This document shows, one piece after another, positions 1 to 64,000 of a stretch of 64,000 nt of DNA. A program made the position numbers and the translations under genes. Origin of the DNA: a virus (taxonomy: Duplodnaviria > Caudoviricetes); the IMG/VR virus record IMGVR_UViG_2859564202_000001. The stretch is one strand, 5' to 3'. Positions within the stretch are counted from its first letter, which is position 1. Every line of letters starts with the position of its first letter. The notes below the pieces were generated by a model that made no database searches, was not told where the DNA came from, and saw only the letters and a program-made list of their open reading frames with translations.

Positions 1-5
1 CTCCA

Positions 6-126
6 AGTGTCGGATTAGGGTAGACCCTGACACGACACTGCCCACAGCACTGTTTAGACTGTCGGACTAAGCGGTCCCCTGGCATTTCCCAACAGTGTCG
101 GGTTAAGTCTAAGACTTATTCCGACA
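6..126. promoter_or_regulatory. res-type recombination site (resolvase binding subsites)
   Basis: Inverted repeats AGTGTCG..AGGGT-AG-ACCCT..CGACACT (6-39) and TGTCGG..TAAGTCT-A-AGACTTA..CCGACA (96-126), plus another TGTCGG half site at 60, upstream of a serine resolvase. Confidence 0.6.
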
Positions 127-429
127 GTTTATTCGATAATTATGCACCTACTCCGCAATAATACACTCGGTATACTTTTACACTCAGTGTATATTGTTAG
201 GTCTTTGCTTAGAGTGGGAATTGGCACAACACGCCTTAACAATACGCCCGTATCGTTTCGCAAAAGAACGTACTTTAGTTTTGTTAATAAAACCCGCGTA
301 TGCATATGTTGACATTGACAACTATTGTTTTAAACAAGTACATAGTTTTGTGTTTTCTACTTCCCTACTGCTGTAATAATGGAAAGTAGTTTTCATCACA
401 CAACACAAAACTATTAAAGGTAGTCTTAA

Positions 430-1044
430 ATGTTTGGTAGTAGTTTTAAGGAACAAACAACTAACCCGAGAAGTCAACGAGTTTCTTATTTGCGTGTCTC
501 TAGCACCGATCAGAATCTGGCTCGACAACGTGAAGCTGTTAACCATTCCGGTCATATTGATCGTGAGTTCACAGATGAGCTTTCCGGTGGCGCCAAATCA
601 CACAGACCTGGCTTGGAAGACTGCATTAATTATCTTCGCGAGGATGATGTTCTTGTCGTCGCATCCATTGACCGACTTGCACGCTCGCTGGTTGATTTAC
701 GCGTCATCATTGACCGCATCACAGACAAAGGCGCATCGGTCATTTTTCTCAAAGAGAATTTGACTTTCGCTGCAGGCCGCGATGATCCTCGAGCAAACCT
801 CATGCTCGGTATTTTGGGCAGTTTCGCAGAATTTGAACGCTCAATTATTCGCGAGCGCCAAGCAGAAGGTATTGCCCTGGCAAAAAAGGCCGGCAAGTAT
901 GCAGGTCGCCCAAAAGCCCTCGACAAGGAACAAATACAAGAAGCAAAAGATATGATCGCTCAAGGTGAAACAAAATCTGCTGTCGCCAAGCATTTTGGTA
1001 TTAATCGCTCGACCTTGTACGAATATCTCAAAAATCCTGACTAG
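430..1044 (+). CDS. Serine recombinase (resolvase/invertase family)
   Basis: YLRVSSTDQ catalytic motif, VASIDRLAR, AEFERSIIRERQ, C-terminal HTH (KSAVAKHFGINRSTLY). Confidence 0.95.
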   Translation: MFGSSFKEQTTNPRSQRVSYLRVSSTDQNLARQREAVNHSGHIDREFTDELSGGAKSHRPGLEDCINYLREDDVLVVASIDRLARSLVDLRVIIDRITDKGASVIFLKENLTFAAGRDDPRANLMLGILGSFAEFERSIIRERQAEGIALAKKAGKYAGRPKALDKEQIQEAKDMIAQGETKSAVAKHFGINRSTLYEYLKNPD

Positions 1045-1221
1045 ATTGAGAATCAACTATGCGACAAGTCAACTTGCATACCAGTATCCGAGCACATCCA
1101 CCCCCGAAAAAATTAGGTAAAGCTTGCCTATTTAAGAAGAACTGCTATAAGATCATCCATACATGCAGAGCACAGCTTTCACACATAGACATCACTGCAC
1201 ATTTATCTAATGGGAGACTCA

Positions 1222-2217
1222 ATGACAGTTGCACACAAACGAAGTCTGACATGGATCAAGAGACTATCTGCGACTACATTTGCAGCTTTTCTTGGCATTC
1301 AGCTTGTGACCCCCGCTCACTCAATTGAAAACACGACGCAGATTCCAGAAAGCGAATTGCACAACCTCGGGCTCACAGACGAAGAAATTCAAGAATTCAA
1401 TCAATATCTCATTGACGAGTCACTCTTTCAAGAGACTGTAGAAACCTCTCCGATCGTAGTCAGCGACAATGAAGATGCAGCCCAAGATCCCGGTTTCGGC
1501 CTTTTCACCACAAATCCTGTGAAACACACAGATGAGCACATTGGCGCTCTATACTTCTCCGACCTACCAGGTATTTCCAATCTTACGTGCACTGCCAACT
1601 ACATCGGTGGAAAATTCTGGACCACAGCACATCATTGTGTTGAAGGCCGCAGTCGCTTCGTCGGCTTCATCGAGCAGTCGGACGGACAATATGCAGGCAT
1701 TGAGCATGTTTACACAAAGTCAAGTGACTACGATATTGCCCTCATTAAAGTGGGATCTGGAATTGACGCAGAACAGTTCAGCCTCACTCGATCACGCCCT
1801 GCGGTTGGAAAAATGCTGGAAGTCGTTGGGTTTGCAGTTGTGAACCCATTCTCCTCTAGAGCAACAATGGAAGTCACCAACTCAAACACAGTCGCGAACT
1901 ATCCTATGAGCAACCTGTACTACAAAGACGTATTCTCGGCTAAACCCGCAGGATCATTCCCTTATGTCATTTCCGGAGGTGATTCCGGCGCAGCTGTTTG
2001 GTCGGGTGAAACCATGTACGGCATTGCTAGTGGCTCTAACGGCAGCACTAAAAACCTAGCAGCAAATGTTGGACCGCACGTCTCTTGGATCGAACAAACG
2101 ATGCAAAACAATAGCAATTCCTCTCCCTATGAAATTTTGCAAGCGTTCCGAGGCGGCCTTGCAACGTCTTACCCCAAATATAATCAAATTAGAGACCTAG
2201 TCGACTCAAGTAGTTAA
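1222..2217 (+). CDS. Secreted trypsin-like (S1) serine protease
   Basis: Signal peptide; catalytic triad motifs TAHHC, DYDIALIK, GDSGA; GGGAGA RBS before ATG 1222. Confidence 0.85.
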   Translation: MTVAHKRSLTWIKRLSATTFAAFLGIQLVTPAHSIENTTQIPESELHNLGLTDEEIQEFNQYLIDESLFQETVETSPIVVSDNEDAAQDPGFGLFTTNPVKHTDEHIGALYFSDLPGISNLTCTANYIGGKFWTTAHHCVEGRSRFVGFIEQSDGQYAGIEHVYTKSSDYDIALIKVGSGIDAEQFSLTRSRPAVGKMLEVVGFAVVNPFSSRATMEVTNSNTVANYPMSNLYYKDVFSAKPAGSFPYVISGGDSGAAVWSGETMYGIASGSNGSTKNLAANVGPHVSWIEQTMQNNSNSSPYEILQAFRGGLATSYPKYNQIRDLVDSSS

Positions 2218-2232
2218 GAGGAAACAACAATA

Positions 2233-2610
2233 ATGTTACGAAAAGTATCCATTGCATTGGTCGCATCCGCCGCTATCTTGGTATCTGTACCTTTCGCACA
2301 GGCATCGACCTCAGTGGCACTGTCGTCAGAAAGCTCAGATTCTCTGGGAAGTATTCCAAACGATTTAATTGGGGGTCTAGCCGGTTACTTTAATAAAGAT
2401 CTTACGGAGGAACAGCGCGATGCTATTCGCTTCGGCCCCACCACAGCACAAGAAGCAGAACAGTGCTTAGCAAAATACGGACTTGGCGGTGAAGGCCCGT
2501 GGCCTACTATCGCGGTGTACCCTAACTGCTCTTTCGAGACAATTGAACAAGATTTCTATGATCAAGCGGTAGCCGAGACTCTCGCAGCAATAGGCATCGG
2601 GAGCTCTTAA
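2233..2610 (+). CDS. Small secreted protein
   Basis: Signal peptide ending AQA; GAGG RBS; two Cys; directly follows the protease gene. Confidence 0.75.
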   Translation: MLRKVSIALVASAAILVSVPFAQASTSVALSSESSDSLGSIPNDLIGGLAGYFNKDLTEEQRDAIRFGPTTAQEAEQCLAKYGLGGEGPWPTIAVYPNCSFETIEQDFYDQAVAETLAAIGIGSS

Positions 2611-2636
2611 ACAATCAAAGGTACAACCCAAAAAAC

Positions 2637-2680
2637 AAATAGGAACCCTGTACAGAGATCTCTGTACAGGGTTCCTATTT
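2637..2680. terminator. Perfect 44-bp palindrome, probably a terminator
   Basis: AAATAGGAACCCTGTACAGAGA|TCTCTGTACAGGGTTCCTATTT right after the 2610 stop. Confidence 0.7.
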
Positions 2681-2787
2681 ATTACTTACACAACACGTAG
2701 TGCCCGAAAAACACAAGACAACAGTGGATGCAGTGGTGCCAGTTGTGCGCGAGAGTCATGTTGCACAGTACTGGAAAGAACGACCCT

Positions 2788-2816
2788 AAAAACAACGACA
2801 GCAAAGCTGCGTTCGG
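2788..2816 (+). repeat. Dispersed hairpin element, copy 1
   Basis: AAAAACAACGACAGC-AAA-GCTGCGTTCGG; related copies at 3464, 7024 and 47299. Confidence 0.75.
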
Positions 2817-2883
2817 ATATATTCTCGAACTGCTGTAGTGCATACGCTACAGCCCGCTACCACCGTAAAAGCGAGAACATATC

Positions 2884-3363
2884 ATGACTGTTGATCTCTA
2901 CCAGGCACGCATTCCTTTTCAGCGCGATGGCGTGCGCTTTGATCATACGATGATCACCCACATTCAAGCCGGCCTGCATCTTGGTGGCTGCCGCGCAGCA
3001 GGTTTACTGCCTATACCAGCACATATTGATCATATTGTGCGCCTGACAGCCGCAGATTTCTATGACACCCAGTCAGCACCGCAGCTGCTCAGCAACACTG
3101 TGCTTGATGTATTGGACACCACCACTCAAGACTTGAAGGCATTGTGGCCTGTTGCAGAACATATTGCTACAACCATTCCTGAATCTGAGAACGTGCTTAT
3201 CCACTGCCAGATGGGTATCAACCGCTCAGCTGCACTCATGACACGGGTGTTGATGTTGCGCAACGATTGCACCGCCGATGAAGCAATTGCACTGCTGCGT
3301 GATCGACGCTCACCGTTTGTACTGTTCAATGAGCATTTTGTGGAACAACTTCGAGCACTGTAA
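2884..3363 (+). CDS. Dual-specificity/tyrosine protein phosphatase
   Basis: HCQMGINRS (CX5R) active-site motif. Confidence 0.9.
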   Translation: MTVDLYQARIPFQRDGVRFDHTMITHIQAGLHLGGCRAAGLLPIPAHIDHIVRLTAADFYDTQSAPQLLSNTVLDVLDTTTQDLKALWPVAEHIATTIPESENVLIHCQMGINRSAALMTRVLMLRNDCTADEAIALLRDRRSPFVLFNEHFVEQLRAL

Positions 3364-3380
3364 GCGCTCAAAGACCCATT

Positions 3381-3420
3381 ACCCCGTGAAGAGAACATTC
3401 TCTTCACGGGGTTCTTTTTT
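3381..3420 (+). terminator. Rho-independent terminator
   Basis: CCCCGTGAAGAGAA-CA-TTCTCTTCACGGGG followed by a T run. Confidence 0.8.
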
Positions 3421-3463
3421 CTTGCACGGGTGATGGTTGATGTGGGTGTCTGCGCAAGAAGAG

Positions 3464-3493
3464 AAAAAACAACGACAGCGAAGCTGCGTTCGG
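3464..3493 (+). repeat. Dispersed hairpin element, copy 2
   Basis: AAAAAACAACGACAGC-GAA-GCTGCGTTCGG. Confidence 0.75.
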
Positions 3494-3549
3494 GCGAATC
3501 GGCGATAATCACACACCACTCTTCCTGAGAGAATCCTGAGGTCATCACC

Positions 3550-4278
3550 ATGTCACCGAACTTCCAAGCTCGCGGTACTACTGCGCCCACTGTTGCTTTG
3601 TCCATGCGCCAGATCGCGCACATCCGTGAAGAAATTAAGAAATCACCACTCGCTGCTTCCGTTTTCATCACACCCACCACCAAACAAATGGTTGTCCGAG
3701 ATCTAGAATCACTGTTCCAGCAGCTCTACCACACAGATCTACCTGAACCATCCATCAAAGACAGTGGTCTTATCAGTGCTATCGGCTCTAGCGCCGGCAA
3801 TACCAATAATCCAGCACTCGCCCTAGAAACTCAGATGGCTTACCACCTGGTGCTTGCTATGCACCACACCGATGTTGCTACCTGGCACAAGGTGGTGACC
3901 AAAAACATCACCGAATCTGCTGCTGCACAAGATGCTGCGGTCGAGCACAGTGCTAAATACGATGCTGTGTACGATGCCGCACAACTTATGGGCATCACTG
4001 TTGAGGAAGGTAATGTCGGTAGCATCGCTATTGCCTTTAGCACAGCACGTGCAGACGGTAAATCTGATTGGTGTGTTTCCGGCATCAGCCGCTACATCGA
4101 GGTCACCGAAGCCTTGGATGCTGCGCGAGCTGTCACTAAAAATACTGCTGCGCTCAATAAAACTGCTCTACCAGACGTGCAGCCGGCGCCGGTTGTGCAT
4201 TCAGCACAGTTCATGAACAAGTCCGCACACGATCATGGGGTTAATACTGCGGAAAAAGATCAACCAACCCTGTTTTAA
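3550..4278 (+). CDS. Hypothetical protein
   Basis: 242-aa ORF with GAGG RBS and element-typical codon usage; no motif recognised. Confidence 0.75.
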   Translation: MSPNFQARGTTAPTVALSMRQIAHIREEIKKSPLAASVFITPTTKQMVVRDLESLFQQLYHTDLPEPSIKDSGLISAIGSSAGNTNNPALALETQMAYHLVLAMHHTDVATWHKVVTKNITESAAAQDAAVEHSAKYDAVYDAAQLMGITVEEGNVGSIAIAFSTARADGKSDWCVSGISRYIEVTEALDAARAVTKNTAALNKTALPDVQPAPVVHSAQFMNKSAHDHGVNTAEKDQPTLF

Positions 4279-4448
4279 AAGACTGTCCATTTAACAACCA
4301 CATCGTTACCCCCGAACAGTCTTTTAAAGGCTATTCAGGGGTAATTTTTTCGCCACACTCCCAATATCTACCAAAAATGGTGATCTATTATACATAATGG
4401 AATTACCAAAGCTTCATATCACTTTTCCACAGCCTGAAAGAACATACT

Positions 4449-5189
4449 ATGTCCGCAGCTTTACCTCACACAGCAGCAGATCCCGTACACACCACCCCAG
4501 CGAAACCGCTGCTCGATCATGTCTTAGATTCACTAGGACGCAGCATCATCAGTGGTGAAATGGAAGCCGGTAGCACATTCAAACTGCAAGACATCGGTGA
4601 AAAATTCGGTATCTCCCGCACCGTCGCCAGAGAAGCCATGCGTGCCTTAGAGCAACTTGGGTTGGTGGCCTCATCGAGACGAATTGGTATTACAGTGCTC
4701 TCGCACGAGCACTGGGCTGTCTTTGACAAAGCCATTATTCGCTGGCGCCTCGAAGATGAGCGTCAACGTGAACAGCAACTGCAGTCACTCACCGAACTTC
4801 GTATTGCCATTGAACCAATTGCTGCACGCAGTGTTGCCCTTCATGCATCGAGCGCAGAGATTGCTATCATCGGTGATCTTGCTGCACGAATGCGTAACCT
4901 CGGTGAAGCTGGTCGTGGCGCATCACAAGAATTCCTAGACGCAGATGTGAAATTTCATGAGCTTATTTTGCAGTATTGCCATAATGAGATGTTCGCTGCC
5001 ATGGCACCACCCATAAAAGCTGTACTAGTCGGGCGCACCACACTTGGCCTTCAACCCGATCGACCTGCCGAAGAAGTCTTGGACAATCATGATGCTCTCG
5101 CACACGCACTAAGTGTTCGTAATGCAGACCTCGCCGAAAAAGCATCCAGGAGCATTCTGAATGAGGTGCGCGACGCACTGACCTCGTAA
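4449..5189 (+). CDS. gntR2: GntR/FadR-family transcriptional regulator (gluconate regulator paralogue)
   Basis: N-terminal wHTH (FGISRTVAREAMRALEQLGLV) and FCD domain (DVKFHELI..HN); position matches gntR2 as recalled. Confidence 0.85.
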   Translation: MSAALPHTAADPVHTTPAKPLLDHVLDSLGRSIISGEMEAGSTFKLQDIGEKFGISRTVAREAMRALEQLGLVASSRRIGITVLSHEHWAVFDKAIIRWRLEDERQREQQLQSLTELRIAIEPIAARSVALHASSAEIAIIGDLAARMRNLGEAGRGASQEFLDADVKFHELILQYCHNEMFAAMAPPIKAVLVGRTTLGLQPDRPAEEVLDNHDALAHALSVRNADLAEKASRSILNEVRDALTS

Positions 5190-5221
5190 TTGCCACTAAA
5201 CGAGTCACTACACAATTACAT

Positions 5222-5357
5222 CGCTCATTGTTACTTAATTACCCTTTAATAGTCTTTTACAAGGCTGTTAAAGGGTAATTTTTTATTAGTTTGCTTAAAG
5301 CCTATTACATGACAATTACAGCACAATTGAAAAGTCACTTAAGCGCACGCTAAAAGC
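5222..5357 (+). repeat. Direct repeat copy A (terminator hairpin plus TTAA units)
   Basis: 5230-5287 is identical to 6879-6936 (58 bp); the downstream block ACAGC.CAATTGAA.AGTCACTTAA.CGCACGCTAAAAG is also shared; degenerate copy at about 4303-4349. Confidence 0.85.
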
Positions 5358-5555
5358 GAATTGTAGAGGGTTATTTTTTTCGCAATTAAAAGCCTTTTGC
5401 GACACAAATAGGACAACAAAACAAAGATGCATTAACTCTAAAAGAACAAAATTAATCAATCAGAAAAACATATTGAATACTTATAAATTTCTGACATACT
5501 CATTAATGAGATATTCGAAGTCTTTATCAAAATGATTAACAAAAGGAGTATGTTT

Positions 5556-6323
5556 ATGTCGCTAAAAACTCGCCGAATATTCGGCGCACTTGCTGTTTCG
5601 CTATCAATCTCTTTCTCAGCCATTGCTACACCTGCAGCATCCGCACAAGAACTAGTGGTGAGCACATCAGCAGTAAACGAATTTGGTGTAGTTACCAGTG
5701 ACATCACGGCTGAGCAAATTCTTCAGGCGCAAGATCTAATCGCTGAGATGAAACAGTCAGAGGACATATATGAGTATTTCGGTGCCTTGTCTGACGTTGA
5801 ACAGAGATCCATCATTGCAGCTGTAAAGGAAAATCCATATCTCATTGAGAACGAATCACCCCGTATGAGAGTCCAAAGTGAAACACCCGACGAGGAAACA
5901 CCTGATAAGAAAAAGCCGAGCAAAACCTACAAGCTCTATATGAGCATTCTCGAAATGATGTCATGTATCAATCTTGTTGATGTTCCGTCATGTGCCCAAG
6001 CCCTTAAAGCGGCAAATATAGCTGAACGCGAGGCCAAGGCCCGTTACCCCGATTCGGTCACTAATGGTAAAGGCGATGCCCTTCGTCATTGTGCATGGAG
6101 CGCTCTCATGACTATTCGAATCGGAAAAGATGCAGCCGAAAGAATTGGTAACGCTCATGAAACCGTTGTGAGAGGTGAACCCGAAGAAAGAGAAATGGAT
6201 CTCATCAATAACGCGCTGGGTAGAGACATCGGCGAAAGATTCATCATCAATGGCGATGAAACGGGTGCGCTCAGTACTTGTGTATCCATGGCTAATATCG
6301 GGCTACTTCATACTCTGTTGTAA
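5556..6323 (+). CDS. Secreted protein with DUF6973-like C-terminal domain
   Basis: Signal peptide ending ASA; GDALRHCAWSAL...AHE...EMDLINNALGR motif; AAGGAG RBS. Confidence 0.75.
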   Translation: MSLKTRRIFGALAVSLSISFSAIATPAASAQELVVSTSAVNEFGVVTSDITAEQILQAQDLIAEMKQSEDIYEYFGALSDVEQRSIIAAVKENPYLIENESPRMRVQSETPDEETPDKKKPSKTYKLYMSILEMMSCINLVDVPSCAQALKAANIAEREAKARYPDSVTNGKGDALRHCAWSALMTIRIGKDAAERIGNAHETVVRGEPEEREMDLINNALGRDIGERFIINGDETGALSTCVSMANIGLLHTLL

Positions 6324-6341
6324 ACAAAGGAAGTTTCTATC

Positions 6342-6800
6342 ATGAAAATCAAGAAATTCAGCATCACAGCGCTAGCCTCAGTTCTAATGCTCACGGGTTG
6401 CGCGACCAATCACAGCTCACCTCTGTACAGTTATCTGAATGCGTCAACATCAACCACTGTTGAACAAGTACGTCTCAGCGATCTTTACGGTGAGCAGTGG
6501 ACCGAGTTCGCTCTTGTCTGCCCCTACACCACAAAAGACGAGGTAAAAGAAGAGCTTGGTATAAAAATAAACACCTACCTCACCGATTCGACCGATGACA
6601 GTAGTAACGATATTGTGCTCAGGGATAAAGACGGTTCATATGATTGGATCTATTTCAACAGATTCGACATTGTGTACCTCTGCAACGGCTCAGCGGAAAA
6701 TCTAAAAATCTACCCCATTGATTCAGTTCTAGAATTTGAGCATAGAGACGACTACGGTACCTGGAAACTGAGCGCTATCACAGAGCCGGGTAATCAATAA
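6342..6800 (+). CDS. Lipoprotein
   Basis: Lipobox LTGC; AAGGAAG RBS. Confidence 0.8.
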   Translation: MKIKKFSITALASVLMLTGCATNHSSPLYSYLNASTSTTVEQVRLSDLYGEQWTEFALVCPYTTKDEVKEELGIKINTYLTDSTDDSSNDIVLRDKDGSYDWIYFNRFDIVYLCNGSAENLKIYPIDSVLEFEHRDDYGTWKLSAITEPGNQ

Positions 6801-6870
6801 TAACGCGGACACTTAAGTACCTTTTATCGGTCGATTAAGTGTCTACTGTTTATCCGCTACCAAACCACGC

Positions 6871-7028
6871 CGCTAATCGTTACTTAATTACCCTTTAATA
6901 GTCTTTTACAAGGCTGTTAAAGGGTAATTTTTTATTCGTTTGTTTTTGGGACCATTAAATGTCAATTACATGTCGAGTAAGTGACACTTACAGCGCAATT
7001 GAATAGTCACTTAAACGCACGCTAAAAG
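6871..7028 (+). repeat. Direct repeat copy B
   Basis: Matches 5222-5357 with about 23 bp extra (roughly two TTAA units). Confidence 0.85.
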
Positions 7029-7054
7029 ACAAATGACAGCGAAGCTGCATTCGG
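7024..7054 (+). repeat. Dispersed hairpin element, copy 3
   Basis: AAAAGACAAATGACAGC-GAA-GCTGCATTCGG. Confidence 0.7.
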
Positions 7055-7119
7055 ATACACACCTGAAGAACACTCTTCACCACTAGCATTCCACCAACGC
7101 CTCGGAAAGGGCTATCTCC

Positions 7120-7308
7120 ATGTCTGTTGACGATCTTTACGCTGTTGCTCTCGATACTCACACCGGTAAGCCTATCCCCTGCGTACTCTGTGAAAATGCT
7201 CCACAGATTGTTATCTACGATGGTTGCTGCTCGCTTGCATATACCCAAGCACTTGGCGATCTCGCCGAAGCGGAATACTACGGCGCCGATCTTGCTGCAG
7301 CTGCCTAA
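7120..7308 (+). CDS. Small Cys-rich hypothetical protein
   Basis: GAAAGGG RBS, CxxC, followed by a terminator. Confidence 0.6.
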   Translation: MSVDDLYAVALDTHTGKPIPCVLCENAPQIVIYDGCCSLAYTQALGDLAEAEYYGADLAAAA

Positions 7309-7327
7309 ACAAACTTCATAGAACGAC

Positions 7328-7380
7328 AAAAACCCCGCCTCAGAATATTGCACAACGCAATAGCTGAAGCGGGGTTTTTG
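7328..7380 (+). terminator. Terminator (A and T flanks, possibly bidirectional)
   Basis: AAAAACCCCGC...GCGGGGTTTTT. Confidence 0.7.
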
Positions 7381-7800
7381 TTTTCTGACTCAAGGTGCCA
7401 GTTTCCATAGTCAAGATTCCCAATCAACATTTAAGTATATGTGAATTATTAAAGTTATACAACTTAATTAATCAATAACTTCTCACTTCACCAACGCAAC
7501 AACCCCGCTATCAAGAGTTGCATCAAGGCAACAAATGAAGCGGGGTTGTGTTTTCTTGCAGGCTTCGTCTTAAGGAAACTAATTATTAGTATATACCAAC
7601 ACAAAACCATTAATCAACTTAGTTATTATATATCACCCTCCATATAACCCATTCTGGATTGCAGGATTACCACATACACGCCTATCGCGTTTCTCTATTT
7701 TAATTAATATAATTAATGTAGTTTATTAACCTATTATGCAATGACATTTTTTAATAATTAACCACGTCACAACATTCTCTCAGATCACAGAGGTTCGCTC

Positions 7801-8475
7801 ATGCGCCACACCACGTCAGCCACATCAACTACATCTATTATTAAGCGTGCTATGACCATTAGTGCCGCTGTTCTTATTGCCAGCGCTGTTGGTCTCACAA
7901 CCAGCGCAAGTTCGCTCAATACTCTCAGCGCTACATCACCTGAATCACCCGATCAGGCAGCCACTGTGTCACAGGCTGAATCAGATAGTGAATTAGATGA
8001 CGGCATGAAAAAGCTTGCAACCAAGATCCTTAATCGCGCTGACAACGCTGAAAATAATGATGACACCGGCAAAAACCTCAACAATGATGATAAGAAGCTC
8101 AACACGAAGCAGCCGCAGCGCCCTGCTGAAAAAGTTGCCCAGGCGATCGAGCTAAGCCTTGATACCACCACGAATGCAGAAAAGCCTGATAAAAGTTTTC
8201 ACCATGAAAAACCCGTAAACGCCTATGTCACAAGTGTCAGCTACAACAAAAGCAATGACACCTGGACTATCAAACCATCAGACAGCGCGGTGAATACACC
8301 GACCAATGATGCTGAGCGCATCAGCAATATCATCCAAGAAGCTCGCGACCTCGGTCTCAGCGACGATGAATCCTTGACGCAACAGATCGCATTTCACGCT
8401 CATGCTGCTAATTATTTAGTCACCGAATGGGTACTTCGCGGCTATCAGCTTGCTAACCCGAAGGTGCTTCCATGA
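7801..8475 (+). CDS. Secreted/membrane-anchored hypothetical protein
   Basis: Hydrophobic N-terminal segment; GAGG RBS. Confidence 0.75.
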   Translation: MRHTTSATSTTSIIKRAMTISAAVLIASAVGLTTSASSLNTLSATSPESPDQAATVSQAESDSELDDGMKKLATKILNRADNAENNDDTGKNLNNDDKKLNTKQPQRPAEKVAQAIELSLDTTTNAEKPDKSFHHEKPVNAYVTSVSYNKSNDTWTIKPSDSAVNTPTNDAERISNIIQEARDLGLSDDESLTQQIAFHAHAANYLVTEWVLRGYQLANPKVLP

Positions 8476-8891
8476 GAAAACAACGACGCATGATGATGGC
8501 TGTAGGGTGTGCCGGAATCTTGAGTACCCTCGCTGTCGGCCTCACGGCGTGTAGCAATGACGCTGCGCTATCCGATTTCTTCGAGTCGGCATCGCTTCGA
8601 GATCATCTCGCTGCGCACACACCAGGTGAATCGTCTCGTGATACCGCAACTGTGAGTGTGTCTCTACATGAGTTCTACAGCGTGCAATGGACTGACTTCG
8701 CCATTGTATGCCCAGGAATCTCGCGTGATGACATTACTGCAGCTCTTGATAGTACCGTTGTTGGTGATAATTATGATGATATTCCCGCAACAGGTTTACC
8801 CGACACAGCAAGCGCACTCGTGACCAACACCCATCCAGGAGCGTACCGGCCAGACCCGCCTCTAATGCAGAGCTCACCGCTAGACAAGTAG
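8472..8891 (+). CDS. Lipoprotein paralogous to 6342-6800, possibly 3'-truncated
   Basis: Lipobox LTAC; LHEFYSVQWTDFAIVCP vs LSDLYGEQWTEFALVCP; ATGA overlap with the upstream gene. Confidence 0.65.
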   Translation: MRKQRRMMMAVGCAGILSTLAVGLTACSNDAALSDFFESASLRDHLAAHTPGESSRDTATVSVSLHEFYSVQWTDFAIVCPGISRDDITAALDSTVVGDNYDDIPATGLPDTASALVTNTHPGAYRPDPPLMQSSPLDK

Positions 8892-9140
8892 TGCACTTTA
8901 AGCTTGCCGCGCCAACCGCCCCGTCATTCGCCCCACCAACTCTGTTCCCAATCGTAAGCAGGGATTGATGAGACAAGACAATGCCAAAACAGAGTAAAAC
9001 GATATCATTCCTATAACAATTATGGGATTTTGTACAGTAAGTCACATTTCGTGAAAATATATGCAACAGTAGAAGTCAGGCGAGATCGTTCCGCAACTTG
9101 CCAACTCCACACACACCCATTTCACTGATTGGAATGTGAC

Positions 9141-9446
9141 ATGAGGAAACTAGCTTCGATTGGTATTGCAATAGCATTATCGCTTGCAATCACTCCTACT
9201 ATTCAGGCGAATGAAATAATCACGCCTCAAGCCATGGATCGAATTGCAGTAAAGTGCAATGTCCACAAAATTTGGTCGGTTCCAAGCTTGAACAACTATG
9301 ACGGTTGGGTCGTAGTTGGTCATGCCTATTCTAAGGTTGAGGCTGAAAAAAGGGCCAATACTTTCGTCCCATTTGGTCATACTAAACGTCATTGCCTTCC
9401 GGTACCTATTGACCGCTTTCCGTTTGAAGGACTTAACCGAAGTTAA
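9141..9446 (+). CDS. Small secreted protein with two Cys
   Basis: Signal peptide MRKLASIGIAIALSLAITPTIQA. Confidence 0.7.
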   Translation: MRKLASIGIAIALSLAITPTIQANEIITPQAMDRIAVKCNVHKIWSVPSLNNYDGWVVVGHAYSKVEAEKRANTFVPFGHTKRHCLPVPIDRFPFEGLNRS

Positions 9447-9466
9447 GGTGCTAGGCGAATCAACTC

Positions 9467-9838
9467 ATGCGAAAAACTTATGTCTTTCTAACTCAATTTA
9501 TTGTAGAAAAAGGCAATGAAAGTAACGCCTACAACAGATATCGCGAACGAGTGCAGAATCTATTGGCTCTGGACGGTGTTGATGTAATTTCAGTTTCTAA
9601 AAACCTTCAGCAGGCTGAAAAAGCTTATGGATGGGAGTCGCTTTCCGACCAATATCAAATGGAGCACGACGGTAAATATCCAGAAAACCATATTCTGTGC
9701 GATGTTTACACTGTGGTCGTTCTAAATGACATAGAGAAATTTGAAGAAGCTGCTGAACTCTTGATCATGGATGACCGAGACGTGAGTGTTGATGCTTTCC
9801 CCAGTCGCGTCGACGCTTTCGAACAGGTGCTGTTTTAG
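9467..9838 (+). CDS. Hypothetical acidic protein
   Basis: 123-aa ORF 20 bp downstream of the secreted-protein gene. Confidence 0.7.
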   Translation: MRKTYVFLTQFIVEKGNESNAYNRYRERVQNLLALDGVDVISVSKNLQQAEKAYGWESLSDQYQMEHDGKYPENHILCDVYTVVVLNDIEKFEEAAELLIMDDRDVSVDAFPSRVDAFEQVLF

Positions 9839-10303
9839 AAGGGAAATAGACAGCATCAACGCTTCGCGGGTAAGCCAGCAGAGCAAGATTCATGGGCATG
9901 AGTCGTAAGACAGACCGTGACGGCACCGCATAGCCACTGTACAGTTGCTGTTAACTAGGACTATCTCTTTTCCTGCCCTGAATGGCGAGCAGAAGATCGT
10001 TGCGTAACCCATCAGAATTTTCTGCAACCAAAGACCGCACTTTGTATCAGCAAAGTGCGGTTAATACCAATTCCCGGAAAGTAGAACATGGGGAGATTTA
10101 ATGAGGAAGCAGTACCGAACATGCATGAAAGAGAGACAGGCAAATAGCCGACCAGAGCGTATAAAGGTACCATACACACCCTGTCAACCGATGACATAGT
10201 CATTCCACCCGAATGAGTAGTCACACAACCAAGACAAATCACAACTGTATTACCCCACCGGATGGTGTAAAAAGCACGGAAGACTTGATTTAAAGGGTCC
10301 ACT

Positions 10304-10365
10304 ACCGATTAAGGCGATTGGGTACCGGAATTCCAGAAAGTCGGTACCCAATCACCTTAATCGGT
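10304..10365. terminator. Long inverted repeat, probable terminator
   Basis: ACCGATTAAGGCGATTGGGTACCG...CGGTACCCAATCACCTTAATCGGT. Confidence 0.55.
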
Positions 10366-10413
10366 TTCTTACTTACTCTGGAAAACAACTCCCTAGGAAG
10401 CTGTTACAAACAG

Positions 10414-10623
10414 TCACTCATCAAATCCTGAATCAGTCGCAGTACCTTCTGTGGATTGATCACTGTCAGCGATGGATACTTTCTGCCGACGTTTCTCCAT
10501 CAGTTTTTTAGAACCTCCGACCAGCCCTACACCTGCTAACAGCACCAAAGATGCTCCTACAGAGCCCTGAACCCTGCCCTTGTGCAGTCCTTTATTAAAA
10601 CCATGTCCCCACTGCGCACTCAT
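10414..10623 (-). CDS. Small single-TM hypothetical protein
   Basis: GGAG RBS; one hydrophobic segment followed by KKLMEKRR. Confidence 0.5.
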   Translation of the reverse strand: MSAQWGHGFNKGLHKGRVQGSVGASLVLLAGVGLVGGSKKLMEKRRQKVSIADSDQSTEGTATDSGFDE

Positions 10624-10846
10624 ATGTACTCCAAACTATTGACATCTACGGTAGATACGAGTCTAGTGCGATCTCGATGCAGTGCTTACCCGCACCACCA
10701 GCAGAGGTAGCGACAGTTGAAGGACACCTTTAGTACGATTACCGGATCCTCTATCATTTAATGCAGTCGCCGCTGATGGTGAAATTTATTCACCTGACTC
10801 CTTACACGCTATGCCAGAATTAATTGAAGTCATGACCTCAGCCTCA

Positions 10847-13060
10847 TCAATCGACTATAGAATCTGCGATACTGTAGCCCCCTAATCGTTCTCGAGTGAA
10901 ATCACTTCTTCCAGTCTCCAGTGCATATGCGACAACTTTTCGCTTCCCTTCCCAGCTAAAATCCGTGAACTGTATCTTACCTAGTTCTACATCTACTTCA
11001 GACTTGGTTATAGCCCGTAGAGAATCAGGTACGTACCGTGAAAACAGACTATGCTGAAAAGAATCTATCCATGCACCACCGCTTGGTCCCTGTCGCGAAG
11101 AATACACAGTCGTTAAGAAAAGCACTCCAATATCTATCACATCAAACTGATGTTCCTCTATACCACTTTGCAGAGACTTCAGCACTGAAGAAAAATTCGA
11201 GCTTTTCGCCAAAATACCAAGCGAATATGGACCTAAATCCCAATCTGAGGGGTCCTGATTCTTCAATACACTTAAAATTCTAGCTTCGGTCTTTATATTA
11301 ACTTTACGAAAAAGCTCAAGGCCACTTACATCATTACCACAGGCTCTAGCCCTTTCCCCCACCTGGTTTAACCAGAAAGCAGCCTCATTAAGCGTCATCT
11401 CAGAAAAGAATTTCTCATAGAGTTGTTCCACTGGTAATTGAGGCAATGCACCAAGAATCGAGCACGCATGGGAATACAGGTCACTGAATATGCCGCTCAT
11501 ACGCACTTGACGACCTTTATCATGCATACCATTAGCAGCGGTGAATAACACCTCAACTGCCATGTGCCTAACACCCTCTCCATCAAGTCGATCAATTGCT
11601 AGAGGAAGCTTTTTCATCACTGATGCCACCATGTCATTGTCATCGGAGTTAATTAAATCGACGAAACCCATAGCATCGTCCGCATTAGATAGATACTTAT
11701 CCAACTGTTCATCACTTATGACATGTCCAGGTCTTTGAAACATGAGGTACGTGTCAAAATAAACTTCCGTCGAGATCCCCCTCTCACGATGCATTCTCGT
11801 ACTAGGGTGATCCGAAAGACGTGGGAAAAGGAACAAAAGCATGGTCTTTAAAAGATCCATCTGCTCGTTGTTCATCCCCTCACATAATTGCTTTTCCCAA
11901 CCGGGTTTCTGCGAGCCTGTCGTTCGACCTCCTTGAAGCAATACTTCCTTCGCTCGAGAAAGACGTTTATACACAGACGGAAAAACAATTCGAATGGTCG
12001 CAAGTATTGTGAGATCAACGCCGTTAACTTCACCTGATCCATATATCCGAGTCCAGTTGGTTAGTAGAGCAGCAAAACGGTGCAACAGCCTCGGCGTGAC
12101 CAGAGTCTTTTCCCAGACATCGAACATTCTCGACTTCACTAGTGCAAAGTCTTCAGGATCACCCGATAGCGAAACACCCTGGAAAAGCTTGTCAAATAAT
12201 GCACTGAGCTCTTTCTCTATTTGAAATGATGTCAGAGGCGGAACATCGAAAGGATACTGCACGATTTTCTCCATGAAACGCAAAGCATCATCTTCGCTAC
12301 CACCTACAGCTGTCGATCTGGCTAGCGTCGTTAACAGTGATTCTTCTTCATAAACCAAAAGATAATTCACCTGCGGGAATCGTCCAAGCAAGCGTATTAC
12401 TTTCATTAACAGCGCCAATTCATCAGTATGGAGGCGATCAATATCATCGACGACAATGAGAATTCGCTTGTTCAGATCTTTAAAATGGTTCGCAGCACGT
12501 GTATACAGCGTTGGCCACGAATCTTGCTCCTGTTTCCATGTCTTATATACAGCGTTTGCAGCATCTACTCCTTTTGAGAGCGCAAGTGCTTCTAGGACAC
12601 CAAACCCTCCGACCCCACCTGCAATTGACCCAATCGTGCTAAAGGTTTTCTGCAGAACAGTTTTGATCTTTTGGCCGGTCTTATCATCAGGTACCGTCCC
12701 AACGATTACTCGGTAAAACTCCTCAATCAAAGATTGCGGGTCAGAGGCCACCCACGGGTTGAAATCAACGATTGTCCATTTTTCGTTCGATAGAGATTCT
12801 TCCGAGCGAATCAAATTAACAAGAGATGTCTTACCACTGCCCCACTGACCAGTAAGACTGAAAACAGTGCTCGCTCCCCAAGGTGCCACATCGCAGATTA
12901 TATTTGCCAGCTGGGCTGAATACGCAGAACGCTCGAAACGATCCTCAGAGATCTTAGTAATAGGCAAGTCTCGACCAGATACTGAATCTCCATCAGTTTT
13001 TACCGTGTTGTTTTTTGCCGCATCTGAAAATGGGGTAAACAGTCCGCTCATTTCTAGCAC
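10847..13060 (-). CDS. KAP-family P-loop NTPase (PifA/YobI-like)
   Basis: Walker A GQWGSGKT, FNPW, Walker B IVVDDIDRL, FMEKIVQYPFDVP, TPR motif. Confidence 0.9.
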   Translation of the reverse strand: MLEMSGLFTPFSDAAKNNTVKTDGDSVSGRDLPITKISEDRFERSAYSAQLANIICDVAPWGASTVFSLTGQWGSGKTSLVNLIRSEESLSNEKWTIVDFNPWVASDPQSLIEEFYRVIVGTVPDDKTGQKIKTVLQKTFSTIGSIAGGVGGFGVLEALALSKGVDAANAVYKTWKQEQDSWPTLYTRAANHFKDLNKRILIVVDDIDRLHTDELALLMKVIRLLGRFPQVNYLLVYEEESLLTTLARSTAVGGSEDDALRFMEKIVQYPFDVPPLTSFQIEKELSALFDKLFQGVSLSGDPEDFALVKSRMFDVWEKTLVTPRLLHRFAALLTNWTRIYGSGEVNGVDLTILATIRIVFPSVYKRLSRAKEVLLQGGRTTGSQKPGWEKQLCEGMNNEQMDLLKTMLLFLFPRLSDHPSTRMHRERGISTEVYFDTYLMFQRPGHVISDEQLDKYLSNADDAMGFVDLINSDDNDMVASVMKKLPLAIDRLDGEGVRHMAVEVLFTAANGMHDKGRQVRMSGIFSDLYSHACSILGALPQLPVEQLYEKFFSEMTLNEAAFWLNQVGERARACGNDVSGLELFRKVNIKTEARILSVLKNQDPSDWDLGPYSLGILAKSSNFSSVLKSLQSGIEEHQFDVIDIGVLFLTTVYSSRQGPSGGAWIDSFQHSLFSRYVPDSLRAITKSEVDVELGKIQFTDFSWEGKRKVVAYALETGRSDFTRERLGGYSIADSIVD

Positions 13061-13296
13061 TGTACCGTGCTAAATCTTGGCACATGCAGCAATATCGGTG
13101 GGACACATCATCCATCGCTGTGTGCTAGAACCGCCGTATGTTAATAAGGCCTACTACGCCCCTGCAGAGATTCTAGTTCTCCTTCTTAAAACGGATATAC
13201 CATCCAACTCTTAAGTCGCCGTATACATCGACTTTTCGGCTTCATATGAGATGCTATTTACCTACTTTTCCAGTGGTGTGTCATAAGATCCGAAGC

Positions 13297-14994
13297 ATGA
13301 CTGTTTTCCATGATTTTGAAATAGTAGTTACCCCAAATCCTGATGCCCCAGAAGCTTTGCAAAAAATAGGAGAACAATACTGGATAATCTCGGAGATTAA
13401 CCCAGATCTGAAAACTGTTCAATGGGCGCAGAATGTCTCAGATATTGACCATCAACCCTGGTCATCTTCCGCCTACCTCGCTGCTGCAGCAGCAGTGGAT
13501 GCTACAGTCCCTACCGCACATTGTAGTGCATGTGATTCTATCTTGACGTTAACGTCTCGTGCCGCAGTGAGCGAGGTACTACGAGAGCGACCTATAAAGT
13601 GCAAAAAGTGTACCCCCAAGATTGATGAACACATCAAAAAAATATTAGACCCAGCAGCCCAGGCGAGACAAAAAGAACGCGCTGCGCGAAAACGGGAAGA
13701 AGACTGCAAAAGGGCGCAACAGCGGCTTGCAGATCAGAAGGCGCGAGAGGCGCGACAGCTGCTAGATATTGAACGTCAGCAGGTGATTGCAGATCGCTAT
13801 GGGCCGTTGGTGAATATGCATAGCGACGCTGTGCTAGCGGGTGCTTCAATAAGAGCAAAAATAGGTGCTCTCGCAACTATTTACGGTGCTCAAAACTTAG
13901 AGAATGTCATTCACTCAGTTAGTTTTACTGACAGACGTATTTCTCCCGATGGACAACTGTCGAAAGAATTATTTCGCGAAGCTTGGAGCGCAAACCTTCT
14001 TATCCCTGATCCATCTTCTGATGTGGAAGCGTTTGCGTGGAGCGAAAAGAATTCCACTGAGCTAGCGGGAGGCATATTCGTTGAGAAAATGCTATTTACT
14101 GTCCCGGACACAGGCCGCTCCAATAACCGTGTCCAGAGCTTCTCAGAAGAACTTCGTAACCACATTTCTTTGAAAGATATGTATTCTACACAACGTGAAG
14201 AGCTATTAGACCTTGCCTACGAGCTCATGGTGGGGGAAGCAGTACGTTTTGCTAACTTCCGCCTTTATGATCAGAATCTCCCACCACTTACTGAAGCAAA
14301 TATAGACAAATTGAGAGCCCATCTACGTGAGGCCGCAGCTAGTGCGTCACTAGGAGTGTTATATCTAATGGTGTGGCGATCTGTAAAAGACGCAGCTGCA
14401 GCGCACACTAAACATACAAGAATGAGCAAAGAAAATGCGACAACGCATAGTGTTACAAAAGTTTCTATCTTTGTTGACCAATTATTAAGCGGAACATTCC
14501 CTTGTTCAAAGCCTTTTCACGAATCTTCACAAGTCCCACTGAGTGAAGCCACCAAGATAGTTTTTAATTTGATTATGGAGTCACCGCCGATGGAAACTGA
14601 GCCGAGTGTGCTGCGAAATTCCCTCCAAGAACACTCGGATTGGGAGCTATTGCAACAGTGTGATGAGAAGATTCCTGATCGGGAGTTTCTGATGGAGTGG
14701 TTATATCAAGAACAGACGTGGACTGCAGAGCAATTTTTTGATGCTCTAGCTATGGTTTCTTCTAGCGAGTTTCGTATATGTGCACCTGGATGTGCGCATC
14801 AAGTAAGTGCAGACATCGCTACACAAGTCTTAGAATTCCACGATCGAGTGTCTTTCCATGACGATCGTAAAAGCGCCATGCTTGCTGCTGAAGCAACTAT
14901 TATTGGTAACAAAATTGGTTCACAAGCACGGGCCGGAGACTTTGTTTTAGGTGAAGTAATCACCAAGCTGCAGAACATACCTGGTGAGGTATAA
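13297..14994 (+). CDS. Large hypothetical protein with Zn-ribbon (CSAC..CKKC) and coiled coil
   Basis: Long ORF, divergent from the KAP NTPase gene. Confidence 0.75.
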   Translation: MTVFHDFEIVVTPNPDAPEALQKIGEQYWIISEINPDLKTVQWAQNVSDIDHQPWSSSAYLAAAAAVDATVPTAHCSACDSILTLTSRAAVSEVLRERPIKCKKCTPKIDEHIKKILDPAAQARQKERAARKREEDCKRAQQRLADQKAREARQLLDIERQQVIADRYGPLVNMHSDAVLAGASIRAKIGALATIYGAQNLENVIHSVSFTDRRISPDGQLSKELFREAWSANLLIPDPSSDVEAFAWSEKNSTELAGGIFVEKMLFTVPDTGRSNNRVQSFSEELRNHISLKDMYSTQREELLDLAYELMVGEAVRFANFRLYDQNLPPLTEANIDKLRAHLREAAASASLGVLYLMVWRSVKDAAAAHTKHTRMSKENATTHSVTKVSIFVDQLLSGTFPCSKPFHESSQVPLSEATKIVFNLIMESPPMETEPSVLRNSLQEHSDWELLQQCDEKIPDREFLMEWLYQEQTWTAEQFFDALAMVSSSEFRICAPGCAHQVSADIATQVLEFHDRVSFHDDRKSAMLAAEATIIGNKIGSQARAGDFVLGEVITKLQNIPGEV

Positions 14995-15039
14995 CTTCTG
15001 CGTCGTCCAATTAGTCTATGACTATTTTTCTCGACGCTG

Positions 15040-15261
15040 ATGGAGAAGTCGTGGATTTTCGCCCGTAACCACCAAGAACTCGCCGAGGTACTCCTCGAAC
15101 ATCTCGACATCACCCATGACAGCGATCTCGTGCGCCTCGCAGCAGCGTGTCTCGACTGTGAGGTCGATGCCGTCATGTGGGTAGAAGACAAAGACAATGA
15201 ACCACCACTCAACAGTTTTTTCACACTCAGTGCAGTGACACTACTCAACATCTATCTATAG
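15040..15261 (+). CDS. Short hypothetical protein, possibly a 3' gene remnant
   Basis: Backbone-like C-rich codon style; followed by a hairpin at 15266-15309. Confidence 0.4.
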   Translation: MEKSWIFARNHQELAEVLLEHLDITHDSDLVRLAAACLDCEVDAVMWVEDKDNEPPLNSFFTLSAVTLLNIYL

Positions 15262-15608
15262 AAAAGCCATCAACGCCCCTCACAGAAAAAGTGATGAGGT
15301 GTTGATGGCGTTGACAGAGTTGCCGCACATCCACAGGCGAGCGCAAACAACACACCTGCGACATCCGTGTGAATTTCTACCCGTCAATGACCACAAGGTG
15401 AACCCGTGGCTTACTCAAGTGAAGTGCCCCAGGTTTTGTTCCGTTTGAGTAGATGGGAAAATCTGAGGCACTTCATACCGGCACACTTGATCTCTGTGCA
15501 CATAGCGATACTGATGTTCAGTTCCGGCCACTCAACACAGCGCTGACATTCCACTACAATGCAGACTCTGCAGTATGGGAACTCGCGCCATTTGACTAAC
15601 ACATCCAC

Positions 15609-15661
15609 AAAAAATAACCCTCGTAGTAGCTTAAACAAGCTGCTGCGGGGGTTATTTTTTT
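15609..15661. terminator. Bidirectional terminator
   Basis: AAAAAATAACCCTCGTAG...CTGCGGGGGTTATTTTTT. Confidence 0.7.
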
Positions 15662-15843
15662 ACTTTTACATGCAAACCCATACAGTGACTCCTGCCGGCA
15701 ACAAGCCCCATAAATCGACGTGATAAGCCGGTGCGACTTCCTCCGGGAGATTCCTGCGAACTCACTTTTTCGACCATGATCTCCCATCTTTTGATATCCT
15801 CTCCACCCTAAAGAGTGGAGATTCCGGCTCAAAGAGCGGTGGT

Positions 15844-16275
15844 TCAAGCTGCCTCTGAATTACGCTCCACGAAACCCTCAAGCCCCGGAGCTACCCACCC
15901 TACGGGGAGTGACCACAAGTGAGACAGATCAGGTCTAAATGATGTGCGCTCCTCTTCGAGCACAAGTGCAGCAAAGTCTTCTTCGAGTGTTGCACTCATG
16001 AGAGATTGACCTGGAAAAACAAAAGAAATTTCACCAGGCGTGGAAAGAGCCGTCACAAACACCAGATGGACCAATTGCCCTTTATATATTTCTTCACGAG
16101 CAACATCAGCCTTGTTAATATCTTCCCATTCAAGAAAATGGTTCTTCAGCTTCCTACCCTTCAGAAGCTTTTCAATATAATCACGTCCATCTGAGCCATC
16201 TAATAAACCTACGCAGCATTCATAGCTTGAATGCTGCTCAGAAAGGAACAAGAGAATCAGTTTGTCGGAATACAT
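15844..16275 (-). CDS. Hypothetical protein
   Basis: 143-aa ORF with GAGG RBS. Confidence 0.6.
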   Translation of the reverse strand: MYSDKLILLFLSEQHSSYECCVGLLDGSDGRDYIEKLLKGRKLKNHFLEWEDINKADVAREEIYKGQLVHLVFVTALSTPGEISFVFPGQSLMSATLEEDFAALVLEEERTSFRPDLSHLWSLPVGWVAPGLEGFVERNSEAA

Positions 16276-16416
16276 GCCTCAATTCTCCTATCCTATTCCT
16301 TATTTAACTACGGCCTATCGTACAGGGAAGATAAGTCGCCTTATTGATATCGCAGCCCAATACGCGCCCCTGCTTCAGCGGGTCCGACCCCCGGATGGTG
16401 GACACGGAGGATTTGA

Positions 16417-17313
16417 TCAGGAAGCAGATCTCAGGATAGCAGGACCGCGCTCCTCAAACACGACCGGAGCCAGATATCTACACCAGGAATGCCGGCGAAC
16501 CGTGTTGTAACGGGTACACCAGCGGAAGACGTCCCGGCGACAGCACAATTGATTTTCAAAGGTCTTGGAATCCTGCAGGACTTCCCGCTTCATCGCGGCA
16601 TTGAAAGACTCCGCCAAAGCGTTGTCAGCACTGGTGCCAATTGATCCCATCGACTGCCTGATCCCTAGTTTCTTACACGTCTCCTGAAACGCATGAGACG
16701 TGTAAACGCTGCCGTGGTCGGAGTGAAAAATCGCACCTTTGAGGTTTCCACGCTGGTCTTTAGCCATGAGCAGCGCGTCCTGGACCAAGCTCGTGCGCAT
16801 GTGATCTGCGATAGAAAAGCCCACCAACCTGCGGGAGTAACAGTCAATGACCGTGGCCAGGTACATATTCGACCCATCCTGAATTGGCAGATAGGTGATA
16901 TCCCCGACATAGAGCTGGTTCGGCTTGTCAGCGGTGAACTTCCGGCCGACAAGGTCAGGGAACACTGTCTTGGTTTTGTCCGGCACGGTGGTGGTGACCT
17001 TGCGTTTCTTTGTGTATCCGAACAGCTTCAACGATCGCATGATCCGGGCAACCCGCTTGTGGTTCGCAAGGTCATGGCCGATCTGGTCTTTGAGTTCAGC
17101 CGCGATTCGTTTGGCCCCATAACAGCCACTGTGAGTGGTGAATACAGTCTTGACCTGGACCCCAAGAATAGCGTCGCTGAGCAGGCGTTTTTCACGCGTG
17201 AAGGCGGTGCTTTTCCATTTGTAATATGAGGAACGATTGAGCTTCAACACGTCACATATCCGCTTAACCGAGTAGGTCTTTCGAGCGTCATCAACGAATC
17301 GGAAGCGGATCAC
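16417..17313 (-). CDS. IS3-family transposase OrfB (DDE)
   Basis: VGDITY, TVIDCYSR, FHSDHGSVY, DNALAESF. Confidence 0.95.
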   Translation of the reverse strand: MIRFRFVDDARKTYSVKRICDVLKLNRSSYYKWKSTAFTREKRLLSDAILGVQVKTVFTTHSGCYGAKRIAAELKDQIGHDLANHKRVARIMRSLKLFGYTKKRKVTTTVPDKTKTVFPDLVGRKFTADKPNQLYVGDITYLPIQDGSNMYLATVIDCYSRRLVGFSIADHMRTSLVQDALLMAKDQRGNLKGAIFHSDHGSVYTSHAFQETCKKLGIRQSMGSIGTSADNALAESFNAAMKREVLQDSKTFENQLCCRRDVFRWCTRYNTVRRHSWCRYLAPVVFEERGPAILRSAS

Positions 17314-17606
17314 CAGTTCGTCTCTTCCGCGAAATATTTGGCCGCTTTCCGCAGGATGTCACGCTCTTCGCGGAGGAGTGCATTTTCCTTTTCAAGTTGG
17401 CGGATCCGTTCAGCTTCGGACAGCGCGGTGGCCGTGTTAGCGCCATGTGGAGTTGAGTTGGCCCCGTATTTAGTAATCCAGTTTTTAAGGGTCATTCGGT
17501 TGATTCCGAGATCATTGGCGATCTTCTGGATCGAGGTGCCGGCGGAGTTCTCGTAGAGCGCGACAGCGTCGCGCTTGAACTCCTCTGTGTAGGTCTTGCG
17601 TGGCAT
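17310..17606 (-). CDS. IS3-family transposase OrfA (HTH)
   Basis: YTEEFKRDAV..IANDLGI..LREERDILRKAAKYF; GTGA overlap with orfB. Confidence 0.95.
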   Translation of the reverse strand: MPRKTYTEEFKRDAVALYENSAGTSIQKIANDLGINRMTLKNWITKYGANSTPHGANTATALSEAERIRQLEKENALLREERDILRKAAKYFAEETNW

Positions 17607-17672
17607 GGTGGCAGATTACCTTTCCCAGCATCATGCTTGTTTCAAGGTGTCCACCATCCGGGGGTCAGGTCC

Positions 17673-18066
17673 AGCTTCAGCTTTTGAACTTCTCCACATT
17701 GGATGACATCAACTAAGCGAGTGCGGACATACTGCAGAAACAAATGGTTTCCTCACTTCCTTCTATGAAATCCAGCTAGGTGCAGCCTCTGAGCTCCCTA
17801 CTAGAAAATCGCGCATAAGTTCCAGTACACCGATCACGAATGGCGTTGCTTGACATCCTCCCCGCCCTCGACGTGCGGGGCTGGCGCGTATACCGAGAGG
17901 TCACTTCTGCATCAACAACGCAAAATACTGGATAACCACCAACATCAATGCCTGTATTAATAGTGCTGACATGCTGCAGCCTCTGCCTATAAAGCGCATC
18001 AACACGAGACTGCGCACTATCATGCGGTGAGCTGTGAAATTCTTTTGCTAAAGTGCGATACACCAT
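17673..18066 (-). pseudogene. Degenerate gene, possibly the N-terminus of a Fic-family protein
   Basis: MVYRTLAKEFH...YRQRL...TINTGI start resembles actinobacterial Fic N-termini; the frame decays and runs into the IS. Confidence 0.3.
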
Positions 18067-18129
18067 AAGCTCTATTGTCCCCTACGTGCTCGTTTCTGGC
18101 CTTTTAGTAAGCACCAGGAATAAGCGCCG

Positions 18130-18904
18130 ATGAAGACACAATCATACCGACAATTAATCGTGCCGATATGAGCTCTTAAAAGACAGCATAAAACGAGTTT
18201 TTCAAAAGCCTATTAAGTGTCAATTACGACGTGCATTAATAGATACTCAATCACCTTAAATTGTTGACACACTCCACTAAAACAGGTCTATTAAAAGACA
18301 ATTGAATTACGCCCTAGTAGTACTTGTTTCAGGCCACCACTTAGAAGGCTTTTAAGTATCCACTATGTATCAATTATCTAGAACCTTTAGTGACTTTGAA
18401 ACGGCAGTACTCTATTGGCTCTTAATGGTCAATTACATAACAATTATATTGAGCCTTTGAAACAACTCACTCTGCTGCATATTAAAAGGTCGATTAACTA
18501 ACGATTGAATTGATCCTTAAAAAGCCTTTATCTATCGCATTATGAATAAATATTTAATCGACCTTTAATAGTGACCTAAAAGCCTTTTAAAAGCCAACGC
18601 ATTCAGTGACTTTTAAAAGGCTATTAAGTGTCAATTGAATTGCCTTGTTACTGGCTTTTAAAAGGCTATTAAAGAACACTCCCCTATTGTCTTTTAATCG
18701 TCACTTAATCGACCTCTAAAAGGTAACTAATTGACTCTTGAGTGACACATATTTAATTGACCTTTAAGTAACGATTATAAGGCAATTAATGTGACCAAAT
18801 AAAGACACGTAACTGACTAATCTTTATCTGACTATTACAAGGCTTTAAAAGAGCACTTATGTGTCGATTAAGTGTCTACGCAATAACTGTGCTTTAAGAG
18901 GCTT
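18130..18904. repeat. Array of degenerate palindromic CnnTTAAnnG units, about 11-bp period (left part)
   Basis: e.g. CTATTAAGTG, CTTTTAATCG, CACTTAATCG, CGATTAAGTG, CTCTTAATGG in phased tandem. Confidence 0.85.
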
Positions 18905-18970
18905 GGACCTGACCCCCGGATGGTGGACACCTTGAAACAAGCATGATGCTGGGAAAGGTAATCTGCCACC

Positions 18971-19267
18971 ATGCCACGCAAGACCTACACAGAGGAGTTC
19001 AAGCGCGACGCTGTCGCGCTCTACGAGAACTCCGCCGGCACCTCGATCCAGAAGATCGCCAATGATCTCGGAATCAACCGAATGACCCTTAAAAACTGGA
19101 TTACTAAATACGGGGCCAACTCAACTCCACATGGCGCTAACACGGCCACCGCGCTGTCCGAAGCTGAACGGATCCGCCAACTTGAAAAGGAAAATGCACT
19201 CCTCCGCGAAGAGCGTGACATCCTGCGGAAAGCGGCCAAATATTTCGCGGAAGAGACGAACTGGTGA
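18971..19267 (+). CDS. IS3-family transposase OrfA
   Basis: Identical to 17310-17606. Confidence 0.95.
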   Translation: MPRKTYTEEFKRDAVALYENSAGTSIQKIANDLGINRMTLKNWITKYGANSTPHGANTATALSEAERIRQLEKENALLREERDILRKAAKYFAEETNW

Positions 19268-20160
19268 TCCGCTTCCGATTCGTTGATGACGCTCGAAAGA
19301 CCTACTCGGTTAAGCGGATATGTGACGTGTTGAAGCTCAATCGTTCCTCATATTACAAATGGAAAAGCACCGCCTTCACGCGTGAAAAACGCCTGCTCAG
19401 CGACGCTATTCTTGGGGTCCAGGTCAAGACTGTATTCACCACTCACAGTGGCTGTTATGGGGCCAAACGAATCGCGGCTGAACTCAAAGACCAGATCGGC
19501 CATGACCTTGCGAACCACAAGCGGGTTGCCCGGATCATGCGATCGTTGAAGCTGTTCGGATACACAAAGAAACGCAAGGTCACCACCACCGTGCCGGACA
19601 AAACCAAGACAGTGTTCCCTGACCTTGTCGGCCGGAAGTTCACCGCTGACAAGCCGAACCAGCTCTATGTCGGGGATATCACCTATCTGCCAATTCAGGA
19701 TGGGTCGAATATGTACCTGGCCACGGTCATTGACTGTTACTCCCGCAGGTTGGTGGGCTTTTCTATCGCAGATCACATGCGCACGAGCTTGGTCCAGGAC
19801 GCGCTGCTCATGGCTAAAGACCAGCGTGGAAACCTCAAAGGTGCGATTTTTCACTCCGACCACGGCAGCGTTTACACGTCTCATGCGTTTCAGGAGACGT
19901 GTAAGAAACTAGGGATCAGGCAGTCGATGGGATCAATTGGCACCAGTGCTGACAACGCTTTGGCGGAGTCTTTCAATGCCGCGATGAAGCGGGAAGTCCT
20001 GCAGGATTCCAAGACCTTTGAAAATCAATTGTGCTGTCGCCGGGACGTCTTCCGCTGGTGTACCCGTTACAACACGGTTCGCCGGCATTCCTGGTGTAGA
20101 TATCTGGCTCCGGTCGTGTTTGAGGAGCGCGGTCCTGCTATCCTGAGATCTGCTTCCTGA
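19264..20160 (+). CDS. IS3-family transposase OrfB
   Basis: Identical to 16417-17313. Confidence 0.95.
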   Translation: MIRFRFVDDARKTYSVKRICDVLKLNRSSYYKWKSTAFTREKRLLSDAILGVQVKTVFTTHSGCYGAKRIAAELKDQIGHDLANHKRVARIMRSLKLFGYTKKRKVTTTVPDKTKTVFPDLVGRKFTADKPNQLYVGDITYLPIQDGSNMYLATVIDCYSRRLVGFSIADHMRTSLVQDALLMAKDQRGNLKGAIFHSDHGSVYTSHAFQETCKKLGIRQSMGSIGTSADNALAESFNAAMKREVLQDSKTFENQLCCRRDVFRWCTRYNTVRRHSWCRYLAPVVFEERGPAILRSAS

Positions 20161-20197
20161 TCAAATCCTCCGTGTCCACCATCCGGGGGTCGGACCC

Positions 20198-20585
20198 CTT
20201 TAAAAACTACAATTGAATCGACCACTAATCGTTACTTAAATGACTATTAACAAAAGTCACTTTTAGAGCACCGCAAAAGCCTTTTAATGGTCACGCAATA
20301 AGCCTTTAAGTAACAATTAAATAAGTGGCTTTAAAATCACTACTGCAGCACGATTGAAAGGTAATTAGCGGTCGATTAAGTGTCAATTAATTAATAGTGA
20401 TTCAAAATCTCATTAAAGCGCAATTCAATTGACAGCTAATAAGCCCTTAAGTAACAAATACTTTATCCGTACTTTAAGGGCACGCTAAAAGCCTTTTAAT
20501 CGACATCTAATTGTCATAACGCTTCGATGCGCCCATGGGAATACACTTAGCGGTCGATTAAATGGATACTAAGTAGCAATTAGCC
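20198..20585. repeat. CnnTTAAnnG array (right part, split off by the IS)
   Basis: CTTTTAATGG, CGATTAAGTG, CTTTTAATCG and similar units continue after the IS. Confidence 0.85.
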
Positions 20586-20774
20586 AGAGTCGCGTGACAG
20601 AGTTGTGGCGCACAGTAGCACATCACCCCTACCCCCGTGCATCTCTTAATTAGCACTAAAACAACATTTATCTACTTTATGCTGTTTAGTTTTAACGGAC
20701 TACTACCCCCACCATTGCGGGACAGTGTAACGGTATTGTCCGCACTAAAAGTGACTGAAATATGGCTACAGAGC

Positions 20775-21235
20775 TGCCTGCAACGAGCATCCAATTCAAG
20801 CCGACAACGAGCTTGTAGAAACGCAGCTACAGCGGACACCAACGAGCCAGCAACGCATGATCTAGCGGCCTGAAACAGGCGCCTTGAAGCCCGCCACAAT
20901 GTCGCAACAAGGTCGCAACAATAGCCCGGAAAACTCCCCAACGGACTGTTGAGGCAATCAGCTTGAGTCACCCAACAAGTGCCCCAGCGAGCCTGCTCTA
21001 TCGGTTGCGAAATCGGCCTCAGCAGGCTCTCTCAAACACTTGAGAAAAACTCTGCAGCAAACCTTCCTCACGCCCCGCAACAAGACCTCACAAGACTGCA
21101 ACGGCTGCTAGAAAAAGCTCCTATAATTCCTCGCAGCAAGCTCCCAGAAACACTGCCGCAGCACCGTTTAAAACCCGCCACAGAATTACAGCAAACCCCT
21201 CAGCGACACTGCTGAAGCACTGTCGCATGTCGCAG
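20775..21235 (+). repeat. Second degenerate array of (G/C)CAAC(A/G)AG-like units
   Basis: GTCGCAACAA at 20901 and 20912; GCAACGAG, ACAACGAG, CCAACGAG, CCAACAAG, GCAACAAG, GCAGCAAG elsewhere. Confidence 0.5.
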
Positions 21236-22729
21236 CCCTCCGTGAGCCCAGAACCCCTTAAAAATATCCATTCCAGGACCTCTTAAACGGTCTCTACAGG
21301 GGCTGAAAAAGCACTTATCAAGCTACAACGTCTGCTTCATCTCTATCACCGGTATATTCCAGTGGGACCCTCGTTCTCGTGCCTCGAACCCCACTGAAAT
21401 ACACCGGCGTCGCACTCGCTTCGCTCATATATACAGCAGACCTCTCCTACCTGGGAAAACGCAAAACCGTATACACGTATATACGGCTGAAATCGGCAAA
21501 AACCGCTGCCGTATACACGTGTATATGAACTTAATTTCCCCAGCTTAACAAGCATATTCGCCCCTTTTCTGGTCGCTAAAGCTCCCGCCACAGGGGAAAA
21601 AGAATGAAAGGGCATAAGGGGGTGTGACGCATTGAGCCTTTCGCTGCGCTCAATTCTCAATCCGATCGGCATAGCCGATACACCTGGTTTGCTGACGCAA
21701 ACCCCCGTCCTTCGGACGGCCCTTATCACCCAGCTCCCAAGCCAAAGAGGGGTCAGTTGCTGCGCTGTCTTTCCTCCCCTCTTCGTCTTCCGCTGTGTGC
21801 CCCTTCGGGGTGCCCCTAACAACCACCGATGTGGCTGGCGCCACGATCTTTTCGGTGGTTGTCATTCAAGCCCTTGAGACACCAACCTGACTGCAGCTGT
21901 CGCTGCGTCATGCCTGTAGGTTCGCTGCGCTCACTGGTGTTACGGGCTTTCAAGACAGGCGTGCTGCGCGGCCCTCATAATCGTTGTGACGATTCTTCGT
22001 TGCCCGCTGCGCCCGCGACGCGCCTAAAAGCAATCACCTTTGCACGGCTGCTGCTCCGTTCTTCGAACTCCCACATCAGCTCGCACAGCCCGTTGAAGGC
22101 GCGCTAAAAGATGAAAAGATCCTGCAACAAAAACGGTTGCAAAAAACTCAAGGGAAGCTCGCTACGAAACCTCTCGTTTCTTCGCAAGCGGTGCGCGACG
22201 CACACTTAAAAAACACTCTCGCAACACTCGCTCAATTACTACGTTCAAGAGTCCAACCAACACAACAAACCAAGCTCTAAGAATCCGAAAATATCAGATA
22301 ATTATGCACCCCTTTTAATATCAACAAAGGTACTCAGAAGTTCATTAATTACTCACCCACATAATTTATGAAAACTCTGTCCCCGTAGGCGCACAATGGA
22401 TGCCGTGGATTAGTAGCAAAAAGTCTGACTCAAGGCAAGCGCTCGCAACCTACGGTTGCTTCTCGCGCTTGTGCACGTGTAGTGAGTTGGGTTCTTTTTT
22501 TGCCCGAGGTTGAGGTAAGCGATTCTCGGTTTCACCGATCATCGCGCCAGGCGGTGCCTGGCCGGATGAACTTGGGAGTGTTGGGTGCGCAGCCTCGCCG
22601 CCCGGTGGGTGGTTGCTATGAAAGAAAAGCAACCCGCCCCACAAACACATACAATTAACTTCTATATTTAGTAAATAAATAACTAGTATTTTTAATGACT
22701 TACAAATATCAAGAAAGAATCTATTCCTT

Positions 22730-24031
22730 ATGTCCGCATTATCTAGACCGCACAAGATCGCCACCGGCGTTGCTGTCGCAACTCTTACCCTCACCTTGTG
22801 TACCTCTGCTGCCGGCGTTGTCCATGCAGCGCAACAATCCATCAGCGGTCCAGAATCCTCCTGTGCTTTTAATCAACAGCGTTGGGATGACAGCAAAGTT
22901 AAGCTTGACGACACCATCGCTACGGCCAAAAACTCATTGGTACAAACAGGCGAACTGCACCGCAACGAACAGGATCTACTTACTGGCTATCTTTTCCAGC
23001 AACCGCACAGCAGCAATTACCTTGCACTCAACAACGCTTATGCCGATGCCGTAGCAATCAAAGACAGCTTTGTCCGCCCAACATGTGACGGTTCTAAAGA
23101 GTCCAAGATTGCCAGCGAACACGCCGTGTCTGAGGTTGTGGGTGCAGTGAATGTACTCGCCCGAGCACAAAAAGCGCTGCAGATTAACTCCGACACCTAC
23201 GAACAGCAACGTCGTTGTGATGCCCTTCGTCTAGCAAGCCGAGATGAATCAGATGTTCTTATGCGCATTGATCGCACCATGCTGCAGCTTCGTCGCACAC
23301 TAGCTGACATTGACCAGGCGTCCACAGACATTCGCGATATTCGGGCTCAAACAACAAGCTTTGAACGTGATCTTGCCCGCGAGCAAAAAGAGGCCGACGC
23401 AGCAGCACGTGCTCAAGCTGTAGACACTTCGACCACACCAACATCAAGCACAGAAGATCGTGTCAACGACATTCTTAAAGAGTCCCGTACCGATCACAGT
23501 GGCGACAGTTACACGCGCTCAACGACAACGAGCGCACAAAGCACTGAGCCGGATTCTGCAACCAACACCTCATATCTGTCACGTCGTCTCGACAGCCTGG
23601 AACGCAGTGCGCAGCATATTGATCTCAATACCCAGTGCGACAACCTCGATGATCTTCGTGAACTCACCAACAATGACACGCGTGATCACACCGGCTCCGT
23701 CATTTCCATTGCCGATCAACTCACAGACATCACCAATGAAATCAATGAATTACGCGATAGCACTTTTGCCACCAGAGACAGTGCCCAACAAGCACAGGAT
23801 CAGGTAATTGCTCAACGTGAAGAACTGCAACGAGCAAAGGAAGCACGACTAGAAGAACAGCGACTCGCCAAAGAAGCAGAAGAGGGCGCTCGCAACGCAG
23901 CAATTCAGGAACGTGACGCGGCCGAAGCAGCACTGCGTGAAGCACAAGACCTCCTCAGTCGCCTCGATGACACAGGCAACGCAACCAGTGATGACACAGC
24001 AGCGCTAGTAGACGGTCTTCTCAATAACTAA
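22730..24031 (+). CDS. Secreted coiled-coil protein
   Basis: Signal peptide ending VHA; long heptad-rich helical body. Confidence 0.8.
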   Translation: MSALSRPHKIATGVAVATLTLTLCTSAAGVVHAAQQSISGPESSCAFNQQRWDDSKVKLDDTIATAKNSLVQTGELHRNEQDLLTGYLFQQPHSSNYLALNNAYADAVAIKDSFVRPTCDGSKESKIASEHAVSEVVGAVNVLARAQKALQINSDTYEQQRRCDALRLASRDESDVLMRIDRTMLQLRRTLADIDQASTDIRDIRAQTTSFERDLAREQKEADAAARAQAVDTSTTPTSSTEDRVNDILKESRTDHSGDSYTRSTTTSAQSTEPDSATNTSYLSRRLDSLERSAQHIDLNTQCDNLDDLRELTNNDTRDHTGSVISIADQLTDITNEINELRDSTFATRDSAQQAQDQVIAQREELQRAKEARLEEQRLAKEAEEGARNAAIQERDAAEAALREAQDLLSRLDDTGNATSDDTAALVDGLLNN

Positions 24032-24040
24032 CAATCAGCA

Positions 24041-24088
24041 ACACCGCTCACCGGATACCTTATGAAACACCTGGTGAGCGGTGTGTTT
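24041..24088 (+). terminator. Hairpin/terminator
   Basis: ACACCGCTCACC...GGTGAGCGGTGT. Confidence 0.6.
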
Positions 24089-24149
24089 CACCCCAACAAC
24101 CGAGTAAAATATATCTAGTACTATTTTACGATTGAAAGTAGATTTTTCT

Positions 24150-26012
24150 ATGACCGTTACCTCACCAGCAGCGCTCGCACTCAGCGACATGTCCTATGTG
24201 GACATCATTAAGAAGAAGCGCGGATGGACAACCGAGTTTTTCCACAGCACCATCAACACCGGTGAAACCACCACACCGCTACCAGACAGCGACCGTGCCA
24301 CAGCACTAATCCATGACCACATCACCAAGGCTCAAGAGATAACCATCATCACCGACTTTGATATGGACGGTATTTCAGCCGGTGTCATTGCCTATGCAGG
24401 TCTTGCCGAACTGGGCGCACAGGTCAATATGGTGGTGCCCGACTATCGTGGCGAACGAAATGTCACAGCCAGCGATATTGATCGTGCGCTAGAGCTCTAC
24501 CCTGCAACCTCACTCATCATCACCTGCGATGTCGGCATCGGCTCCCATGAAGGTATTGCCCGTGCTCACGAACGCAGTATCGCCGTCCTGGTCACAGATC
24601 ACCACATGGAGGTCGAACCCTGCCAGGCCGATGTGGTTCTTAACCCCAACAGAATTGACTCTGACTACCCCAACAAAGATATTTGCGGTGCGCAGGTCAT
24701 TTTCGCCACATTGAGTGACTATGCACGTCGTTATCGGGCGGACAAGATTATCGACATTAATTTGTTGGCTGTTTTCTCAGGCATTGGTGCACTCGCCGAT
24801 GTCATGCCTCTCACCCGTGACACTCGACCAACAGTGAAGCAGGCTATTGCGTTGCTTCGGCTTGCTATCCCACAAGTAAGTAAAAACCGTTTCGGCGGTT
24901 GGGATACCTATGCTGCACGCTCTGTTAATCCTGATACGTCCACACTCATGCATATTGTCAATGCCAGCCAGCATGATCACCGCTTCATTGCAGCCTTCCA
25001 AGGCATCTCAATTCTTCTTGGTGAACTGATTGCGCAAAAGAAGCTAGTAAACATCGACAATATTTCTGAGTCATTCATTGGCTTCACTCTTGGTCCGATG
25101 TTTAACGCTACTCGTCGTGTTGGTGGCGACATGCACGATTCATTTCTCGTGTTTGCGCCCCATGCCGCACTAGCATCACAGCCGTCGATGAATCCAAATC
25201 GACATGCTGCGATCTCTCGCATCATTGATAACAACGAACGTCGCAAAGAGCTCTCCAAGTCCTCTTATGCTGCCGTACACAGCTCAGATCAGCCCTACGC
25301 GCCCTTTGTGTGGCTCTCTGAGGCACCAAGCGGCATTCTTGGTCTCATTGCCTCACAGCTCACTCGTGAGTCTGACGTGCCTGCCATTGTCATTAATCCA
25401 GATACCTTGTCCGGTTCAGCTCGCTCACCTGAGTGGGCACCGATCATCACCCAAGTAAACACCCTCAGCGCACAAGGTCACGGCGGTATTCATGCTGCAG
25501 GCCATGAGTACGCCTGTGGTATGCGTTTTGATAACCATGATGACATTGTGACCTTTGTTGCAACACTCGACGCACTCGATAAAAACACGCCACGGGAAGC
25601 ACAGCCGGCAGATCTGCATTTGGTTGACATTGACCACGCGCGTCCTGTGCTTGATAACCCCTCACTCACCCAAGAGCTCAGTACGGTCGATGCTGCAGTG
25701 GATGCTGCACAGTTGCTTGTTCTCATTGATCAGCTTGATCAACTGCAGCCATTTGGACATGGTTTTACCTATCCGCGCATCGACGTGACGTTCAGGCCGG
25801 CAGAAACAGAATTCAAGGTTATGGGTCAGCACCATCAACATCTCAAGGTGATCACTCACTCAGGGTTGACCTTATTGTGGTGGAATAAGGCTCAGCAGCT
25901 CGATGAGATCGCACAGTCTGAATTAGTCACCATGTCTGTGGAGCTCGATGTCAATATGTTCCGTGGGTTTATTTCCCCGCAAGGCATTGTCTCTGCGTGC
26001 ACAGTTATCTAG
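24150..26012 (+). CDS. recJ: RecJ-like DHH/DHHA1 ssDNA exonuclease
   Basis: DFDMDG, ITCDVG, VTDHH, GSARS, GHEYACG, QPFGHG. Confidence 0.9.
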   Translation: MTVTSPAALALSDMSYVDIIKKKRGWTTEFFHSTINTGETTTPLPDSDRATALIHDHITKAQEITIITDFDMDGISAGVIAYAGLAELGAQVNMVVPDYRGERNVTASDIDRALELYPATSLIITCDVGIGSHEGIARAHERSIAVLVTDHHMEVEPCQADVVLNPNRIDSDYPNKDICGAQVIFATLSDYARRYRADKIIDINLLAVFSGIGALADVMPLTRDTRPTVKQAIALLRLAIPQVSKNRFGGWDTYAARSVNPDTSTLMHIVNASQHDHRFIAAFQGISILLGELIAQKKLVNIDNISESFIGFTLGPMFNATRRVGGDMHDSFLVFAPHAALASQPSMNPNRHAAISRIIDNNERRKELSKSSYAAVHSSDQPYAPFVWLSEAPSGILGLIASQLTRESDVPAIVINPDTLSGSARSPEWAPIITQVNTLSAQGHGGIHAAGHEYACGMRFDNHDDIVTFVATLDALDKNTPREAQPADLHLVDIDHARPVLDNPSLTQELSTVDAAVDAAQLLVLIDQLDQLQPFGHGFTYPRIDVTFRPAETEFKVMGQHHQHLKVITHSGLTLLWWNKAQQLDEIAQSELVTMSVELDVNMFRGFISPQGIVSACTVI

Positions 26013-26033
26013 CTTGGTTGCATAAGCACCAAA

Positions 26034-26075
26034 AACAACCCCCAACAGCCTCTACACAGGCAGTTGGGGGTTGTT
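26034..26075. terminator. Terminator between convergent genes
   Basis: AACAACCCCCAAC...GTTGGGGGTTGTT. Confidence 0.7.
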
Positions 26076-26110
26076 GCTATGTTTGTGGTCGTTAAGGTCT
26101 GAAAAAGTCT

Positions 26111-26893
26111 CTACACAGGCGCAGATGATGCGCGTAAACGGGTTGCCATAGAAAACGGTTGTCCTGATTTCATGCCAGGGATACGCCCCTCATCGACAGT
26201 GACCACCACATCACTAAAAACTGTCATGGCTGCCGTCACAGCATCACCGGTGAGTTCTTTCCCGAACACTGTGCCTTTAAGCAACCAACCGTGATGTGCA
26301 GTGGAATCCTCACCCGCACGTGCCTGGTGTCGCACATGGCGATCCTCTCGAAGTGCGTGACGACCATAACCGTCTTCAAAGCGGCACCCTGCAGCCCACA
26401 TGACAAAATGCTCACGACCTTTAATGGTGTTGGCCTCCCCGGTGAGACCATCGCCCCATGGCGTGCCCATAATCGCCACGCTGTCATCCCCAAGACCGGA
26501 GACTGCATTAAGTGTGAGTAACTGCCCCCGCGTCTGCTCACGCAGCTCTCGTTGCCACAGATCGTCGTGCACAGTGTCAAAGGAGTTTCCATAATCAGCA
26601 AGAAGATTGAGACTAAGCTTCACAGGCTCAGAAAGCCCCTTCACTGGCACAGTGACTGTGCCCGTGGACGCAAGACCAGCCTTAGTGCGGTTGTGGCTGT
26701 ACGTACTGCCTTCAGGCGCACAAATGATCAAAGAGTCAGTGTGAATCTCTACAGCCGTGCTGTGGCGTCGCCTGACCTTGGTGGTGTGCTCTAAATAGTC
26801 ATCGCCTGCTGGTACTTCGCACAGATCCCACGGGCCGATACTAATGCCACGTTGAAATTCGTCAGCGATTCGTTGTGCGGTGGTCACAGTCAT
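26111..26893 (-). CDS. Hypothetical protein
   Basis: 260-aa ORF with AAGGGA RBS. Confidence 0.75.
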   Translation of the reverse strand: MTVTTAQRIADEFQRGISIGPWDLCEVPAGDDYLEHTTKVRRRHSTAVEIHTDSLIICAPEGSTYSHNRTKAGLASTGTVTVPVKGLSEPVKLSLNLLADYGNSFDTVHDDLWQRELREQTRGQLLTLNAVSGLGDDSVAIMGTPWGDGLTGEANTIKGREHFVMWAAGCRFEDGYGRHALREDRHVRHQARAGEDSTAHHGWLLKGTVFGKELTGDAVTAAMTVFSDVVVTVDEGRIPGMKSGQPFSMATRLRASSAPV

Positions 26894-27000
26894 AGTTATT
26901 TAAAAGTCCCTTTACTTACATTACTTAGTTATTCATTAATTACTCTAACAAACTTAAAGCTAGGTAACACCAGCAAGAAAGGTAGTTCTCCTACATTCCA

Positions 27001-27172
27001 GAAAAAGACAAAAAGTAGAGCCACTGGGTCACTACTCCCAATGGCTCTACACTCTTCTCGCTCCGTTAAAGATTCCTACTGTTCACCATCCCTGCCGGAC
27101 TATCTGCACACCAGGCAAGTAAAGGAAAACTGATCGCGGTCCTGGACAGGGCAGCAGTAAATGTTTAACTCA
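27001..27172 (-). ncRNA. Candidate structured small RNA or attenuated leader, about 170 nt
   Basis: Minus-strand promoter TTGCAT-N17-TATACT (27207-27179); long imperfect rod (GTTAAA/TTTAAC, TACTG/CAGTA, CCCTG/CAGGG, GGAC/GTCC); terminator GTAGAGCCA..TGGCTCTAC-TTTTT. Confidence 0.5.
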
Positions 27173-27430
27173 CTTTTCAGTATAGACAAACTTTAAAGAC
27201 AATGCAACTAGTTTATAAATCTATTTCAAAGTCAATTACTTACTCACTAAGAAGAATTATCCATATCCTGTCGCACCCATGCCCGAAACCATTTTTATGG
27301 GCCATAAAGTGTACGCAAACTTTTTAGATCACGCAGAAACTAAAAATTCCCATAAGTTTCAATTAATGAACACAGTAACTACTTGATTATTGAAATAGAA
27401 CAAATGTGTGCATAACAGCCATATATATGA

Positions 27431-28033
27431 ATTTAATTATGAACGTAACGTTACAAACGTTACGTATCGTTACACCTCAAAAACATGCCTTGAGCTGCTG
27501 TAAAGGTGAATCTGTAGCGCTACGGTGTAACGATACGAAAAAGCTAAAGTTACACCTAAAAGTACGCTTTAACCTGCTTCTATAGTTCTAAAATTGTGGT
27601 TTGTAACGTTGTAACGATACTTTTGCAACTTTAATATAGACAGAAGAGAAAGAGAGAAAACATATAAACATGATATAGGACACATAAGTGCATAAAAGCA
27701 CATATGCGCGTCATGTCATGTCGTTTTACTACCTACGACCACATAAGCGTGCACATGAGCACTGCCACTCCGCACAGTGGTGATGATAGGTAAATAAGAT
27801 AACCCTGTATGAGCTACTCCCGCGCGTATAGAAAACATGCACAGTATCGTTACAACGTTACACTTTTACATTCATGCAGTTCACAGTGTGTTTTTCATGT
27901 AACTTTGATGTAACGCTTATATTATTTTAAGAATTAACTTTAATATAATAAAAGGGTCTTTGACGTGCATCTTTAGTGCTGTAACACTGTGTAACGGAAC
28001 GTAACGATACGTAACGTTACGCTCGAATTAAAT
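27431..28033. repeat. Mirror-symmetric GTAAC/GTTAC iteron cluster, candidate replication origin
   Basis: About 17 GTAAC/GTTAC pentamers; perfect 20-bp IR 27602-27621/27843-27862; outer imperfect IR 27431-27475/27989-28033; upstream of the helicase gene. Confidence 0.7.
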
Positions 28034-28516
28034 TCACGTTTTTACGGTTTTTTAGCGTTCATCTCATTATGTGGAATTTCCGTCCCATAAATCGACCCCA
28101 CCGCAGCACCCTTTAAATTGACTAAACCTATCAGTCGGCGTGCACCTGCAGCCTCTAAAACACTCCCCTCACTCCATTACGCACACAGTTATGGTTCGTA
28201 ACGCTCGATCACGTGCAGCAGCACTCCCCTACCCACCACGCGCATATGTGTGCACGTGCAACTGTGCGCTAAATGCGTCTTAATAAACCGTTGAGTTTCT
28301 TTATTACTAAGCTTGTTTAAATTGAAACTTCGTTATATTCTGATTAAAGAAAGTAAGTAATTAAGTACTTCGGCTCCACGGCCACCCGCACCGTTGTTCA
28401 CCCACAGTGCACAAGAAAAAGCAACTCACTTCGTGCTTTTTTCACCGACCCCGGCTGTGTGGATGCCACCCACTTACACCGCACAATCGAAAATAAAAGT
28501 AAAGGATGTTCACCTT

Positions 28517-30292
28517 ATGTCTGACACCACAGACAGCCACGACCCAGCAACCTCCCCTACAGTCGATTCAGCCGCATCCGGTACTTCTGACCCCAACCAG
28601 CAACCCAAGAAGAAATTCACCATCATTAAGCAGGTGAACATGATTGCGCGTACTGCCATTGATGACTGCATTAATCGACTAGGCCCAGATGTTGTCACCA
28701 TGTCCAGCGAAGACATTGCTGATCAAGTGGTCAACTCCATTAACGTTGCTATTGCCAGAGAAAACACACGTGCCCAAGATGCCAATGCTGCGGTGCGTTA
28801 CACACCTATCTTTAAGCTCGATTTCTCCCATGTCGCTGTCCTTATGCGCAGACTGCATGTGATTATCAACATCGCGCCATCGCATAACTCTGATCCTGAC
28901 AGCGATATGTTGGCTATTTACGACCCCAACCCACGCAGCGAGCATTACGGGATCTATCGCACCTCAGAGGCTGAAATACGCCGCGTAGCCCGTGAATACT
29001 GCCCTGACCTCACCTCAGCGCAGTTTAGAGAACTGCAGATGGCACTCTCAGATGCTGCACCTCGTAAAGTCCGCCACAAGCAGCGTGACTTGATTCCCGT
29101 GAAAAACGGCATCTTTAATTACTCGACTAAACAACTAGAACCGTTTTCTCAAGAGTTTGTCTTTCTTGCTAAATCTGCAGTGAACTACAACCCAAATGCA
29201 CAAAACCCTGTCATCACTCATCCCCAGGATGGCTCTGTCTGGGATGTTGAATCATGGATGAACGATCTCTCCGATGACCCTGAAGTCGTTAACCTGCTGT
29301 GGGAGATTATCGGCGCTATCGTGCGCCCCTATGTGTCCTGGAACAAGTCTGCCTGGTTCTACTCAGAGGCCGGCAACAACGGTAAAGGCACGCTCGTTGA
29401 GCTCATGCGCAACATCTTGGGCGCAGAGGCCTATACCAGTATCCAGCTCTCGGACTTCTCTAAAGAGTTCCACCTTGAATCACTGACTCGTGCACAAGCA
29501 ATCCTTGTTGATGAGAACGATGTCGGCGCCTTCTTAGAAAAGTCAGCAAACCTTAAAGCGATTGTCACCAATGACGTCATCTCCATTAACCGCAAGCACA
29601 AAACCATGCTCAGCTATCAGTTTTATGGCTTTATGGTGCAGTGTATTAACGGCTTCCCCAAGGTCAAAGACCAGTCGGAGTCATTTTTCAGGCGCCAACT
29701 CTTTGTGCCGTTTGAGAAAAGCTTCACCGGTGCCGAGCGCAAGTACATCAAAGACGACTACATGTCGCGCACTGATGTCCTCGAATATGTACTGCACCGC
29801 GTACTGCATATGAACTACGACAATCTCTCCACCCCTGCTGCAGCTCTCGCTGTGCTGGATGAATACAAAGAGTTTGTCGATCCTGTGCGCGCATTCTGGA
29901 ATGAATTCAGCGATCAATTTGTCTGGGATCTTCTTCCCCTGCAATTCCTCTACGAGTTTTATCGCAAGTGGTTTGACCGTGACAGCCCATCCGGGTCTGT
30001 GCTCGGCAAACGCAGCTTCATTCAAAAAATCACCACCATCGCCGTTGATAGCGGTCAGTGGGAGTATCCGCTGACAGCACAGCGTCCCGGTGGCGATATG
30101 GCCGTTCCTGAGCCATTAGTCATTGATTATGACCTCACCGAGTGGCAAAACGCCACTGTACCTAAAGGTCACGTCAACAAGGGGCTCCCTCTACCACTCA
30201 AGGCTAATTATCGAGGACTGCTCCGCAAACCTCTAACAACACCTGCTACTCCCCCTGCAGCGCCGCTCAACCCCACACCACCCACCCCTTAA
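28517..30292 (+). CDS. priP: D5/P4-type SF3 helicase (annotated as prophage primase)
   Basis: D5-N IPVKNGIFN, Walker A GNNGKGT, Walker B LVDEN, INRKHK, FFRR; AAAGGA RBS. Confidence 0.9.
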   Translation: MSDTTDSHDPATSPTVDSAASGTSDPNQQPKKKFTIIKQVNMIARTAIDDCINRLGPDVVTMSSEDIADQVVNSINVAIARENTRAQDANAAVRYTPIFKLDFSHVAVLMRRLHVIINIAPSHNSDPDSDMLAIYDPNPRSEHYGIYRTSEAEIRRVAREYCPDLTSAQFRELQMALSDAAPRKVRHKQRDLIPVKNGIFNYSTKQLEPFSQEFVFLAKSAVNYNPNAQNPVITHPQDGSVWDVESWMNDLSDDPEVVNLLWEIIGAIVRPYVSWNKSAWFYSEAGNNGKGTLVELMRNILGAEAYTSIQLSDFSKEFHLESLTRAQAILVDENDVGAFLEKSANLKAIVTNDVISINRKHKTMLSYQFYGFMVQCINGFPKVKDQSESFFRRQLFVPFEKSFTGAERKYIKDDYMSRTDVLEYVLHRVLHMNYDNLSTPAAALAVLDEYKEFVDPVRAFWNEFSDQFVWDLLPLQFLYEFYRKWFDRDSPSGSVLGKRSFIQKITTIAVDSGQWEYPLTAQRPGGDMAVPEPLVIDYDLTEWQNATVPKGHVNKGLPLPLKANYRGLLRKPLTTPATPPAAPLNPTPPTP

Positions 30293-30313
30293 CAACCACA
30301 AGAAAGATTTATC

Positions 30314-33300
30314 ATGTCCGCTCCAACCATCTACCCCGGCACCAAAACATCTATTGATCCGATCACCATGGATGACGCTCGCATCATCTTTTTCGATATT
30401 GAGTCGCTCCACAATATTTTCACGGTAGCAACCTACGATTCTCTGTCCCACCACGTCGATGTCTTTTACCTGCTCGATCACACAACCAGCCCTCAGATCA
30501 CGGTGCTGCCGCACTCAATGGATTATTTCGATCAAACGCGCAGCGATGCTGTTATGGCTGCCATCATTGAGCAAAACCCTGCGTTCGCAGAAATTAAAGG
30601 CTCACCCATTACAACCGCAGATGTAGCCCTCCACAATCTCGGTGACACCAACGCCAACCGACGCTGGCAGTCTAACGTGCTGCTTGCCCGGCTACTCGGG
30701 GGTATTAGTGTGCGCGGAGAGGTACCTGAGCACCAGAGCCACAACCATCTCGCCAAGCAGTTTGCCGAGGCAACCTTGGTCACCAGGGACTTCGATGTGA
30801 ATTATGATCCAACAAGCGCTCACCCTTTTACTGCTGGCTTCAACTCGATCAACTATGACACCACCTTGCTCAGCCTGTACTTCGCAATGTTGACCTCAAA
30901 TATCGGAAGTACACCGACGTATTTCCCGGTGATCACCGCACAGGAACTTCGTGCGCATAACGACAAGCTCTTTAGCCCTGAGTTCATCAAAAACATGCCA
31001 AAGTATCTCTGGGATCGCGACAGCGGTGCTGGACTCAGAGCTGCATCGGGTTTCCGCAACGCCATGCTCAAATCGGGTCGCCACATTGATATTCAACGCC
31101 TCAATGAAAAACAGCTCTTTGTTGGACTCAAGCGCCTGCTTGGTCTCCTCGGTCACCAGATTCTCGAATCTGATCGTCTCTCTGGTGATGATGCCCATGT
31201 TGATACTAACGAGGATGTACTTGATCTCATTGCCTACAACGTCTCAGACGTGGTGGGCACCAGACTGCTCGCTGAGGACCCGGTGTACTCCGGCTCTTTC
31301 GATCTGCGGGCAGGTCTACTGAGCACCTACCCAGAGACTGTTTTTGATCATGATGGTACTTTCCGTCAGCCATCCACGCAGATGCGTAAAGATCGCCTAA
31401 CGATTAATACCTCATCAGCTCAGTTCGCAGCGCGTATTTTGGCGCCATATCGCCCACTCCGCGATGTCCCTGATGCGATTGGCGACATGCCGGTGGTGTC
31501 TTACTTGTACCCGGATGCAGCAGTCGCCGAAGCAACAGGTCAAAAACAAGTCAACGTGCTTGATGAGTCAAAGAAGTTCTTCTATGACAACATCACCGAC
31601 CCGGAAGCACGTGCTGCCTTTGATGAGGTCTTTGCTTTTTACGCTGATATTGAGGGTCGCAACTTCAACAGTCACAATGAGGCTATTGATACCCAGATTA
31701 ACCAATTACGTGCTTATCTCAACCAGGTTGTCGCATTCGATGCAGCTGGGTATGCGCTCTATGATGTACGTACACGTTTTGAGCAGATCTTCCCCAAGGA
31801 TCGCAGCTACATCAACGATGCTACGGATATGACCCCTCGCGCAGTATCGAGCTTTGACGATCTGGTTGCACTCTGTGATGATATTCGCGGTGTACTTGAT
31901 CGAGGTTTAGAGATCTCATCTCCGAATCATCATGAGATGGTGGATGCTATGCGCAAGCAGCTGCACTATATTCAGGCATTTTACCGTGCCTGGGGACCCA
32001 TTCAACGCCGCTTCAATGACGCTGACCCAGCGGTGACCCATCCGCATCTCACAGTGATCTACCCACCGCTCACCCCTGCATCCGCAGAGAAATTCAACAA
32101 GATCACCTCAGTCGCTGCTGTGAGCAAGCGCCCAACCACCCTGCCGTATTTCCGTGCAGATGGTTCACCTACTCGTGGCTTTGCTAACTTCTCCACAGGA
32201 GGTATTCACGGTGCGGAATACAACGAAGATCGTTTTGACCATGATCAAGATCTACACACAGTGGCAACCCGTGAATTCTTCGCCATTCTTGATGCGACAT
32301 TAGCGGCTCTCTACGCAGCCCACCAAGCCGAACCTGAATCGGCGGACTACCAGATTGCACAAGACGCACTCGCCTGGGCAAAGAATGTACTTAGCGATCA
32401 AAAACTCATCGCTAAGTCGCCTCAGTTATACAACCCCGAAACCGGGGTCACCTATGAGTGGGAGTTTGTCGCTCAAGCAGCATGGTGGATTCGCAACAAA
32501 CCGGTTGAGGTTATTTTACCAACAGGTGAATCAATGACCGTAAAACACAAATCTGTATTGGCATCTGCGTCCTACCCACTCCGAGACAACGTGGCGTACT
32601 GGCGTAGCGAACCCAAAACACCACAGCTGTTTCCCGTAGCAAAATCTGGTGGTTCCTCGCTTGAGAAGAAGTACAACTACACCTCTGTGGGTACTGCTAT
32701 TCACGAGGACTTTAGCAGTTACTATCCGCTCTTGCTCACCAATATGGCTGCATTTACCAATGCTGACTTAGGTATTGATGAGAAAACCGGGCGCCCTCGT
32801 GACCGCTACCGTGAAATCTACGAACAAAAAGAGATCTATGGCGCACAGCGCAAAGACCCCTCCATTGATGAAGAAACAAAGCAACGTCTAGGGATTTTGC
32901 GCGAAGGTACCAAGTTGATTCTTAACTCGGCCACCGGTGCTGCTGATGCTGGTCACGACACCCCGATCCTCATGAACAATCGCGTTATTGCCATGAGGAT
33001 TATTGGGCAGCTATTTTCTTGGAGAATTGGGCAAGCTCAATCACTGGCTGGTGCAACGATTATTTCCACTAACACTGATGGCCTGTATTCCGTACTCGAT
33101 ATGGGGACTAACCAGCGCGTTCTTGATGAACACGCTACAGCCATCGGTGTGCAAATTGAGCCTGAAGAACTGGATATTGTCTCCAAGGATTCCAACTCAC
33201 GTGCCGAATTTCTCGGCAATGGCTACATCAATGCGGCCGGTGACTTGGCGTGTTGGGATGGACCCAACTCTCGGAACTCACTAGATCACCCGGCCTTTGT

Positions 33301-34105
33301 TGACCATGTGCTGGTGAAGTATTTCCAGCTCGTCGTCAACAACACTGTGCCAGAGATTCCAGAAACACCTGAGCTTGAGGGTGTACCGCTGGCTCTTGAT
33401 CAACCCATGAACCGCCACGAAGTCTCGAAGATTGTCGCCACTATGCACAAGGAATTCGAGCCGAAAAAGCTGCTGTCGTTTTACCAAAACATTTTGGCCT
33501 CTTCACGCGGTTCTAATACCTTCCTATTCTCTGTCCCCTATATCCCTGCAACAGAAGGAGAAGAAACCCACCCTGCAACAGATACCAGCACTATTGCGAC
33601 ACCAACCTTGAGCTTTGATGCTTATGGTAATAAGGCCGAGGTCATGCCGACTCAATCCACTGTGGATAAGCGCGTGCCCTCTTTGCTGCAGTATTACACG
33701 CGTACATTCCATGTGCGACAAGATACGCAGCAGGCTGTCTTTGATGTTATTGGCGCCAACCCCGTGCTCATCGCCGCAGCAAAAGCTGCATCCATATCAC
33801 CGGCTTCTGCTGATTCACGTAGAAAGAAGGGCCTGGCCTCCACCAACGCTGACCCAGTAGCCAAGCATGTACTAGAAATTGCAGGAGCTGATGTGGAATC
33901 GCTGCGCCATGAAAAGGATCTCAAGGTCACCAAGCACACTGGCCAAGACCCAGCACTGCCTGTCGTGGTCTTTAACCAAACCATTTGGCATAACCCCAAC
34001 GACGATGTGATTAATGCATTACTGGGCGCTATTGACCAGGATGCCTACATTGACATGGCGATCTCGTCCTACAACAAGTCCTGGCACAACATTATCCCGG
34101 CTTAA
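30314..34105 (+). CDS. Family B DNA polymerase with 3'-5' exonuclease
   Basis: ExoI FFDIES, ExoII GFNSINYD, ExoIII YNVSDV, GGIHG, motif A DFSSYYP, motif B KLILNSATG, motif C NTDG. Confidence 0.85.
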   Translation: MSAPTIYPGTKTSIDPITMDDARIIFFDIESLHNIFTVATYDSLSHHVDVFYLLDHTTSPQITVLPHSMDYFDQTRSDAVMAAIIEQNPAFAEIKGSPITTADVALHNLGDTNANRRWQSNVLLARLLGGISVRGEVPEHQSHNHLAKQFAEATLVTRDFDVNYDPTSAHPFTAGFNSINYDTTLLSLYFAMLTSNIGSTPTYFPVITAQELRAHNDKLFSPEFIKNMPKYLWDRDSGAGLRAASGFRNAMLKSGRHIDIQRLNEKQLFVGLKRLLGLLGHQILESDRLSGDDAHVDTNEDVLDLIAYNVSDVVGTRLLAEDPVYSGSFDLRAGLLSTYPETVFDHDGTFRQPSTQMRKDRLTINTSSAQFAARILAPYRPLRDVPDAIGDMPVVSYLYPDAAVAEATGQKQVNVLDESKKFFYDNITDPEARAAFDEVFAFYADIEGRNFNSHNEAIDTQINQLRAYLNQVVAFDAAGYALYDVRTRFEQIFPKDRSYINDATDMTPRAVSSFDDLVALCDDIRGVLDRGLEISSPNHHEMVDAMRKQLHYIQAFYRAWGPIQRRFNDADPAVTHPHLTVIYPPLTPASAEKFNKITSVAAVSKRPTTLPYFRADGSPTRGFANFSTGGIHGAEYNEDRFDHDQDLHTVATREFFAILDATLAALYAAHQAEPESADYQIAQDALAWAKNVLSDQKLIAKSPQLYNPETGVTYEWEFVAQAAWWIRNKPVEVILPTGESMTVKHKSVLASASYPLRDNVAYWRSEPKTPQLFPVAKSGGSSLEKKYNYTSVGTAIHEDFSSYYPLLLTNMAAFTNADLGIDEKTGRPRDRYREIYEQKEIYGAQRKDPSIDEETKQRLGILREGTKLILNSATGAADAGHDTPILMNNRVIAMRIIGQLFSWRIGQAQSLAGATIISTNTDGLYSVLDMGTNQRVLDEHATAIGVQIEPEELDIVSKDSNSRAEFLGNGYINAAGDLACWDGPNSRNSLDHPAFVDHVLVKYFQLVVNNTVPEIPETPELEGVPLALDQPMNRHEVSKIVATMHKEFEPKKLLSFYQNILASSRGSNTFLFSVPYIPATEGEETHPATDTSTIATPTLSFDAYGNKAEVMPTQSTVDKRVPSLLQYYTRTFHVRQDTQQAVFDVIGANPVLIAAAKAASISPASADSRRKKGLASTNADPVAKHVLEIAGADVESLRHEKDLKVTKHTGQDPALPVVVFNQTIWHNPNDDVINALLGAIDQDAYIDMAISSYNKSWHNIIPA

Positions 34106-34199
34106 CTACCGCTGGGTAGACCCCTTGATGACCTAAAAGACCTGGTAAAGCTGGTAAAATTCAGTACTACCAACGCTTTTACATCAAGGGGTTTTTGTC

Positions 34200-34649
34200 A
34201 TGTCTACCACCACGTCCACCACCACAAAACACGCACCTGTTCGACCTTTAGAGACAGTCATCGAACAAGCCTTACAGGATGCTTGTGCAGTACACAACAT
34301 CATGTACTTAAAGTTCACCTCAAGTGTCACCGGCGTGCCTGATCGCATCCTGCAGGGTATTAACGCAGCAGGACAACCATTAACCGTCTATGTGGAACTC
34401 AAGCGTCCAGGAACACACCCGCGTACTCGCCAAAAGGAGGTCATGAACAGACTTATAAATCATGGCGCATTAGTGTTCGTCGTCGATGCGAGAGACATCG
34501 ACGTAACTCATTTCCGACACAACTATCACACTGTGGAATCACTCTTAGAGCTCACGTTTCTCAGCACTAAGATACCTGTTCCCGAGCGCTTTGACCTGTT
34601 TAATTCAAACACAAAAGCGAACACATATAGCGCTGTTCCAGCACTATAA
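34200..34649 (+). CDS. VRR-NUC (PD-(D/E)xK) nuclease
   Basis: E..IE, KF, GVPDRI, VELKRPG, Q motif. Confidence 0.85.
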   Translation: MSTTTSTTTKHAPVRPLETVIEQALQDACAVHNIMYLKFTSSVTGVPDRILQGINAAGQPLTVYVELKRPGTHPRTRQKEVMNRLINHGALVFVVDARDIDVTHFRHNYHTVESLLELTFLSTKIPVPERFDLFNSNTKANTYSAVPAL

Positions 34650-34885
34650 ATTGACATTTTTTACACAGATTTTTACATCAACAACCACCTACGAGCAGGT
34701 TTAATAGCCTCTCATGGGTGGTTGTCTTAATTAAGGGTGTTGCGTGAAACACGCAACCGGAGAGGAGGGTGAAGTGTGGGGTTCCTTGCGGGCGTATGTC
34801 CGGGGTGCTTGCTATGCTTCAAACGATTTCATTCAAGAAACTTAATTTATTAACAACTCTTAAAAGAAAAGGAGAGCTGGTCATC

Positions 34886-35305
34886 ATGATCACTCGTCAC
34901 GATGTTCCCTACATCATCGCTCCGCCTGTCTACGCGATCTTTGCGAGCCTGATGACCACGCCACCATGGTTTTATCGAACCACCTACACCATTGACGGTT
35001 TCGATTTTAAGATCAGCTGGGTCTACACCATCACCATCTACATCAGCCTCATGATCCTCATTATCGGGTTCTACCAAGCCAATATGCGCAAAGCGTGCCC
35101 TTATGAGGAAGATCCTTTGGTCGATATTTGGCACAAGGTGTGGAGCACTGCACTCTTTATCCTACCTATCGTTTTATCCATCGCGGTGTACTCACTGATC
35201 ACACAGCGCGGGTTTGACTGGTATGTCATGGTGTTTATTCTCCCTGTAGGCTTGATGATCGCTTATGGATTCTTCAAGCCCTGTGATTGCGACAAACACC
35301 GTTAA
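34886..35305 (+). CDS. Four-TM membrane protein
   Basis: Four hydrophobic segments; AAGGAG RBS. Confidence 0.75.
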   Translation: MITRHDVPYIIAPPVYAIFASLMTTPPWFYRTTYTIDGFDFKISWVYTITIYISLMILIIGFYQANMRKACPYEEDPLVDIWHKVWSTALFILPIVLSIAVYSLITQRGFDWYVMVFILPVGLMIAYGFFKPCDCDKHR

Positions 35306-35482
35306 GGTATACTTGTCCAAGACTTTCCCCACCGGCAGCCCAATAAGGGCTGCGCCTAACTTAAAACACGACACATAGAACCCCTCCCCGGCCACACGCC
35401 CCAGAGGGGTTCTTTTTCATCCTTTTTAAAATATACTTATATGTATTAATCCCCTCTTTGTGCAGCATAGGAGACTACTGCT

Positions 35483-37324
35483 ATGACCTCAACAACCCAA
35501 CCTGGCACAACACCTGAGCTCAGCGCAGACACTCATTCTGAGCCCTGGGATGTCGTCATCGAAAACACCCTTGAACCTTTTCAAAAAGTCGTTCGTCAAT
35601 TTATTATTGACCGCCCCTATTCCGGCATTTTCCTCACCATGGGTGGCGGCAAAACACTCACTACCCTCTCCGCATTGACCTATATCCAGCCACCTGGACA
35701 CATTCTGGTTGTCGCGCCTCTAAATATCTCTCGACTCACCTGGCCCGAAGAGGTTCGCAAGTGGAATATCCCTGTTAACGCAATCTCGCTGATCACCAAT
35801 GAGCGCGGCACCAAACTCACCCGCGCCAAACGCCTCAAACTCTATGAGGAAACAGCGACCACACCACCAACGCTGTATTACATCACCATTAATCTGCTCG
35901 AAGATATTGTCAATTACTTTGGTGATAGGTGGCCGTTTTGGACAGTCATTATTGATGAGTCACAGACAATCTCTGATATATCCTCCAAGCGCACTAGAGC
36001 GCTCTTTTCTGTGCGACCCTATATCGGCAGACTAATTCTGCTCACCGGAACCCCCAGCGCCAACAAGTTCGACTCCATTTACGCCCAAGTCGCAGTGCTA
36101 GATTATGGTGCCAGCCTGGGTGACAACATCGACGTATTCCGAGCCAGATGGTGTGCGCCCGACATTATTACCGATAAACAAGTGCGTCGCTGGAAGCCGG
36201 CTAACAAGCAGGCTGAAGCAGAGGTGTACCGCACTATTAGCCACCTGGTCATGTCTGCCGTCAACACGGATATTAAGCTGCCACCGCTGCATTTTGTTGA
36301 TCACGAGGTACACATGAGCGACGATGAGCACCGCGACTACGAGCTCTTCAAAAAGGACGCGGTGCTTGCTGCATTGCTCGATATGGCTGAAGAGAATGAG
36401 GGTGGCGAAGGCGCTGATGACACTGACGCTGCTGATTCAGCGACAACGACCCCACCTGCGTCATCACAGCCAACAAACCCTGCCATCCCCGCTGGACTGC
36501 TTCAGGCAATACAACAAACCCAGGACACCAATGGTCGCGCCATCGCGCCTGTGACCACAGCTGAACTTGATCATTTTGATGATCTGCCAGTACAGCGCCA
36601 AGAAGATCTTGGCACCTTAGTTGTTATCTCTGCTGTTCACGCAGCGACTCTGCGCATGAAACTGCTGCAATACGCAGGTGGTGCTGTCTATGTCGATCCA
36701 GAAGATTCTGCGCAGTCCCAAGACCTGGATGCCAGCACTGCACGTGATGTTATCGACGCTACCAACACCGCCATGACCACTATTACCTCTCGCCCCACCA
36801 TGATTGTGCACCTGCACAAGGTGCGAAAAGTCATTGAGATTTTATGCAACCCTGCACTCGGCGGTGAACCTGTCAATATCGACCAGGACGAGACCGGAAA
36901 ACAGGTGTACACACCCACCCCAACGCTTGTCGCCTATCGCTTTATCTCTGACAAAGAAATCCTGCTTCATTACCTGGCGCAGGCGGGTGTGCAGGGTGTG
37001 GAGGTTTTTGACGGGTCGCCTGACATGCTGAGCCGTTGGAATGCGGGACGCATTCCGGTCTTACTTTTGCAGCCTGCGTCTGCTGGTCACGGCTTGAATT
37101 TCCAGCACGGCGGGCATCGCTTGGTGTGGTACAACCTGCCCGATAATAACGAGCATTATATGCAAGCGAATGCTCGTCTACATCGCATTGGTCAAAAGAA
37201 TCCCGTGACCATTCACCGCATTATTACCGCTGATACTTATGATGCGAATATGCCGGCGATTCTGGCCGGTAAAGCAAATAGACAGCAACGTCTCATCGAC
37301 GCCGTGCGCCGTGATCCAGTCTAA
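35483..37324 (+). CDS. SNF2-type SF2 helicase
   Basis: MGGGKT, IIDESQ, LTGTP, GHGLNFQ, QANARLHRIGQ. Confidence 0.9.
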   Translation: MTSTTQPGTTPELSADTHSEPWDVVIENTLEPFQKVVRQFIIDRPYSGIFLTMGGGKTLTTLSALTYIQPPGHILVVAPLNISRLTWPEEVRKWNIPVNAISLITNERGTKLTRAKRLKLYEETATTPPTLYYITINLLEDIVNYFGDRWPFWTVIIDESQTISDISSKRTRALFSVRPYIGRLILLTGTPSANKFDSIYAQVAVLDYGASLGDNIDVFRARWCAPDIITDKQVRRWKPANKQAEAEVYRTISHLVMSAVNTDIKLPPLHFVDHEVHMSDDEHRDYELFKKDAVLAALLDMAEENEGGEGADDTDAADSATTTPPASSQPTNPAIPAGLLQAIQQTQDTNGRAIAPVTTAELDHFDDLPVQRQEDLGTLVVISAVHAATLRMKLLQYAGGAVYVDPEDSAQSQDLDASTARDVIDATNTAMTTITSRPTMIVHLHKVRKVIEILCNPALGGEPVNIDQDETGKQVYTPTPTLVAYRFISDKEILLHYLAQAGVQGVEVFDGSPDMLSRWNAGRIPVLLLQPASAGHGLNFQHGGHRLVWYNLPDNNEHYMQANARLHRIGQKNPVTIHRIITADTYDANMPAILAGKANRQQRLIDAVRRDPV

Positions 37325-37447
37325 GACCGGCACGATCGCACCGTTATAGCTAATCAGCACCACCTACAACACCACAAACACACCCCAATCAGCATGATCG
37401 TGCCGGTTGGGGTGTGTCTTATCCCCTAAGAAAGTGACACCTTTACC

Positions 37448-37825
37448 ATGTCAGACCACGACGCCCCACAAACACCGATCCCCAAGGGGTTTTGGCAGCA
37501 GATCGACCACCAACTCGATCGCCTCGGCACGCAGCGCCCAGAGACCTTCGCAGCACTGCGTGACATTTTGCTTGATCCTGCCTACACCGCCATTGTTCAT
37601 GACCGTAATCGCTACGGCGTTGTCACCTTTGACACCAACTCAGCCTTCTTCTCAGGCTCTGGCGGAGACAACGGCTTAGCCGACGTACTCATTAACTGTG
37701 ATTGGCGCATGACTGACTACCGCGCCGAGTACTACTACGTCATGACACATAAATACACCAAGGAATCGTTTACCTATATCGAGGGCGACGTGAAACGCGG
37801 CGACCTCATCCCGCCTAATAATTAA
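37448..37825 (+). CDS. Hypothetical protein
   Basis: 125-aa ORF with element-typical codon usage. Confidence 0.7.
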   Translation: MSDHDAPQTPIPKGFWQQIDHQLDRLGTQRPETFAALRDILLDPAYTAIVHDRNRYGVVTFDTNSAFFSGSGGDNGLADVLINCDWRMTDYRAEYYYVMTHKYTKESFTYIEGDVKRGDLIPPNN

Positions 37826-37836
37826 GGACAACCGCC

Positions 37837-38175
37837 ATGACTCAGATCGCCATGTATCTCGCAGGACCCATGACAGGTATCCCTGAATACAACTACCCCA
37901 CCTTCCATGCAGCGGCTAATAAGTTCCGTGCAGCTGGCTACACCGTACTCTCCCCCGCTGAAGACGAATATGAATCCCAGCTCACTGCACCATTGCCTGA
38001 GAACGCTGAGCACAAATACGACCACTACTTGCGTCTCGGTATCGAAAAGCTGCTCAAGGCTGATGCTGTCCACATGCTTCAGGGATGGCAGAGTAGCGCC
38101 GGTGCCACTCTTGAGCACGATATTGCACAGAAATTGAGGCTTGCCATTACCTATGAAGAACCACCAGCATCCTAA
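37837..38175 (+). CDS. DUF4406-like protein (nucleoside 2-deoxyribosyltransferase fold)
   Basis: YLAGPMTGIPEYNYPTF..VLSPA..ADAVHMLQGWQSSAGATLEH. Confidence 0.8.
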   Translation: MTQIAMYLAGPMTGIPEYNYPTFHAAANKFRAAGYTVLSPAEDEYESQLTAPLPENAEHKYDHYLRLGIEKLLKADAVHMLQGWQSSAGATLEHDIAQKLRLAITYEEPPAS

Positions 38176-38294
38176 GGCGCCTCCGGCATAGCGTAAACCC
38201 CCACTGAGCAACAATCTCAGCGGGGGCGATCATGAATTAATGTGCTGTCTCGATATTTACCTCTAGTGCCGTTCAACAATTCTCCACAGGGCTC

Positions 38295-38645
38295 TTATTC
38301 GAAAGGAATGCCTTCTTTTTCGCAGTACTCTTTGTACGCGTCGATGATTTCCTGTGGCACGATACCACGTTGACCAACGGCCATGTCATTGTCAATAGCC
38401 CACAAACGCGCCTTACGGTGCAGCTCTGCATCTACAGATCCACGACGGATCTGGCGTGCAGATTCCTCACGACCAATCTTGATGACTTCTTTGAGCGTGA
38501 TCATATCGAGCTCAGTATCAATGTCGTCACCATTAAGGTCCACTACATACTGTTTACCCTCGTAGACCACGCCTACAGAGACGACATTGGTGATGCGCTC
38601 ATGTGAGACATCAGATGTGTATTCGACCGACTGAATAATGGCCAT
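38295..38645 (-). CDS. cgpS: Lsr2-like xenogeneic silencer CgpS
   Basis: Lsr2 N-domain (YTSDVS..YEGKQYVVDL) and C-domain (RLWAIDNDMAVGQRGIVPQEIIDAY) with RGI AT-hook-like motif. Confidence 0.9.
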   Translation of the reverse strand: MAIIQSVEYTSDVSHERITNVVSVGVVYEGKQYVVDLNGDDIDTELDMITLKEVIKIGREESARQIRRGSVDAELHRKARLWAIDNDMAVGQRGIVPQEIIDAYKEYCEKEGIPFE

Positions 38646-39279
38646 GTCCATAGTCCTAACCAATCATGTAATAAATGTAATAACTTAGTGTCACATAATA
38701 CTACATAATTTATTGTGTTTAGGTTATGTCAAAGTTATTGACATACTTTCTTAAAGCTCGTGATTGAACATCTAGCTAGATAAAAAACTTCTTTCATCAA
38801 GCCTTTTCTTCACTAGTTGCTCTTATTCTCCATTAAATCACTAAATTACCTAATAATGCAATCTAATCGACTCTTATTGGTCAATTAAGTGTCAATTAAA
38901 GGAATTTTCTTAGGCTTAATGAAAAGTACTGTCGCATATCTACTTTTAACTACGACACCAATACCTACAGCGAAACTGTTTAATAACCTAAATAACGACA
39001 CCACTTCGACAAAAACAATAATAAAGTCATGTCATTTTTTAGTCGCAGCGTGCGCACACCATAGTGGGACCTGGTAGGGCTCCCACGTCTACGCTCAAAC
39101 GCGCGCAAGTACGCTCACGCACACTGTAGCTACACAGACGACCAGTTAAAGCACAGTCAATCCGCGGATACCACCAGCATAGGCACACGCCGGCAGTGAT
39201 GCACCGCACTTGAGAAAAATAAATCATCTCAAGAAACAAACTAATACGTTATTATTGTAATTTAATTAGAGAAAAGAAA

Positions 39280-39900
39280 GTGACTTTTAAAGTGCTTATT
39301 CGCATCGCCGAGCATCAAGGCCGGCTCCATGTCCATAGCCCCTACTCAAAGGCTTTTGCCGCCCGCGCTCGAAAGCTCAACGGTCTCTGGTCACCCGAAA
39401 CGAAGACCTGGCATTTCAGCCCCGATAAAGAACAACCGGTGAGACGCGCACTCAAGGATGTCTACGGCTGGGATGAATTCACCACACCCGAGCTATGCAC
39501 GGTGCAGCTCACTGTGACCCCAGAGGCAGTGCTCAACAAACACACACTCACCATCGCTGGTGTTACACTTCTGAGCCGTTTACGCAGAAATTACTCGGTG
39601 TGGTTGGGTGATAATGTCCGCATCATCAGTGGCAATTTCCCAGAAGCAGCAGGATCACCCCAGTACCCCCTCATCATGGGTGTGAAGGCTCAACCCGTTG
39701 TTATCCATGTGCAGGAATTCCCTGTAGATGCTGTTTCGACTATTCCCCCGCGATTTAATCCTATTGTTATCACTGCACCGCCGAGCATTGATATTGCTGC
39801 TCTTCGAGCTGAACGCGAACAGCTCACCCGACGCATCAGCGAAATTGACAAGAAAATCGCACGTGCTGTGCATCCAACCATTCAGACTGAGGCTGCCTAA
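39280..39900 (+). CDS. Hypothetical protein
   Basis: SPYSKAFAARARKLNGLWSPETKTWHF N-terminal motif of phage/ICE-type proteins; C-terminal coiled coil. Confidence 0.7.
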   Translation: MTFKVLIRIAEHQGRLHVHSPYSKAFAARARKLNGLWSPETKTWHFSPDKEQPVRRALKDVYGWDEFTTPELCTVQLTVTPEAVLNKHTLTIAGVTLLSRLRRNYSVWLGDNVRIISGNFPEAAGSPQYPLIMGVKAQPVVIHVQEFPVDAVSTIPPRFNPIVITAPPSIDIAALRAEREQLTRRISEIDKKIARAVHPTIQTEAA

Positions 39901-39902
39901 TA

Positions 39903-40442
39903 ATGATGCAGACTCTCAAGCGGAAAATTCCGCTCATCTCATGCAATGACCTCAAAGAAGTGCAGTTACTTTTTCTTAAAGGTCAGATGCACACAGTCGG
40001 CTACAAGCTAGATACCGATCTTCGCAAGCTCACTAATACCGATGTGCTTGATCTTATTAACGCGCTCTTCGGCACCACTGTGACCAGCGCAGATGACGAA
40101 GCAGCAGATTTCATTGACTCTGATCCTCAGTTTGCAGTGCTCGTTGAGCTGGCCTACCACGACTGTGCACGCCGCGCTGCCATGGGTCTATCCAGGGTAC
40201 AGCAGCTCATCTATGACAATGCGGCTAAATCAACCTACTACCGCAGCGTCGCAGCTAGACATCGCAAACACATCCGTGAACTCCACGAGCAAACACAGCG
40301 AGATGGTATTCACTTCGACAACCCGTTGTCTCGTGCAGTCATCAACGATCTCAGCATGTCCATGAACCGTGCTCGACTAAACCGCATCGCTTCATGGAAA
40401 TCAGCCGGCGTACAGCGCTATCTCAACCCCACTATCTCTTAG
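39903..40442 (+). CDS. Hypothetical protein
   Basis: Tightly coupled ORF in the operon. Confidence 0.7.
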   Translation: MMQTLKRKIPLISCNDLKEVQLLFLKGQMHTVGYKLDTDLRKLTNTDVLDLINALFGTTVTSADDEAADFIDSDPQFAVLVELAYHDCARRAAMGLSRVQQLIYDNAAKSTYYRSVAARHRKHIRELHEQTQRDGIHFDNPLSRAVINDLSMSMNRARLNRIASWKSAGVQRYLNPTIS

Positions 40443-40473
40443 AACCACACACAACCAAGAAAGCAGTCACTAC

Positions 40474-41004
40474 ATGACCACCTCATCACCCCTTAAGTCC
40501 AAAAATTCCCTTAACGGCGCGCAGACCACATTTGTCCGCAATTGTGTTGCAGACGGCCCAACCGAGGTAAAAGCCACCATTGATGCACGTGGCGGTATCG
40601 AACAGCTCCGTGACAATGAGATTTCACAGCTCCCCGACAAGCTGTGGTTCAATAGCGCAACCTCCGCATCCAATGACGAGTTCACCACCGATAACATCCG
40701 ACTTGGGTTGCTCTACAACATGGCACTGAATAAGGCATCGGCTCATCGCTATGAGCTTGCTGCCCGCTGGTACGCCATTGTTAGCCCTCAGCCATCGCAA
40801 GAAGCTAGCCACAAGCGCATCGCGTCCTGGCACCTTACCCAGCTGCACGCACTGGTGACCCTATCTCGCACCCTAGGGGTCATCATTCCTGGTGATGAGA
40901 TCGACGCTCTAGCGCAGTCTATGGAGAATGCTCGTCAAGTTGGCACCGAGAATTGGTCCACTGTCACCATGCGCACCTACGTGACCAACCGCAAGGCATC
41001 CTAA
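40474..41004 (+). CDS. Hypothetical protein
   Basis: 176-aa ORF in the operon. Confidence 0.7.
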   Translation: MTTSSPLKSKNSLNGAQTTFVRNCVADGPTEVKATIDARGGIEQLRDNEISQLPDKLWFNSATSASNDEFTTDNIRLGLLYNMALNKASAHRYELAARWYAIVSPQPSQEASHKRIASWHLTQLHALVTLSRTLGVIIPGDEIDALAQSMENARQVGTENWSTVTMRTYVTNRKAS

Positions 41005-41753
41005 TGACTCGCGATATTTTCCACGAGGCTGCAAAACTCATCGCACACCTGGGGTGGAGGGACGCTTTTCCAGCACTACAGCGCACTGACCCAGCGCCAA
41101 CACATGCTGTGCCGATCAGGGCCTTTGATCTCAAGGCGGGCGCCGTCATCACCGATGAAAATCGAAGCAATGCTTATATCTATGACACCCTTGTCATCAC
41201 GCAGCCATATAAGCACGAGTTACCTCATCAAAACACCCACCCTTTTGAGTGGGCCCTGGAACAAATTGCCACGCTTGATCCGGCGTTCTCGATCAAGCTC
41301 GATCGCTCAGTGACCGTCCCTGAAATTGGACTCTACGCCCGCACACTGCATGACCTTAATACTCGGCATCAAGACTTCTTGGCACAGCGCAACGCCATGT
41401 TGCTTGTTGTTGCCCGTCGTGGTGTTGATCCAAAAAATATCGCAGACGTACTTGGTTTAACCACCAATCAGATACATCGGATTCTCAGTGCTACTCCGGC
41501 TGATTCCCCTACTGATTTAGGCGTTAACCCCGCCACAACAATGGGTGATGTAGTGAGGTTTATCAAGAAACGTCGCACCACTATGCAACTACGCGGCACC
41601 GCTGTCCGTGCACTGCTCTATCACGGCCTTACGCCGGCAGTCATCTCCCGACTAAGCGGCATGTCGCGTGCGGGTGTCATCAACGCAGCCAAGGCATTCC
41701 CCACCACCATCAACCACAAGGTCAAGAAAAGAAAGCAGCACTTCCATGTCTAA
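41004..41753 (+). CDS. Protein with two C-terminal HTH motifs
   Basis: PKNIADVLGLTTNQIHRIL and PAVISRLSGMSRAGVINAA; TAATG overlap. Confidence 0.7.
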   Translation: MTRDIFHEAAKLIAHLGWRDAFPALQRTDPAPTHAVPIRAFDLKAGAVITDENRSNAYIYDTLVITQPYKHELPHQNTHPFEWALEQIATLDPAFSIKLDRSVTVPEIGLYARTLHDLNTRHQDFLAQRNAMLLVVARRGVDPKNIADVLGLTTNQIHRILSATPADSPTDLGVNPATTMGDVVRFIKKRRTTMQLRGTAVRALLYHGLTPAVISRLSGMSRAGVINAAKAFPTTINHKVKKRKQHFHV

Positions 41754-41934
41754 TCTCGGCACATACTATGCAGCACGACGTGCAGTTATTGGGCAATTGC
41801 TCAATGAAGGTCTTGATGCTGAGCAGATCGCAACACGATTGCAACTCAGCCCGGATCTCATTAACGCAGATTTTGAGGCTCTAGAAAAAGAGAAAGGTGA
41901 GGCCCAGAAAAAGTCTCAACAGCCTGGTTTCTGA
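41746..41934 (+). CDS. Small HTH protein
   Basis: GLDAEQIATRLQLSPDLINAD. Confidence 0.65.
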   Translation: MSNLGTYYAARRAVIGQLLNEGLDAEQIATRLQLSPDLINADFEALEKEKGEAQKKSQQPGF

Positions 41935-42038
41935 TCCCTCTAAACAAAACCACCAATTCGCACGCCACAACAGCCCAGCAGCATCATGTTGCTGGGCTGT
42001 TGTGCATTTCTACACACGCTTTGAAAGGAGAACCAACT

Positions 42039-42374
42039 ATGACCACCCAACCACTTGTCATACTCTTCACCCTCCACGCCAATCCCTCCCATGACCACAA
42101 AGAACGCGCCACCACTATTACTGGCTCGCTGAGCTCCATCCGTCGCTGGTTGGTTTCGCAGGCAGATCTCTACGGCTGGAATCTCGGTAATTTCTCTGCT
42201 TGGAGTCTTGATCGACGCGATCATGACCCTGGTGAAATCATCCCTGAGCTCAATCAAAATACCCTGCTCGCCTGTGCATCCCTGGTCTGGGATATTCCAC
42301 CAGCTCATATTGCACTGCAGGCTGTAATACCCAAGCCAGAAAATATCCCTCTGATGAGAGCAGCGACGCTCTAA
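42039..42374 (+). CDS. Hypothetical protein
   Basis: AAAGGAG RBS. Confidence 0.7.
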   Translation: MTTQPLVILFTLHANPSHDHKERATTITGSLSSIRRWLVSQADLYGWNLGNFSAWSLDRRDHDPGEIIPELNQNTLLACASLVWDIPPAHIALQAVIPKPENIPLMRAATL

Positions 42375-42378
42375 GCAC

Positions 42379-42418
42379 AAAAAACAGCCATCAACATAAC
42401 GTTAATGGCTGTTTTTTT
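42379..42418. terminator. Bidirectional terminator
   Basis: AAAAAACAGCCAT..ATGGCTGTTTTTT between convergent genes. Confidence 0.75.
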
Positions 42419-42435
42419 AACCCTCTACCACTACA

Positions 42436-43014
42436 TTACTGTATCGCAGCAGCAAGTTCCTGCTCAGTCGGAATCGCCAATGGCGTGCCTGCATAGATCA
42501 GGTCTGGATCAACAAGCTTGTTGCGATCAATGATCAACCCAACCGGCACACCACTGTCCTGAGAAATAGAGGACAAGGTTTCGCCATTCTCAATGACGTG
42601 CACCGTACCTGGACGGGCAGGTCCTGCGACAGCATCAAGTGCTGATACTGGTGTGTCACCGTTGCCGGTAATGGTCAAGGTGGGGTCGGTCGGAGCCGTT
42701 GGCTCTTGAGCACTGTCGTGCTCACGGGGTTCTTTGTGATCTGAGTCTGCGCCTTCGGCGGTGCCTGTGTTGCTGTCAGCATCACTGGCGTCAGATGAAG
42801 AAGGATCGTGAACCTTCGTGACAATTTCGGTTTCTGTCACGACCTGATTTTTTACCTCGTCCTGTGGCTCGACGACGGCCACTGTATTGACATCACCACC
42901 GCCTTGGGCGAGAAAGGTCACGCCTGATCCACCTGCAATAACGGCAGCAGCAATAAACGCACCTGCTGCCACACCTGGTACTCGATTTTTCGGCATTGCG
43001 CCTTTAATCGCCAT
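42436..43014 (-). CDS. Membrane-anchored/secreted LysM-domain protein
   Basis: C-terminal HVIENGETLSSIS..NKLVDPDLIYAGTPLAIP; N-terminal TM segment. Confidence 0.9.
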   Translation of the reverse strand: MAIKGAMPKNRVPGVAAGAFIAAAVIAGGSGVTFLAQGGGDVNTVAVVEPQDEVKNQVVTETEIVTKVHDPSSSDASDADSNTGTAEGADSDHKEPREHDSAQEPTAPTDPTLTITGNGDTPVSALDAVAGPARPGTVHVIENGETLSSISQDSGVPVGLIIDRNKLVDPDLIYAGTPLAIPTEQELAAAIQ

Positions 43015-43184
43015 GTTCGTTTGTCCTTTACCTTTACCCGTTTAATGTTCCCTGGATACTACAAATTAAACTCTAGTATCTTATTAATTTCTGTTACTAT
43101 TAACATATAGGTTTTTTAAAGTTTCGTCTACATAAACCTGCAACAGAAATCACTACACCCAGTTCTCGAAAGGCTTTTTCTCTC

Positions 43185-44408
43185 ATGACCTACCCAGTTA
43201 CCCCTCAACCTGTGCAGCCAGCACCAGTCGCCGAAAAGATCAAGGCATCAAGCCTCAAAGAAGGCACTCAGGTATTTATCAAAGGTCGGGTTAATTACTC
43301 CCGCATCGCAAGCTTTATTACTGGTACCGAGCGCGAAAACCGTAATCGCGACAGGCTTCACCCAATCGAATTCGACTACACCTCCCTGACTTTGAGCCAC
43401 CCTGAAATCATCTACGGCAACCCGCAACAAAAGACCAATGAAGAACTCTTCCTTGAGCAGCGAATCTTTGTCGGCAAGAAGCGTCCTGAAGAGGGTCCAA
43501 AATTCTCCATTGACAACAAGAGCAACCGTCTACCACAGGTTTGGGTGCCATCCACCAATGCTGATGGTACTTATGAGCAGCTTGAAGGTCTCGAAGGTGA
43601 GCTCGACGCAGGGCTCAACGTCATTATTCTCATCGAGTTCTATAAGCCACGTACACAGGTTAATCGCGGCTCCCGCCTCAACGCCGTGTTCCTGCAGGAG
43701 CCCATTCGTTACTACACCCCTGGTTACAATGCAGATAAGCTCGCTGCCCTCGGAATCGTACTTAACGCACCGCCAAAGGACACTATTCAGCTCGTTCCTA
43801 ATGAGGTCGCTGCAGGACAAGACCAGTCCACCACCGATGCATCCGGTCTCCCGCTTCCAGGCCAGGGATATAGCGCACCTGATCAGCCATATCAGGCGCA
43901 GCCTCAGTATCAGCAGGCAACCCCAGCGGCTGCACCTCAGCAGTACCAGGCCCCACAGCCCCAGTACCAGCAGTCAGCTCCACAGGCACAACCTGCACCG
44001 GCACCAGTTGCGCAGTTCCAGCAGGCAGCGCCTCAGGCACCTGCTCAGCCAGCACAGCAGCAGTATCAGGCACCACTTCCTGCCGGTAATCCTCTTGCAG
44101 CAGGTCAGCCAGTTGCACCACAGGCTCCACTCAACCAGCCAACTCCGGCAGTACAGCAGGCAATGCCTACCCAAGCCCCACAAACACCGGCACAACCAGT
44201 TCAGCCACCAGCACCACAAGCCGGTTCTGCATTTACCGATGCTCCGGGTGCTGTGCCACAGGCACCAGCAGTTCAGGCTGCTCCCGCTGTAGCTCAGGCG
44301 CCTGTCGCGCCAGTAGTTGATATGACCGAGCCAGCATCCCCATGGGATCTTCCAGCTGCACCTAGTCAGCCAGCGCAGCCAGCTCAGGGCATCACCTACC
44401 CGGCATAA
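43185..44408 (+). CDS. Putative ssDNA-binding protein with long P/Q/A-rich tail
   Basis: About 200-aa beta-rich N-domain (KGRVNYSRI..RGSRLNAVFLQEPIRYY) reminiscent of phage OB-fold SSBs, then a disordered tail; next to the primase gene. Confidence 0.5.
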   Translation: MTYPVTPQPVQPAPVAEKIKASSLKEGTQVFIKGRVNYSRIASFITGTERENRNRDRLHPIEFDYTSLTLSHPEIIYGNPQQKTNEELFLEQRIFVGKKRPEEGPKFSIDNKSNRLPQVWVPSTNADGTYEQLEGLEGELDAGLNVIILIEFYKPRTQVNRGSRLNAVFLQEPIRYYTPGYNADKLAALGIVLNAPPKDTIQLVPNEVAAGQDQSTTDASGLPLPGQGYSAPDQPYQAQPQYQQATPAAAPQQYQAPQPQYQQSAPQAQPAPAPVAQFQQAAPQAPAQPAQQQYQAPLPAGNPLAAGQPVAPQAPLNQPTPAVQQAMPTQAPQTPAQPVQPPAPQAGSAFTDAPGAVPQAPAVQAAPAVAQAPVAPVVDMTEPASPWDLPAAPSQPAQPAQGITYPA

Positions 44409-44560
44409 CAACCAGCACAACCCTTAGACCCCAGACTCGCATTTTGCAGGGTTTGGGGTCTTTTTTCACCAGGGTCGAGGCGCGGTCTGTGTGCCCACCT
44501 CGACCCACTTTTCGCCCACCACTTTTCGTCAACCTACCAACAACAAAGCCCAGGTCACTT

Positions 44561-45841
44561 ATGGTCAACCCTTTTCACACGCTTGATAACTCACCGTTTG
44601 ATCCGGTGGCACAGTTTCCTGCGTTTTATCACAACCCGCTTATCAATCACTTGGGCCGCCGTCGCGCCTGGACAATCTCAGACATCAACAAACGCCCCAT
44701 CAATGTCCAACAGATGCTGACCACGGCCACCTACGGTAGCCCCGTTATTCATGGTGCCCGCATTGAAGACGCAGCAACCTCCCTACTTACCCTGGATGAA
44801 CTGCGTACACAGATTCCCACCGCTGCCAACAATGCGTTTTATCTCGATGCTGTCCAAGATGGCTGTCTTATTTTAGATATTGAAAAAACCTGTCCCCCCG
44901 AGGTCGCAGCCACACTACTCACGCTCTCCCCCACCGCCTTTTACACAGAGGTGTCCATGAGTGGTCGTGGCTATCACCTCGTTATGCCGATACCAGAGAA
45001 TTTTGCAGCGTTTCCTGCCGTACACAACAAACCCAGTATCAAACACCCCAAGCGCTGGTTCGAAATTCTTACCTCACAGTGGATCACCTTCACCCGACAA
45101 CCAATCCCAGAGCATGTTCTCCATCACAGTGAATCTGCTAACACAAGTGCTGTGCCATGGTTGAATGATCAACCACTTACATGGGAAAACGTCTTTGCAG
45201 ACTTAGCTAAAACTGTTGCACCCAACTTAAAAACCGGTGCCGGACTTACCATCACACCCAATGCACTGATGCCACCAGATCTCAGCGATGCTGAGCGCAT
45301 TCGCGACGATGAAGTCATCGACTCGACCTGTCGATTATTTGCCGAACATTACTCGAAAACACTTGCGGACTTCTATGATGATGCATCCCGGTTCGAGTTC
45401 AGCCAAATTGGTGTCATTATCAATCTACTGCTCCCCACTATGAGGATGCATCCCACCACGATCAGTCTCGACAAACCCATCAACTCCGATCACATCATCA
45501 GACTTCTGTTCGCTGTCGCTACTCGCGTGATCACTCACCGCAGCAAACATGATGAGGAGCGATCTGGCGTTCCGTATCTGATGTATCAGGTTATTTCCTG
45601 CCTTGACATGCGAGAACACCCCGACAATGGCGACTACCGTGTCGTACCCTCCCGGCATAATAGAGACCAACACAGCAACAACCCCTCAGCTCATGTGGTC
45701 CACCAACAACCACAACCCCAGCCCAGCGCAGCAGATTCGCCACATCACTACCGTGCACTACCCCAAGAAAACACGGTGTCCGAACACAGTTTTAAAATCT
45801 ATAACCCACCAGCCACACCCCCTCTAGGAGGTGAAAATTAG
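44561..45841 (+). CDS. Archaeo-eukaryotic primase (AEP/Prim-Pol) family protein
   Basis: K.P motif (NKRPIN), hhhDhE (LILDIEK), YTEVSMSGRGYHL, downstream FEIL; helical C-domain with DASRFEF. Confidence 0.75.
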   Translation: MVNPFHTLDNSPFDPVAQFPAFYHNPLINHLGRRRAWTISDINKRPINVQQMLTTATYGSPVIHGARIEDAATSLLTLDELRTQIPTAANNAFYLDAVQDGCLILDIEKTCPPEVAATLLTLSPTAFYTEVSMSGRGYHLVMPIPENFAAFPAVHNKPSIKHPKRWFEILTSQWITFTRQPIPEHVLHHSESANTSAVPWLNDQPLTWENVFADLAKTVAPNLKTGAGLTITPNALMPPDLSDAERIRDDEVIDSTCRLFAEHYSKTLADFYDDASRFEFSQIGVIINLLLPTMRMHPTTISLDKPINSDHIIRLLFAVATRVITHRSKHDEERSGVPYLMYQVISCLDMREHPDNGDYRVVPSRHNRDQHSNNPSAHVVHQQPQPQPSAADSPHHYRALPQENTVSEHSFKIYNPPATPPLGGEN

Positions 45842-45850
45842 ATTTATTAT

Positions 45851-45888
45851 TAAAACACTTGTTCTAAACATAAGGAACGCGCTACCAT
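45851..45888 (+). promoter_or_regulatory. Candidate SOS (LexA) box overlapping a sigmaA-type promoter
   Basis: TAAAACACTTGTTCTA vs actinobacterial consensus TCGAACAnnTGTTCGA; TTGTTC-N18-TACCAT. Confidence 0.5.
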
Positions 45889-46246
45889 TCATAGTTAGTG
45901 GGCATTCCGCCCCATAACAAACAGTAGAAAATTAAGTAGCACAGCATTGTAAATGTCGGGGAAACAAAATTATTCAACACTTTTCCAACTAATTGTTGAT
46001 ATGCACACTTTGTCGAACAATTACAGGAGCTACATGCACTTTTACATTTTCTATCAGCTTGTTATTAGTAATTATTTATCTGATTAAAATATCGGAGTTT
46101 ATTTATGTGATTTGACCGGTAATTGCACAATAAAGTAATAGTTAATTACTAGGTATAGCAACGGATTAAATAATCACTATAATTAATTCTTTCCGTACTC
46201 ATTTTAATCACTACCTATTCACCACTTGAACGGAGCGTTTTTCGCC

Positions 46247-46822
46247 ATGTTGAAATTCCGCATCATCTCCACAGTCACTACTGGATCTCAGCCAACTCCA
46301 CGAAAAAGCTGGAGCCACCCCGACACCACTCTCCTGGTCACCATGGTCACTGCACCATCGCTGTGCTCAGCCATCAACGTGTGGAACGCAACTGAGCGTA
46401 TTCCCGCTCAAAAAATCCTTAATGTCGAAGAAGTACACGTTCTTGGTGAGTGCAGCGACGCCATCATCTCTACGTCACTAACCAAAAAGGACAATCCGCA
46501 CGCACTTGTGCCCGATGATTTCGACCAAATCGGCGATGTGTTTGGCTATGCGCAAGACAATGTAGCTGTTTTTGATGTCATTGTCGCAGCACTGGGCGGT
46601 GCTGGTTATGGCCTGCTACCCGGACTGGTCATGCACCACATTGATGAGCACACCGTTGCACTTGTCTTTGATACTGATTCCCCTACTGGGACGCATATCC
46701 TCGGTGAGCGCTGCGTGTACTCCGACATCATTCACATGACTGACGATAAGTCTGCCCGTGGCTGGGGTGCAGTCATTGCCATAGCACGAGCCATCATCCT
46801 CAAAGTCGAACAGATCATGTAG
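46247..46822 (+). CDS. Hypothetical protein
   Basis: GGAG RBS; 191 aa. Confidence 0.7.
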   Translation: MLKFRIISTVTTGSQPTPRKSWSHPDTTLLVTMVTAPSLCSAINVWNATERIPAQKILNVEEVHVLGECSDAIISTSLTKKDNPHALVPDDFDQIGDVFGYAQDNVAVFDVIVAALGGAGYGLLPGLVMHHIDEHTVALVFDTDSPTGTHILGERCVYSDIIHMTDDKSARGWGAVIAIARAIILKVEQIM

Positions 46823-47022
46823 TACCCCACCATGACTCACTTGATTCACCACAATCGACCGCCCGTACCAGCATCACTACCTGTGCACGTGCAGAACCAG
46901 ACCTGCTCTCCGCCCATTATGAGCAGGTCTATGTCATATCTACCCACACTATTTTCTTGACCCAACGAAATGTGAATCACATTCTCTTCTCCACACACCT
47001 CGCATAAGAAAGAACACTTATT

Positions 47023-47205
47023 ATGGCTAAAGAATTCGAATTCACCATCCCTGACCAACATAATCGTTTACCGCTTATTTACCTGGTCGCAGCACGCACA
47101 ATCACCAGCGCTCGCACTCAGCTTCGTGCTGAACTCGATCAGGACGACCCCGATTTGCTCTCAAGTATCGACATTGATGCGCTCCCCTACGTCATCGTCG
47201 AGTAA
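47023..47205 (+). CDS. gip: Small protein, probably the gyrase inhibitor Gip
   Basis: 60 aa (about 6.8 kDa), in the position I recall for cg1978 just before the MoxR ATPase; assigned by size and synteny, not by motif. Confidence 0.6.
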   Translation: MAKEFEFTIPDQHNRLPLIYLVAARTITSARTQLRAELDQDDPDLLSSIDIDALPYVIVE

Positions 47206-47298
47206 AGGCGTTTCTTTTTCTCCCCCTGTGGTCTGACCTGTCAGGCAGTCAGGTTGGTTGATTTTTTCTGGCGGTGGCTGCATGGTGCAGCGTCAGTG

Positions 47299-47327
47299 AA
47301 AAGACAACACAGCGAAGCTGTGTTCGG
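47299..47327 (+). repeat. Dispersed hairpin element, copy 4
   Basis: AAAAGACAACACAGC-GAA-GCTGTGTTCGG. Confidence 0.7.
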
Positions 47328-47496
47328 GGGATTATGTGAGATCGCACCGGCACGTGTTGCGGTGCGGATCGCACGTTGTTCTCTTGTGGCCTGGCTCAGA
47401 TAGCCACTACCTACACGCATCTGTTGTGCTGAAACAACAGCGCGACACTCACTCTTCTCATTACTCAACAACTTACTTTTAAGGACTACATAACTT

Positions 47497-48756
47497 ATGT
47501 CTCTCTACCTTGACGACACTTTGTCTCGCATCGTTGAACTTGATCTCAAAGACACCCGCATTGTGCCGTTTCTTGCTGGTGAACCAGGTATCGGTAAAAC
47601 CTCATTCATCTACGGCATCGGCGAACGTGCAGGCTACAAAGTCTTCAGTATCTCGGTTAACACCCTTGCCGATAAGGGTGACCTCACGGGCGCTCGCACC
47701 CTGCAGGACCCTGCCGATGGCAAGTGGAAGCAGATGTTTTTCCCGCACGCGACCTTCGTCGAAGCAAATGACTATGCACTAGCAAACCCAAACGAAACGG
47801 TCGTCATTCTTCTCGATGAGATTAACCGAACTGATTCGGATGTCACCTCTGCCTCGATGACTATCTCTACTGAGCGTCGCGTTGGTACCACCGATCTAGC
47901 ACCCAATGTCCGCCTTGCTGTCACCGGAAACCTCACCGGTAATGTCACCCACCTTGATTCAGCATCTCTGACCAGGTTCTCCCTCTATGAGGTCAAGCCA
48001 TCCGCAGAGACCTTCATGAACATCATGGGCGGCCGCCTCAACAAGTACATCCGTACCGTGCTGACCAAATACCCGGAATACATCTTCATGAAGCCAACTA
48101 CTGCTACTGCTCTTATTACCACTGGCGATGATGATGACGACCATACAACCAATGCGAAGCAAATGATGGACTTCAACGCTGTGCTCGGTTCAGACCAAGA
48201 CATGGTTCAATTTACCGCACCTAGAACTATCGAAGGTTTGTCCGTCTGGCTCAACAACGCCGATGATGACTTTCTTCGTCTACTTCTACAAGAAAAGGTG
48301 GATGGTCTTGCTCGATCCATGAGCTTGCTGCAGGCTACGCTCGAATCTCACACCGGCGATACCGCTTTTACCGCAGAAGTCCTCAGCGAAATGACCAATG
48401 ATCTGCTGAGCTCCGCATCGCAAGCTCCTAGTGGTCCAATCAAACCATTTGTCTACGACCGACTCGCTGCTGCACCAAGCAATACTGTACTGGAACAAGA
48501 GGTTCACACACTCAGTCTCAATGACCGCGCCGATGTCTTGTTGTTTGCCCTCCATGACACTGTAAACAACGCTGCACCAAGCATCATCGCTCACCTTGCA
48601 TCTGAAGGCGTACTTGATGAACTGCCCAAAGACAGAATCAGCAAAATTGTTTCACTCGGTCCTGTACCAACGGCAAACTATCACGCCTTGACCAGACAGG
48701 ATACAACGTTGACTCGAAATCTCGGTCCCGCTGTCTTGGGCTTCTTGGAAAGTTAA
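47497..48756 (+). CDS. MoxR/dynein-like AAA+ ATPase
   Basis: GEPGIGKT, DLTG, LLDEINR, TGN, LDSASLTRF, APRTIE. Confidence 0.9.
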   Translation: MSLYLDDTLSRIVELDLKDTRIVPFLAGEPGIGKTSFIYGIGERAGYKVFSISVNTLADKGDLTGARTLQDPADGKWKQMFFPHATFVEANDYALANPNETVVILLDEINRTDSDVTSASMTISTERRVGTTDLAPNVRLAVTGNLTGNVTHLDSASLTRFSLYEVKPSAETFMNIMGGRLNKYIRTVLTKYPEYIFMKPTTATALITTGDDDDDHTTNAKQMMDFNAVLGSDQDMVQFTAPRTIEGLSVWLNNADDDFLRLLLQEKVDGLARSMSLLQATLESHTGDTAFTAEVLSEMTNDLLSSASQAPSGPIKPFVYDRLAAAPSNTVLEQEVHTLSLNDRADVLLFALHDTVNNAAPSIIAHLASEGVLDELPKDRISKIVSLGPVPTANYHALTRQDTTLTRNLGPAVLGFLES

Positions 48757-48879
48757 AGCAATTTCCTAAGTACCTTTGGCAGCTGAGGTAGTCATCTGTC
48801 TACCTGCGTGGAGTAGACACTAAATCCTGTCCACGCACCCTTACCCTTCTTGACACTAGTAATTGAAAGCGATCCCCTC

Positions 48880-50706
48880 ATGGTTACCTTCAGCGTCGCA
48901 AATCACGCGCCTCATACTTTTAGCCCATTCGATATTGAACCACCACTCACCGGTAACGCCACCACCGACGAACATGGTTACGAACACACCTCAGTGCTAG
49001 AAAAACTAGCCTCCAACCACCTGTTCAATCCAATCAATCCGCAACACCCAGTCACTATCACAGCCACCGAAAACGGATCAACCGTTGATCTTGATGCAGC
49101 AGCACTAGCACAACATCTTGCTCTAGCGATTACCCCAGACTCAATGCTGGCAAATCATCAAGGCTACAACCGTGACATGATGGGTCTACTTTCGCAGCTT
49201 ACTAACCATGTTGGCTTTGATCGCCGATTCATTGTTGACCAACTCTTTATCTCCCAAGTGCTCAAAGCGAATCGTCTACCAGCACCGGCAAACAACGTTA
49301 TTTACACCGTGCCCAATGACGTTATCCCATCTGCTAAAGACATCTTGTCCACCACTGCAAAAATGAACAATCCACTGACAGTTACTGCAAGTGCCCCAAT
49401 TACTGTTGACGACATTCACACAGCCTATGAGGTATTTTTCGCTTCTCTTGCCTCAGTGTTTTTCCCTTATACCTACGGTGCGGTATTCCTTAACAACGCA
49501 GAATTCGTTGAGTTTGTTGATTACCTTATTAACGAAGCAACAACACTGCACTCGGCATCACTCATCTCCAACAACACCTTTAATAGGTTCCAATCAATGC
49601 GTAACATCTCCATTGATAATCTCACCGCCGAGTTTCTCTTACGCAAAAATGAAGCAGAGACAACTGATGATTATTCATTCCCCCGCGTACTTGTTTCCCT
49701 GCTGCATTCTTGGGTGAAACTCAATCACGATGATGCTCGTGCTAACAATGATGCACCCACCTGTGCACTAGCACCGTTTAGTGTGGCTCAATGGATCATG
49801 CCGGAGACCATTGTGTTTATTAATGCTGAAGCTCATGCTCATGCATCCTCCCAGGACATTGAGAAGAAATGGAAGGAAATTAATGCGGCGTTAACAGGGT
49901 CTATTCGTATTATGTCGCCAAATGCAATTTCCAAGCTGCAATCTGCTCAGCATCTCGGGATGCAAGCACAAATGCAGGCCATGCGTGCTCGAAAAGATCA
50001 CCACAACATGCAGAAGCGTTCCTCACAAGAAAACGACTTTTCCAAGGCACTCCCCTCACCACAGACTATCGTGCTTTCTGTCGCAGAGGTTCTGCGCAAA
50101 CTCACTCACGTACGCCAATCGCACAACCCTCAGAAATACCAGAAGAAGTCTCTGACCAGAGCTTCTCGCCGACACCCGGATAACCCTAATGTCCCTGGCA
50201 CCATTAAGAGCAAGCTCTTCTACCCTGACCTGCATGTTTATGTAGATACTTCTGGTTCGATTAGTGAAGAAAGCTACCGCAACTCTGTGGTTCTGCTCAT
50301 GCAGCTTGCCACCAAACTGGACATCAACCTCTATTTCTCCACCTTCTCTCACGTGCTCTCCGAAGAAGTACTATTGCCGACCAAGGGTAAAACACCACAG
50401 CAATTGGCAGCTCTTATTTCGGCCATCCCAAAGGTCTCTGGCGGTACTGACTATCACCAGATTTGGGATTACATCCAGATCAATCCGCAGCGCCAAGAAC
50501 GCATGAATCTTGTGTTAACTGACTTCGGATTCATGCCGAATCGCGGCTTAAACATCGACCACCCAAGTTCTATTTTCTACGTCCCAATCCTGCCTGACTA
50601 CGGCAGCTGGTCAATGGTTCGAAGAGATATGTCTCATTTCGCAAATGAAATGGTTGACTTCGACCCCTATATCCACAGCCGACTACTCGGCGTACACGGA
50701 AAATAG
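48880..50706 (+). CDS. VWA-domain protein (MoxR partner)
   Basis: MIDAS VYVDTSGSIS, SGGTDY, VLTDFG. Confidence 0.85.
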   Translation: MVTFSVANHAPHTFSPFDIEPPLTGNATTDEHGYEHTSVLEKLASNHLFNPINPQHPVTITATENGSTVDLDAAALAQHLALAITPDSMLANHQGYNRDMMGLLSQLTNHVGFDRRFIVDQLFISQVLKANRLPAPANNVIYTVPNDVIPSAKDILSTTAKMNNPLTVTASAPITVDDIHTAYEVFFASLASVFFPYTYGAVFLNNAEFVEFVDYLINEATTLHSASLISNNTFNRFQSMRNISIDNLTAEFLLRKNEAETTDDYSFPRVLVSLLHSWVKLNHDDARANNDAPTCALAPFSVAQWIMPETIVFINAEAHAHASSQDIEKKWKEINAALTGSIRIMSPNAISKLQSAQHLGMQAQMQAMRARKDHHNMQKRSSQENDFSKALPSPQTIVLSVAEVLRKLTHVRQSHNPQKYQKKSLTRASRRHPDNPNVPGTIKSKLFYPDLHVYVDTSGSISEESYRNSVVLLMQLATKLDINLYFSTFSHVLSEEVLLPTKGKTPQQLAALISAIPKVSGGTDYHQIWDYIQINPQRQERMNLVLTDFGFMPNRGLNIDHPSSIFYVPILPDYGSWSMVRRDMSHFANEMVDFDPYIHSRLLGVHGK

Positions 50707-50784
50707 CAGCTGATCCATCTAGGGTCAGTGAACTCTCGCGGATTGCCACACACCACCAACCACTACAAGAAAGAACCCCCTACC

Positions 50785-52695
50785 GTGCCTTTTCACGATT
50801 TCACTGACCCTGATAGCGATCCTAGGCAAAATGCACCAGCTAACCCCACCGCTCAACCGCCATCTGCCCCCACCTCACACTCATCACAGCAGGGTCTCCC
50901 TCCGGGCGCCATTATGATCCCTTTTCCAGGGCAACCGCAGCAGCAAAGCGCACCCAATGACGAGACCCGTTTCATCGACCTTAACGAACGTCATAAAGAT
51001 GATGAACCAGCCCTGTTTCGCGATGATGTTATTGATCAAACTCTCGCTATTTTGATCAGTAAAAATAAGCCCAATGCGCTACTCGTTGGGCCTGCCGGTA
51101 CAGGTAAATCCCGTATCGCAGAAGATATTGCGCGCCGCCTTGCCAATGATGACGTATCTATTCCCGATCAGCTTGTCGGCCACCGTATTCTTGATGTCTC
51201 CATTGCAGAGCTTGTTGCTGGTGCTGGCGTTGTTGGTCAGCTCGAAGAACGCATTCTGGATCTCATCAAGTATGCGACCGACCCGAGTAACAAAGTCATT
51301 ATCTTTATTGACGAGATTCACCAAATTGCTGGTGATCAGTCCAGTCACAGTGGATCGCAAGCCAAAGTTGCTCAGATTCTCAAACCCTATCTTGCCCGTG
51401 GTGACCTTCGTGTTATTGGTGCCACCACCACCCAGGAAGCTCGTGACTTCGATCATGATCCAGCCCTCAAACGCCGTTTTAGCAGAGTAAATGTCGATGA
51501 ATTTGATCGAGATCAAACGCTCACTATTCTTCATGCTGCACGTGATGGTTACCTCAAACATTTCAACAACGCTGTCACGGTATCTGACGACGTACTGGGC
51601 TATGTCTACACCTACTCGCAGCAATTCAACCCAGGCAATACAGCACAACCTGATGCAGCACTGACGCTGTTTGATAAGGCGTTGGCTTCCCTAACTATGG
51701 AGAAACAGCGTCTGATCAACAACCATGTCATTGCGCCGTCGCTCAAGTTCCCTGTGTCAGAAAGGCACATCCATAACACCGCTCGCAAACTTGCCTTTGG
51801 CTCTCAAGTGCCAGCCTCCATCAATACTGATGATGCTCGTGACAAACTCGAAACGTTGTTTGGTCAAGATCATATTATTGAGCCAGTACTCACCGCTATC
51901 AAGCGTGAACAGCTTGGTATTTTCCCTCGCACCAAACCATTGAGCTGGGTGTTTGCTGGTTCATCTGGTGTGGGTAAAACAGAAATGGCGCGTATTCTCT
52001 CTCGCGCCATTAATGGCGGCGATCCCATCATTATCAATGGTCCCGAATACATTAGTCCTGAGTCCATTACTGGCCTTATCGGATCATCCGATGGCTATAT
52101 CGGCTCTAATTCTAAGCGTGCTAAACCACTCGACCCGCTGATTTCTAATCCGCGTCAGGTGATTGTGCTCGATGAATTTGAGAAGTCTCACCCTCATTTC
52201 CAGCAATTGTTCATGGCAGCTCTTGATACAGGCACTATGGCGATGGCTAATGGCACGACATTGAATTTCTCTCAGGCCATTATCATTGCCACCACCAATG
52301 CAGCCCGCGACAAAATCGGTCGTGACAGCTTTGGATTCGATTCAGATAATTCAGGTGTCCTCGGTTCTGCTCAAGCAGCAACTGATCCGCGTGCACAGGA
52401 ACGCCTCAAGTCACTGATGTCCAAGGATTTCCCTGTTGAACTGCTCAACCGTTTCCAGAATATCTTTGCCTTCAACCGCATTGATGCAGGCACCTACCGT
52501 GAGATTCTGGACAATCTCTACCAGCGTCGCCGTGACGCCGTGCTGCTTAGCCACCCGCATTACGCAGCACAGATCCCTGCAGATATTGATTCAGACACTC
52601 TTGATCAGCTGGTGGAAACCACCTTTATCTCAGATTTTGGTGCACGTCCTGCTGCACGCACCATCGAAGACCACATCGCATCCTTGCTGATGTGA
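50785..52695 (+). CDS. Hsp100/ClpA-C-type double AAA+ ATPase lacking the canonical N-domain
   Basis: NBD1 KPNALLVGPAGTGKS, FIDEIH, GATT, DPALKRRF; NBD2 GSSGVGKTE, LDEFEK, ELLNRF, GARP. Confidence 0.9.
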   Translation: MPFHDFTDPDSDPRQNAPANPTAQPPSAPTSHSSQQGLPPGAIMIPFPGQPQQQSAPNDETRFIDLNERHKDDEPALFRDDVIDQTLAILISKNKPNALLVGPAGTGKSRIAEDIARRLANDDVSIPDQLVGHRILDVSIAELVAGAGVVGQLEERILDLIKYATDPSNKVIIFIDEIHQIAGDQSSHSGSQAKVAQILKPYLARGDLRVIGATTTQEARDFDHDPALKRRFSRVNVDEFDRDQTLTILHAARDGYLKHFNNAVTVSDDVLGYVYTYSQQFNPGNTAQPDAALTLFDKALASLTMEKQRLINNHVIAPSLKFPVSERHIHNTARKLAFGSQVPASINTDDARDKLETLFGQDHIIEPVLTAIKREQLGIFPRTKPLSWVFAGSSGVGKTEMARILSRAINGGDPIIINGPEYISPESITGLIGSSDGYIGSNSKRAKPLDPLISNPRQVIVLDEFEKSHPHFQQLFMAALDTGTMAMANGTTLNFSQAIIIATTNAARDKIGRDSFGFDSDNSGVLGSAQAATDPRAQERLKSLMSKDFPVELLNRFQNIFAFNRIDAGTYREILDNLYQRRRDAVLLSHPHYAAQIPADIDSDTLDQLVETTFISDFGARPAARTIEDHIASLLM

Positions 52696-52716
52696 CCAAC
52701 CTTTTAGGAGTACATC

Positions 52717-53193
52717 ATGATTGATACCACTGCTAACAGCACCTCAGGCACCCTACCTACACTCACTGCTGACCAAGCTGCGTTTATCACCGGTTTTTGC
52801 GAGGCTGCTATCTTCACAGCCACCGTCACAATAGATAACGAACCTATATTTCTTGATGAAGCGTTCTTCTTAGGTCAAGAAACCTATACCGACATTCTCA
52901 TGAATCAACTCCGCACCAATGAAGCCATTGTTAAAGACTGTCTCGACTTCTTCCTTGACAACTACACCACAATGAACAAGCTCATTGTTGATGGTCTATG
53001 CCCAGATTGGGAGCACCACGGCCATGATTTCCTACTCACCCGTGACCATCATGGTGCCGGATTCTGGGATCGTGGCTACGACGAATACGGTGCCCAACTC
53101 ACCGACAATGCCGAAAAATATTCAGAAAACTGTCTCAATTTCTGGATTGAGCCTGATAGTGACCCTCTCATTATCAACTTCGAGTACCACTAA
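52717..53193 (+). CDS. Hypothetical protein
   Basis: AGGAG RBS; GHDFLLTRDHHGAGFWDR motif. Confidence 0.75.
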   Translation: MIDTTANSTSGTLPTLTADQAAFITGFCEAAIFTATVTIDNEPIFLDEAFFLGQETYTDILMNQLRTNEAIVKDCLDFFLDNYTTMNKLIVDGLCPDWEHHGHDFLLTRDHHGAGFWDRGYDEYGAQLTDNAEKYSENCLNFWIEPDSDPLIINFEYH

Positions 53194-53284
53194 CACCCCT
53201 TGACCTTATTTTTCTTTGGTTAAGGGGTGTTAGCCACCCCACCTACTCACTGTTATTTCCCACGACCAAAGAAAACTCACCCAC

Positions 53285-53443
53285 ATGTACGATTTTCAAA
53301 CTATCCCGCAGCCACCTCGTGACGGCTACGACAACCCCTCACTTGATCCACGCAACCCTGGTTACCGCGAGCAAGAGTACGAGGATTACCTCAACGCCGT
53401 GCTCATGACAGGTAATTCAACGCGTTACCCTGCTGCAGCATAA
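53285..53443 (+). CDS. Small 52-aa protein (below the ORF-track cutoff)
   Basis: MYDFQTIPQPPRDGYDNPSLDPRNPGYREQEYEDYLNAVLMTGNSTRYPAAA; fills the operon gap. Confidence 0.5.
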   Translation: MYDFQTIPQPPRDGYDNPSLDPRNPGYREQEYEDYLNAVLMTGNSTRYPAAA

Positions 53444-53499
53444 AAGAACCTGCCTCAACACACCTCCACTTTTTCTACTTTTAAGAAAGCCACATTCTC

Positions 53500-56400
53500 A
53501 TGCCAATTATCATTGATAACCTCAATTCTGACGACGACTCCACCATCGGCACTGCCACCGAATACAACCCTGACACTGACGCCGATTTACTTGATGCTAT
53601 TAACGCTGATGCTGACCTTGATGGCGACGCCACCATCAGCACTAACGCGACAGAAGAAGGTGTAGACGCAGCAGCTGAAAAACCTAAGAAAAAGCGTAAA
53701 GCCCCTGCTCTGAAGCCTAAAGGACTCACGGCAAAGTTCTTCCACCGTGATCTTACTGGCGTAGGTGGTAGGACCGGTCGCCTCAACAAGAACGTACACC
53801 CGACCAACCCAGATCTGTCCTACCAGCCAGTCTCTGATGTCTACACCCCACAATCAGCAGATCACAAGGGTATTAAGACCCGCTACATCCTTACCCATCC
53901 AACCCCCGCTGTTGTTCTCAGTGAGTCCATCAGCAACGCGTTTCATGTCTCTACCCTGCGTCGCAACAATAATGTCAACAACTCTGATTCGGAATTGGCT
54001 GCCTGGCCGTACCTCTACCAACTCGATATTCCGCAGCTGGACCAGATGATTAATGTCGCTGACATCTGTGATTACCATTTCCACGGATATAACCTGTGGG
54101 TGGATTTTACCCCGCAGACTATCGCTCTACGATCCGGTAAGACGGTACTCGATGACGGTACCACCGCCTCTGATAACACCACTCATGTCTATTACCGCGT
54201 CACCGTTCACGTTATTGCCGGTCAAGATCATGGATCTACTCTGCTTGATGACCAGGGCAACCAGGTGCTTGATAGGGATGATAATCCTATTTCTACCCCA
54301 AGTATCAAGCGTATTGGCGCTGTCACTGATCTTTTCGATCACAATCCTTTTGGCTTCGCTAGTGTAAACTCTTTCGCATTTGTCGATTTCTCATGGGACC
54401 CAGCCACCACCTTGGTCGATATGCTCAACAACCTTGATTCATATCTCTCTAATCACATCAATATTGCCAGCTCCCCAACCCCCATTGCCCTCGATATGGT
54501 TGTGCTCAATGAATGGTCTGAAAAGTCCTATCAGCTGTGCGAACGCGTTGTTGCACAGGCAAAGCTCATCAACAGCAACAAGATCACCGCACATGTGAGT
54601 GATGTCATCAAGCAAAATGCCCACAATATCTTGTGGTTTACCGAACAGATGAACCCTGGCACCACCAACCTCAGCGAGGTACCTATCTCCAAGAAGTCTA
54701 TGCTGCCGATGTCTCGCCAGCTACGTATTTTGGAGCACTACGATGTACCACTGACCGCGTACTCTGCTCTTTTCTGGACTGTCAGCGCCATTAAGAATGA
54801 ATCTATGGTGCAGTACCTTGTGCGACAGAATATGCAGCTCACCTTGAGCTCAAATCTGGATGCACTCAACTCCATTGTCTCCCAGCTCCCTGTACCAGAT
54901 AAGGACGTTGTGGCTGCTTCTGGCTACCAGATTCAGCCACACTTCTCCACGCAGCAGCGTGAAGCAATCACCACTGATAATCCTCTCGCGATTATTCAGG
55001 CCGGTGCTGGTACCGGTAAATCCACCGTGATTCTGGAACGCATTGAGTACTTGTGCGCTGCAGGCACCAACCCTGAAGAGATTGCTGTGCTGTCTTTTAC
55101 TAATGCTGCCGCCGATAACATCACAGCAAAAAATGACAAGGTGACCTCTATGACCATCTCCAAGATGGTTCATGAGATTTACGCACACAATTTCCCTGAT
55201 CATGAGATCTCCACCATCGACACCATTATCAATACGCTTGATATTGAATACGGCGATCAAATGGTGACCTCCGATTACATGATTCAGCTCCGTGACCTGC
55301 TCTATAAGGTCATGACGCAGGGTGGCAACGCCAACCTGACAGCGTTGAGCATCTTCATGGAATCCCATATCGAGGCGTTCATCTCGGTGTTGGATCAGAT
55401 CAAGCAGACTTCTCTTGAGCTGGAAATCATCATCTGCTACCTGCTCTTGGATAAGCTGATCGAGCCTCATGCATCGCCGAAGTACCTCATTATTGATGAG
55501 GTGCAGGACAACTCGGTCTTCGAGTTCGTCTTTGCACTTCGTTTTGCGGCAAAGCACAATACGAGTCTGTACTTGGTGGGTGACTCGTCACAGACCTTGT
55601 ATGAGTTCCGTTCTGCTAACCCTAAGGCTCTGAACTCCCTGGAAGCATCTGGTGTTTTCGGTACCTACCGTTTGACCACCAATTACCGTTCCAACCAGGA
55701 AATTCTTGACTTCGCTAATATCCACCTCTCGGATATTGAAGCTAACCAGTTCGCAGGTATTCAGCTCTACGCCAACTCTTTTGATGCACCTACTGCGGAC
55801 AGCTTCAAAGAAAAGGTTGAACTGGACATGCACCATGTGTCTAAGCAGTCTGAGTTTACCGACAGCATTCCTTATTTCATGGAGTCCAATAAAGCTCGCT
55901 TTGATGCTGCGATCTTGAACAATGAGCAAACCATTGTGCTTGCTCATTCTGGTCGTGAAATTCGTGCAGCGCAGCAAGCGCTAGCCGAGATGTACCCCAG
56001 CATCACGGTGCGTAACTTGCAGTCCGATAAGGGTTTCAACAACACGGTATTTTCGACCTTTATTAAGGATTTCTGGTTTGAGGTCACCGCTGTAGACCCA
56101 GCTCATGCCGCATTTACCTTTACCAGCCAAGTCACCGCTCATCTAGATAAGTTGGTACGCGGAAAGCGTGAGCAGATGGAGGATCGCGTTATCCGGTCTA
56201 TGGCTGCATGGTGGCGTGAAAATGAGCGTGACATCCAGGGTTGGGTGCAGCAAACTCAGTCCGGTGCGATCACCAACGAAGAGTTCTTCTACCGTCTTCG
56301 TCAGTGCATTCTTGACTATGAAATCAGGAATAACCGAGCACGTCAGTCCATGCTCAATGCGCGCAACAACGCTAACAAGGAGGCTGTCGCACAGGAGAAA

Positions 56401-57267
56401 CCACTGCTCATGGTCTCCACCATTCACAGTGCAAAGGGTCTGGAATTCGATAATGTCATCGTGCTTCAAAAACCAAGCTCCGATGCAGAGATGACCGAAG
56501 AAGGTAAGCGCGCAACCTATGTGGCGCTGACCCGTGCAAAAAAGCGTGAACTCATTATTGCTGGTTCTACTCGCGCATACCCACGCATCGTCACCGATTA
56601 TGAGCAAATCGTTGATCTTCTTGAAAAGCGCGATGAGGAGCGCAAAATTAAGGAGGAAGAGGCTGCAGCACTCGCCACCCTTGAAGCTGAACAGGAGACG
56701 CGCGCCCTTGCTGCTGCTGAGGCGCAGGCTCAGGCGTTGTTGCTTGAGCACAACCCGTGGTTGCGTGATCTCAGCGATGAAGAAGTCACTGCTCTAACTG
56801 AGCAAGAGATCATCAACAATGTTGAGGCAGCCCTACAGATTGAAGAAGAGGAGGAAGAGGCTCGTGCACTCGCTGCAGCAGAGCCAGCAATTCAGCAGTA
56901 CTTGTCTCAGTTTGCTTTCGATGAGTTCCCGGACGACGACAATGTAGCCAACACTGTCGTACATGTAGCACCACAGCCTATTCTCCACCAGGCAGTGCCT
57001 GCAGATGTGACTGTACAATCAAGCACCGCCCCCGTAACACCTGTTGTTGCGGATCTTGAGGTAACCACTGTTGCAGCTGATCCAGTCGAACCGACTATCG
57101 TTGCTGCACAGCCTGAGGTGGACGACAACCTTGTCTACAGCACGTCCACCCCTAATAGTCACAGTGACGTTATTGCAGTGAACTCTGATACCTCAGAAAA
57201 CGCTGCTGTTAATCCAGTTCTGTCCGATATTGAGGCACTCCGAGCAATTTTCAACAACCAGGACTAA
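53500..57267 (+). CDS. UvrD/Rep SF1 helicase with long N- and C-terminal extensions
   Basis: AGAGTGKS, LSFTNAAA, IDEVQD, VGDSSQTLYEFR, TNYRS, STIHSAKGLEF, YVALTRAK. Confidence 0.92.
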   Translation: MPIIIDNLNSDDDSTIGTATEYNPDTDADLLDAINADADLDGDATISTNATEEGVDAAAEKPKKKRKAPALKPKGLTAKFFHRDLTGVGGRTGRLNKNVHPTNPDLSYQPVSDVYTPQSADHKGIKTRYILTHPTPAVVLSESISNAFHVSTLRRNNNVNNSDSELAAWPYLYQLDIPQLDQMINVADICDYHFHGYNLWVDFTPQTIALRSGKTVLDDGTTASDNTTHVYYRVTVHVIAGQDHGSTLLDDQGNQVLDRDDNPISTPSIKRIGAVTDLFDHNPFGFASVNSFAFVDFSWDPATTLVDMLNNLDSYLSNHINIASSPTPIALDMVVLNEWSEKSYQLCERVVAQAKLINSNKITAHVSDVIKQNAHNILWFTEQMNPGTTNLSEVPISKKSMLPMSRQLRILEHYDVPLTAYSALFWTVSAIKNESMVQYLVRQNMQLTLSSNLDALNSIVSQLPVPDKDVVAASGYQIQPHFSTQQREAITTDNPLAIIQAGAGTGKSTVILERIEYLCAAGTNPEEIAVLSFTNAAADNITAKNDKVTSMTISKMVHEIYAHNFPDHEISTIDTIINTLDIEYGDQMVTSDYMIQLRDLLYKVMTQGGNANLTALSIFMESHIEAFISVLDQIKQTSLELEIIICYLLLDKLIEPHASPKYLIIDEVQDNSVFEFVFALRFAAKHNTSLYLVGDSSQTLYEFRSANPKALNSLEASGVFGTYRLTTNYRSNQEILDFANIHLSDIEANQFAGIQLYANSFDAPTADSFKEKVELDMHHVSKQSEFTDSIPYFMESNKARFDAAILNNEQTIVLAHSGREIRAAQQALAEMYPSITVRNLQSDKGFNNTVFSTFIKDFWFEVTAVDPAHAAFTFTSQVTAHLDKLVRGKREQMEDRVIRSMAAWWRENERDIQGWVQQTQSGAITNEEFFYRLRQCILDYEIRNNRARQSMLNARNNANKEAVAQEKPLLMVSTIHSAKGLEFDNVIVLQKPSSDAEMTEEGKRATYVALTRAKKRELIIAGSTRAYPRIVTDYEQIVDLLEKRDEERKIKEEEAAALATLEAEQETRALAAAEAQAQALLLEHNPWLRDLSDEEVTALTEQEIINNVEAALQIEEEEEEARALAAAEPAIQQYLSQFAFDEFPDDDNVANTVVHVAPQPILHQAVPADVTVQSSTAPVTPVVADLEVTTVAADPVEPTIVAAQPEVDDNLVYSTSTPNSHSDVIAVNSDTSENAAVNPVLSDIEALRAIFNNQD

Positions 57268-57412
57268 AACACCTGCTGCTGTTGAGCGCTTCTCACACAT
57301 CATCCTCACAACCCCGTTGCAGCACCAGCATAAATCTATATTCGCTGTGACGGGGTTGTTGGGGCGCGCCCCACATTCACTCTTTTTCCCGATTGGTTTC
57401 TACTACACACCC

Positions 57413-57790
57413 ATGACCTCTATTACTACTACCGATACCCCGCTATATACAGCACTGCCCCATACCCGTATCTCTGATGCGGAATTGTTGACACCAACAA
57501 CAACTGTGCACGAGATTCTCGTTTACGGACCGGCTGAGTGCCCAGGGTGTACAGCAACGCTTGACTTCTTTGCACGCAAAAACATGCCGGCCACCAAAGT
57601 CACTGTAGCTGCCGGTGATGTAGCACATACCTACATCACCCAAGACTTAGGTTATCTCCAAGCACCGATTGTCACTGTCCGTATCAGTTCCTCTGCTTCT
57701 AACCACGACAACGAACACAACACCCAGATCCTGCACTGGTCCGGCGTTAATCGCTACCTCATGCAGGCACTCTCCCGTACTCATTTCTAG
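57413..57790 (+). CDS. NrdH/glutaredoxin-like protein
   Basis: VYG..CPGC, LGYLQAPIV, HWSG. Confidence 0.8.
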   Translation: MTSITTTDTPLYTALPHTRISDAELLTPTTTVHEILVYGPAECPGCTATLDFFARKNMPATKVTVAAGDVAHTYITQDLGYLQAPIVTVRISSSASNHDNEHNTQILHWSGVNRYLMQALSRTHF

Positions 57791-57806
57791 AAAGGTTTTT
57801 CCCGTC

Positions 57807-58187
57807 ATGTCTGAATCTACTTCTTCTGCTAACTCCACCACCATCCTCAACGACACCTTCAACCCGAAGCCTGGCGTACCTTATGCACGCGTCGATAATC
57901 TCGAATTTGCCACACGTGACGAATTCCGCGCTTGGGCTACCGCAGAGATGGAGGCCGGTAACGTTATCTCTGCAACCATCGCCAATGCCCCACGCGAAGA
58001 CCGCATCAAGTCTTTTGTCATGGATCTTGTTCGAGACGGTATTGACGACGCTGCTGAGGAAATCGTCTCACGCATTGATAGCGGTGACTTCACTATGAAG
58101 GAAGCTCTCACCGCGATCGCGGCATCAATCAACGACCTCGATGCTGACGATGTAGTCAGCGACATCGTTGAAAACCACTTCAACTAG
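57807..58187 (+). CDS. Acidic hypothetical protein
   Basis: GAAAGG RBS; followed by a terminator. Confidence 0.7.
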   Translation: MSESTSSANSTTILNDTFNPKPGVPYARVDNLEFATRDEFRAWATAEMEAGNVISATIANAPREDRIKSFVMDLVRDGIDDAAEEIVSRIDSGDFTMKEALTAIAASINDLDADDVVSDIVENHFN

Positions 58188-58207
58188 TCAACACACCAGC
58201 CCTCCAC

Positions 58208-58247
58208 AAGAGCGTCGAAGCAATCTACGCTTCGACGCTCTTTTTTT
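58208..58247 (+). terminator. Rho-independent terminator
   Basis: AAGAGCGTCGAAGC..GCTTCGACGCTCTTTTTTT. Confidence 0.8.
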
Positions 58248-58292
58248 CACTACCTACTCATCCCCCACATAAGAAAAAAAGACGACACCACC

Positions 58293-58760
58293 ATGATTGA
58301 CCATAAACTGTGGTTTAACACAGTAACCAACAACGCCTCTGTCCGAGAAGCTGCAGGAAAATGCGACATACCCATCAGAACGCTCAACGAGCAGCTTAAC
58401 CGTCGAATACTCCCTGAAAAGACCGTCATCGCTCTAGCACGCGCTTATGATCTCTCACCTGTTGATGCGCTCGTTCGCACCGGACACCTCACCGAAGAAG
58501 AGGCTGGTAGTCGTGAAGAAGATGCCAGCCCAGATTCAGCTGACGACTACCCTACCTGGGCACTGAACTCGCACCTTGACTATGGCATTCTCGGAGCTTT
58601 TGGCGACATCGCTGAAGAAGTAAACAGCGAAAGAGTTAACCGCGACAACGCCATAGAGCAAATTCGCGCATGGCTCGACGAGCTTCCAGGCAGCCTATTC
58701 AACAACCTCCGCAGCACTAAAACAGGCTACATCGAACTATTCGAGACCTATCTCGATTAA
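58293..58760 (+). CDS. HTH protein resembling actinophage repressors
   Basis: SVREAAGKCDIPIRTLNEQL..VIALARAYDLSPVDALVRTGHL. Confidence 0.65.
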   Translation: MIDHKLWFNTVTNNASVREAAGKCDIPIRTLNEQLNRRILPEKTVIALARAYDLSPVDALVRTGHLTEEEAGSREEDASPDSADDYPTWALNSHLDYGILGAFGDIAEEVNSERVNRDNAIEQIRAWLDELPGSLFNNLRSTKTGYIELFETYLD

Positions 58761-58796
58761 ACCCAACCAGCACAACAATAAGGAGAACCCTCACCA

Positions 58797-59063
58797 ATGT
58801 CCTTTAAGCACCTCTACGACAAGACACCAGAAATGATCGTCCATGTGTACTGTTCCGGGCCACTGTGTGATGCAGAATTAGAGCATGACCGTGATGGGTG
58901 GACATGCCCTGAATGTGGCACTTTTTGGGTTGACCCCAGCGGCAAAGGCGAACGCGCCCAGGTTGATACACCCGATGATGAACTAGAGGGGTTACCTGTC
59001 TATAACCTCTCAGGTGAACACCTCTACAACCATCATGAGCATCCAGAAAGCGCGGAAATATAA
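58797..59063 (+). CDS. Small Zn-ribbon protein
   Basis: CSGPLC..WTCPECG; AAGGAG RBS. Confidence 0.7.
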   Translation: MSFKHLYDKTPEMIVHVYCSGPLCDAELEHDRDGWTCPECGTFWVDPSGKGERAQVDTPDDELEGLPVYNLSGEHLYNHHEHPESAEI

Positions 59064-59842
59064 TGACCACACCTCACTCCCACCGCGCACCACGTCTGGC
59101 ATCCACGGTCATTATTGCCCGCGAGTCTGCTGACTCAGGTACCTTAGAATTCTTTATCCAGCAGCGACAATCCACTATGGCTTATGCAGCAAACGCTGTT
59201 GTTTTCCCAGGCGGCGGTGTTGAGGACAGCGATTATCCCTTTATGCTCCCCCACCGCGATCAGCACATGTCGCCTGAACACATCAAGCATCATGCCAGCC
59301 GACTCCACATGGACTCAGAAACTATGGCAGCTCATATTTCCGCTGCACGCCGGGAAGTATGGGAAGAAACAGGCGTTGATCTCGGTAATTACAACCATGA
59401 ACTCATCCCGATCGACCGCTGGATCACACCTGATATTCCTGCTTTTAGGCGCCGTTACGACACCGCCACCTTTGTACTTATTCTAAGCAAAGACAGCACT
59501 AACGCAGCTCTGCAGCACCAGCATCAAACCACCGAGGCCACCCATTCTTATTGGGCAACTGCAGAAGAACTGCTCACTCAATGGTCAACAGGTCATCTCA
59601 ACCTGTTGTTACCAACGTGGTGGCATATCAACCAGCTCAATCACCTCCACACGCTAAACCAGCTGTATAGCTTTGCCCAGCGTACCCATAATCCGCAGCA
59701 CACTCCACCCACAGTGTTTGCTAACTGGACTGCACCGGCTGATGAGGCCGCCATGCAGCACTATGGGTTCCCTGATCCCGATGCGTACTTTGACCATGCC
59801 ACTATCGCAGGAAAACACCACACACTCATCACAAGAAAGTAG
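59063..59842 (+). CDS. NUDIX hydrolase
   Basis: VFPGGGVE...AARREVWEETG, RWITP..RRYDT. Confidence 0.9.
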   Translation: MTTPHSHRAPRLASTVIIARESADSGTLEFFIQQRQSTMAYAANAVVFPGGGVEDSDYPFMLPHRDQHMSPEHIKHHASRLHMDSETMAAHISAARREVWEETGVDLGNYNHELIPIDRWITPDIPAFRRRYDTATFVLILSKDSTNAALQHQHQTTEATHSYWATAEELLTQWSTGHLNLLLPTWWHINQLNHLHTLNQLYSFAQRTHNPQHTPPTVFANWTAPADEAAMQHYGFPDPDAYFDHATIAGKHHTLITRK

Positions 59843-59850
59843 GTCTCACC

Positions 59851-60555
59851 ATGACTTTTGCAGAACTTAGCTCACCGCGTACCATCATCGCTTTTAATGG
59901 CCGTGCCGAATCTGGCAAAGATACTGCAGCACAGTATCTCACCCATATGCACAGTTTTCACCGCATCGCCTTTGCCGATGGTGTCCGTGACGCACTCTAT
60001 GCGCTTAACCCACTGGTCTGTGTGGAGCAGGCTATCACCACACATGGTGCCATTTATGACCGCGTGGCCACTGTTGTGGACACACTTGGTTGGGATACCG
60101 CAAAGCAAATCCCCGACATCCGCGCACTTATGCAGCGTATTGGTACCGAAGCTGGTTGGCGCATCCACGGCGAGCATCTGTGGGTCAATCTTGCTATCAA
60201 AAAGATCAATGAACTGCCCGCTGACCACGCCATTGTCATCACTGATTTGCGATTCCCCAATGAGATTGAGTGGTTGAACAGCCTCAAAGCCAACCCGATG
60301 AACACCATTCAGACCGTCAAAGTCATCCGACCAGATCATGAATCGACCTTGACTGCAGGATCATTCGGTACTACCTCACATATTTCCGAAAGCTTTAATC
60401 TCACTACCGACACTGTGCTCCGCAACGATGGCACCATTGACGATTTGCACTCAAAGCTGGCTGATTTTTTGAGCACTTCCCCGCAGCCCGTGCTCTCTCG
60501 TAACGCCCCTGTACCAAAACACAACGCACCGGCACCAACCACTGATGCCATGTAA
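59851..60555 (+). CDS. Deoxynucleoside monophosphate kinase (phage type)
   Basis: GRAESGKDT, AFADGVR, RALMQRIGTE, ITDLRFPNE, HISE, NDGT. Confidence 0.9.
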   Translation: MTFAELSSPRTIIAFNGRAESGKDTAAQYLTHMHSFHRIAFADGVRDALYALNPLVCVEQAITTHGAIYDRVATVVDTLGWDTAKQIPDIRALMQRIGTEAGWRIHGEHLWVNLAIKKINELPADHAIVITDLRFPNEIEWLNSLKANPMNTIQTVKVIRPDHESTLTAGSFGTTSHISESFNLTTDTVLRNDGTIDDLHSKLADFLSTSPQPVLSRNAPVPKHNAPAPTTDAM

Positions 60556-60615
60556 ATAACCCCCGTATCAAGATCACTGCCACACAGCAGCTCTTGATAC
60601 GGGGGTTATTTTTTT
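60554..60615. terminator. Bidirectional terminator between convergent operons
   Basis: AAATAACCCCCGTATCAAGA...TCTTGATACGGGGGTTATTTTTTT. Confidence 0.85.
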
Positions 60616-60632
60616 GCTCAACAGCTCATACC

Positions 60633-60860
60633 TTAACCAAAGCTAAAGCCATCATTTTGCTGCTGAACTTGGGTTTCTTCCTGGATAACAGGTCGCTCTT
60701 CTTGGTTCATTGCCTGATAACGCTGACGCATCCGAAGCTGCTGGTCCACAGAGTTGAGCACACCGTTCGCGTCCATACCACCCTCTCCAAGTCGTACCTG
60801 CGTCTTAGGTACGCCCATAAGCTCTTGGGTGTCGCGGTTTGTCGGATCTGGGGTCGTCAT
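60633..60860 (-). CDS. Small hypothetical protein
   Basis: 75 aa; last gene of the minus-strand operon. Confidence 0.65.
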   Translation of the reverse strand: MTTPDPTNRDTQELMGVPKTQVRLGEGGMDANGVLNSVDQQLRMRQRYQAMNQEERPVIQEETQVQQQNDGFSFG

Positions 60861-60888
60861 AATAAATTCTTCTTTCTATCATTTTCTA

Positions 60889-63057
60889 TTAATAACCGTA
60901 CTGCGGATCATTGGTTTTCGCTTCAGTCTCACGAACATACGCTTCATAAGGATTCGCGGGTCGTTCCTCTGGCAGATTCGATTCACGGAAATCATGAACA
61001 TTCATATCCAGCTGTGCTGCCTGATTGATTTGCGCTGCTTGTACACGACGACGAGCTGCCAGTTCTCGACCTGATCCACGATTTTCTTGAGGTCGAACCA
61101 TAGCATCAGTGTACTCGCTGCTCGTGTCTTTTTCCATAGTTATGGATTTAACAAAAGCGTCCGCATCCTGCCCAAATGTCTGCCCATGTTTGCGCACAAA
61201 CTTATCCAGAATCGCTGGATGATCACGCTGCATCACCTTCTCAGCCTGATCCATCGCCCATACCTGAACCTCCTTGACCTGCTCAGTCGTCATCGCGGTC
61301 TGATTACCATCATCCTGCAACACCTTGATCGCTGCCTGTGTGCGCTGTGCCATAGCAATCTGGCGCACCCGAGAAGCACTGCGACCACGTGTATCAAAGT
61401 CAGGTAACAGTTTCTTCGCAGAGGCGAGGCCACTTTCTGAGACATCAGTCGCTGTCATGAAGCCGGCAACTACATCACGAACGCCATCGGAACCGTACTG
61501 CTCACCAGCTACCCGCATTTCTGTCGCCAAAGTCGCAGCCAGGTTGTCAGCGAAGTTCTGCGCATTACCCATCGGCTCACGAACACTAAACCAGCCGGCG
61601 TTTTTACTCAAACCTGCACCATCAGGGAATTGCCATGTCGGGGTCTTTGAAATCACCATGCCACGTCGTTGTTCACCCAGGCGCACGGTGCCAAAAGCCG
61701 TCTCATTAAACCGGGCAGCATAGCCTGGATCGCGCTCCATGCGACGACCCACAATATCGCGGGCAGCGCCATAAATATCCTTCGACTTCAGGCCATGCTC
61801 TTCACCCTGCTTGACCACCATGTCAATATCTTCTGCCACCTGTGCAGAGACATCCTTCGCATCCACTATCGCTTGACCATCCGTATCTACTTCACGCATC
61901 GCCTCATACGCTTGATCAGACAACCGAACCACGGTCTGCGCGGCAGAAGCAACACTCATGGGGATTCGTTCACGGTTGCTGATGATCGCTGTTTTCTGCT
62001 GCATGAACGCATCAGAGAGCGACTTCGCTTCCTTCTCCGTCTTATCGCGCGTCAGCTTTGACTTCCAAAAATCTTTGGACACATACTTCGACAACTTAGT
62101 GTCTTTAGCCTGTTCCAGATCCTTGTTAAACTTGCGCTTCATATCCACGTTCACACCGGTCATACGTGGGCTCATGCACCACATCACCGCAGCAGTCGTA
62201 CACGCGGCCATCACCGTTTGAGTGTTGACCCCTTTGCGCAGTGGTCCCATCGCAGCCTGTGCCATCTCTTGGGCAAAATTATCATGAGCTGCATTGATCT
62301 TCCGCTTACGAGCAGCTGCATCTTTGGCATCCCGTGCTAGGTACGGATTATCACTTTTTGGTGGCTTGGCATACTTCTTTTCCGCTGCTTTGCGTTCCTT
62401 TTTGGCAACGTCAATAGGGTCAAAACTCTGTGCATGGACTTCACGCATGTGCAGCTGCTCATCCACACCAGAAAGATTAGCCTCATTATCAGCTACATCT
62501 TGTGCGCCACTACGCGGTACACCAGCCTCATCAGCGAGTCGATCATCATCACTACGATCATCTTGTCCAGCACGCACCCAATGACTGGTATCAAATTCTT
62601 CGACATCACTGAGGTCATCAAAATCAGACGGAGCTGATTCACCAAAAATGCTGCGCTGTTCACCATCAGCAACCTCATAACTCGGTGTTATCTCAGATGG
62701 GTGAAGCTTTCGCCGAGGCAACACATCACGCAGTGTTTCTGGTTCCTCAGACTCACCATAAGCAACAGGCTGTTGCTCTACACCAATAATAGAAGCCAAG
62801 TCGCTGCTACTCATGACATTTTTCCTTGGGTCATGCAGCTGCCCCAACGTCTTAGGCTGGGTTAATGACTGGACAGAAGATACCTCGACACTAACCTCTT
62901 CTACCTGTTCATTTACATCAGGCGCCTCTGCTTGTTCACGCACCTGCTCACTTGCTTGTGCAGCAAGACTAATCTCCGCCTCTACGACTGCCTGGGCACG
63001 CCGAGCCACCCGCTCTTCTCGTATCTTATTCTTCTCATTCCCAGCCACTGTCACCAC
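60889..63057 (-). CDS. Large hypothetical protein (disordered N-terminal half)
   Basis: 722 aa; AAGGAG RBS. Confidence 0.8.
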   Translation of the reverse strand: MVTVAGNEKNKIREERVARRAQAVVEAEISLAAQASEQVREQAEAPDVNEQVEEVSVEVSSVQSLTQPKTLGQLHDPRKNVMSSSDLASIIGVEQQPVAYGESEEPETLRDVLPRRKLHPSEITPSYEVADGEQRSIFGESAPSDFDDLSDVEEFDTSHWVRAGQDDRSDDDRLADEAGVPRSGAQDVADNEANLSGVDEQLHMREVHAQSFDPIDVAKKERKAAEKKYAKPPKSDNPYLARDAKDAAARKRKINAAHDNFAQEMAQAAMGPLRKGVNTQTVMAACTTAAVMWCMSPRMTGVNVDMKRKFNKDLEQAKDTKLSKYVSKDFWKSKLTRDKTEKEAKSLSDAFMQQKTAIISNRERIPMSVASAAQTVVRLSDQAYEAMREVDTDGQAIVDAKDVSAQVAEDIDMVVKQGEEHGLKSKDIYGAARDIVGRRMERDPGYAARFNETAFGTVRLGEQRRGMVISKTPTWQFPDGAGLSKNAGWFSVREPMGNAQNFADNLAATLATEMRVAGEQYGSDGVRDVVAGFMTATDVSESGLASAKKLLPDFDTRGRSASRVRQIAMAQRTQAAIKVLQDDGNQTAMTTEQVKEVQVWAMDQAEKVMQRDHPAILDKFVRKHGQTFGQDADAFVKSITMEKDTSSEYTDAMVRPQENRGSGRELAARRRVQAAQINQAAQLDMNVHDFRESNLPEERPANPYEAYVRETEAKTNDPQYGY

Positions 63058-63062
63058 ACTCC

Positions 63063-63338
63063 TTAAAAGTCCATATCGTCAAACTGATTATTCTGAGCTG
63101 CTGCACCTGTGCGTTCAAAACGACGCAACAATTCTGCGGCACCCAACCGTGCTGTTCGCACATGCGCCGGCACAACAGCCGCTAATTCTTTATCTGTTAA
63201 AGGTGACACAGGCTGCGCTGCAACCTCTACCACGGGGTCAGAGGCAACCACCTCACGTGCAACAGATCGACTCTGCTGTCGTGGTGTAGCTCTCATGCTC
63301 TGACCCCGCGTTCCTTTTCTGCTGAAATCTACTGCCAT
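63063..63338 (-). CDS. Small hypothetical protein
   Basis: 91 aa; tightly coupled to neighbouring genes. Confidence 0.65.
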   Translation of the reverse strand: MAVDFSRKGTRGQSMRATPRQQSRSVAREVVASDPVVEVAAQPVSPLTDKELAAVVPAHVRTARLGAAELLRRFERTGAAAQNNQFDDMDF

Positions 63339-63341
63339 TAT

Positions 63342-63992
63342 TTAGAGCTCAAACCCGCCATCCTGTCGTTGTGGTGGTTCCTGTTGGTTGTAACGGCTTG
63401 TATCAAATCGACCCATAAACTGATTGTTCGCACCACCATGAGTAAACGGGTTTCCTGTACCTGGCTTCGGCACAACCGGAGTAGGCGGAACAGAATTCTG
63501 TGGTACCGGATTATGCACAGGCGGAATATTCTGCTGCTGAGGCACAACTGGCTGTTGCGCCCCCATTGCAGGTCCCTGATGTCCATAATTCCCGATTTTT
63601 CCGCCCTGGTCGAGTGGCTGACCAACGCCCCGGAAGTCCGTCTGAGCAGGCGAAACAGGTTGCTGTGCCGGAGGTGTGACAGGCATAACTGGCGGGGTCG
63701 CAGGCACCTGCTGCTGAACATAATTCCCCTGTACACCTGCATCAGGTAACGGTGCTGGTGCAGCAATCCCTGTACCTACTTCTGCCGGCACACGACGCTC
63801 AATACGGAAACCAGAACGTTGTGGGACTCGCTCAAAGCTCGCCAATGACTGCTGTGCAGAAATCGACTGAATCTCCACATCAGGGATACCAAAACGCGCT
63901 GCATCCTCCATTGCCTTCATATTGGCGCGCACCACACGAGGGGCAAAGTCATAAGCATCACCGTCGTAGATGTTGACCTGCTGCTTTGCCAT
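63342..63992 (-). CDS. P/Q-rich hypothetical protein, possibly the C-terminal part of a longer ORF beyond the window
   Basis: 216-aa ORF at the window edge. Confidence 0.6.
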   Translation of the reverse strand: MAKQQVNIYDGDAYDFAPRVVRANMKAMEDAARFGIPDVEIQSISAQQSLASFERVPQRSGFRIERRVPAEVGTGIAAPAPLPDAGVQGNYVQQQVPATPPVMPVTPPAQQPVSPAQTDFRGVGQPLDQGGKIGNYGHQGPAMGAQQPVVPQQQNIPPVHNPVPQNSVPPTPVVPKPGTGNPFTHGGANNQFMGRFDTSRYNQQEPPQRQDGGFEL

Positions 63993-64000
63993 CTCGCACA

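Follow-up and report, generated by a model that had tools for sequence, protein, structure and literature searches.

A dispersed hairpin unit with a covarying stem precedes genes of CGP3, an integrated conjugative element, and of related plasmids: a possible promoter signal

In the RSF1010 signals ssiA and ssiB and in the phage G4 origin, a hairpin is followed by initiation a few nucleotides 3' on the template strand, and the EGeRS of the pLS20 family of conjugative plasmids act through RNA-level antitermination or a repressor. The relaxase of pLS20 presumably belongs to the MobL family, as does the relaxase annotated in the element studied here. To our knowledge, no promoter is known for any of the single-chain two-barrel RNA polymerases. 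The promoter of YonO of SPbeta has been stated to be undetermined (PMC5467207), and the sigma-binding flap insert is reported to be missing from the NCgl1702-like enzymes (PMC7824862). In phage N4, the template strand carries a GNA hairpin, with the +1 position 5' of it on that strand (PMC4496689).

This paper describes a hairpin unit of approximately 45 bp that is repeated in the window, i.e., the whole 64,000-nucleotide stretch of DNA that was analysed, and in its relatives. The closest genome among those compared is G001 (3.3 Mb; probably Corynebacterium glutamicum ATCC 13032), which carries the integrated conjugative element CGP3. The unit consists of an A-rich tract, a stem of 8-9 bp, a C-RNA-G triloop, CGG, 10 nt, and YGA (Table 1). 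An earlier note had reported four same-strand CAGC-RAA-GCTG cores, and these are indeed present, starting at 2799, 3476, 7037, and 47310. The outer arms vary as it had described, being AACG/CGTT in copies 1 and 2, AATG/CATT in copy 3, where the change is compensated (C>T / G>A), and AACA/TGTT in copy 4. A bulged A occurs in the 5' arm of copies 1, 2, and 3, copy 4 being free of it, and TTCGG comes next in all four. The reported proximity to genes holds as well, with 68, 57, 66, and 170 nt between the TTCGG end and the start codon for copies 1 to 4, respectively, as does the presence of CACTCTTC downstream of three of the four copies (2, 3, and 4); of the 4 matches of this octamer in the window, 3 are within leaders of motif-bearing genes. 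The YGA exactly 10 nt past the CGG, the copies outside the window, and the plasmid relatives are additions to that earlier description. Rfam at gathering score gave 0 matches in the window, and a literature search found no published description of the hairpin unit.

Table 1. Positions of the hairpin units and associated features in the window
Feature	Position	Strand	Components	Neighbouring features
Copy 1	2786..2829	+	hairpin 2794-2813 (AACG[A]CAGC-AAA-GCTGCGTT), CGG 2814-2816, CGA 2826-2828; covariance-model score 58 bits	preceded by cg1931 terminator (2640-2677); upstream of cg1932 (dual-specificity phosphatase, 2884-3363)
Copy 2	3463..3506	+	hairpin 3471-3490 (loop GAA), CGG 3491-3493, CGA 3503-3505	preceded by intrinsic terminator (3379-3414); upstream of cg1934 (3550-4278)
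CACTCTTC box	3517..3524	+	also 7071-7078 and 47450-47457	leader of cg1934; others in leaders of cg1938 and MoxR gene
Copy 3	7024..7067	+	hairpin 7032-7051 (AATG[A]CAGC-GAA-GCTGCATT), CGG 7052-7054, TGA 7064-7066	upstream of cg1938 (7120-7308)
Copy 4	47297..47340	+	unbulged 8-bp hairpin 47306-47324 (AACACAGC-GAA-GCTGTGTT), CGG 47325-47327, TGA 47337-47339	upstream of MoxR-like (47497-48756), VWA (48850-50706), and Clp/Hsp100-like (50728-52695) genes
cg1995 3' end	63342..64000	-	2169-aa single-chain beta/beta'-like RNA polymerase	gene continues past window end

A covariance-model search of G001 detected 16 copies, each of them on the + strand and within 1,789-1,982 kb (CGP3), with only 1 marginal match (E=0.19) elsewhere in the 3.3 Mb. 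In the same 3.3 Mb genome, an 18-mer pattern matched 13 times in forward orientation and 2 times, weakly, in reverse, vs 0 for the reversed control. The motif family is far beyond chance, and the comparison with the host chromosome that the earlier note had called for found that copies are not equally common there, the family being specific to CGP3. The hairpin unit precedes approximately 16 genes of the element. The half of CGP3 that bears the copies contains co-oriented, mostly small genes together with ssb and the MoxR-VWA-Clp operon, and most of these genes or operons are preceded by one unit; the copies mark a gene set that includes the MoxR-VWA-Clp operon, as anticipated. No copy was found in the oppositely oriented 90-kb conjugation block or on the - strand, and copies were also missing from approximately 40 kb of co-oriented replication genes. 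Among 300 Corynebacterium genomes the motif occurred only in G515, on a CGP3-like element, and in G661, on an IS-flanked remnant with three copies, and a search of 185,579 species genomes with the exact motif gave one chance match. Readings as attC-like, oriT-like, or REP-like elements were considered and rejected, as copy number, gene-proximal position, and restriction to the element did not fit.

Selection on structure, which the earlier note had proposed, is borne out by compensated stem changes (37 copies; 45 sites). The outer stem formed a perfect 4-bp Watson-Crick helix in 34 of the 37 copies from three genomes, with 7 different arm sequences that include the orthologous pair AACG/CGTT vs AATG/CATT. 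The inner stem was 97% paired over 45 sites in four elements, with 20 double changes and 0 one-sided changes, and this pairing pattern was reached by 0 of 500 shuffles (45 sites, four elements). Pairs were counted in two registers; a fixed-register count on the covariance-model alignment was set aside, as the register is not the same in bulged and unbulged copies and such a count understates covariation. The GC-RNA-GC mini-hairpin is the invariant part, as had been claimed, the C-RNA-G loop being present in 45/45 sites. The CGG-N10-YGA spacing showed 0 indels in 37 copies. Across elements the triplet after the hairpin is CRG, followed after approximately 10 nt by YGA, and an unpaired A in the 5' arm is common, while the arm sequences differ wholly between elements with pairing retained. 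Only 4 of 30 non-Watson-Crick cells were G.T; this lack of enrichment, together with an R-N-A loop closed by C.G, fits DNA rather than RNA pairing.

These properties bear on two alternative readings. The unit could be a palindromic operator that a dimeric regulator binds as duplex and that overlaps a promoter of the host polymerase. Such an operator would account for the likeness of the left arm (ACGACA or ATGACA) to a -35 box and for the suitably spaced TATATT of copy 1, and a dispersed palindrome over a sigma-A-like promoter occurs on a Staphylococcus plasmid that encodes a distant polymerase homologue. We consider this operator quite improbable: a protein reading each half-site would not predict symmetric covariation, the loop (R-N-A) is asymmetric, the unpaired base is in one arm only, no -10 box is conserved, and the arms differ entirely between elements while pairing is kept. 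Read on the - strand, the CGP3 copies present the hairpin followed directly by a T-rich run, which is the appearance expected of intrinsic terminators or insulators against leftward transcription. That reading is very improbable, as the A-tract of the CGP3 copies, and with it the - strand T-run, is missing from most plasmid sites, there are no - strand genes upstream of the sites, and the conserved CRG, fixed spacing, YGA, and loop identity serve no role in termination.

The copies are mostly located 35-95 nt upstream of start codons with Shine-Dalgarno sequences. Intrinsic terminators precede them, several copies beginning 15-45 nt past the terminator T-run, such that no space is left for another promoter; neither a promoter nor a conserved sequence was found upstream of the copies. 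In the aligned copies no TAnnnT -10 box, as used by sigma-A of C. glutamicum, is conserved, and the bases of a would-be -35/-10 pair change along with the stem. Recognition by host sigma factors (sigma-A, ECF-type, sigma-54) was rejected, as the spacings and boxes do not match and any candidate box changes with the stem. A further reading is that the hairpin acts in RNA, within the 5' leader, where a protein encoded by the element would bind it and affect stability, translation, or antitermination. In favour of this, the hairpin is on the sense strand ahead of the coding sequences. Moreover, TTCG can pair with a downstream CGAA, and the copy at 1977623 of G001, outside the window, can form an alternative terminator-like helix. 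Such a role in RNA is nevertheless improbable: the regions upstream contain neither a promoter nor a conserved sequence, several copies begin shortly after a terminator, one-sided changes of the G.U type number 0 with G.T not enriched among mismatches, Rfam gave no match, and a published leader table holds no motif-containing leader.

The same architecture was found on pGKT2 (Gordonia), with 8 sites within 14 kb, on pGS01 (Rhodococcus), and on a Streptomyces plasmid, all of which share the CGP3 backbone. The plasmid sites are one-stranded and co-oriented with genes, and reversed or complemented controls gave 0-2, an enrichment that is visible only if the hairpin, CRG, and YGA must all be present; the plain 11-mer count on the plasmids was not above the reversed control. 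The Streptomyces plasmid had 0 sites in the 45 kb around its polymerase, its sites being elsewhere. In every element (CGP3, pGKT2, pGS01, and the Streptomyces plasmid) 2-3 tandem copies are located upstream of ssb, and on pGKT2 and pGS01 the MoxR homologue is likewise preceded by a hairpin at the equivalent position. An AEP candidate, PriP, RecJ, SNF2, MoxR, and UvrD are common to CGP3 and the plasmids, except that PriP had no match in pGS01, and a MobL-type relaxase is annotated in the CGP3-like backbone. The core of CGP3 is an integrated pGKT2-like conjugative plasmid. The plasmid collection contained no polymerase-free relative, the MobL relaxase being found only on the same three plasmids. 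A Staphylococcus aureus plasmid with a distant polymerase homologue had no GNA-triloop unit; its dispersed palindrome, which overlaps a sigma-A-like promoter, is a different one.

Two leading models can be considered for this distribution, i.e., priming signals or a regulon of early genes, and the regulon, or promoter, reading is favoured. As priming signals, the units would be single-strand initiation (ssi or sso-like) sites on the transferred or displaced + strand, at which a primase (the AEP candidate or PriP) or the element RNA polymerase would prime at the Y of YGA and copy leftwards, thereby turning each incoming gene segment into duplex. This agrees with the geometry of known primase signals, in which a hairpin and a fixed start site 3' of it are on the loop-bearing strand, with the location of all copies and of their stable GNA-type loop on one strand, and with the complement in CGP3, which would yield a short RNA ending in a hairpin and U-run. 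The AEP candidate and PriP also co-occur with the motif, with the pGS01 exception for PriP. The relaxase is of the MobL type, to which that of pLS20 presumably also belongs. In pLS20, the establishment genes have the transferred strand as their non-template strand (PMC8708921). Gene-by-gene clustering in one part of each element is, however, odd for general priming; neither the replication genes nor the conjugation block contains a site, the distance to start codons is promoter-like, and the tandem copies are upstream of ssb, not downstream, so that primers made there would leave ssb itself unconverted to duplex. Altogether, we regard priming as rather unlikely. The specific link to the AEP that the earlier note had drawn is unsupported in that form: AEP candidate, PriP, and single-chain RNA polymerase are on one conserved backbone and all co-occur with the motif, so co-occurrence can neither single out the AEP nor isolate the polymerase as the reader.

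We give about an even chance to the promoter reading, in which the unit serves an early or establishment regulon as a DNA-hairpin promoter that is probably read by the candidate cg1995. The hairpin would form in DNA, extruded from supercoiled duplex or in the single-stranded state that would arise after transfer or during replication, and would be recognised by its shape and a few fixed bases, without a sigma factor. RNA would start at or near the G of YGA, at window positions 2827, 3504, 7065, and 47338 (BX927147 1813630, 1814307, 1817868, and 1856845), and continue into the gene, which begins 35-95 nt further on. As the reader, cg1995 would be most likely, the single-chain two-barrel RNA polymerase of CGP3, for which the sigma-binding flap insert is reported to be absent. 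The gene cg1995 is itself transcribed from a host-type, CgpS-silenced promoter, and this would give a two-step cascade. A polymerase is present in 4/4 motif-bearing elements, with cg1995 homologues at 37-45% identity on the three plasmids; among 401 same-family genomes homologues were found in G001 only, and phage records gave no polymerase match. Pfam analysis of the large window ORFs, a subset of the CGP3 ORFs, detected no T7-type polymerase domain. More tentatively, the unit may represent the first promoter class for NCgl1702-like polymerases, a sigma-free DNA hairpin convergent with the GNA mini-hairpin of the unrelated N4 virion polymerase that would drive an establishment regulon of ssb, MoxR-VWA-Clp, and many small genes in actinobacterial conjugative elements, of which CGP3 would be an integrated member. 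Its activity may be confined to single-stranded or strongly supercoiled DNA.

Several observations count against the promoter reading. In Cappable-seq data obtained after mitomycin C, the 500 bp ahead of cg1938 have no listed 5' end, although cg1995 has a strong mitomycin-induced one. The hairpin with a start 3' of it is the classical geometry of a primase signal too. In addition, the polymerase of G515 reads as two open frames, the G661 copies occur without a polymerase, and the stable R-N-A loop is on the coding strand, the opposite of N4. An uninduced data set (5' ends and leader table) had no entry containing the motif, the prophage being silent under those conditions, and expression records searched by gene name returned methylation-probe noise only.

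The defined 45-bp unit, with its stem, loop, spacer, and start-site features, allows the question of the polymerase promoter to be addressed directly in vitro, a model organism and a self-transmissible plasmid being available for this. If the promoter reading is true, CGP3 would contain a second transcription regime beside the CgpS-silenced one of the host polymerase, which would explain the expression of many + strand genes without recognisable promoters, and actinobacteria would have an establishment regulon comparable to the F-like and pLS20-like leading-region systems, on a different principle. If the units are instead priming sites, they would nonetheless represent a new single-strand initiation signal, one present in multiple copies.

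Among known systems, primase signals such as RSF1010 ssiA/ssiB and the phage G4 origin share the hairpin with the unit and would share the geometry of a start site 3' of it; they occur once or twice per origin, whereas here many gene-proximal copies are co-oriented with genes. The EGeRS likewise are a conserved sequence repeated upstream of conjugative-plasmid establishment operons, but they are much longer and have no sequence or structural similarity to the hairpin unit. Frpo and ssi of F and ColIb-P9 are strand-specific folded DNA signals upstream of ssb and establishment genes in leading regions, proposed to act before or while duplex is made. Frpo differs in that its hairpin is long and imperfect and restores -35 and -10 boxes used by the host sigma-70 enzyme, in contrast to a stem of 8-9 bp, no conserved -10/-35 boxes, and approximately 10-16 units per element. 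The analogy with N4 stands for the loop type (C-RNA-G at all 45 sites) and fails for the geometry, CRG and YGA being 3' of the hairpin on the coding strand. The likeness extends to a short-stem DNA hairpin with a 3-nt loop of 5' purine and 3' A closed by C.G, to variable stem bases that matter for pairing only, to a fixed distance to the start, which is putative here, and to the functional link of N4 with SSB (PMC4496689), ssb having more signals than any other gene here. N4 uses a T7-like, virion-carried enzyme and has 3 promoters, in contrast to the approximately 16 units of CGP3 and a two-barrel single-chain candidate from a conjugative element, cg1995, whose class is that of YonO of SPbeta and the NCgl1702-like single-chain two-barrel RNA polymerases.

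The window aligns with the nearest genome, G001 (probably Corynebacterium glutamicum ATCC 13032; 3,309,401 bp), from position 1,809,332 onward. Published gene coordinates differ from those of the window ORFs by constant offsets of +1,810,803 before and +1,809,507 after an additional IS copy in the window, as verified on cg1938, cg1977 and cg1995 and on the terminators predicted for cg1931, cg1932 and cg1937. This places the window in the left-centre of CGP3, an element of C. glutamicum. An extra stretch of about 1.3 kb at window 18,901-20,201, containing one ORF for a 298-aa IS transposase, is missing from G001 and from the BX927147 coordinates.

The four same-strand hairpin copies described in the earlier note were all found at the places it gave. 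Each consists, in this order, of an A-rich tract, an outer arm, CAGC, an AAA or GAA loop, GCTG, the complementary outer arm and TTCGG. In copies 1-3 an A is bulged where the outer stem meets the inner one; copy 4 has an unbulged stem of 8 bp. All four also have a pyrimidine-G-A triplet (YGA) exactly 10 nt 3' of the CGG, which had been overlooked. Three of the four genes preceded by a unit have in their leader, 33-49 nt upstream of the start codon, the octamer CACTCTTC, which loosely resembles a boxA-type pyrimidine box.

Locations of the hairpin units and associated features
Feature	Position	Strand	Remark
Hairpin core, copy 1	window 2799	+	start of core
Hairpin core, copy 2	window 3476	+	start of core
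Hairpin core, copy 3	window 7037	+	start of core
Hairpin core, copy 4	window 47310	+	start of core
YGA triplet, copy 1	window 2826-2828	+	
YGA triplet, copy 2	window 3503-3505	+	
YGA triplet, copy 3	window 7064-7066	+	
YGA triplet, copy 4	window 47337-47339	+	
Octamer	window 3517, 7071, 47450		
Streptomyces plasmid sites	591,435, 591,477, 591,524	+	tandem
Streptomyces plasmid site	597,692	+	
Regions syntenic with plasmids	window 22,000-57,300; G001 1,869-1,958 kb		nearly all of the gene content of the CGP3 core

The 37 copies collected from three Corynebacterium genomes could be aligned without gaps over a conserved span of about 45 bp, outside of which conservation ends. A perfect 4-bp outer stem is formed in 34 of them, bulged and unbulged registers both being allowed, and the outer arm occurs as seven different sequences (AACG, AATG, AACA, TGTG, ACCG, AGCA and ACAG). 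The right arm is variant at approximately 12 independent loci, with full left-side compensation at 9, and a double change separates orthologous copies (AACG/CGTT at G001 1804024 versus AATG/CATT at 1944151 in a second Corynebacterium genome, G515), which upholds the earlier proposal that the covarying outer stem is under selection for structure. The loop is always R-N-A (GAA, ACA, AAA, ATA, GTA, GCA or AGA), and DNA folding of the hairpin is predicted at -4.8 to -7.6 kcal/mol. At one copy (G001 1,977,623; locus L016, 17,623-17,690) the right arm and TTCGG have an alternative pairing partner downstream, CGAACACAGCTT with a T-rich run after it; the resulting terminator-like helix was not seen at other copies.

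The distribution of the unit is confined to the element. A covariance model trained on the 37 copies recovered 16 copies in the whole G001 genome, all on the + strand and between 1,789 and 1,982 kb, next to a single marginal match elsewhere (E=0.19); copies are therefore not equally common on the host chromosome, and the refuting condition set in the earlier note does not hold. In G001 an 18-mer pattern matched 13 times forward and twice, weakly, in reverse, and its reversed control not at all. A structural scan over 260 kb for the GC-RNA-GC hairpin with correctly spaced CRG and YGA detected 12 sites on the + strand, none on the - strand and none in controls that had been reversed or complemented. 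Of 300 other Corynebacterium genomes, only G515 has the family, with about 19 copies on one strand of its CGP3-like element, and three copies are retained in G661 on a 4-kb fragment with ssb, flanked by two IS copies. This fragment (locus L051, G661 1,013,877-1,019,561), which also includes pieces of other CGP3 genes and has its two IS copies inverted, looks like a composite-transposon-like remnant, and its host is without a CGP3-like polymerase.

By local tblastn, almost the entire CGP3 backbone is common to the plasmids pGKT2 (Gordonia) and pGS01 (Rhodococcus) and a Streptomyces plasmid. This comprises a conjugation block encoding topoisomerase, lysozyme, MobL relaxase, coupling protein and polymerase, as well as a second block, which takes up the greater part of the window and encodes RecJ, PriP, a 1263-aa protein, SNF2, the AEP candidate, MoxR, VWA, Clp and UvrD. 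The CGP3 core is thus an integrated pGKT2-like conjugative plasmid, and the 'prophage' is largely such a plasmid. The CGP3 homologue of the coupling protein, encoded beyond the window at G001 1,882,473-1,894,659, aligns to that of pGKT2 as three pieces lying apart, so the gene seems to be broken and CGP3 would then be defective in transfer. Another pGKT2 protein (locus L020, 5,523-6,935) is 53% identical to a protein encoded at the left edge of CGP3 (G001 1,778,114-1,779,418), which, going by its position, may be the actin-like AlpC (cg1890).

On the plasmids the covariance model gave only marginal scores (E 0.1-0.7); the architecture is nonetheless common to the sites. Scanning for an R-N-A triloop closed by C.G, with at least 6 of 8 stem pairs and CRG and YGA at the CGP3 offsets, revealed 9 sites on the - strand of pGKT2 (8 within 8.6-22.6 kb) against 2 on the + strand and 0 and 2 in controls, and 12 on the - strand of pGS01 (9 within 43-76 kb) against 5 on the + strand and 2 and 1 in controls. 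Only the GC, loop A and GC columns are invariant in a 45-site alignment of four elements. At the two inner pairs that vary, 97% of cells are paired, with 20 double and no one-sided changes, a result reached by none of 500 shuffles. G.T accounts for 4 of the 30 non-Watson-Crick cells, about its chance share, a count biased by the Watson-Crick-only rule with which the plasmid sites were picked. The 5' arm repeatedly contains an unpaired base: in CGP3 this is the bulged A, and on the plasmids either a T or C bulge or an A.C mismatch.

Gene context is conserved as well, in that two or three tandem units directly precede ssb in CGP3, pGKT2, the Streptomyces plasmid (ssb annotated at 591,641) and the G661 remnant, the pGKT2 and CGP3 ssb being 34% identical. 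On pGS01 two tandem sites (73046 and 72959) lie 5' of a 153-aa ORF at the corresponding position, a candidate ssb, and copy 4, the unit before MoxR, has positional counterparts on pGKT2 and pGS01. The feature is real, structured and element-specific, and its conservation extends over elements of Corynebacterium, Gordonia, Rhodococcus and Streptomyces. The Staphylococcus aureus plasmid NZ_CP150776, which shares the MobL relaxase and the coupling protein and has a distant polymerase homologue, carries another dispersed palindrome, TAGTGGYTGY-loop-RCARCCACTTAG, whose centre covaries. It is present in six copies (locus L088, 35,843-41,330 and 46,685); five of the six lie 37-39 nt before start codons of the block that includes ssb, where they overlap a -10 box of sigma-A-like type.

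Every unit is co-oriented with the following gene, even where - strand genes intersperse; for the latter, which lack the motif, the published table gives 5' ends of host type as well as CgpS peaks. Many copies start 15-45 nt past the T-run of an intrinsic terminator, leaving no room for a separate promoter, and the G of YGA is mostly 35-95 nt (range 23 to about 160 nt) 5' of a start codon with a Shine-Dalgarno sequence. No conserved TAnnnT box was found between CGG and YGA in the 37-copy alignment. The unit is most likely a hairpin-type promoter, recognised by its structure, for an establishment or early regulon. The features that together point this way are the DNA hairpin, conserved in shape and asymmetric in its loop, the rigid spacer and the Y-R step; the placement after terminators and at leader distance from start codons; the presence of one unit for each gene or operon within a single co-oriented part of the element; and the lack of sigma-type boxes. 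Less likely are roles as an RNA-level leader element, as a duplex operator or as an antisense terminator. The published Cappable-seq table after mitomycin C lists no 5' end upstream of cg1938; either duplex DNA does not support activity of the signal in that setting, or the signal is not a promoter.

The main rival explanation is that the units are single-strand priming signals. In a classical primase signal the template strand carries a hairpin and, 3' to it, the start site; this geometry fits the + strand equally well, and the coding strand could be the transferred strand if the relaxase acts as in pLS20. Priming accounts poorly, however, for the gene-by-gene clustering, for the large co-oriented blocks devoid of units and for the location of units upstream of ssb.

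If the unit is a structure-recognised promoter, the element's own polymerase, cg1995, is the natural candidate for its reader. This single-chain beta/beta'-like enzyme, a 2169-aa open frame the 3' end of which lies at window 63,342-64,000, gives weak, sub-threshold matches to the Rpb2 and Rpb1 catalytic domains and has homologues on three actinobacterial plasmids (37-45% identity over >80% of the length) and none among 50,697 phage records. Enzymes of this class have been described as lacking the sigma-binding flap insert (PMC7824862), and the single-chain two-barrel polymerases are a class with no known promoter (PMC5467207). After induction the cg1995 gene itself displays a strong host-type, CgpS-silenced 5' end, so a cascade would be possible in which cg1995 is expressed from a host-type promoter and the unit-bearing genes follow. 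Since the whole backbone travels together, co-occurrence does not identify the reader of the signal. In G515 the polymerase orthologue (94% identity; loci L042/L043, 2,017,098-2,023,612) occupies two overlapping open frames that divide near residue 1840, through either a frameshift or a natural split.

No Rfam family matches the motif, and no description of it was found in the literature on CGP3, NCgl1702, cg1995 and pGKT2. The closest known systems are primase ssi signals, the EGeRS repeats of pLS20-family plasmids, Frpo-type single-stranded promoters and N4 virion-polymerase promoters. The EGeRS repeats have only the regulon logic in common with the unit; the Frpo type resembles it in context but differs in construction. 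The analogy with N4 virion-polymerase promoters drawn in the earlier note stands for the loop chemistry; the candidate enzyme is of another type, and the analogy fails for the strand geometry, the stable loop of the unit being on the coding strand, unlike that of N4.

Follow-up and report, generated by a model that had tools for sequence, protein, structure and literature searches.

Known systems and the locus in CGP3

Midasin (Rea1), a eukaryotic AAA+ ring that also has a MIDAS domain, pulls assembly factors from pre-60S ribosomes, and midasin, CbbQ and NorQ all work with MIDAS-VWA partners. Helicases of the PcrA/UvrD/Rep kind are recruited for rolling-circle or conjugative processing, as is PcrA with HelP in ICEBs1. 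MoxR-vWA "ternary" systems of the VMAP, iSTAND, FtsH and beta-propeller types have been described (Kaur, Burroughs, Iyer, Aravind, eLife 2020, PMC7159879); the FtsH type has a second AAA+ protein, with two modules, as its third component (PMC7159879).

The window, that is, the whole stretch of DNA that was analysed, has 64,000 nt and contains four motor-protein genes of the Corynebacterium glutamicum "prophage" CGP3 (cg1980, cg1981, cg1982 and cg1985) at 47497-57267. The locus resembles the ternary systems in having a MoxR-class AAA+ gene beside a vWA/MIDAS gene plus a conserved third component. Unlike in those systems, however, the third component is ClpA-like, has two active rings and carries a ClpP loop, the vWA domain lies at the C-terminus behind a private N-domain, variable effector domains are missing, a UvrD-type helicase is present as a fixed fourth member, and the whole belongs to the backbone of a conjugative element instead of being a mobile conflict island. 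A search of the literature found no prior description of a MoxR-VWA-Clp-helicase block. We think that the four genes probably encode one undescribed machine that remodels or degrades some protein on the element DNA. The features discussed are the following:

42436..43014, - strand: cg1974, LysM protein ("putative lysin"; Pfam LysM, E 8.6e-10), a divergent operon neighbour given for context only
43185..44408, + strand: p407 (probably cg1975, judging from the gene order), with which the conserved block begins
44444..45841, + strand: p465 (from the gene order, probably cg1976), AEP-type primase-polymerase-like by motifs, PDB profile and Atlas
46226..46822, + strand: cg1977, lineage-specific insertion outside the conserved block
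46899..46930, + strand: perfect hairpin with a 10-bp stem, upstream of Gip
47023..47205, + strand: Gip (cg1978), gyrase inhibitor, lineage-specific insertion outside the conserved block
47497..48756, + strand: cg1980, MoxR-class (AAA_5; midasin/CbbQ/NorQ-like) AAA+ ATPase by Pfam AAA_5
48850..50706, + strand: cg1981, the signature protein of the block, predicted MIDAS-VWA protein by motif and fold
50728..52695, + strand: cg1982, two-ring ClpA-like unfoldase by Pfam AAA and AAA_2
52717..53193, + strand: cg1983, 158-aa reading frame, variable filler, not conserved
53285..53443, + strand: cg1984, 52-aa reading frame, variable filler
53500..57267, + strand: cg1985, UvrD/SF1A-type helicase by Pfam UvrD-helicase and UvrD_C
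58208..58242, + strand: strong intrinsic terminator (14-bp stem, 8 GC pairs, T-run)

The reading frames of Gip, MoxR, VWA, Clp and helicase were all confirmed on the + strand, co-oriented and with small gaps. A sequence-only reading of this DNA had pointed out co-oriented ATPase genes with intact Walker motifs and a MIDAS-bearing VWA protein, which the reading frames, the Pfam matches and the motif conservation bear out. The protein or nucleoprotein remodelling that it proposed is compatible with the domains found. Its observation stands, and its interpretation is upheld in part.

Domain composition of the motor proteins

The domain identities and the intact active sites of the four proteins are established directly. 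In cg1980 the AAA_5 match scores 30.8 bits (cut-off 22), and 85 distinct homologues all keep GEPGIGKT (Walker A), LLDEINR (Walker B), N145 and R160; the C-terminal half of ~240 aa is uncharacterised. The best PDB profile matches are midasin (E 7.8e-13), then CbbQ and NorQ. In contrast to midasin, ATPase and MIDAS are on separate chains, as in CbbQO and NorQD, and cg1980 has one AAA module per chain. The Rubisco and NO reductase clients of CbbQ-CbbO and NorQ-NorD are irrelevant here, and the N-domain and genomic context are unrelated to those pairs.

The partner, cg1981, likely starts at 48880, giving the 608-aa protein on record (P0006). Its N-terminal domain (~440 aa) is followed by a linker, in which an NRRxP motif is invariant, and then by the MIDAS-VWA domain at the C-terminus. 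It has no Pfam match at E 0.01; 8 of 20 family members weakly match DUF2201 ("VWA-like"). The VWA assignment is a prediction based on motif and fold and not on a family-model match. The MIDAS is complete, with D466-T-S-G-S, G531-G-T533 and T557-D558 invariant or nearly so in 20 relatives. Residues 455-618 are modelled as a VWA/I-domain fold (Z 11.2 over 142 residues, rmsd 3.6, to 6rhv_C), which also superposes on the Rea1-MIDAS (Z 9.2), BchD (Z 8.9) and other VWA domains. The N-domain, modelled with a pTM of 0.76, gave no structural match (best VIA Z 4.4; best Foldseek E 0.19 in the PDB and 0.03 in BFVD). Relatives of cg1981 form 236 clusters at E<=1e-30 and, among the 150 listed, are mostly full-length matches of 540-610 aa.

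Both proteins match the two families of phage MoxR-vWA pairs, cg1980 to phrog_1297 (E 3.3e-24) and the linker and VWA part of cg1981 to phrog_1314 (E 5.3e-7); a tblastn search with cg1981 against 50,697 phage records gave no match. The jumbo-phage pair of MoxR and metallopeptidase-vWA and the ATV tail assembly were also compared (PMC7824862). The HExxH metallopeptidase signature is absent in 116 members of the cg1981 family, and zincin-like structural rows for its N-domain stay at noise level (Z ~3).

The third protein, cg1982, has intact Walker A and B motifs in both rings. Like ClpA, it has two AAA+ rings and no M domain and aligns in one stretch (83-651 to 174-713), ClpA being its best single-stretch NCBIfam match at 299.6 bits against an equivalog cut-off of 993. 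A FGF loop of the ClpP-docking type occupies residues 535-537. Among 100 distinct homologues, the xGF tripeptide, located where ClpA has its IGL loop, is kept in 97-99%, and the D2 pore loop (GY[VI]G) has its Tyr in 96%. In contrast to ClpA, cg1982 lacks Clp_N, which is replaced by a P/Q-rich tail, is encoded by the element beside MoxR-VWA in a fixed position, and has no aromatic residue in the D1 pore loop throughout those homologues, a point that counts against the reading we prefer. The Hsp100 that had been placed next to the VWA gene is a two-ring ATPase of the ClpA-like kind. A ClpB-type disaggregase was considered and rejected because there is no N or M domain and the ClpP-docking tripeptide is present.

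The SF1 motifs Q and I-VI of cg1985 show little or no variation in 89 sequences, and motif spacing is consistent with 1B and 2B inserts. It shares with PcrA, UvrD and Rep all SF1A motifs and a conjugative element as carrier, whereas it scores far under their equivalog cut-offs and bears a conserved N-terminal extension. This extension (300-480 aa in the family) has no known domain and has motifs of its own, namely an MP[ILV]x[ILV] N-terminus and PKFF..LTGxGKxTGL. The tail, residues 1041-1255, is found only in C. glutamicum. In some relatives the helicase gene is interrupted at motif III by a group I intron, a type of intron that usually occupies conserved positions in important genes.

PADLOC searches relate cg1985 best to GajB of Gabija (E 9.1e-41) and ring D2 of cg1982 to PDC-M37B and DolB. 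In addition, MoxR-vWA cores with a second AAA+ protein (FtsH) have been described as conflict systems (PMC7159879). The block might then be a fifth "ternary" type used for defence or exclusion, in which Clp would be the third component and a GajB-like helicase would act as sensor or effector. We regard this as very unlikely: the matches cover only the generic helicase core and AAA+ module, there are no variable effector domains, VMAP, iSTAND, FtsH component or GajA partner, and the block was never met as a free-standing island but lies in the same element backbone at every surveyed locus.

Conservation of the block

Synteny was surveyed in 111 loci, each with a cg1981 relative. The MoxR gene was found in all 111, the Clp gene in 109 and the UvrD-type helicase in 108, the two and three misses being truncated contigs. 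The order MoxR-VWA-Clp-helicase is identical in 108/108 loci of sufficient length and, when the search was seeded in reverse with the helicase, 28 of 29 long IMG/VR contigs with this helicase family also had the MoxR-VWA-Clp triad. Co-conservation, for which the sequence-only reading had suggested such a survey, therefore held. Strict co-conservation and order are observed directly in carriers that number more than 100 giant transferable elements of two phyla (Actinomycetota and Bacillota). The linkage is far above chance expectation, with the caveat that whole-element synteny alone would hold backbone genes together without direct interaction. The architecture of cg1981 is uniform across relatives with no effector swapping, which counts for the reading we prefer.

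The upstream neighbours are recurrent too: the PrimPol-like gene p465 in 98 of the 111 loci, p407 in 95 (upstream of p465 every time) and an SNF2 helicase in 46, while a cg1974 homologue keeps position and orientation in 63. This recurrence indicates that the block is element backbone and not cargo. In p465, residues D145, E147, S171, S173, G176 and H178 are invariant; the PDB profile search ranks NrS-1 primase-polymerase at the top, with an alignment over these motifs and a weak E of 0.06, and in the Atlas it matches Prim-Pol, NrS1-1_pol-like_HBD and PriCT clusters (features 0.93-0.95, structure TM 0.51/0.67). For p407, ESM Atlas feature matches of 0.87-0.91 fall into clusters partly with Enc34_ssDNA-bd or Phage_ssDNA_bind (structure TM 0.28-0.61), and Pfam and PDB sequence searches give no support for ssDNA binding. 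From such weak or indirect evidence, p465 appears PrimPol-like and p407 is possibly a phage-type ssDNA-binding protein, a candidate that serves as a lead only. Constant neighbours of replication type point to the processing of the element's own DNA. We tentatively read cg1980, cg1981, cg1982 and cg1985 as a single conserved functional block in the DNA replication/processing region of the element, a reading to which we give slightly less than even chances.

One related element (L126) has the SNF2, LysM, p407, PrimPol-like, helicase and RNAP genes and lacks the triad. Therefore, the helicase can work without the triad, whose role may be separable from it. This variant suits the notion that the triad proteins are assembly chaperones for the conjugation apparatus, a single-chain RNA polymerase or a replisome polymerase, with the helicase linked by frozen backbone synteny. 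Known MoxR-VWA pairs are indeed mostly maturation or assembly factors (CbbQO, NorQD, RavA-ViaA, ATV tail assembly; PMC7824862, PMC7159879), and the elements encode many large complexes. Yet the four-gene order persists despite many 1-4 kb insertions between the genes, the unit is intact in two loci (L071, L082) where the PrimPol-like gene has moved to just downstream of the helicase, and the ClpP-docking loop suggests degradation instead. We think that such a chaperone role is improbable.

Carrier element and variable slot

The stretch that runs from a P4-type primase to the helicase has colinear counterparts in pGKT2 and pGS01. The carrier had been taken for a phage; this does not agree with its colinearity with the transferable plasmid pGKT2, with the TraG-type coupling-protein domain of related circular records (sampled relatives) and with the lack of any HK97 capsid match in the related records checked. 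The plasmid-like nature of the carrier is a direct observation, and CGP3, pGKT2 and their relatives are a family of giant conjugative elements. Elements of this family code for many large complexes, and 3 of 10 related records encode a ClpP of their own.

Gip and cg1977 occupy a slot of variable length between the PrimPol-like gene and MoxR. Gip (60 aa, 6843 Da, in agreement with the 6.8 kDa of Gip/Cg1978) had no tblastn match in any of the 111 loci, and cg1977 had matches in just 3. The latter is reported to be under LexA control and to be induced early (PMC4446434); a candidate SOS box at 45851-45866 has 3 mismatches and shows no enrichment. As for the small proteins, cg1983 had no tblastn matches in the 111 loci but does match phrog_1915, of unknown function (E 6.3e-19), and neither cg1983 nor cg1984 has a counterpart in the 111 loci or relatives among the reading frames that sit in their Clp-helicase gaps. 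Gip had been counted as a member of the system; Gip, cg1977 and the small reading frames are not conserved parts of the block, and Gip and cg1977 are SOS-linked cargo, a local add-on. The hairpin said to precede the cluster as copy 4 of an element is there as a perfect hairpin, whereas its membership in a repeat element was not confirmed by sequence.

Proposed mechanism

The mechanism that we favour, although we hold it a little less probable than its negation, is that a midasin-like puller and a ClpP-coupled unfoldase remodel a nucleoprotein complex for the helicase during replication or establishment of the element. The MoxR-class hexamer and the MIDAS-VWA protein would act as a midasin split into two chains, in which the VWA metal site would grip an acidic peptide of the client and the private N-domain would confer specificity. 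The ClpA-like ring would dock host or element ClpP via its xGF loop, and the extracted protein would be unfolded or degraded. The client might be the element's own stable nucleoprotein complex, for example an initiator, relaxosome or replisome component, whose removal would allow the element to be unwound and copied by the UvrD-type helicase together with the PrimPol-like and the ssDNA-binding-like protein. Physical coupling of the four proteins, partnership with ClpP and client identity are thus what we infer. This remodelling logic has precedents in the action of ClpX on the MuA transpososome and of ClpA on P1 RepA.

Closest to the sequence-only reading is a role in establishment or host takeover, with the MoxR-VWA pair as an adaptor feeding proteins of the host (defence factors, silencers, or proteins of repair or replication) to Clp-ClpP after transfer or induction, and the helicase stripping or competing with host proteins on the incoming DNA. 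A conserved ClpP-docking loop and an element-borne ClpP would suit such redirected proteolysis, the N-domain of cg1981 could serve as target-recognition module, UvrD-type helicases displace proteins from DNA, and the slot beside MoxR is occupied in CGP3 by a gene under SOS control and by a gyrase inhibitor that targets the host. Nevertheless, the architecture is invariant across two phyla, while an arms-race factor against variable host proteins is expected to diversify, and the block lies among replication-type genes. Moreover, MoxR and VWA match no defence or anti-defence model (PADLOC among the models). CgpS/Lsr2 filaments, stalled gyrase and restriction enzymes had been proposed as targets, for which we see no support: an Lsr2-domain gene has no match in 5/5 related records that keep the block, Gip is absent from all relatives, and both are missing from Bacillota elements in general, which retain the block. 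Host takeover is therefore unlikely in our opinion, although less so than the chaperone role.

Transcription of the block

The mRNAs of cg1980-cg1985 rise together, 2.0- to 4.5-fold (4.5-fold for cg1984), and co-induction of cg1977-cg1985 is observed directly. The joint rise and the tight spacing favour a common unit, but co-induction is common to most CGP3 genes and by itself does not demonstrate a single transcript. No comparable + strand terminator was found in 47500-57267, and the one at 58208..58242 is likely the end of the + strand transcription unit.

Conservation of the Four-Gene Unit

The window corresponds to the CGP3 region in Corynebacterium glutamicum ATCC 13032, and the block discussed here comprises cg1980 (MoxR), cg1981 (VWA) and cg1982 (Clp), which we call the triad, plus cg1985 (a UvrD-type helicase), all on the plus strand with short gaps. 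The gene cluster itself, as described in the sequence-only reading from Gip to the giant UvrD protein, is confirmed, with the proviso that the VWA assignment is one of motif and fold. Relatives of cg1981 were found by tblastn in three actinobacterial plasmids with identical gene order (Gordonia pGKT2, R. fascians pGS01 and a Streptomyces plasmid), and no match was obtained among 50,697 phage records. A profile of the cg1981 family reached 80 loci from species genomes and 28 IMG/VR contigs of 67-250 kb. The species-genome loci belong mainly to Actinomycetota (Streptomyces, Arthrobacter, Kribbella, Nocardiopsis, Promicromonospora, Microbacterium, Actinomyces and others), part of them to Bacillota (Lachnospiraceae, Oscillospiraceae, Evansella) and one to a Muribaculaceae MAG. 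At E<=1e-30 the family forms 236 clusters (50% identity) that, among the matches listed, are mostly 540-610 aa, full length, and have a single uniform vWA-protein architecture.

Genes present in the 111 loci that hold a cg1981 relative
MoxR: 111
Clp: 109
Helicase: 108
p465 (PrimPol-like ORF 5' of the block): 98
p407 (ORF 5' of the block): 95
LysM gene: 63
SNF2: 46

The order MoxR-VWA-Clp-helicase is invariable over these loci, with the VWA gene immediately 3' of the MoxR gene in 111/111, and in the three loci without Clp or helicase the sequence stops too soon. Reverse searches were seeded with p465 and the helicase, and the triad was found in 28 of the 29 long IMG/VR contigs with this helicase family. 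The synteny survey that the sequence-only reading had proposed is thus positive in either direction. These results show that cg1980, cg1981, cg1982 and cg1985 stay together as one fixed unit of four genes in over 100 elements (67-250 kb) from Actinomycetota and Bacillota; among the carriers are a transferable catabolic plasmid and elements from gut and oral metagenomes. The unit always lies within one backbone and was never seen as a free-standing island, which argues for a function in the life cycle of the element and against cargo.

Genes and Signals outside the Unit

Features 5' of the block in the window
45851-45866, minus strand: palindrome TAGAACAAGTGTTTTA, between p465 and cg1977, SOS-box-like with 3 mismatches
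46899-46930: hairpin
47023-47205: 60-aa ORF (6843 Da), in agreement with Gip/Cg1978, whose size is given as 6.8 kDa

None of the 111 loci has a counterpart of Gip, cg1983 or cg1984, and only three have a match to cg1977. The interval between p465 and MoxR, short in 61% of the loci and up to 6.7 kb elsewhere, is an insertion slot that in CGP3 holds cg1977 and Gip. When 402 ORFs from the gaps between Clp and helicase were clustered, neither a universal family nor relatives of cg1983 or cg1984 appeared, which excludes these two as small subunits of the system. Thus, neither Gip nor the small proteins can be retained as members of the proposed remodelling system, and this separation of Gip from its neighbours matters for interpreting Gip biology. 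An Lsr2-domain gene is absent from five related records; with Gip missing from all the loci as well, neither gyrase nor CgpS, both among the targets that had been suggested, can be the general one.

The hairpin is real, as the sequence-only reading had it, but its description as copy 4 of a repeated element finds no support: an exact-arm search and a window-wide inverted-repeat scan were both negative, and a search with 2 mismatches allowed gave 8 matches against 5.2 expected. The palindrome could be the LexA site reported for cg1977, a gene under LexA control (PMC4446434); the count of SOS-box matches in the window is not above chance. A second insertion hotspot, within the block, is seen at loci from several Streptomyces, Promicromonospora and others, where 1-4.5 kb of extra DNA separates the VWA and Clp genes (L005, L006, L008, L056, L080).

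The MoxR and VWA Proteins

The product of cg1980 has an AAA_5 module, which passes the Pfam AAA_5 model (30.8 bits, cut-off 22) and stays below the cut-off of AAA_3, MoxR proper (19.4 bits versus 27). The elements of an AAA+ core are all present, and its Walker A (GEPGIGKT), Walker B (LLDEINR), sensor-1 (N145) and arginine finger (R160) show no variation over 85 distinct homologues. This core, the AAA_5 match and the adjoining VWA/MIDAS gene place cg1980 in the MoxR class (AAA_5/AAA_3; helix-2-insert clade). Among solved structures its profile comes closest to midasin (E 7.8e-13), followed by CbbQ and NorQ, all of which act through MIDAS-VWA partners. Some long MoxR and VWA ORFs were considered as fusions, a reading that was rejected in favor of over-extended starts in high-GC genomes.

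For cg1981 there is no Pfam match at E 0.01, and the VWA model PF00092 scores 12.9 bits, below its gathering score of 23.8. Among 20 relatives, the DTSGS, GGT and TDF motifs vary little or not at all; of the MIDAS residues, T533 is nearly invariant and D466, S468, S470 and D558 are strictly so. Of the same 20, 14 match PF00092 weakly (best E 3.5e-4) and 8 match DUF2201. DTSGS is also present in most of the locus-encoded homologues checked. Residues 455-618 model as a VWA/I-domain (pLDDT about 80) that superimposes on the CD11b I-domain 6rhv_C with Z 11.2 and an rmsd of 3.6 over 142 residues (Foldseek E 1.5e-4); further matches are Rea1-MIDAS (Z 9.2) and BchD (Z 8.9).

The N-domain of cg1981, of ~440 residues, was predicted alone with a pTM of 0.76. 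Searches in the PDB gave a best Foldseek E of 0.19 and, with a wide VIA-align run, a best Z of 4.4 with none >=5, and in BFVD the best E was 0.03, without a convincing fold match. A zincin-like reading of this domain was discarded, as its rows reach only Z about 3 (noise) and HExxH is absent. The protein touches a phage metallopeptidase-vWA PHROG through its linker and VWA part only, and the lack of both HExxH and an N-domain match sets it apart from those phage proteins.

The Clp ATPase and the Helicase

What had been called an Hsp100 is indeed a two-ring Clp ATPase, with two AAA+ modules in cg1982 (Pfam AAA E 1.3e-24, AAA_2 E 5.3e-27), but not one of ClpB type. Across 100 distinct homologues the Walker motifs are conserved and 96% retain the Tyr of the D2 pore loop; the D1 pore loop lacks an aromatic residue. 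An FGF tripeptide at 535-537 follows the D2 sensor-1 (G in 99% and F in 97% of the 100); as [IVMF]-G-F it is kept in 97-99% of the homologues and agrees with the [ILVMF]-G-[FL] motif of ClpP-docking type, at a position that we take to be that of the ClpA IGL loop. No Clp_N domain was detected by Pfam; residues 1-80 are P/Q-rich, and alignments with ClpA begin at ClpA residue about 174. Scores of 299.6 bits for ClpA (TIGR02639, cut-off 993) and 265.7 for ClpB (cut-off 1232) place cg1982 outside the ClpA/ClpB/ClpC equivalogs. Matches to ClpB and ClpC cover D1 alone or two separate stretches, and ClpA is the only solved relative, among the matches listed, that spans both rings in one stretch; cg1982 is therefore ClpA-like and without an M-domain.

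Three of ten related records encode a ClpP of their own (E 1e-72 to 1e-78), in two of the three at ~16-20 kb from the block.

ClpP genes of the elements (records behind loci L097, L100 and L104)
G003:C1:137122-137661
G004:C1:7964-8497
G008:C1:39832-40374

The sequence features of cg1982 and these element-borne ClpP genes point to a protease-coupled unfoldase rather than a ClpB-type disaggregase.

In cg1985, a UvrD-type core at residues about 480-1030 (Pfam UvrD-helicase 74.8 bits versus 23, UvrD_C 65.5 versus 25.6) is preceded by a 480-aa extension, and the SF1A motifs Q, I, Ia and II-VI typical of UvrD/Rep/PcrA show little or no variation over 89 sequences. NCBIfam models give 80-84 bits at best, with cut-offs at 911-1144, and HelD reaches 52 against 419, so that orthology with cellular UvrD, PcrA, Rep or HelD was rejected. 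The N-terminus (window:53500-53800) reads MP[ILV]x[ILV], with D or N mostly as the next residue, and is followed in the extension by PKFF..LTGxGKxTGL(L)N. Docking is a conceivable role for these motifs, for instance as a ligand of the MIDAS or in the binding of a clamp or of Clp. No consistent family emerged when every member of the N-terminal alignment was scanned against Pfam, and the tail at 1041-1255 is confined to C. glutamicum.

One subgroup of the IMG/VR relatives, with an 'uncultured Actinomyces' MAG contig among its members, has an interrupted helicase gene; the break falls exactly within motif III, between the equivalents of G694 and D695. The insert of about 415 bp matches the Rfam group I intron RF00028 (46 bits versus a gathering score of 50, E 1.7e-10), and the sister elements L087 and L092 are without it.

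Inserts in the helicase gene
L084:16273-16685
L090: about 16369-16795

Neighboring Genes and Kind of Element

Both pGKT2 and pGS01 are colinear with the window. The shared order runs from a P4-type primase (in the pGKT2 locus) through a 1263-aa protein, an SNF2 helicase and an opposite-strand Lsr2/CgpS gene to p407, p465, MoxR, VWA, Clp and helicase.

Colinear features in the window
28394-37324: upstream genes of the shared order, the P4-type primase being 54% identical to the pGKT2 gene
38295-38663, minus strand: CgpS/Lsr2 gene, placed as the Lsr2 genes of the plasmids

The 1263-aa protein matches a 'DNA polymerase' PHROG (E 1.6e-18). The AEP-type motifs D-x-E and SxSGxGxH are found in p465, whose profile has NrS-1 primase-polymerase as its top, weak match in the PDB (E 0.06) and meets PrimPol and PriCT families in the ESM Atlas. 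As a lead, p407 may be a phage-type ssDNA-binding protein; its profile found nothing in the PDB, and Pfam scans of its alignment members gave no consistent family. In this family of conjugative elements, the block has genes of replication type around it.

According to Jung et al. 2011, as cited in PMC5640721, pGKT2 moves by conjugation. A TraG-type coupling-protein domain is encoded by four of five related IMG/VR records, the HK97 capsid family, the single capsid family searched, by none of them, and three have direct terminal repeats (assembled as circles); the records measure 87-252 kb. Records filed as viral, such as those behind L084, L100, L102 and L111, resemble circular conjugative plasmids and not phages. 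This lends some support to re-labelling CGP3 and many 'viral' contigs of IMG/VR as conjugative plasmid-like elements.

Comparison with Known Systems and Possible Function

The closest described kind is that of the MoxR-vWA ternary systems, the FtsH type in particular, which are defined by a third component (VMAP, iSTAND, FtsH or beta-propeller) and by variable effectors fused to the vWA protein (PMC7159879). In contrast, the block is without VMAP, iSTAND, FtsH or variable effectors, its third gene is of Clp type, and Clp and a helicase are added. It was therefore rejected as a ternary conflict system. PADLOC returned GajB-like (helicase) and AAA+ (PDC-M37B, DolB) matches only, all generic, and none for MoxR, VWA, p407 or p465; the full gene set of Gabija or any other catalogued defence system is absent. 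The anti-defence role put forward from the sequence thus gains nothing from PADLOC, and a defence system of the ternary kind, to which the MoxR-VWA pair comes closest, seems very improbable. The same reading had recognized no characterized system here, and our literature search likewise found no description of this gene association.

MoxR, MIDAS-VWA, ClpA-like and UvrD-like genes are strictly co-conserved with their active sites intact. We think it possible, if somewhat short of probable, that they clear a client from the element. The MoxR ring and the VWA adaptor would form a two-chain midasin gripping this client, a nucleoprotein complex belonging to the element; the Clp ring with ClpP would unfold or degrade it, and its removal would license the helicase and PrimPol. 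The actions of ClpX on MuA and of ClpA on RepA are precedents. A more ambitious version, rather unlikely in full, is a new ClpP-coupled nucleoprotein-extraction machine, which would be a required step when giant conjugative elements replicate or establish, in a family that is widespread, so far unrecognized and has the model 'prophage' CGP3 among its members. Here the MoxR ring and MIDAS-VWA adaptor, whose N-domain has no structural match in the libraries searched, would pull a specific protein off element DNA and hand it to the ClpA-like unfoldase, upon which the dedicated UvrD-type helicase would be licensed. 

The sole exception to the triad with helicase in the reverse search, L126/L138, retains SNF2, LysM, p407, p465 and the helicase, adjoining a fused RNA polymerase. 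The genes in the place of the triad are unrelated to it.

L126:10951-14422 (contig 3300045988_181277), from the PrimPol-like gene to the helicase
92-aa ORF
437-aa P-loop protein
YdjM-like membrane protein, opposite strand
285-aa beta-solenoid protein

The triad is thus separable from the helicase, which keeps the rivals alive, the defence reading above included. Host takeover or establishment through redirected proteolysis, the former already raised in the sequence-only reading, is unlikely in our opinion; that the triad genes are assembly chaperones without relation to the helicase we consider quite improbable. As to other features of L126, the 437-aa protein was rejected as a diverged MoxR (BLASTP E 1.2), and the RNA polymerase gene, beta/beta'-like, lies directly 3' of the helicase on the other strand.

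CGP3, a mobile element of an industrial model bacterium, is among the best studied of its kind, and yet most of its genes are without assigned function; the four-gene unit offers a defined and genetically tractable target. Clearance of a client by the unit would extend the known MoxR-VWA systems by one that has a Clp partner and a role tied to DNA, and may explain the replication start or the post-transfer establishment of such large elements. The block is real and testable in a tractable host, and its proposed function is what we infer from it.

Transcription of the Block

Regulatory features in the window
43014-43185: divergent intergenic region between cg1974 (LysM 'lysin') and the first plus-strand block gene
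47500-57267: no strong plus-strand terminator
58208-58242: terminator with a 14-bp stem

Upon Gip overproduction, cg1977 rises 4.5-fold, cg1980 4.3, cg1981 3.5, cg1982 4.4, cg1983 2.9, cg1984 4.5 and cg1985 2.0, and ciprofloxacin raises cg1977, cg1978 and cg1980. These data fit co-transcription of the block; most CGP3 genes rise upon induction (PMC4446434), so that co-induction is not proof of it.

The divergent region at 43014-43185 touches a further point. P_lys, the published CGP3 induction reporter, presumably uses the cg1974 promoter, and, if this is so, the reporter may also reflect the control region of the block operon.
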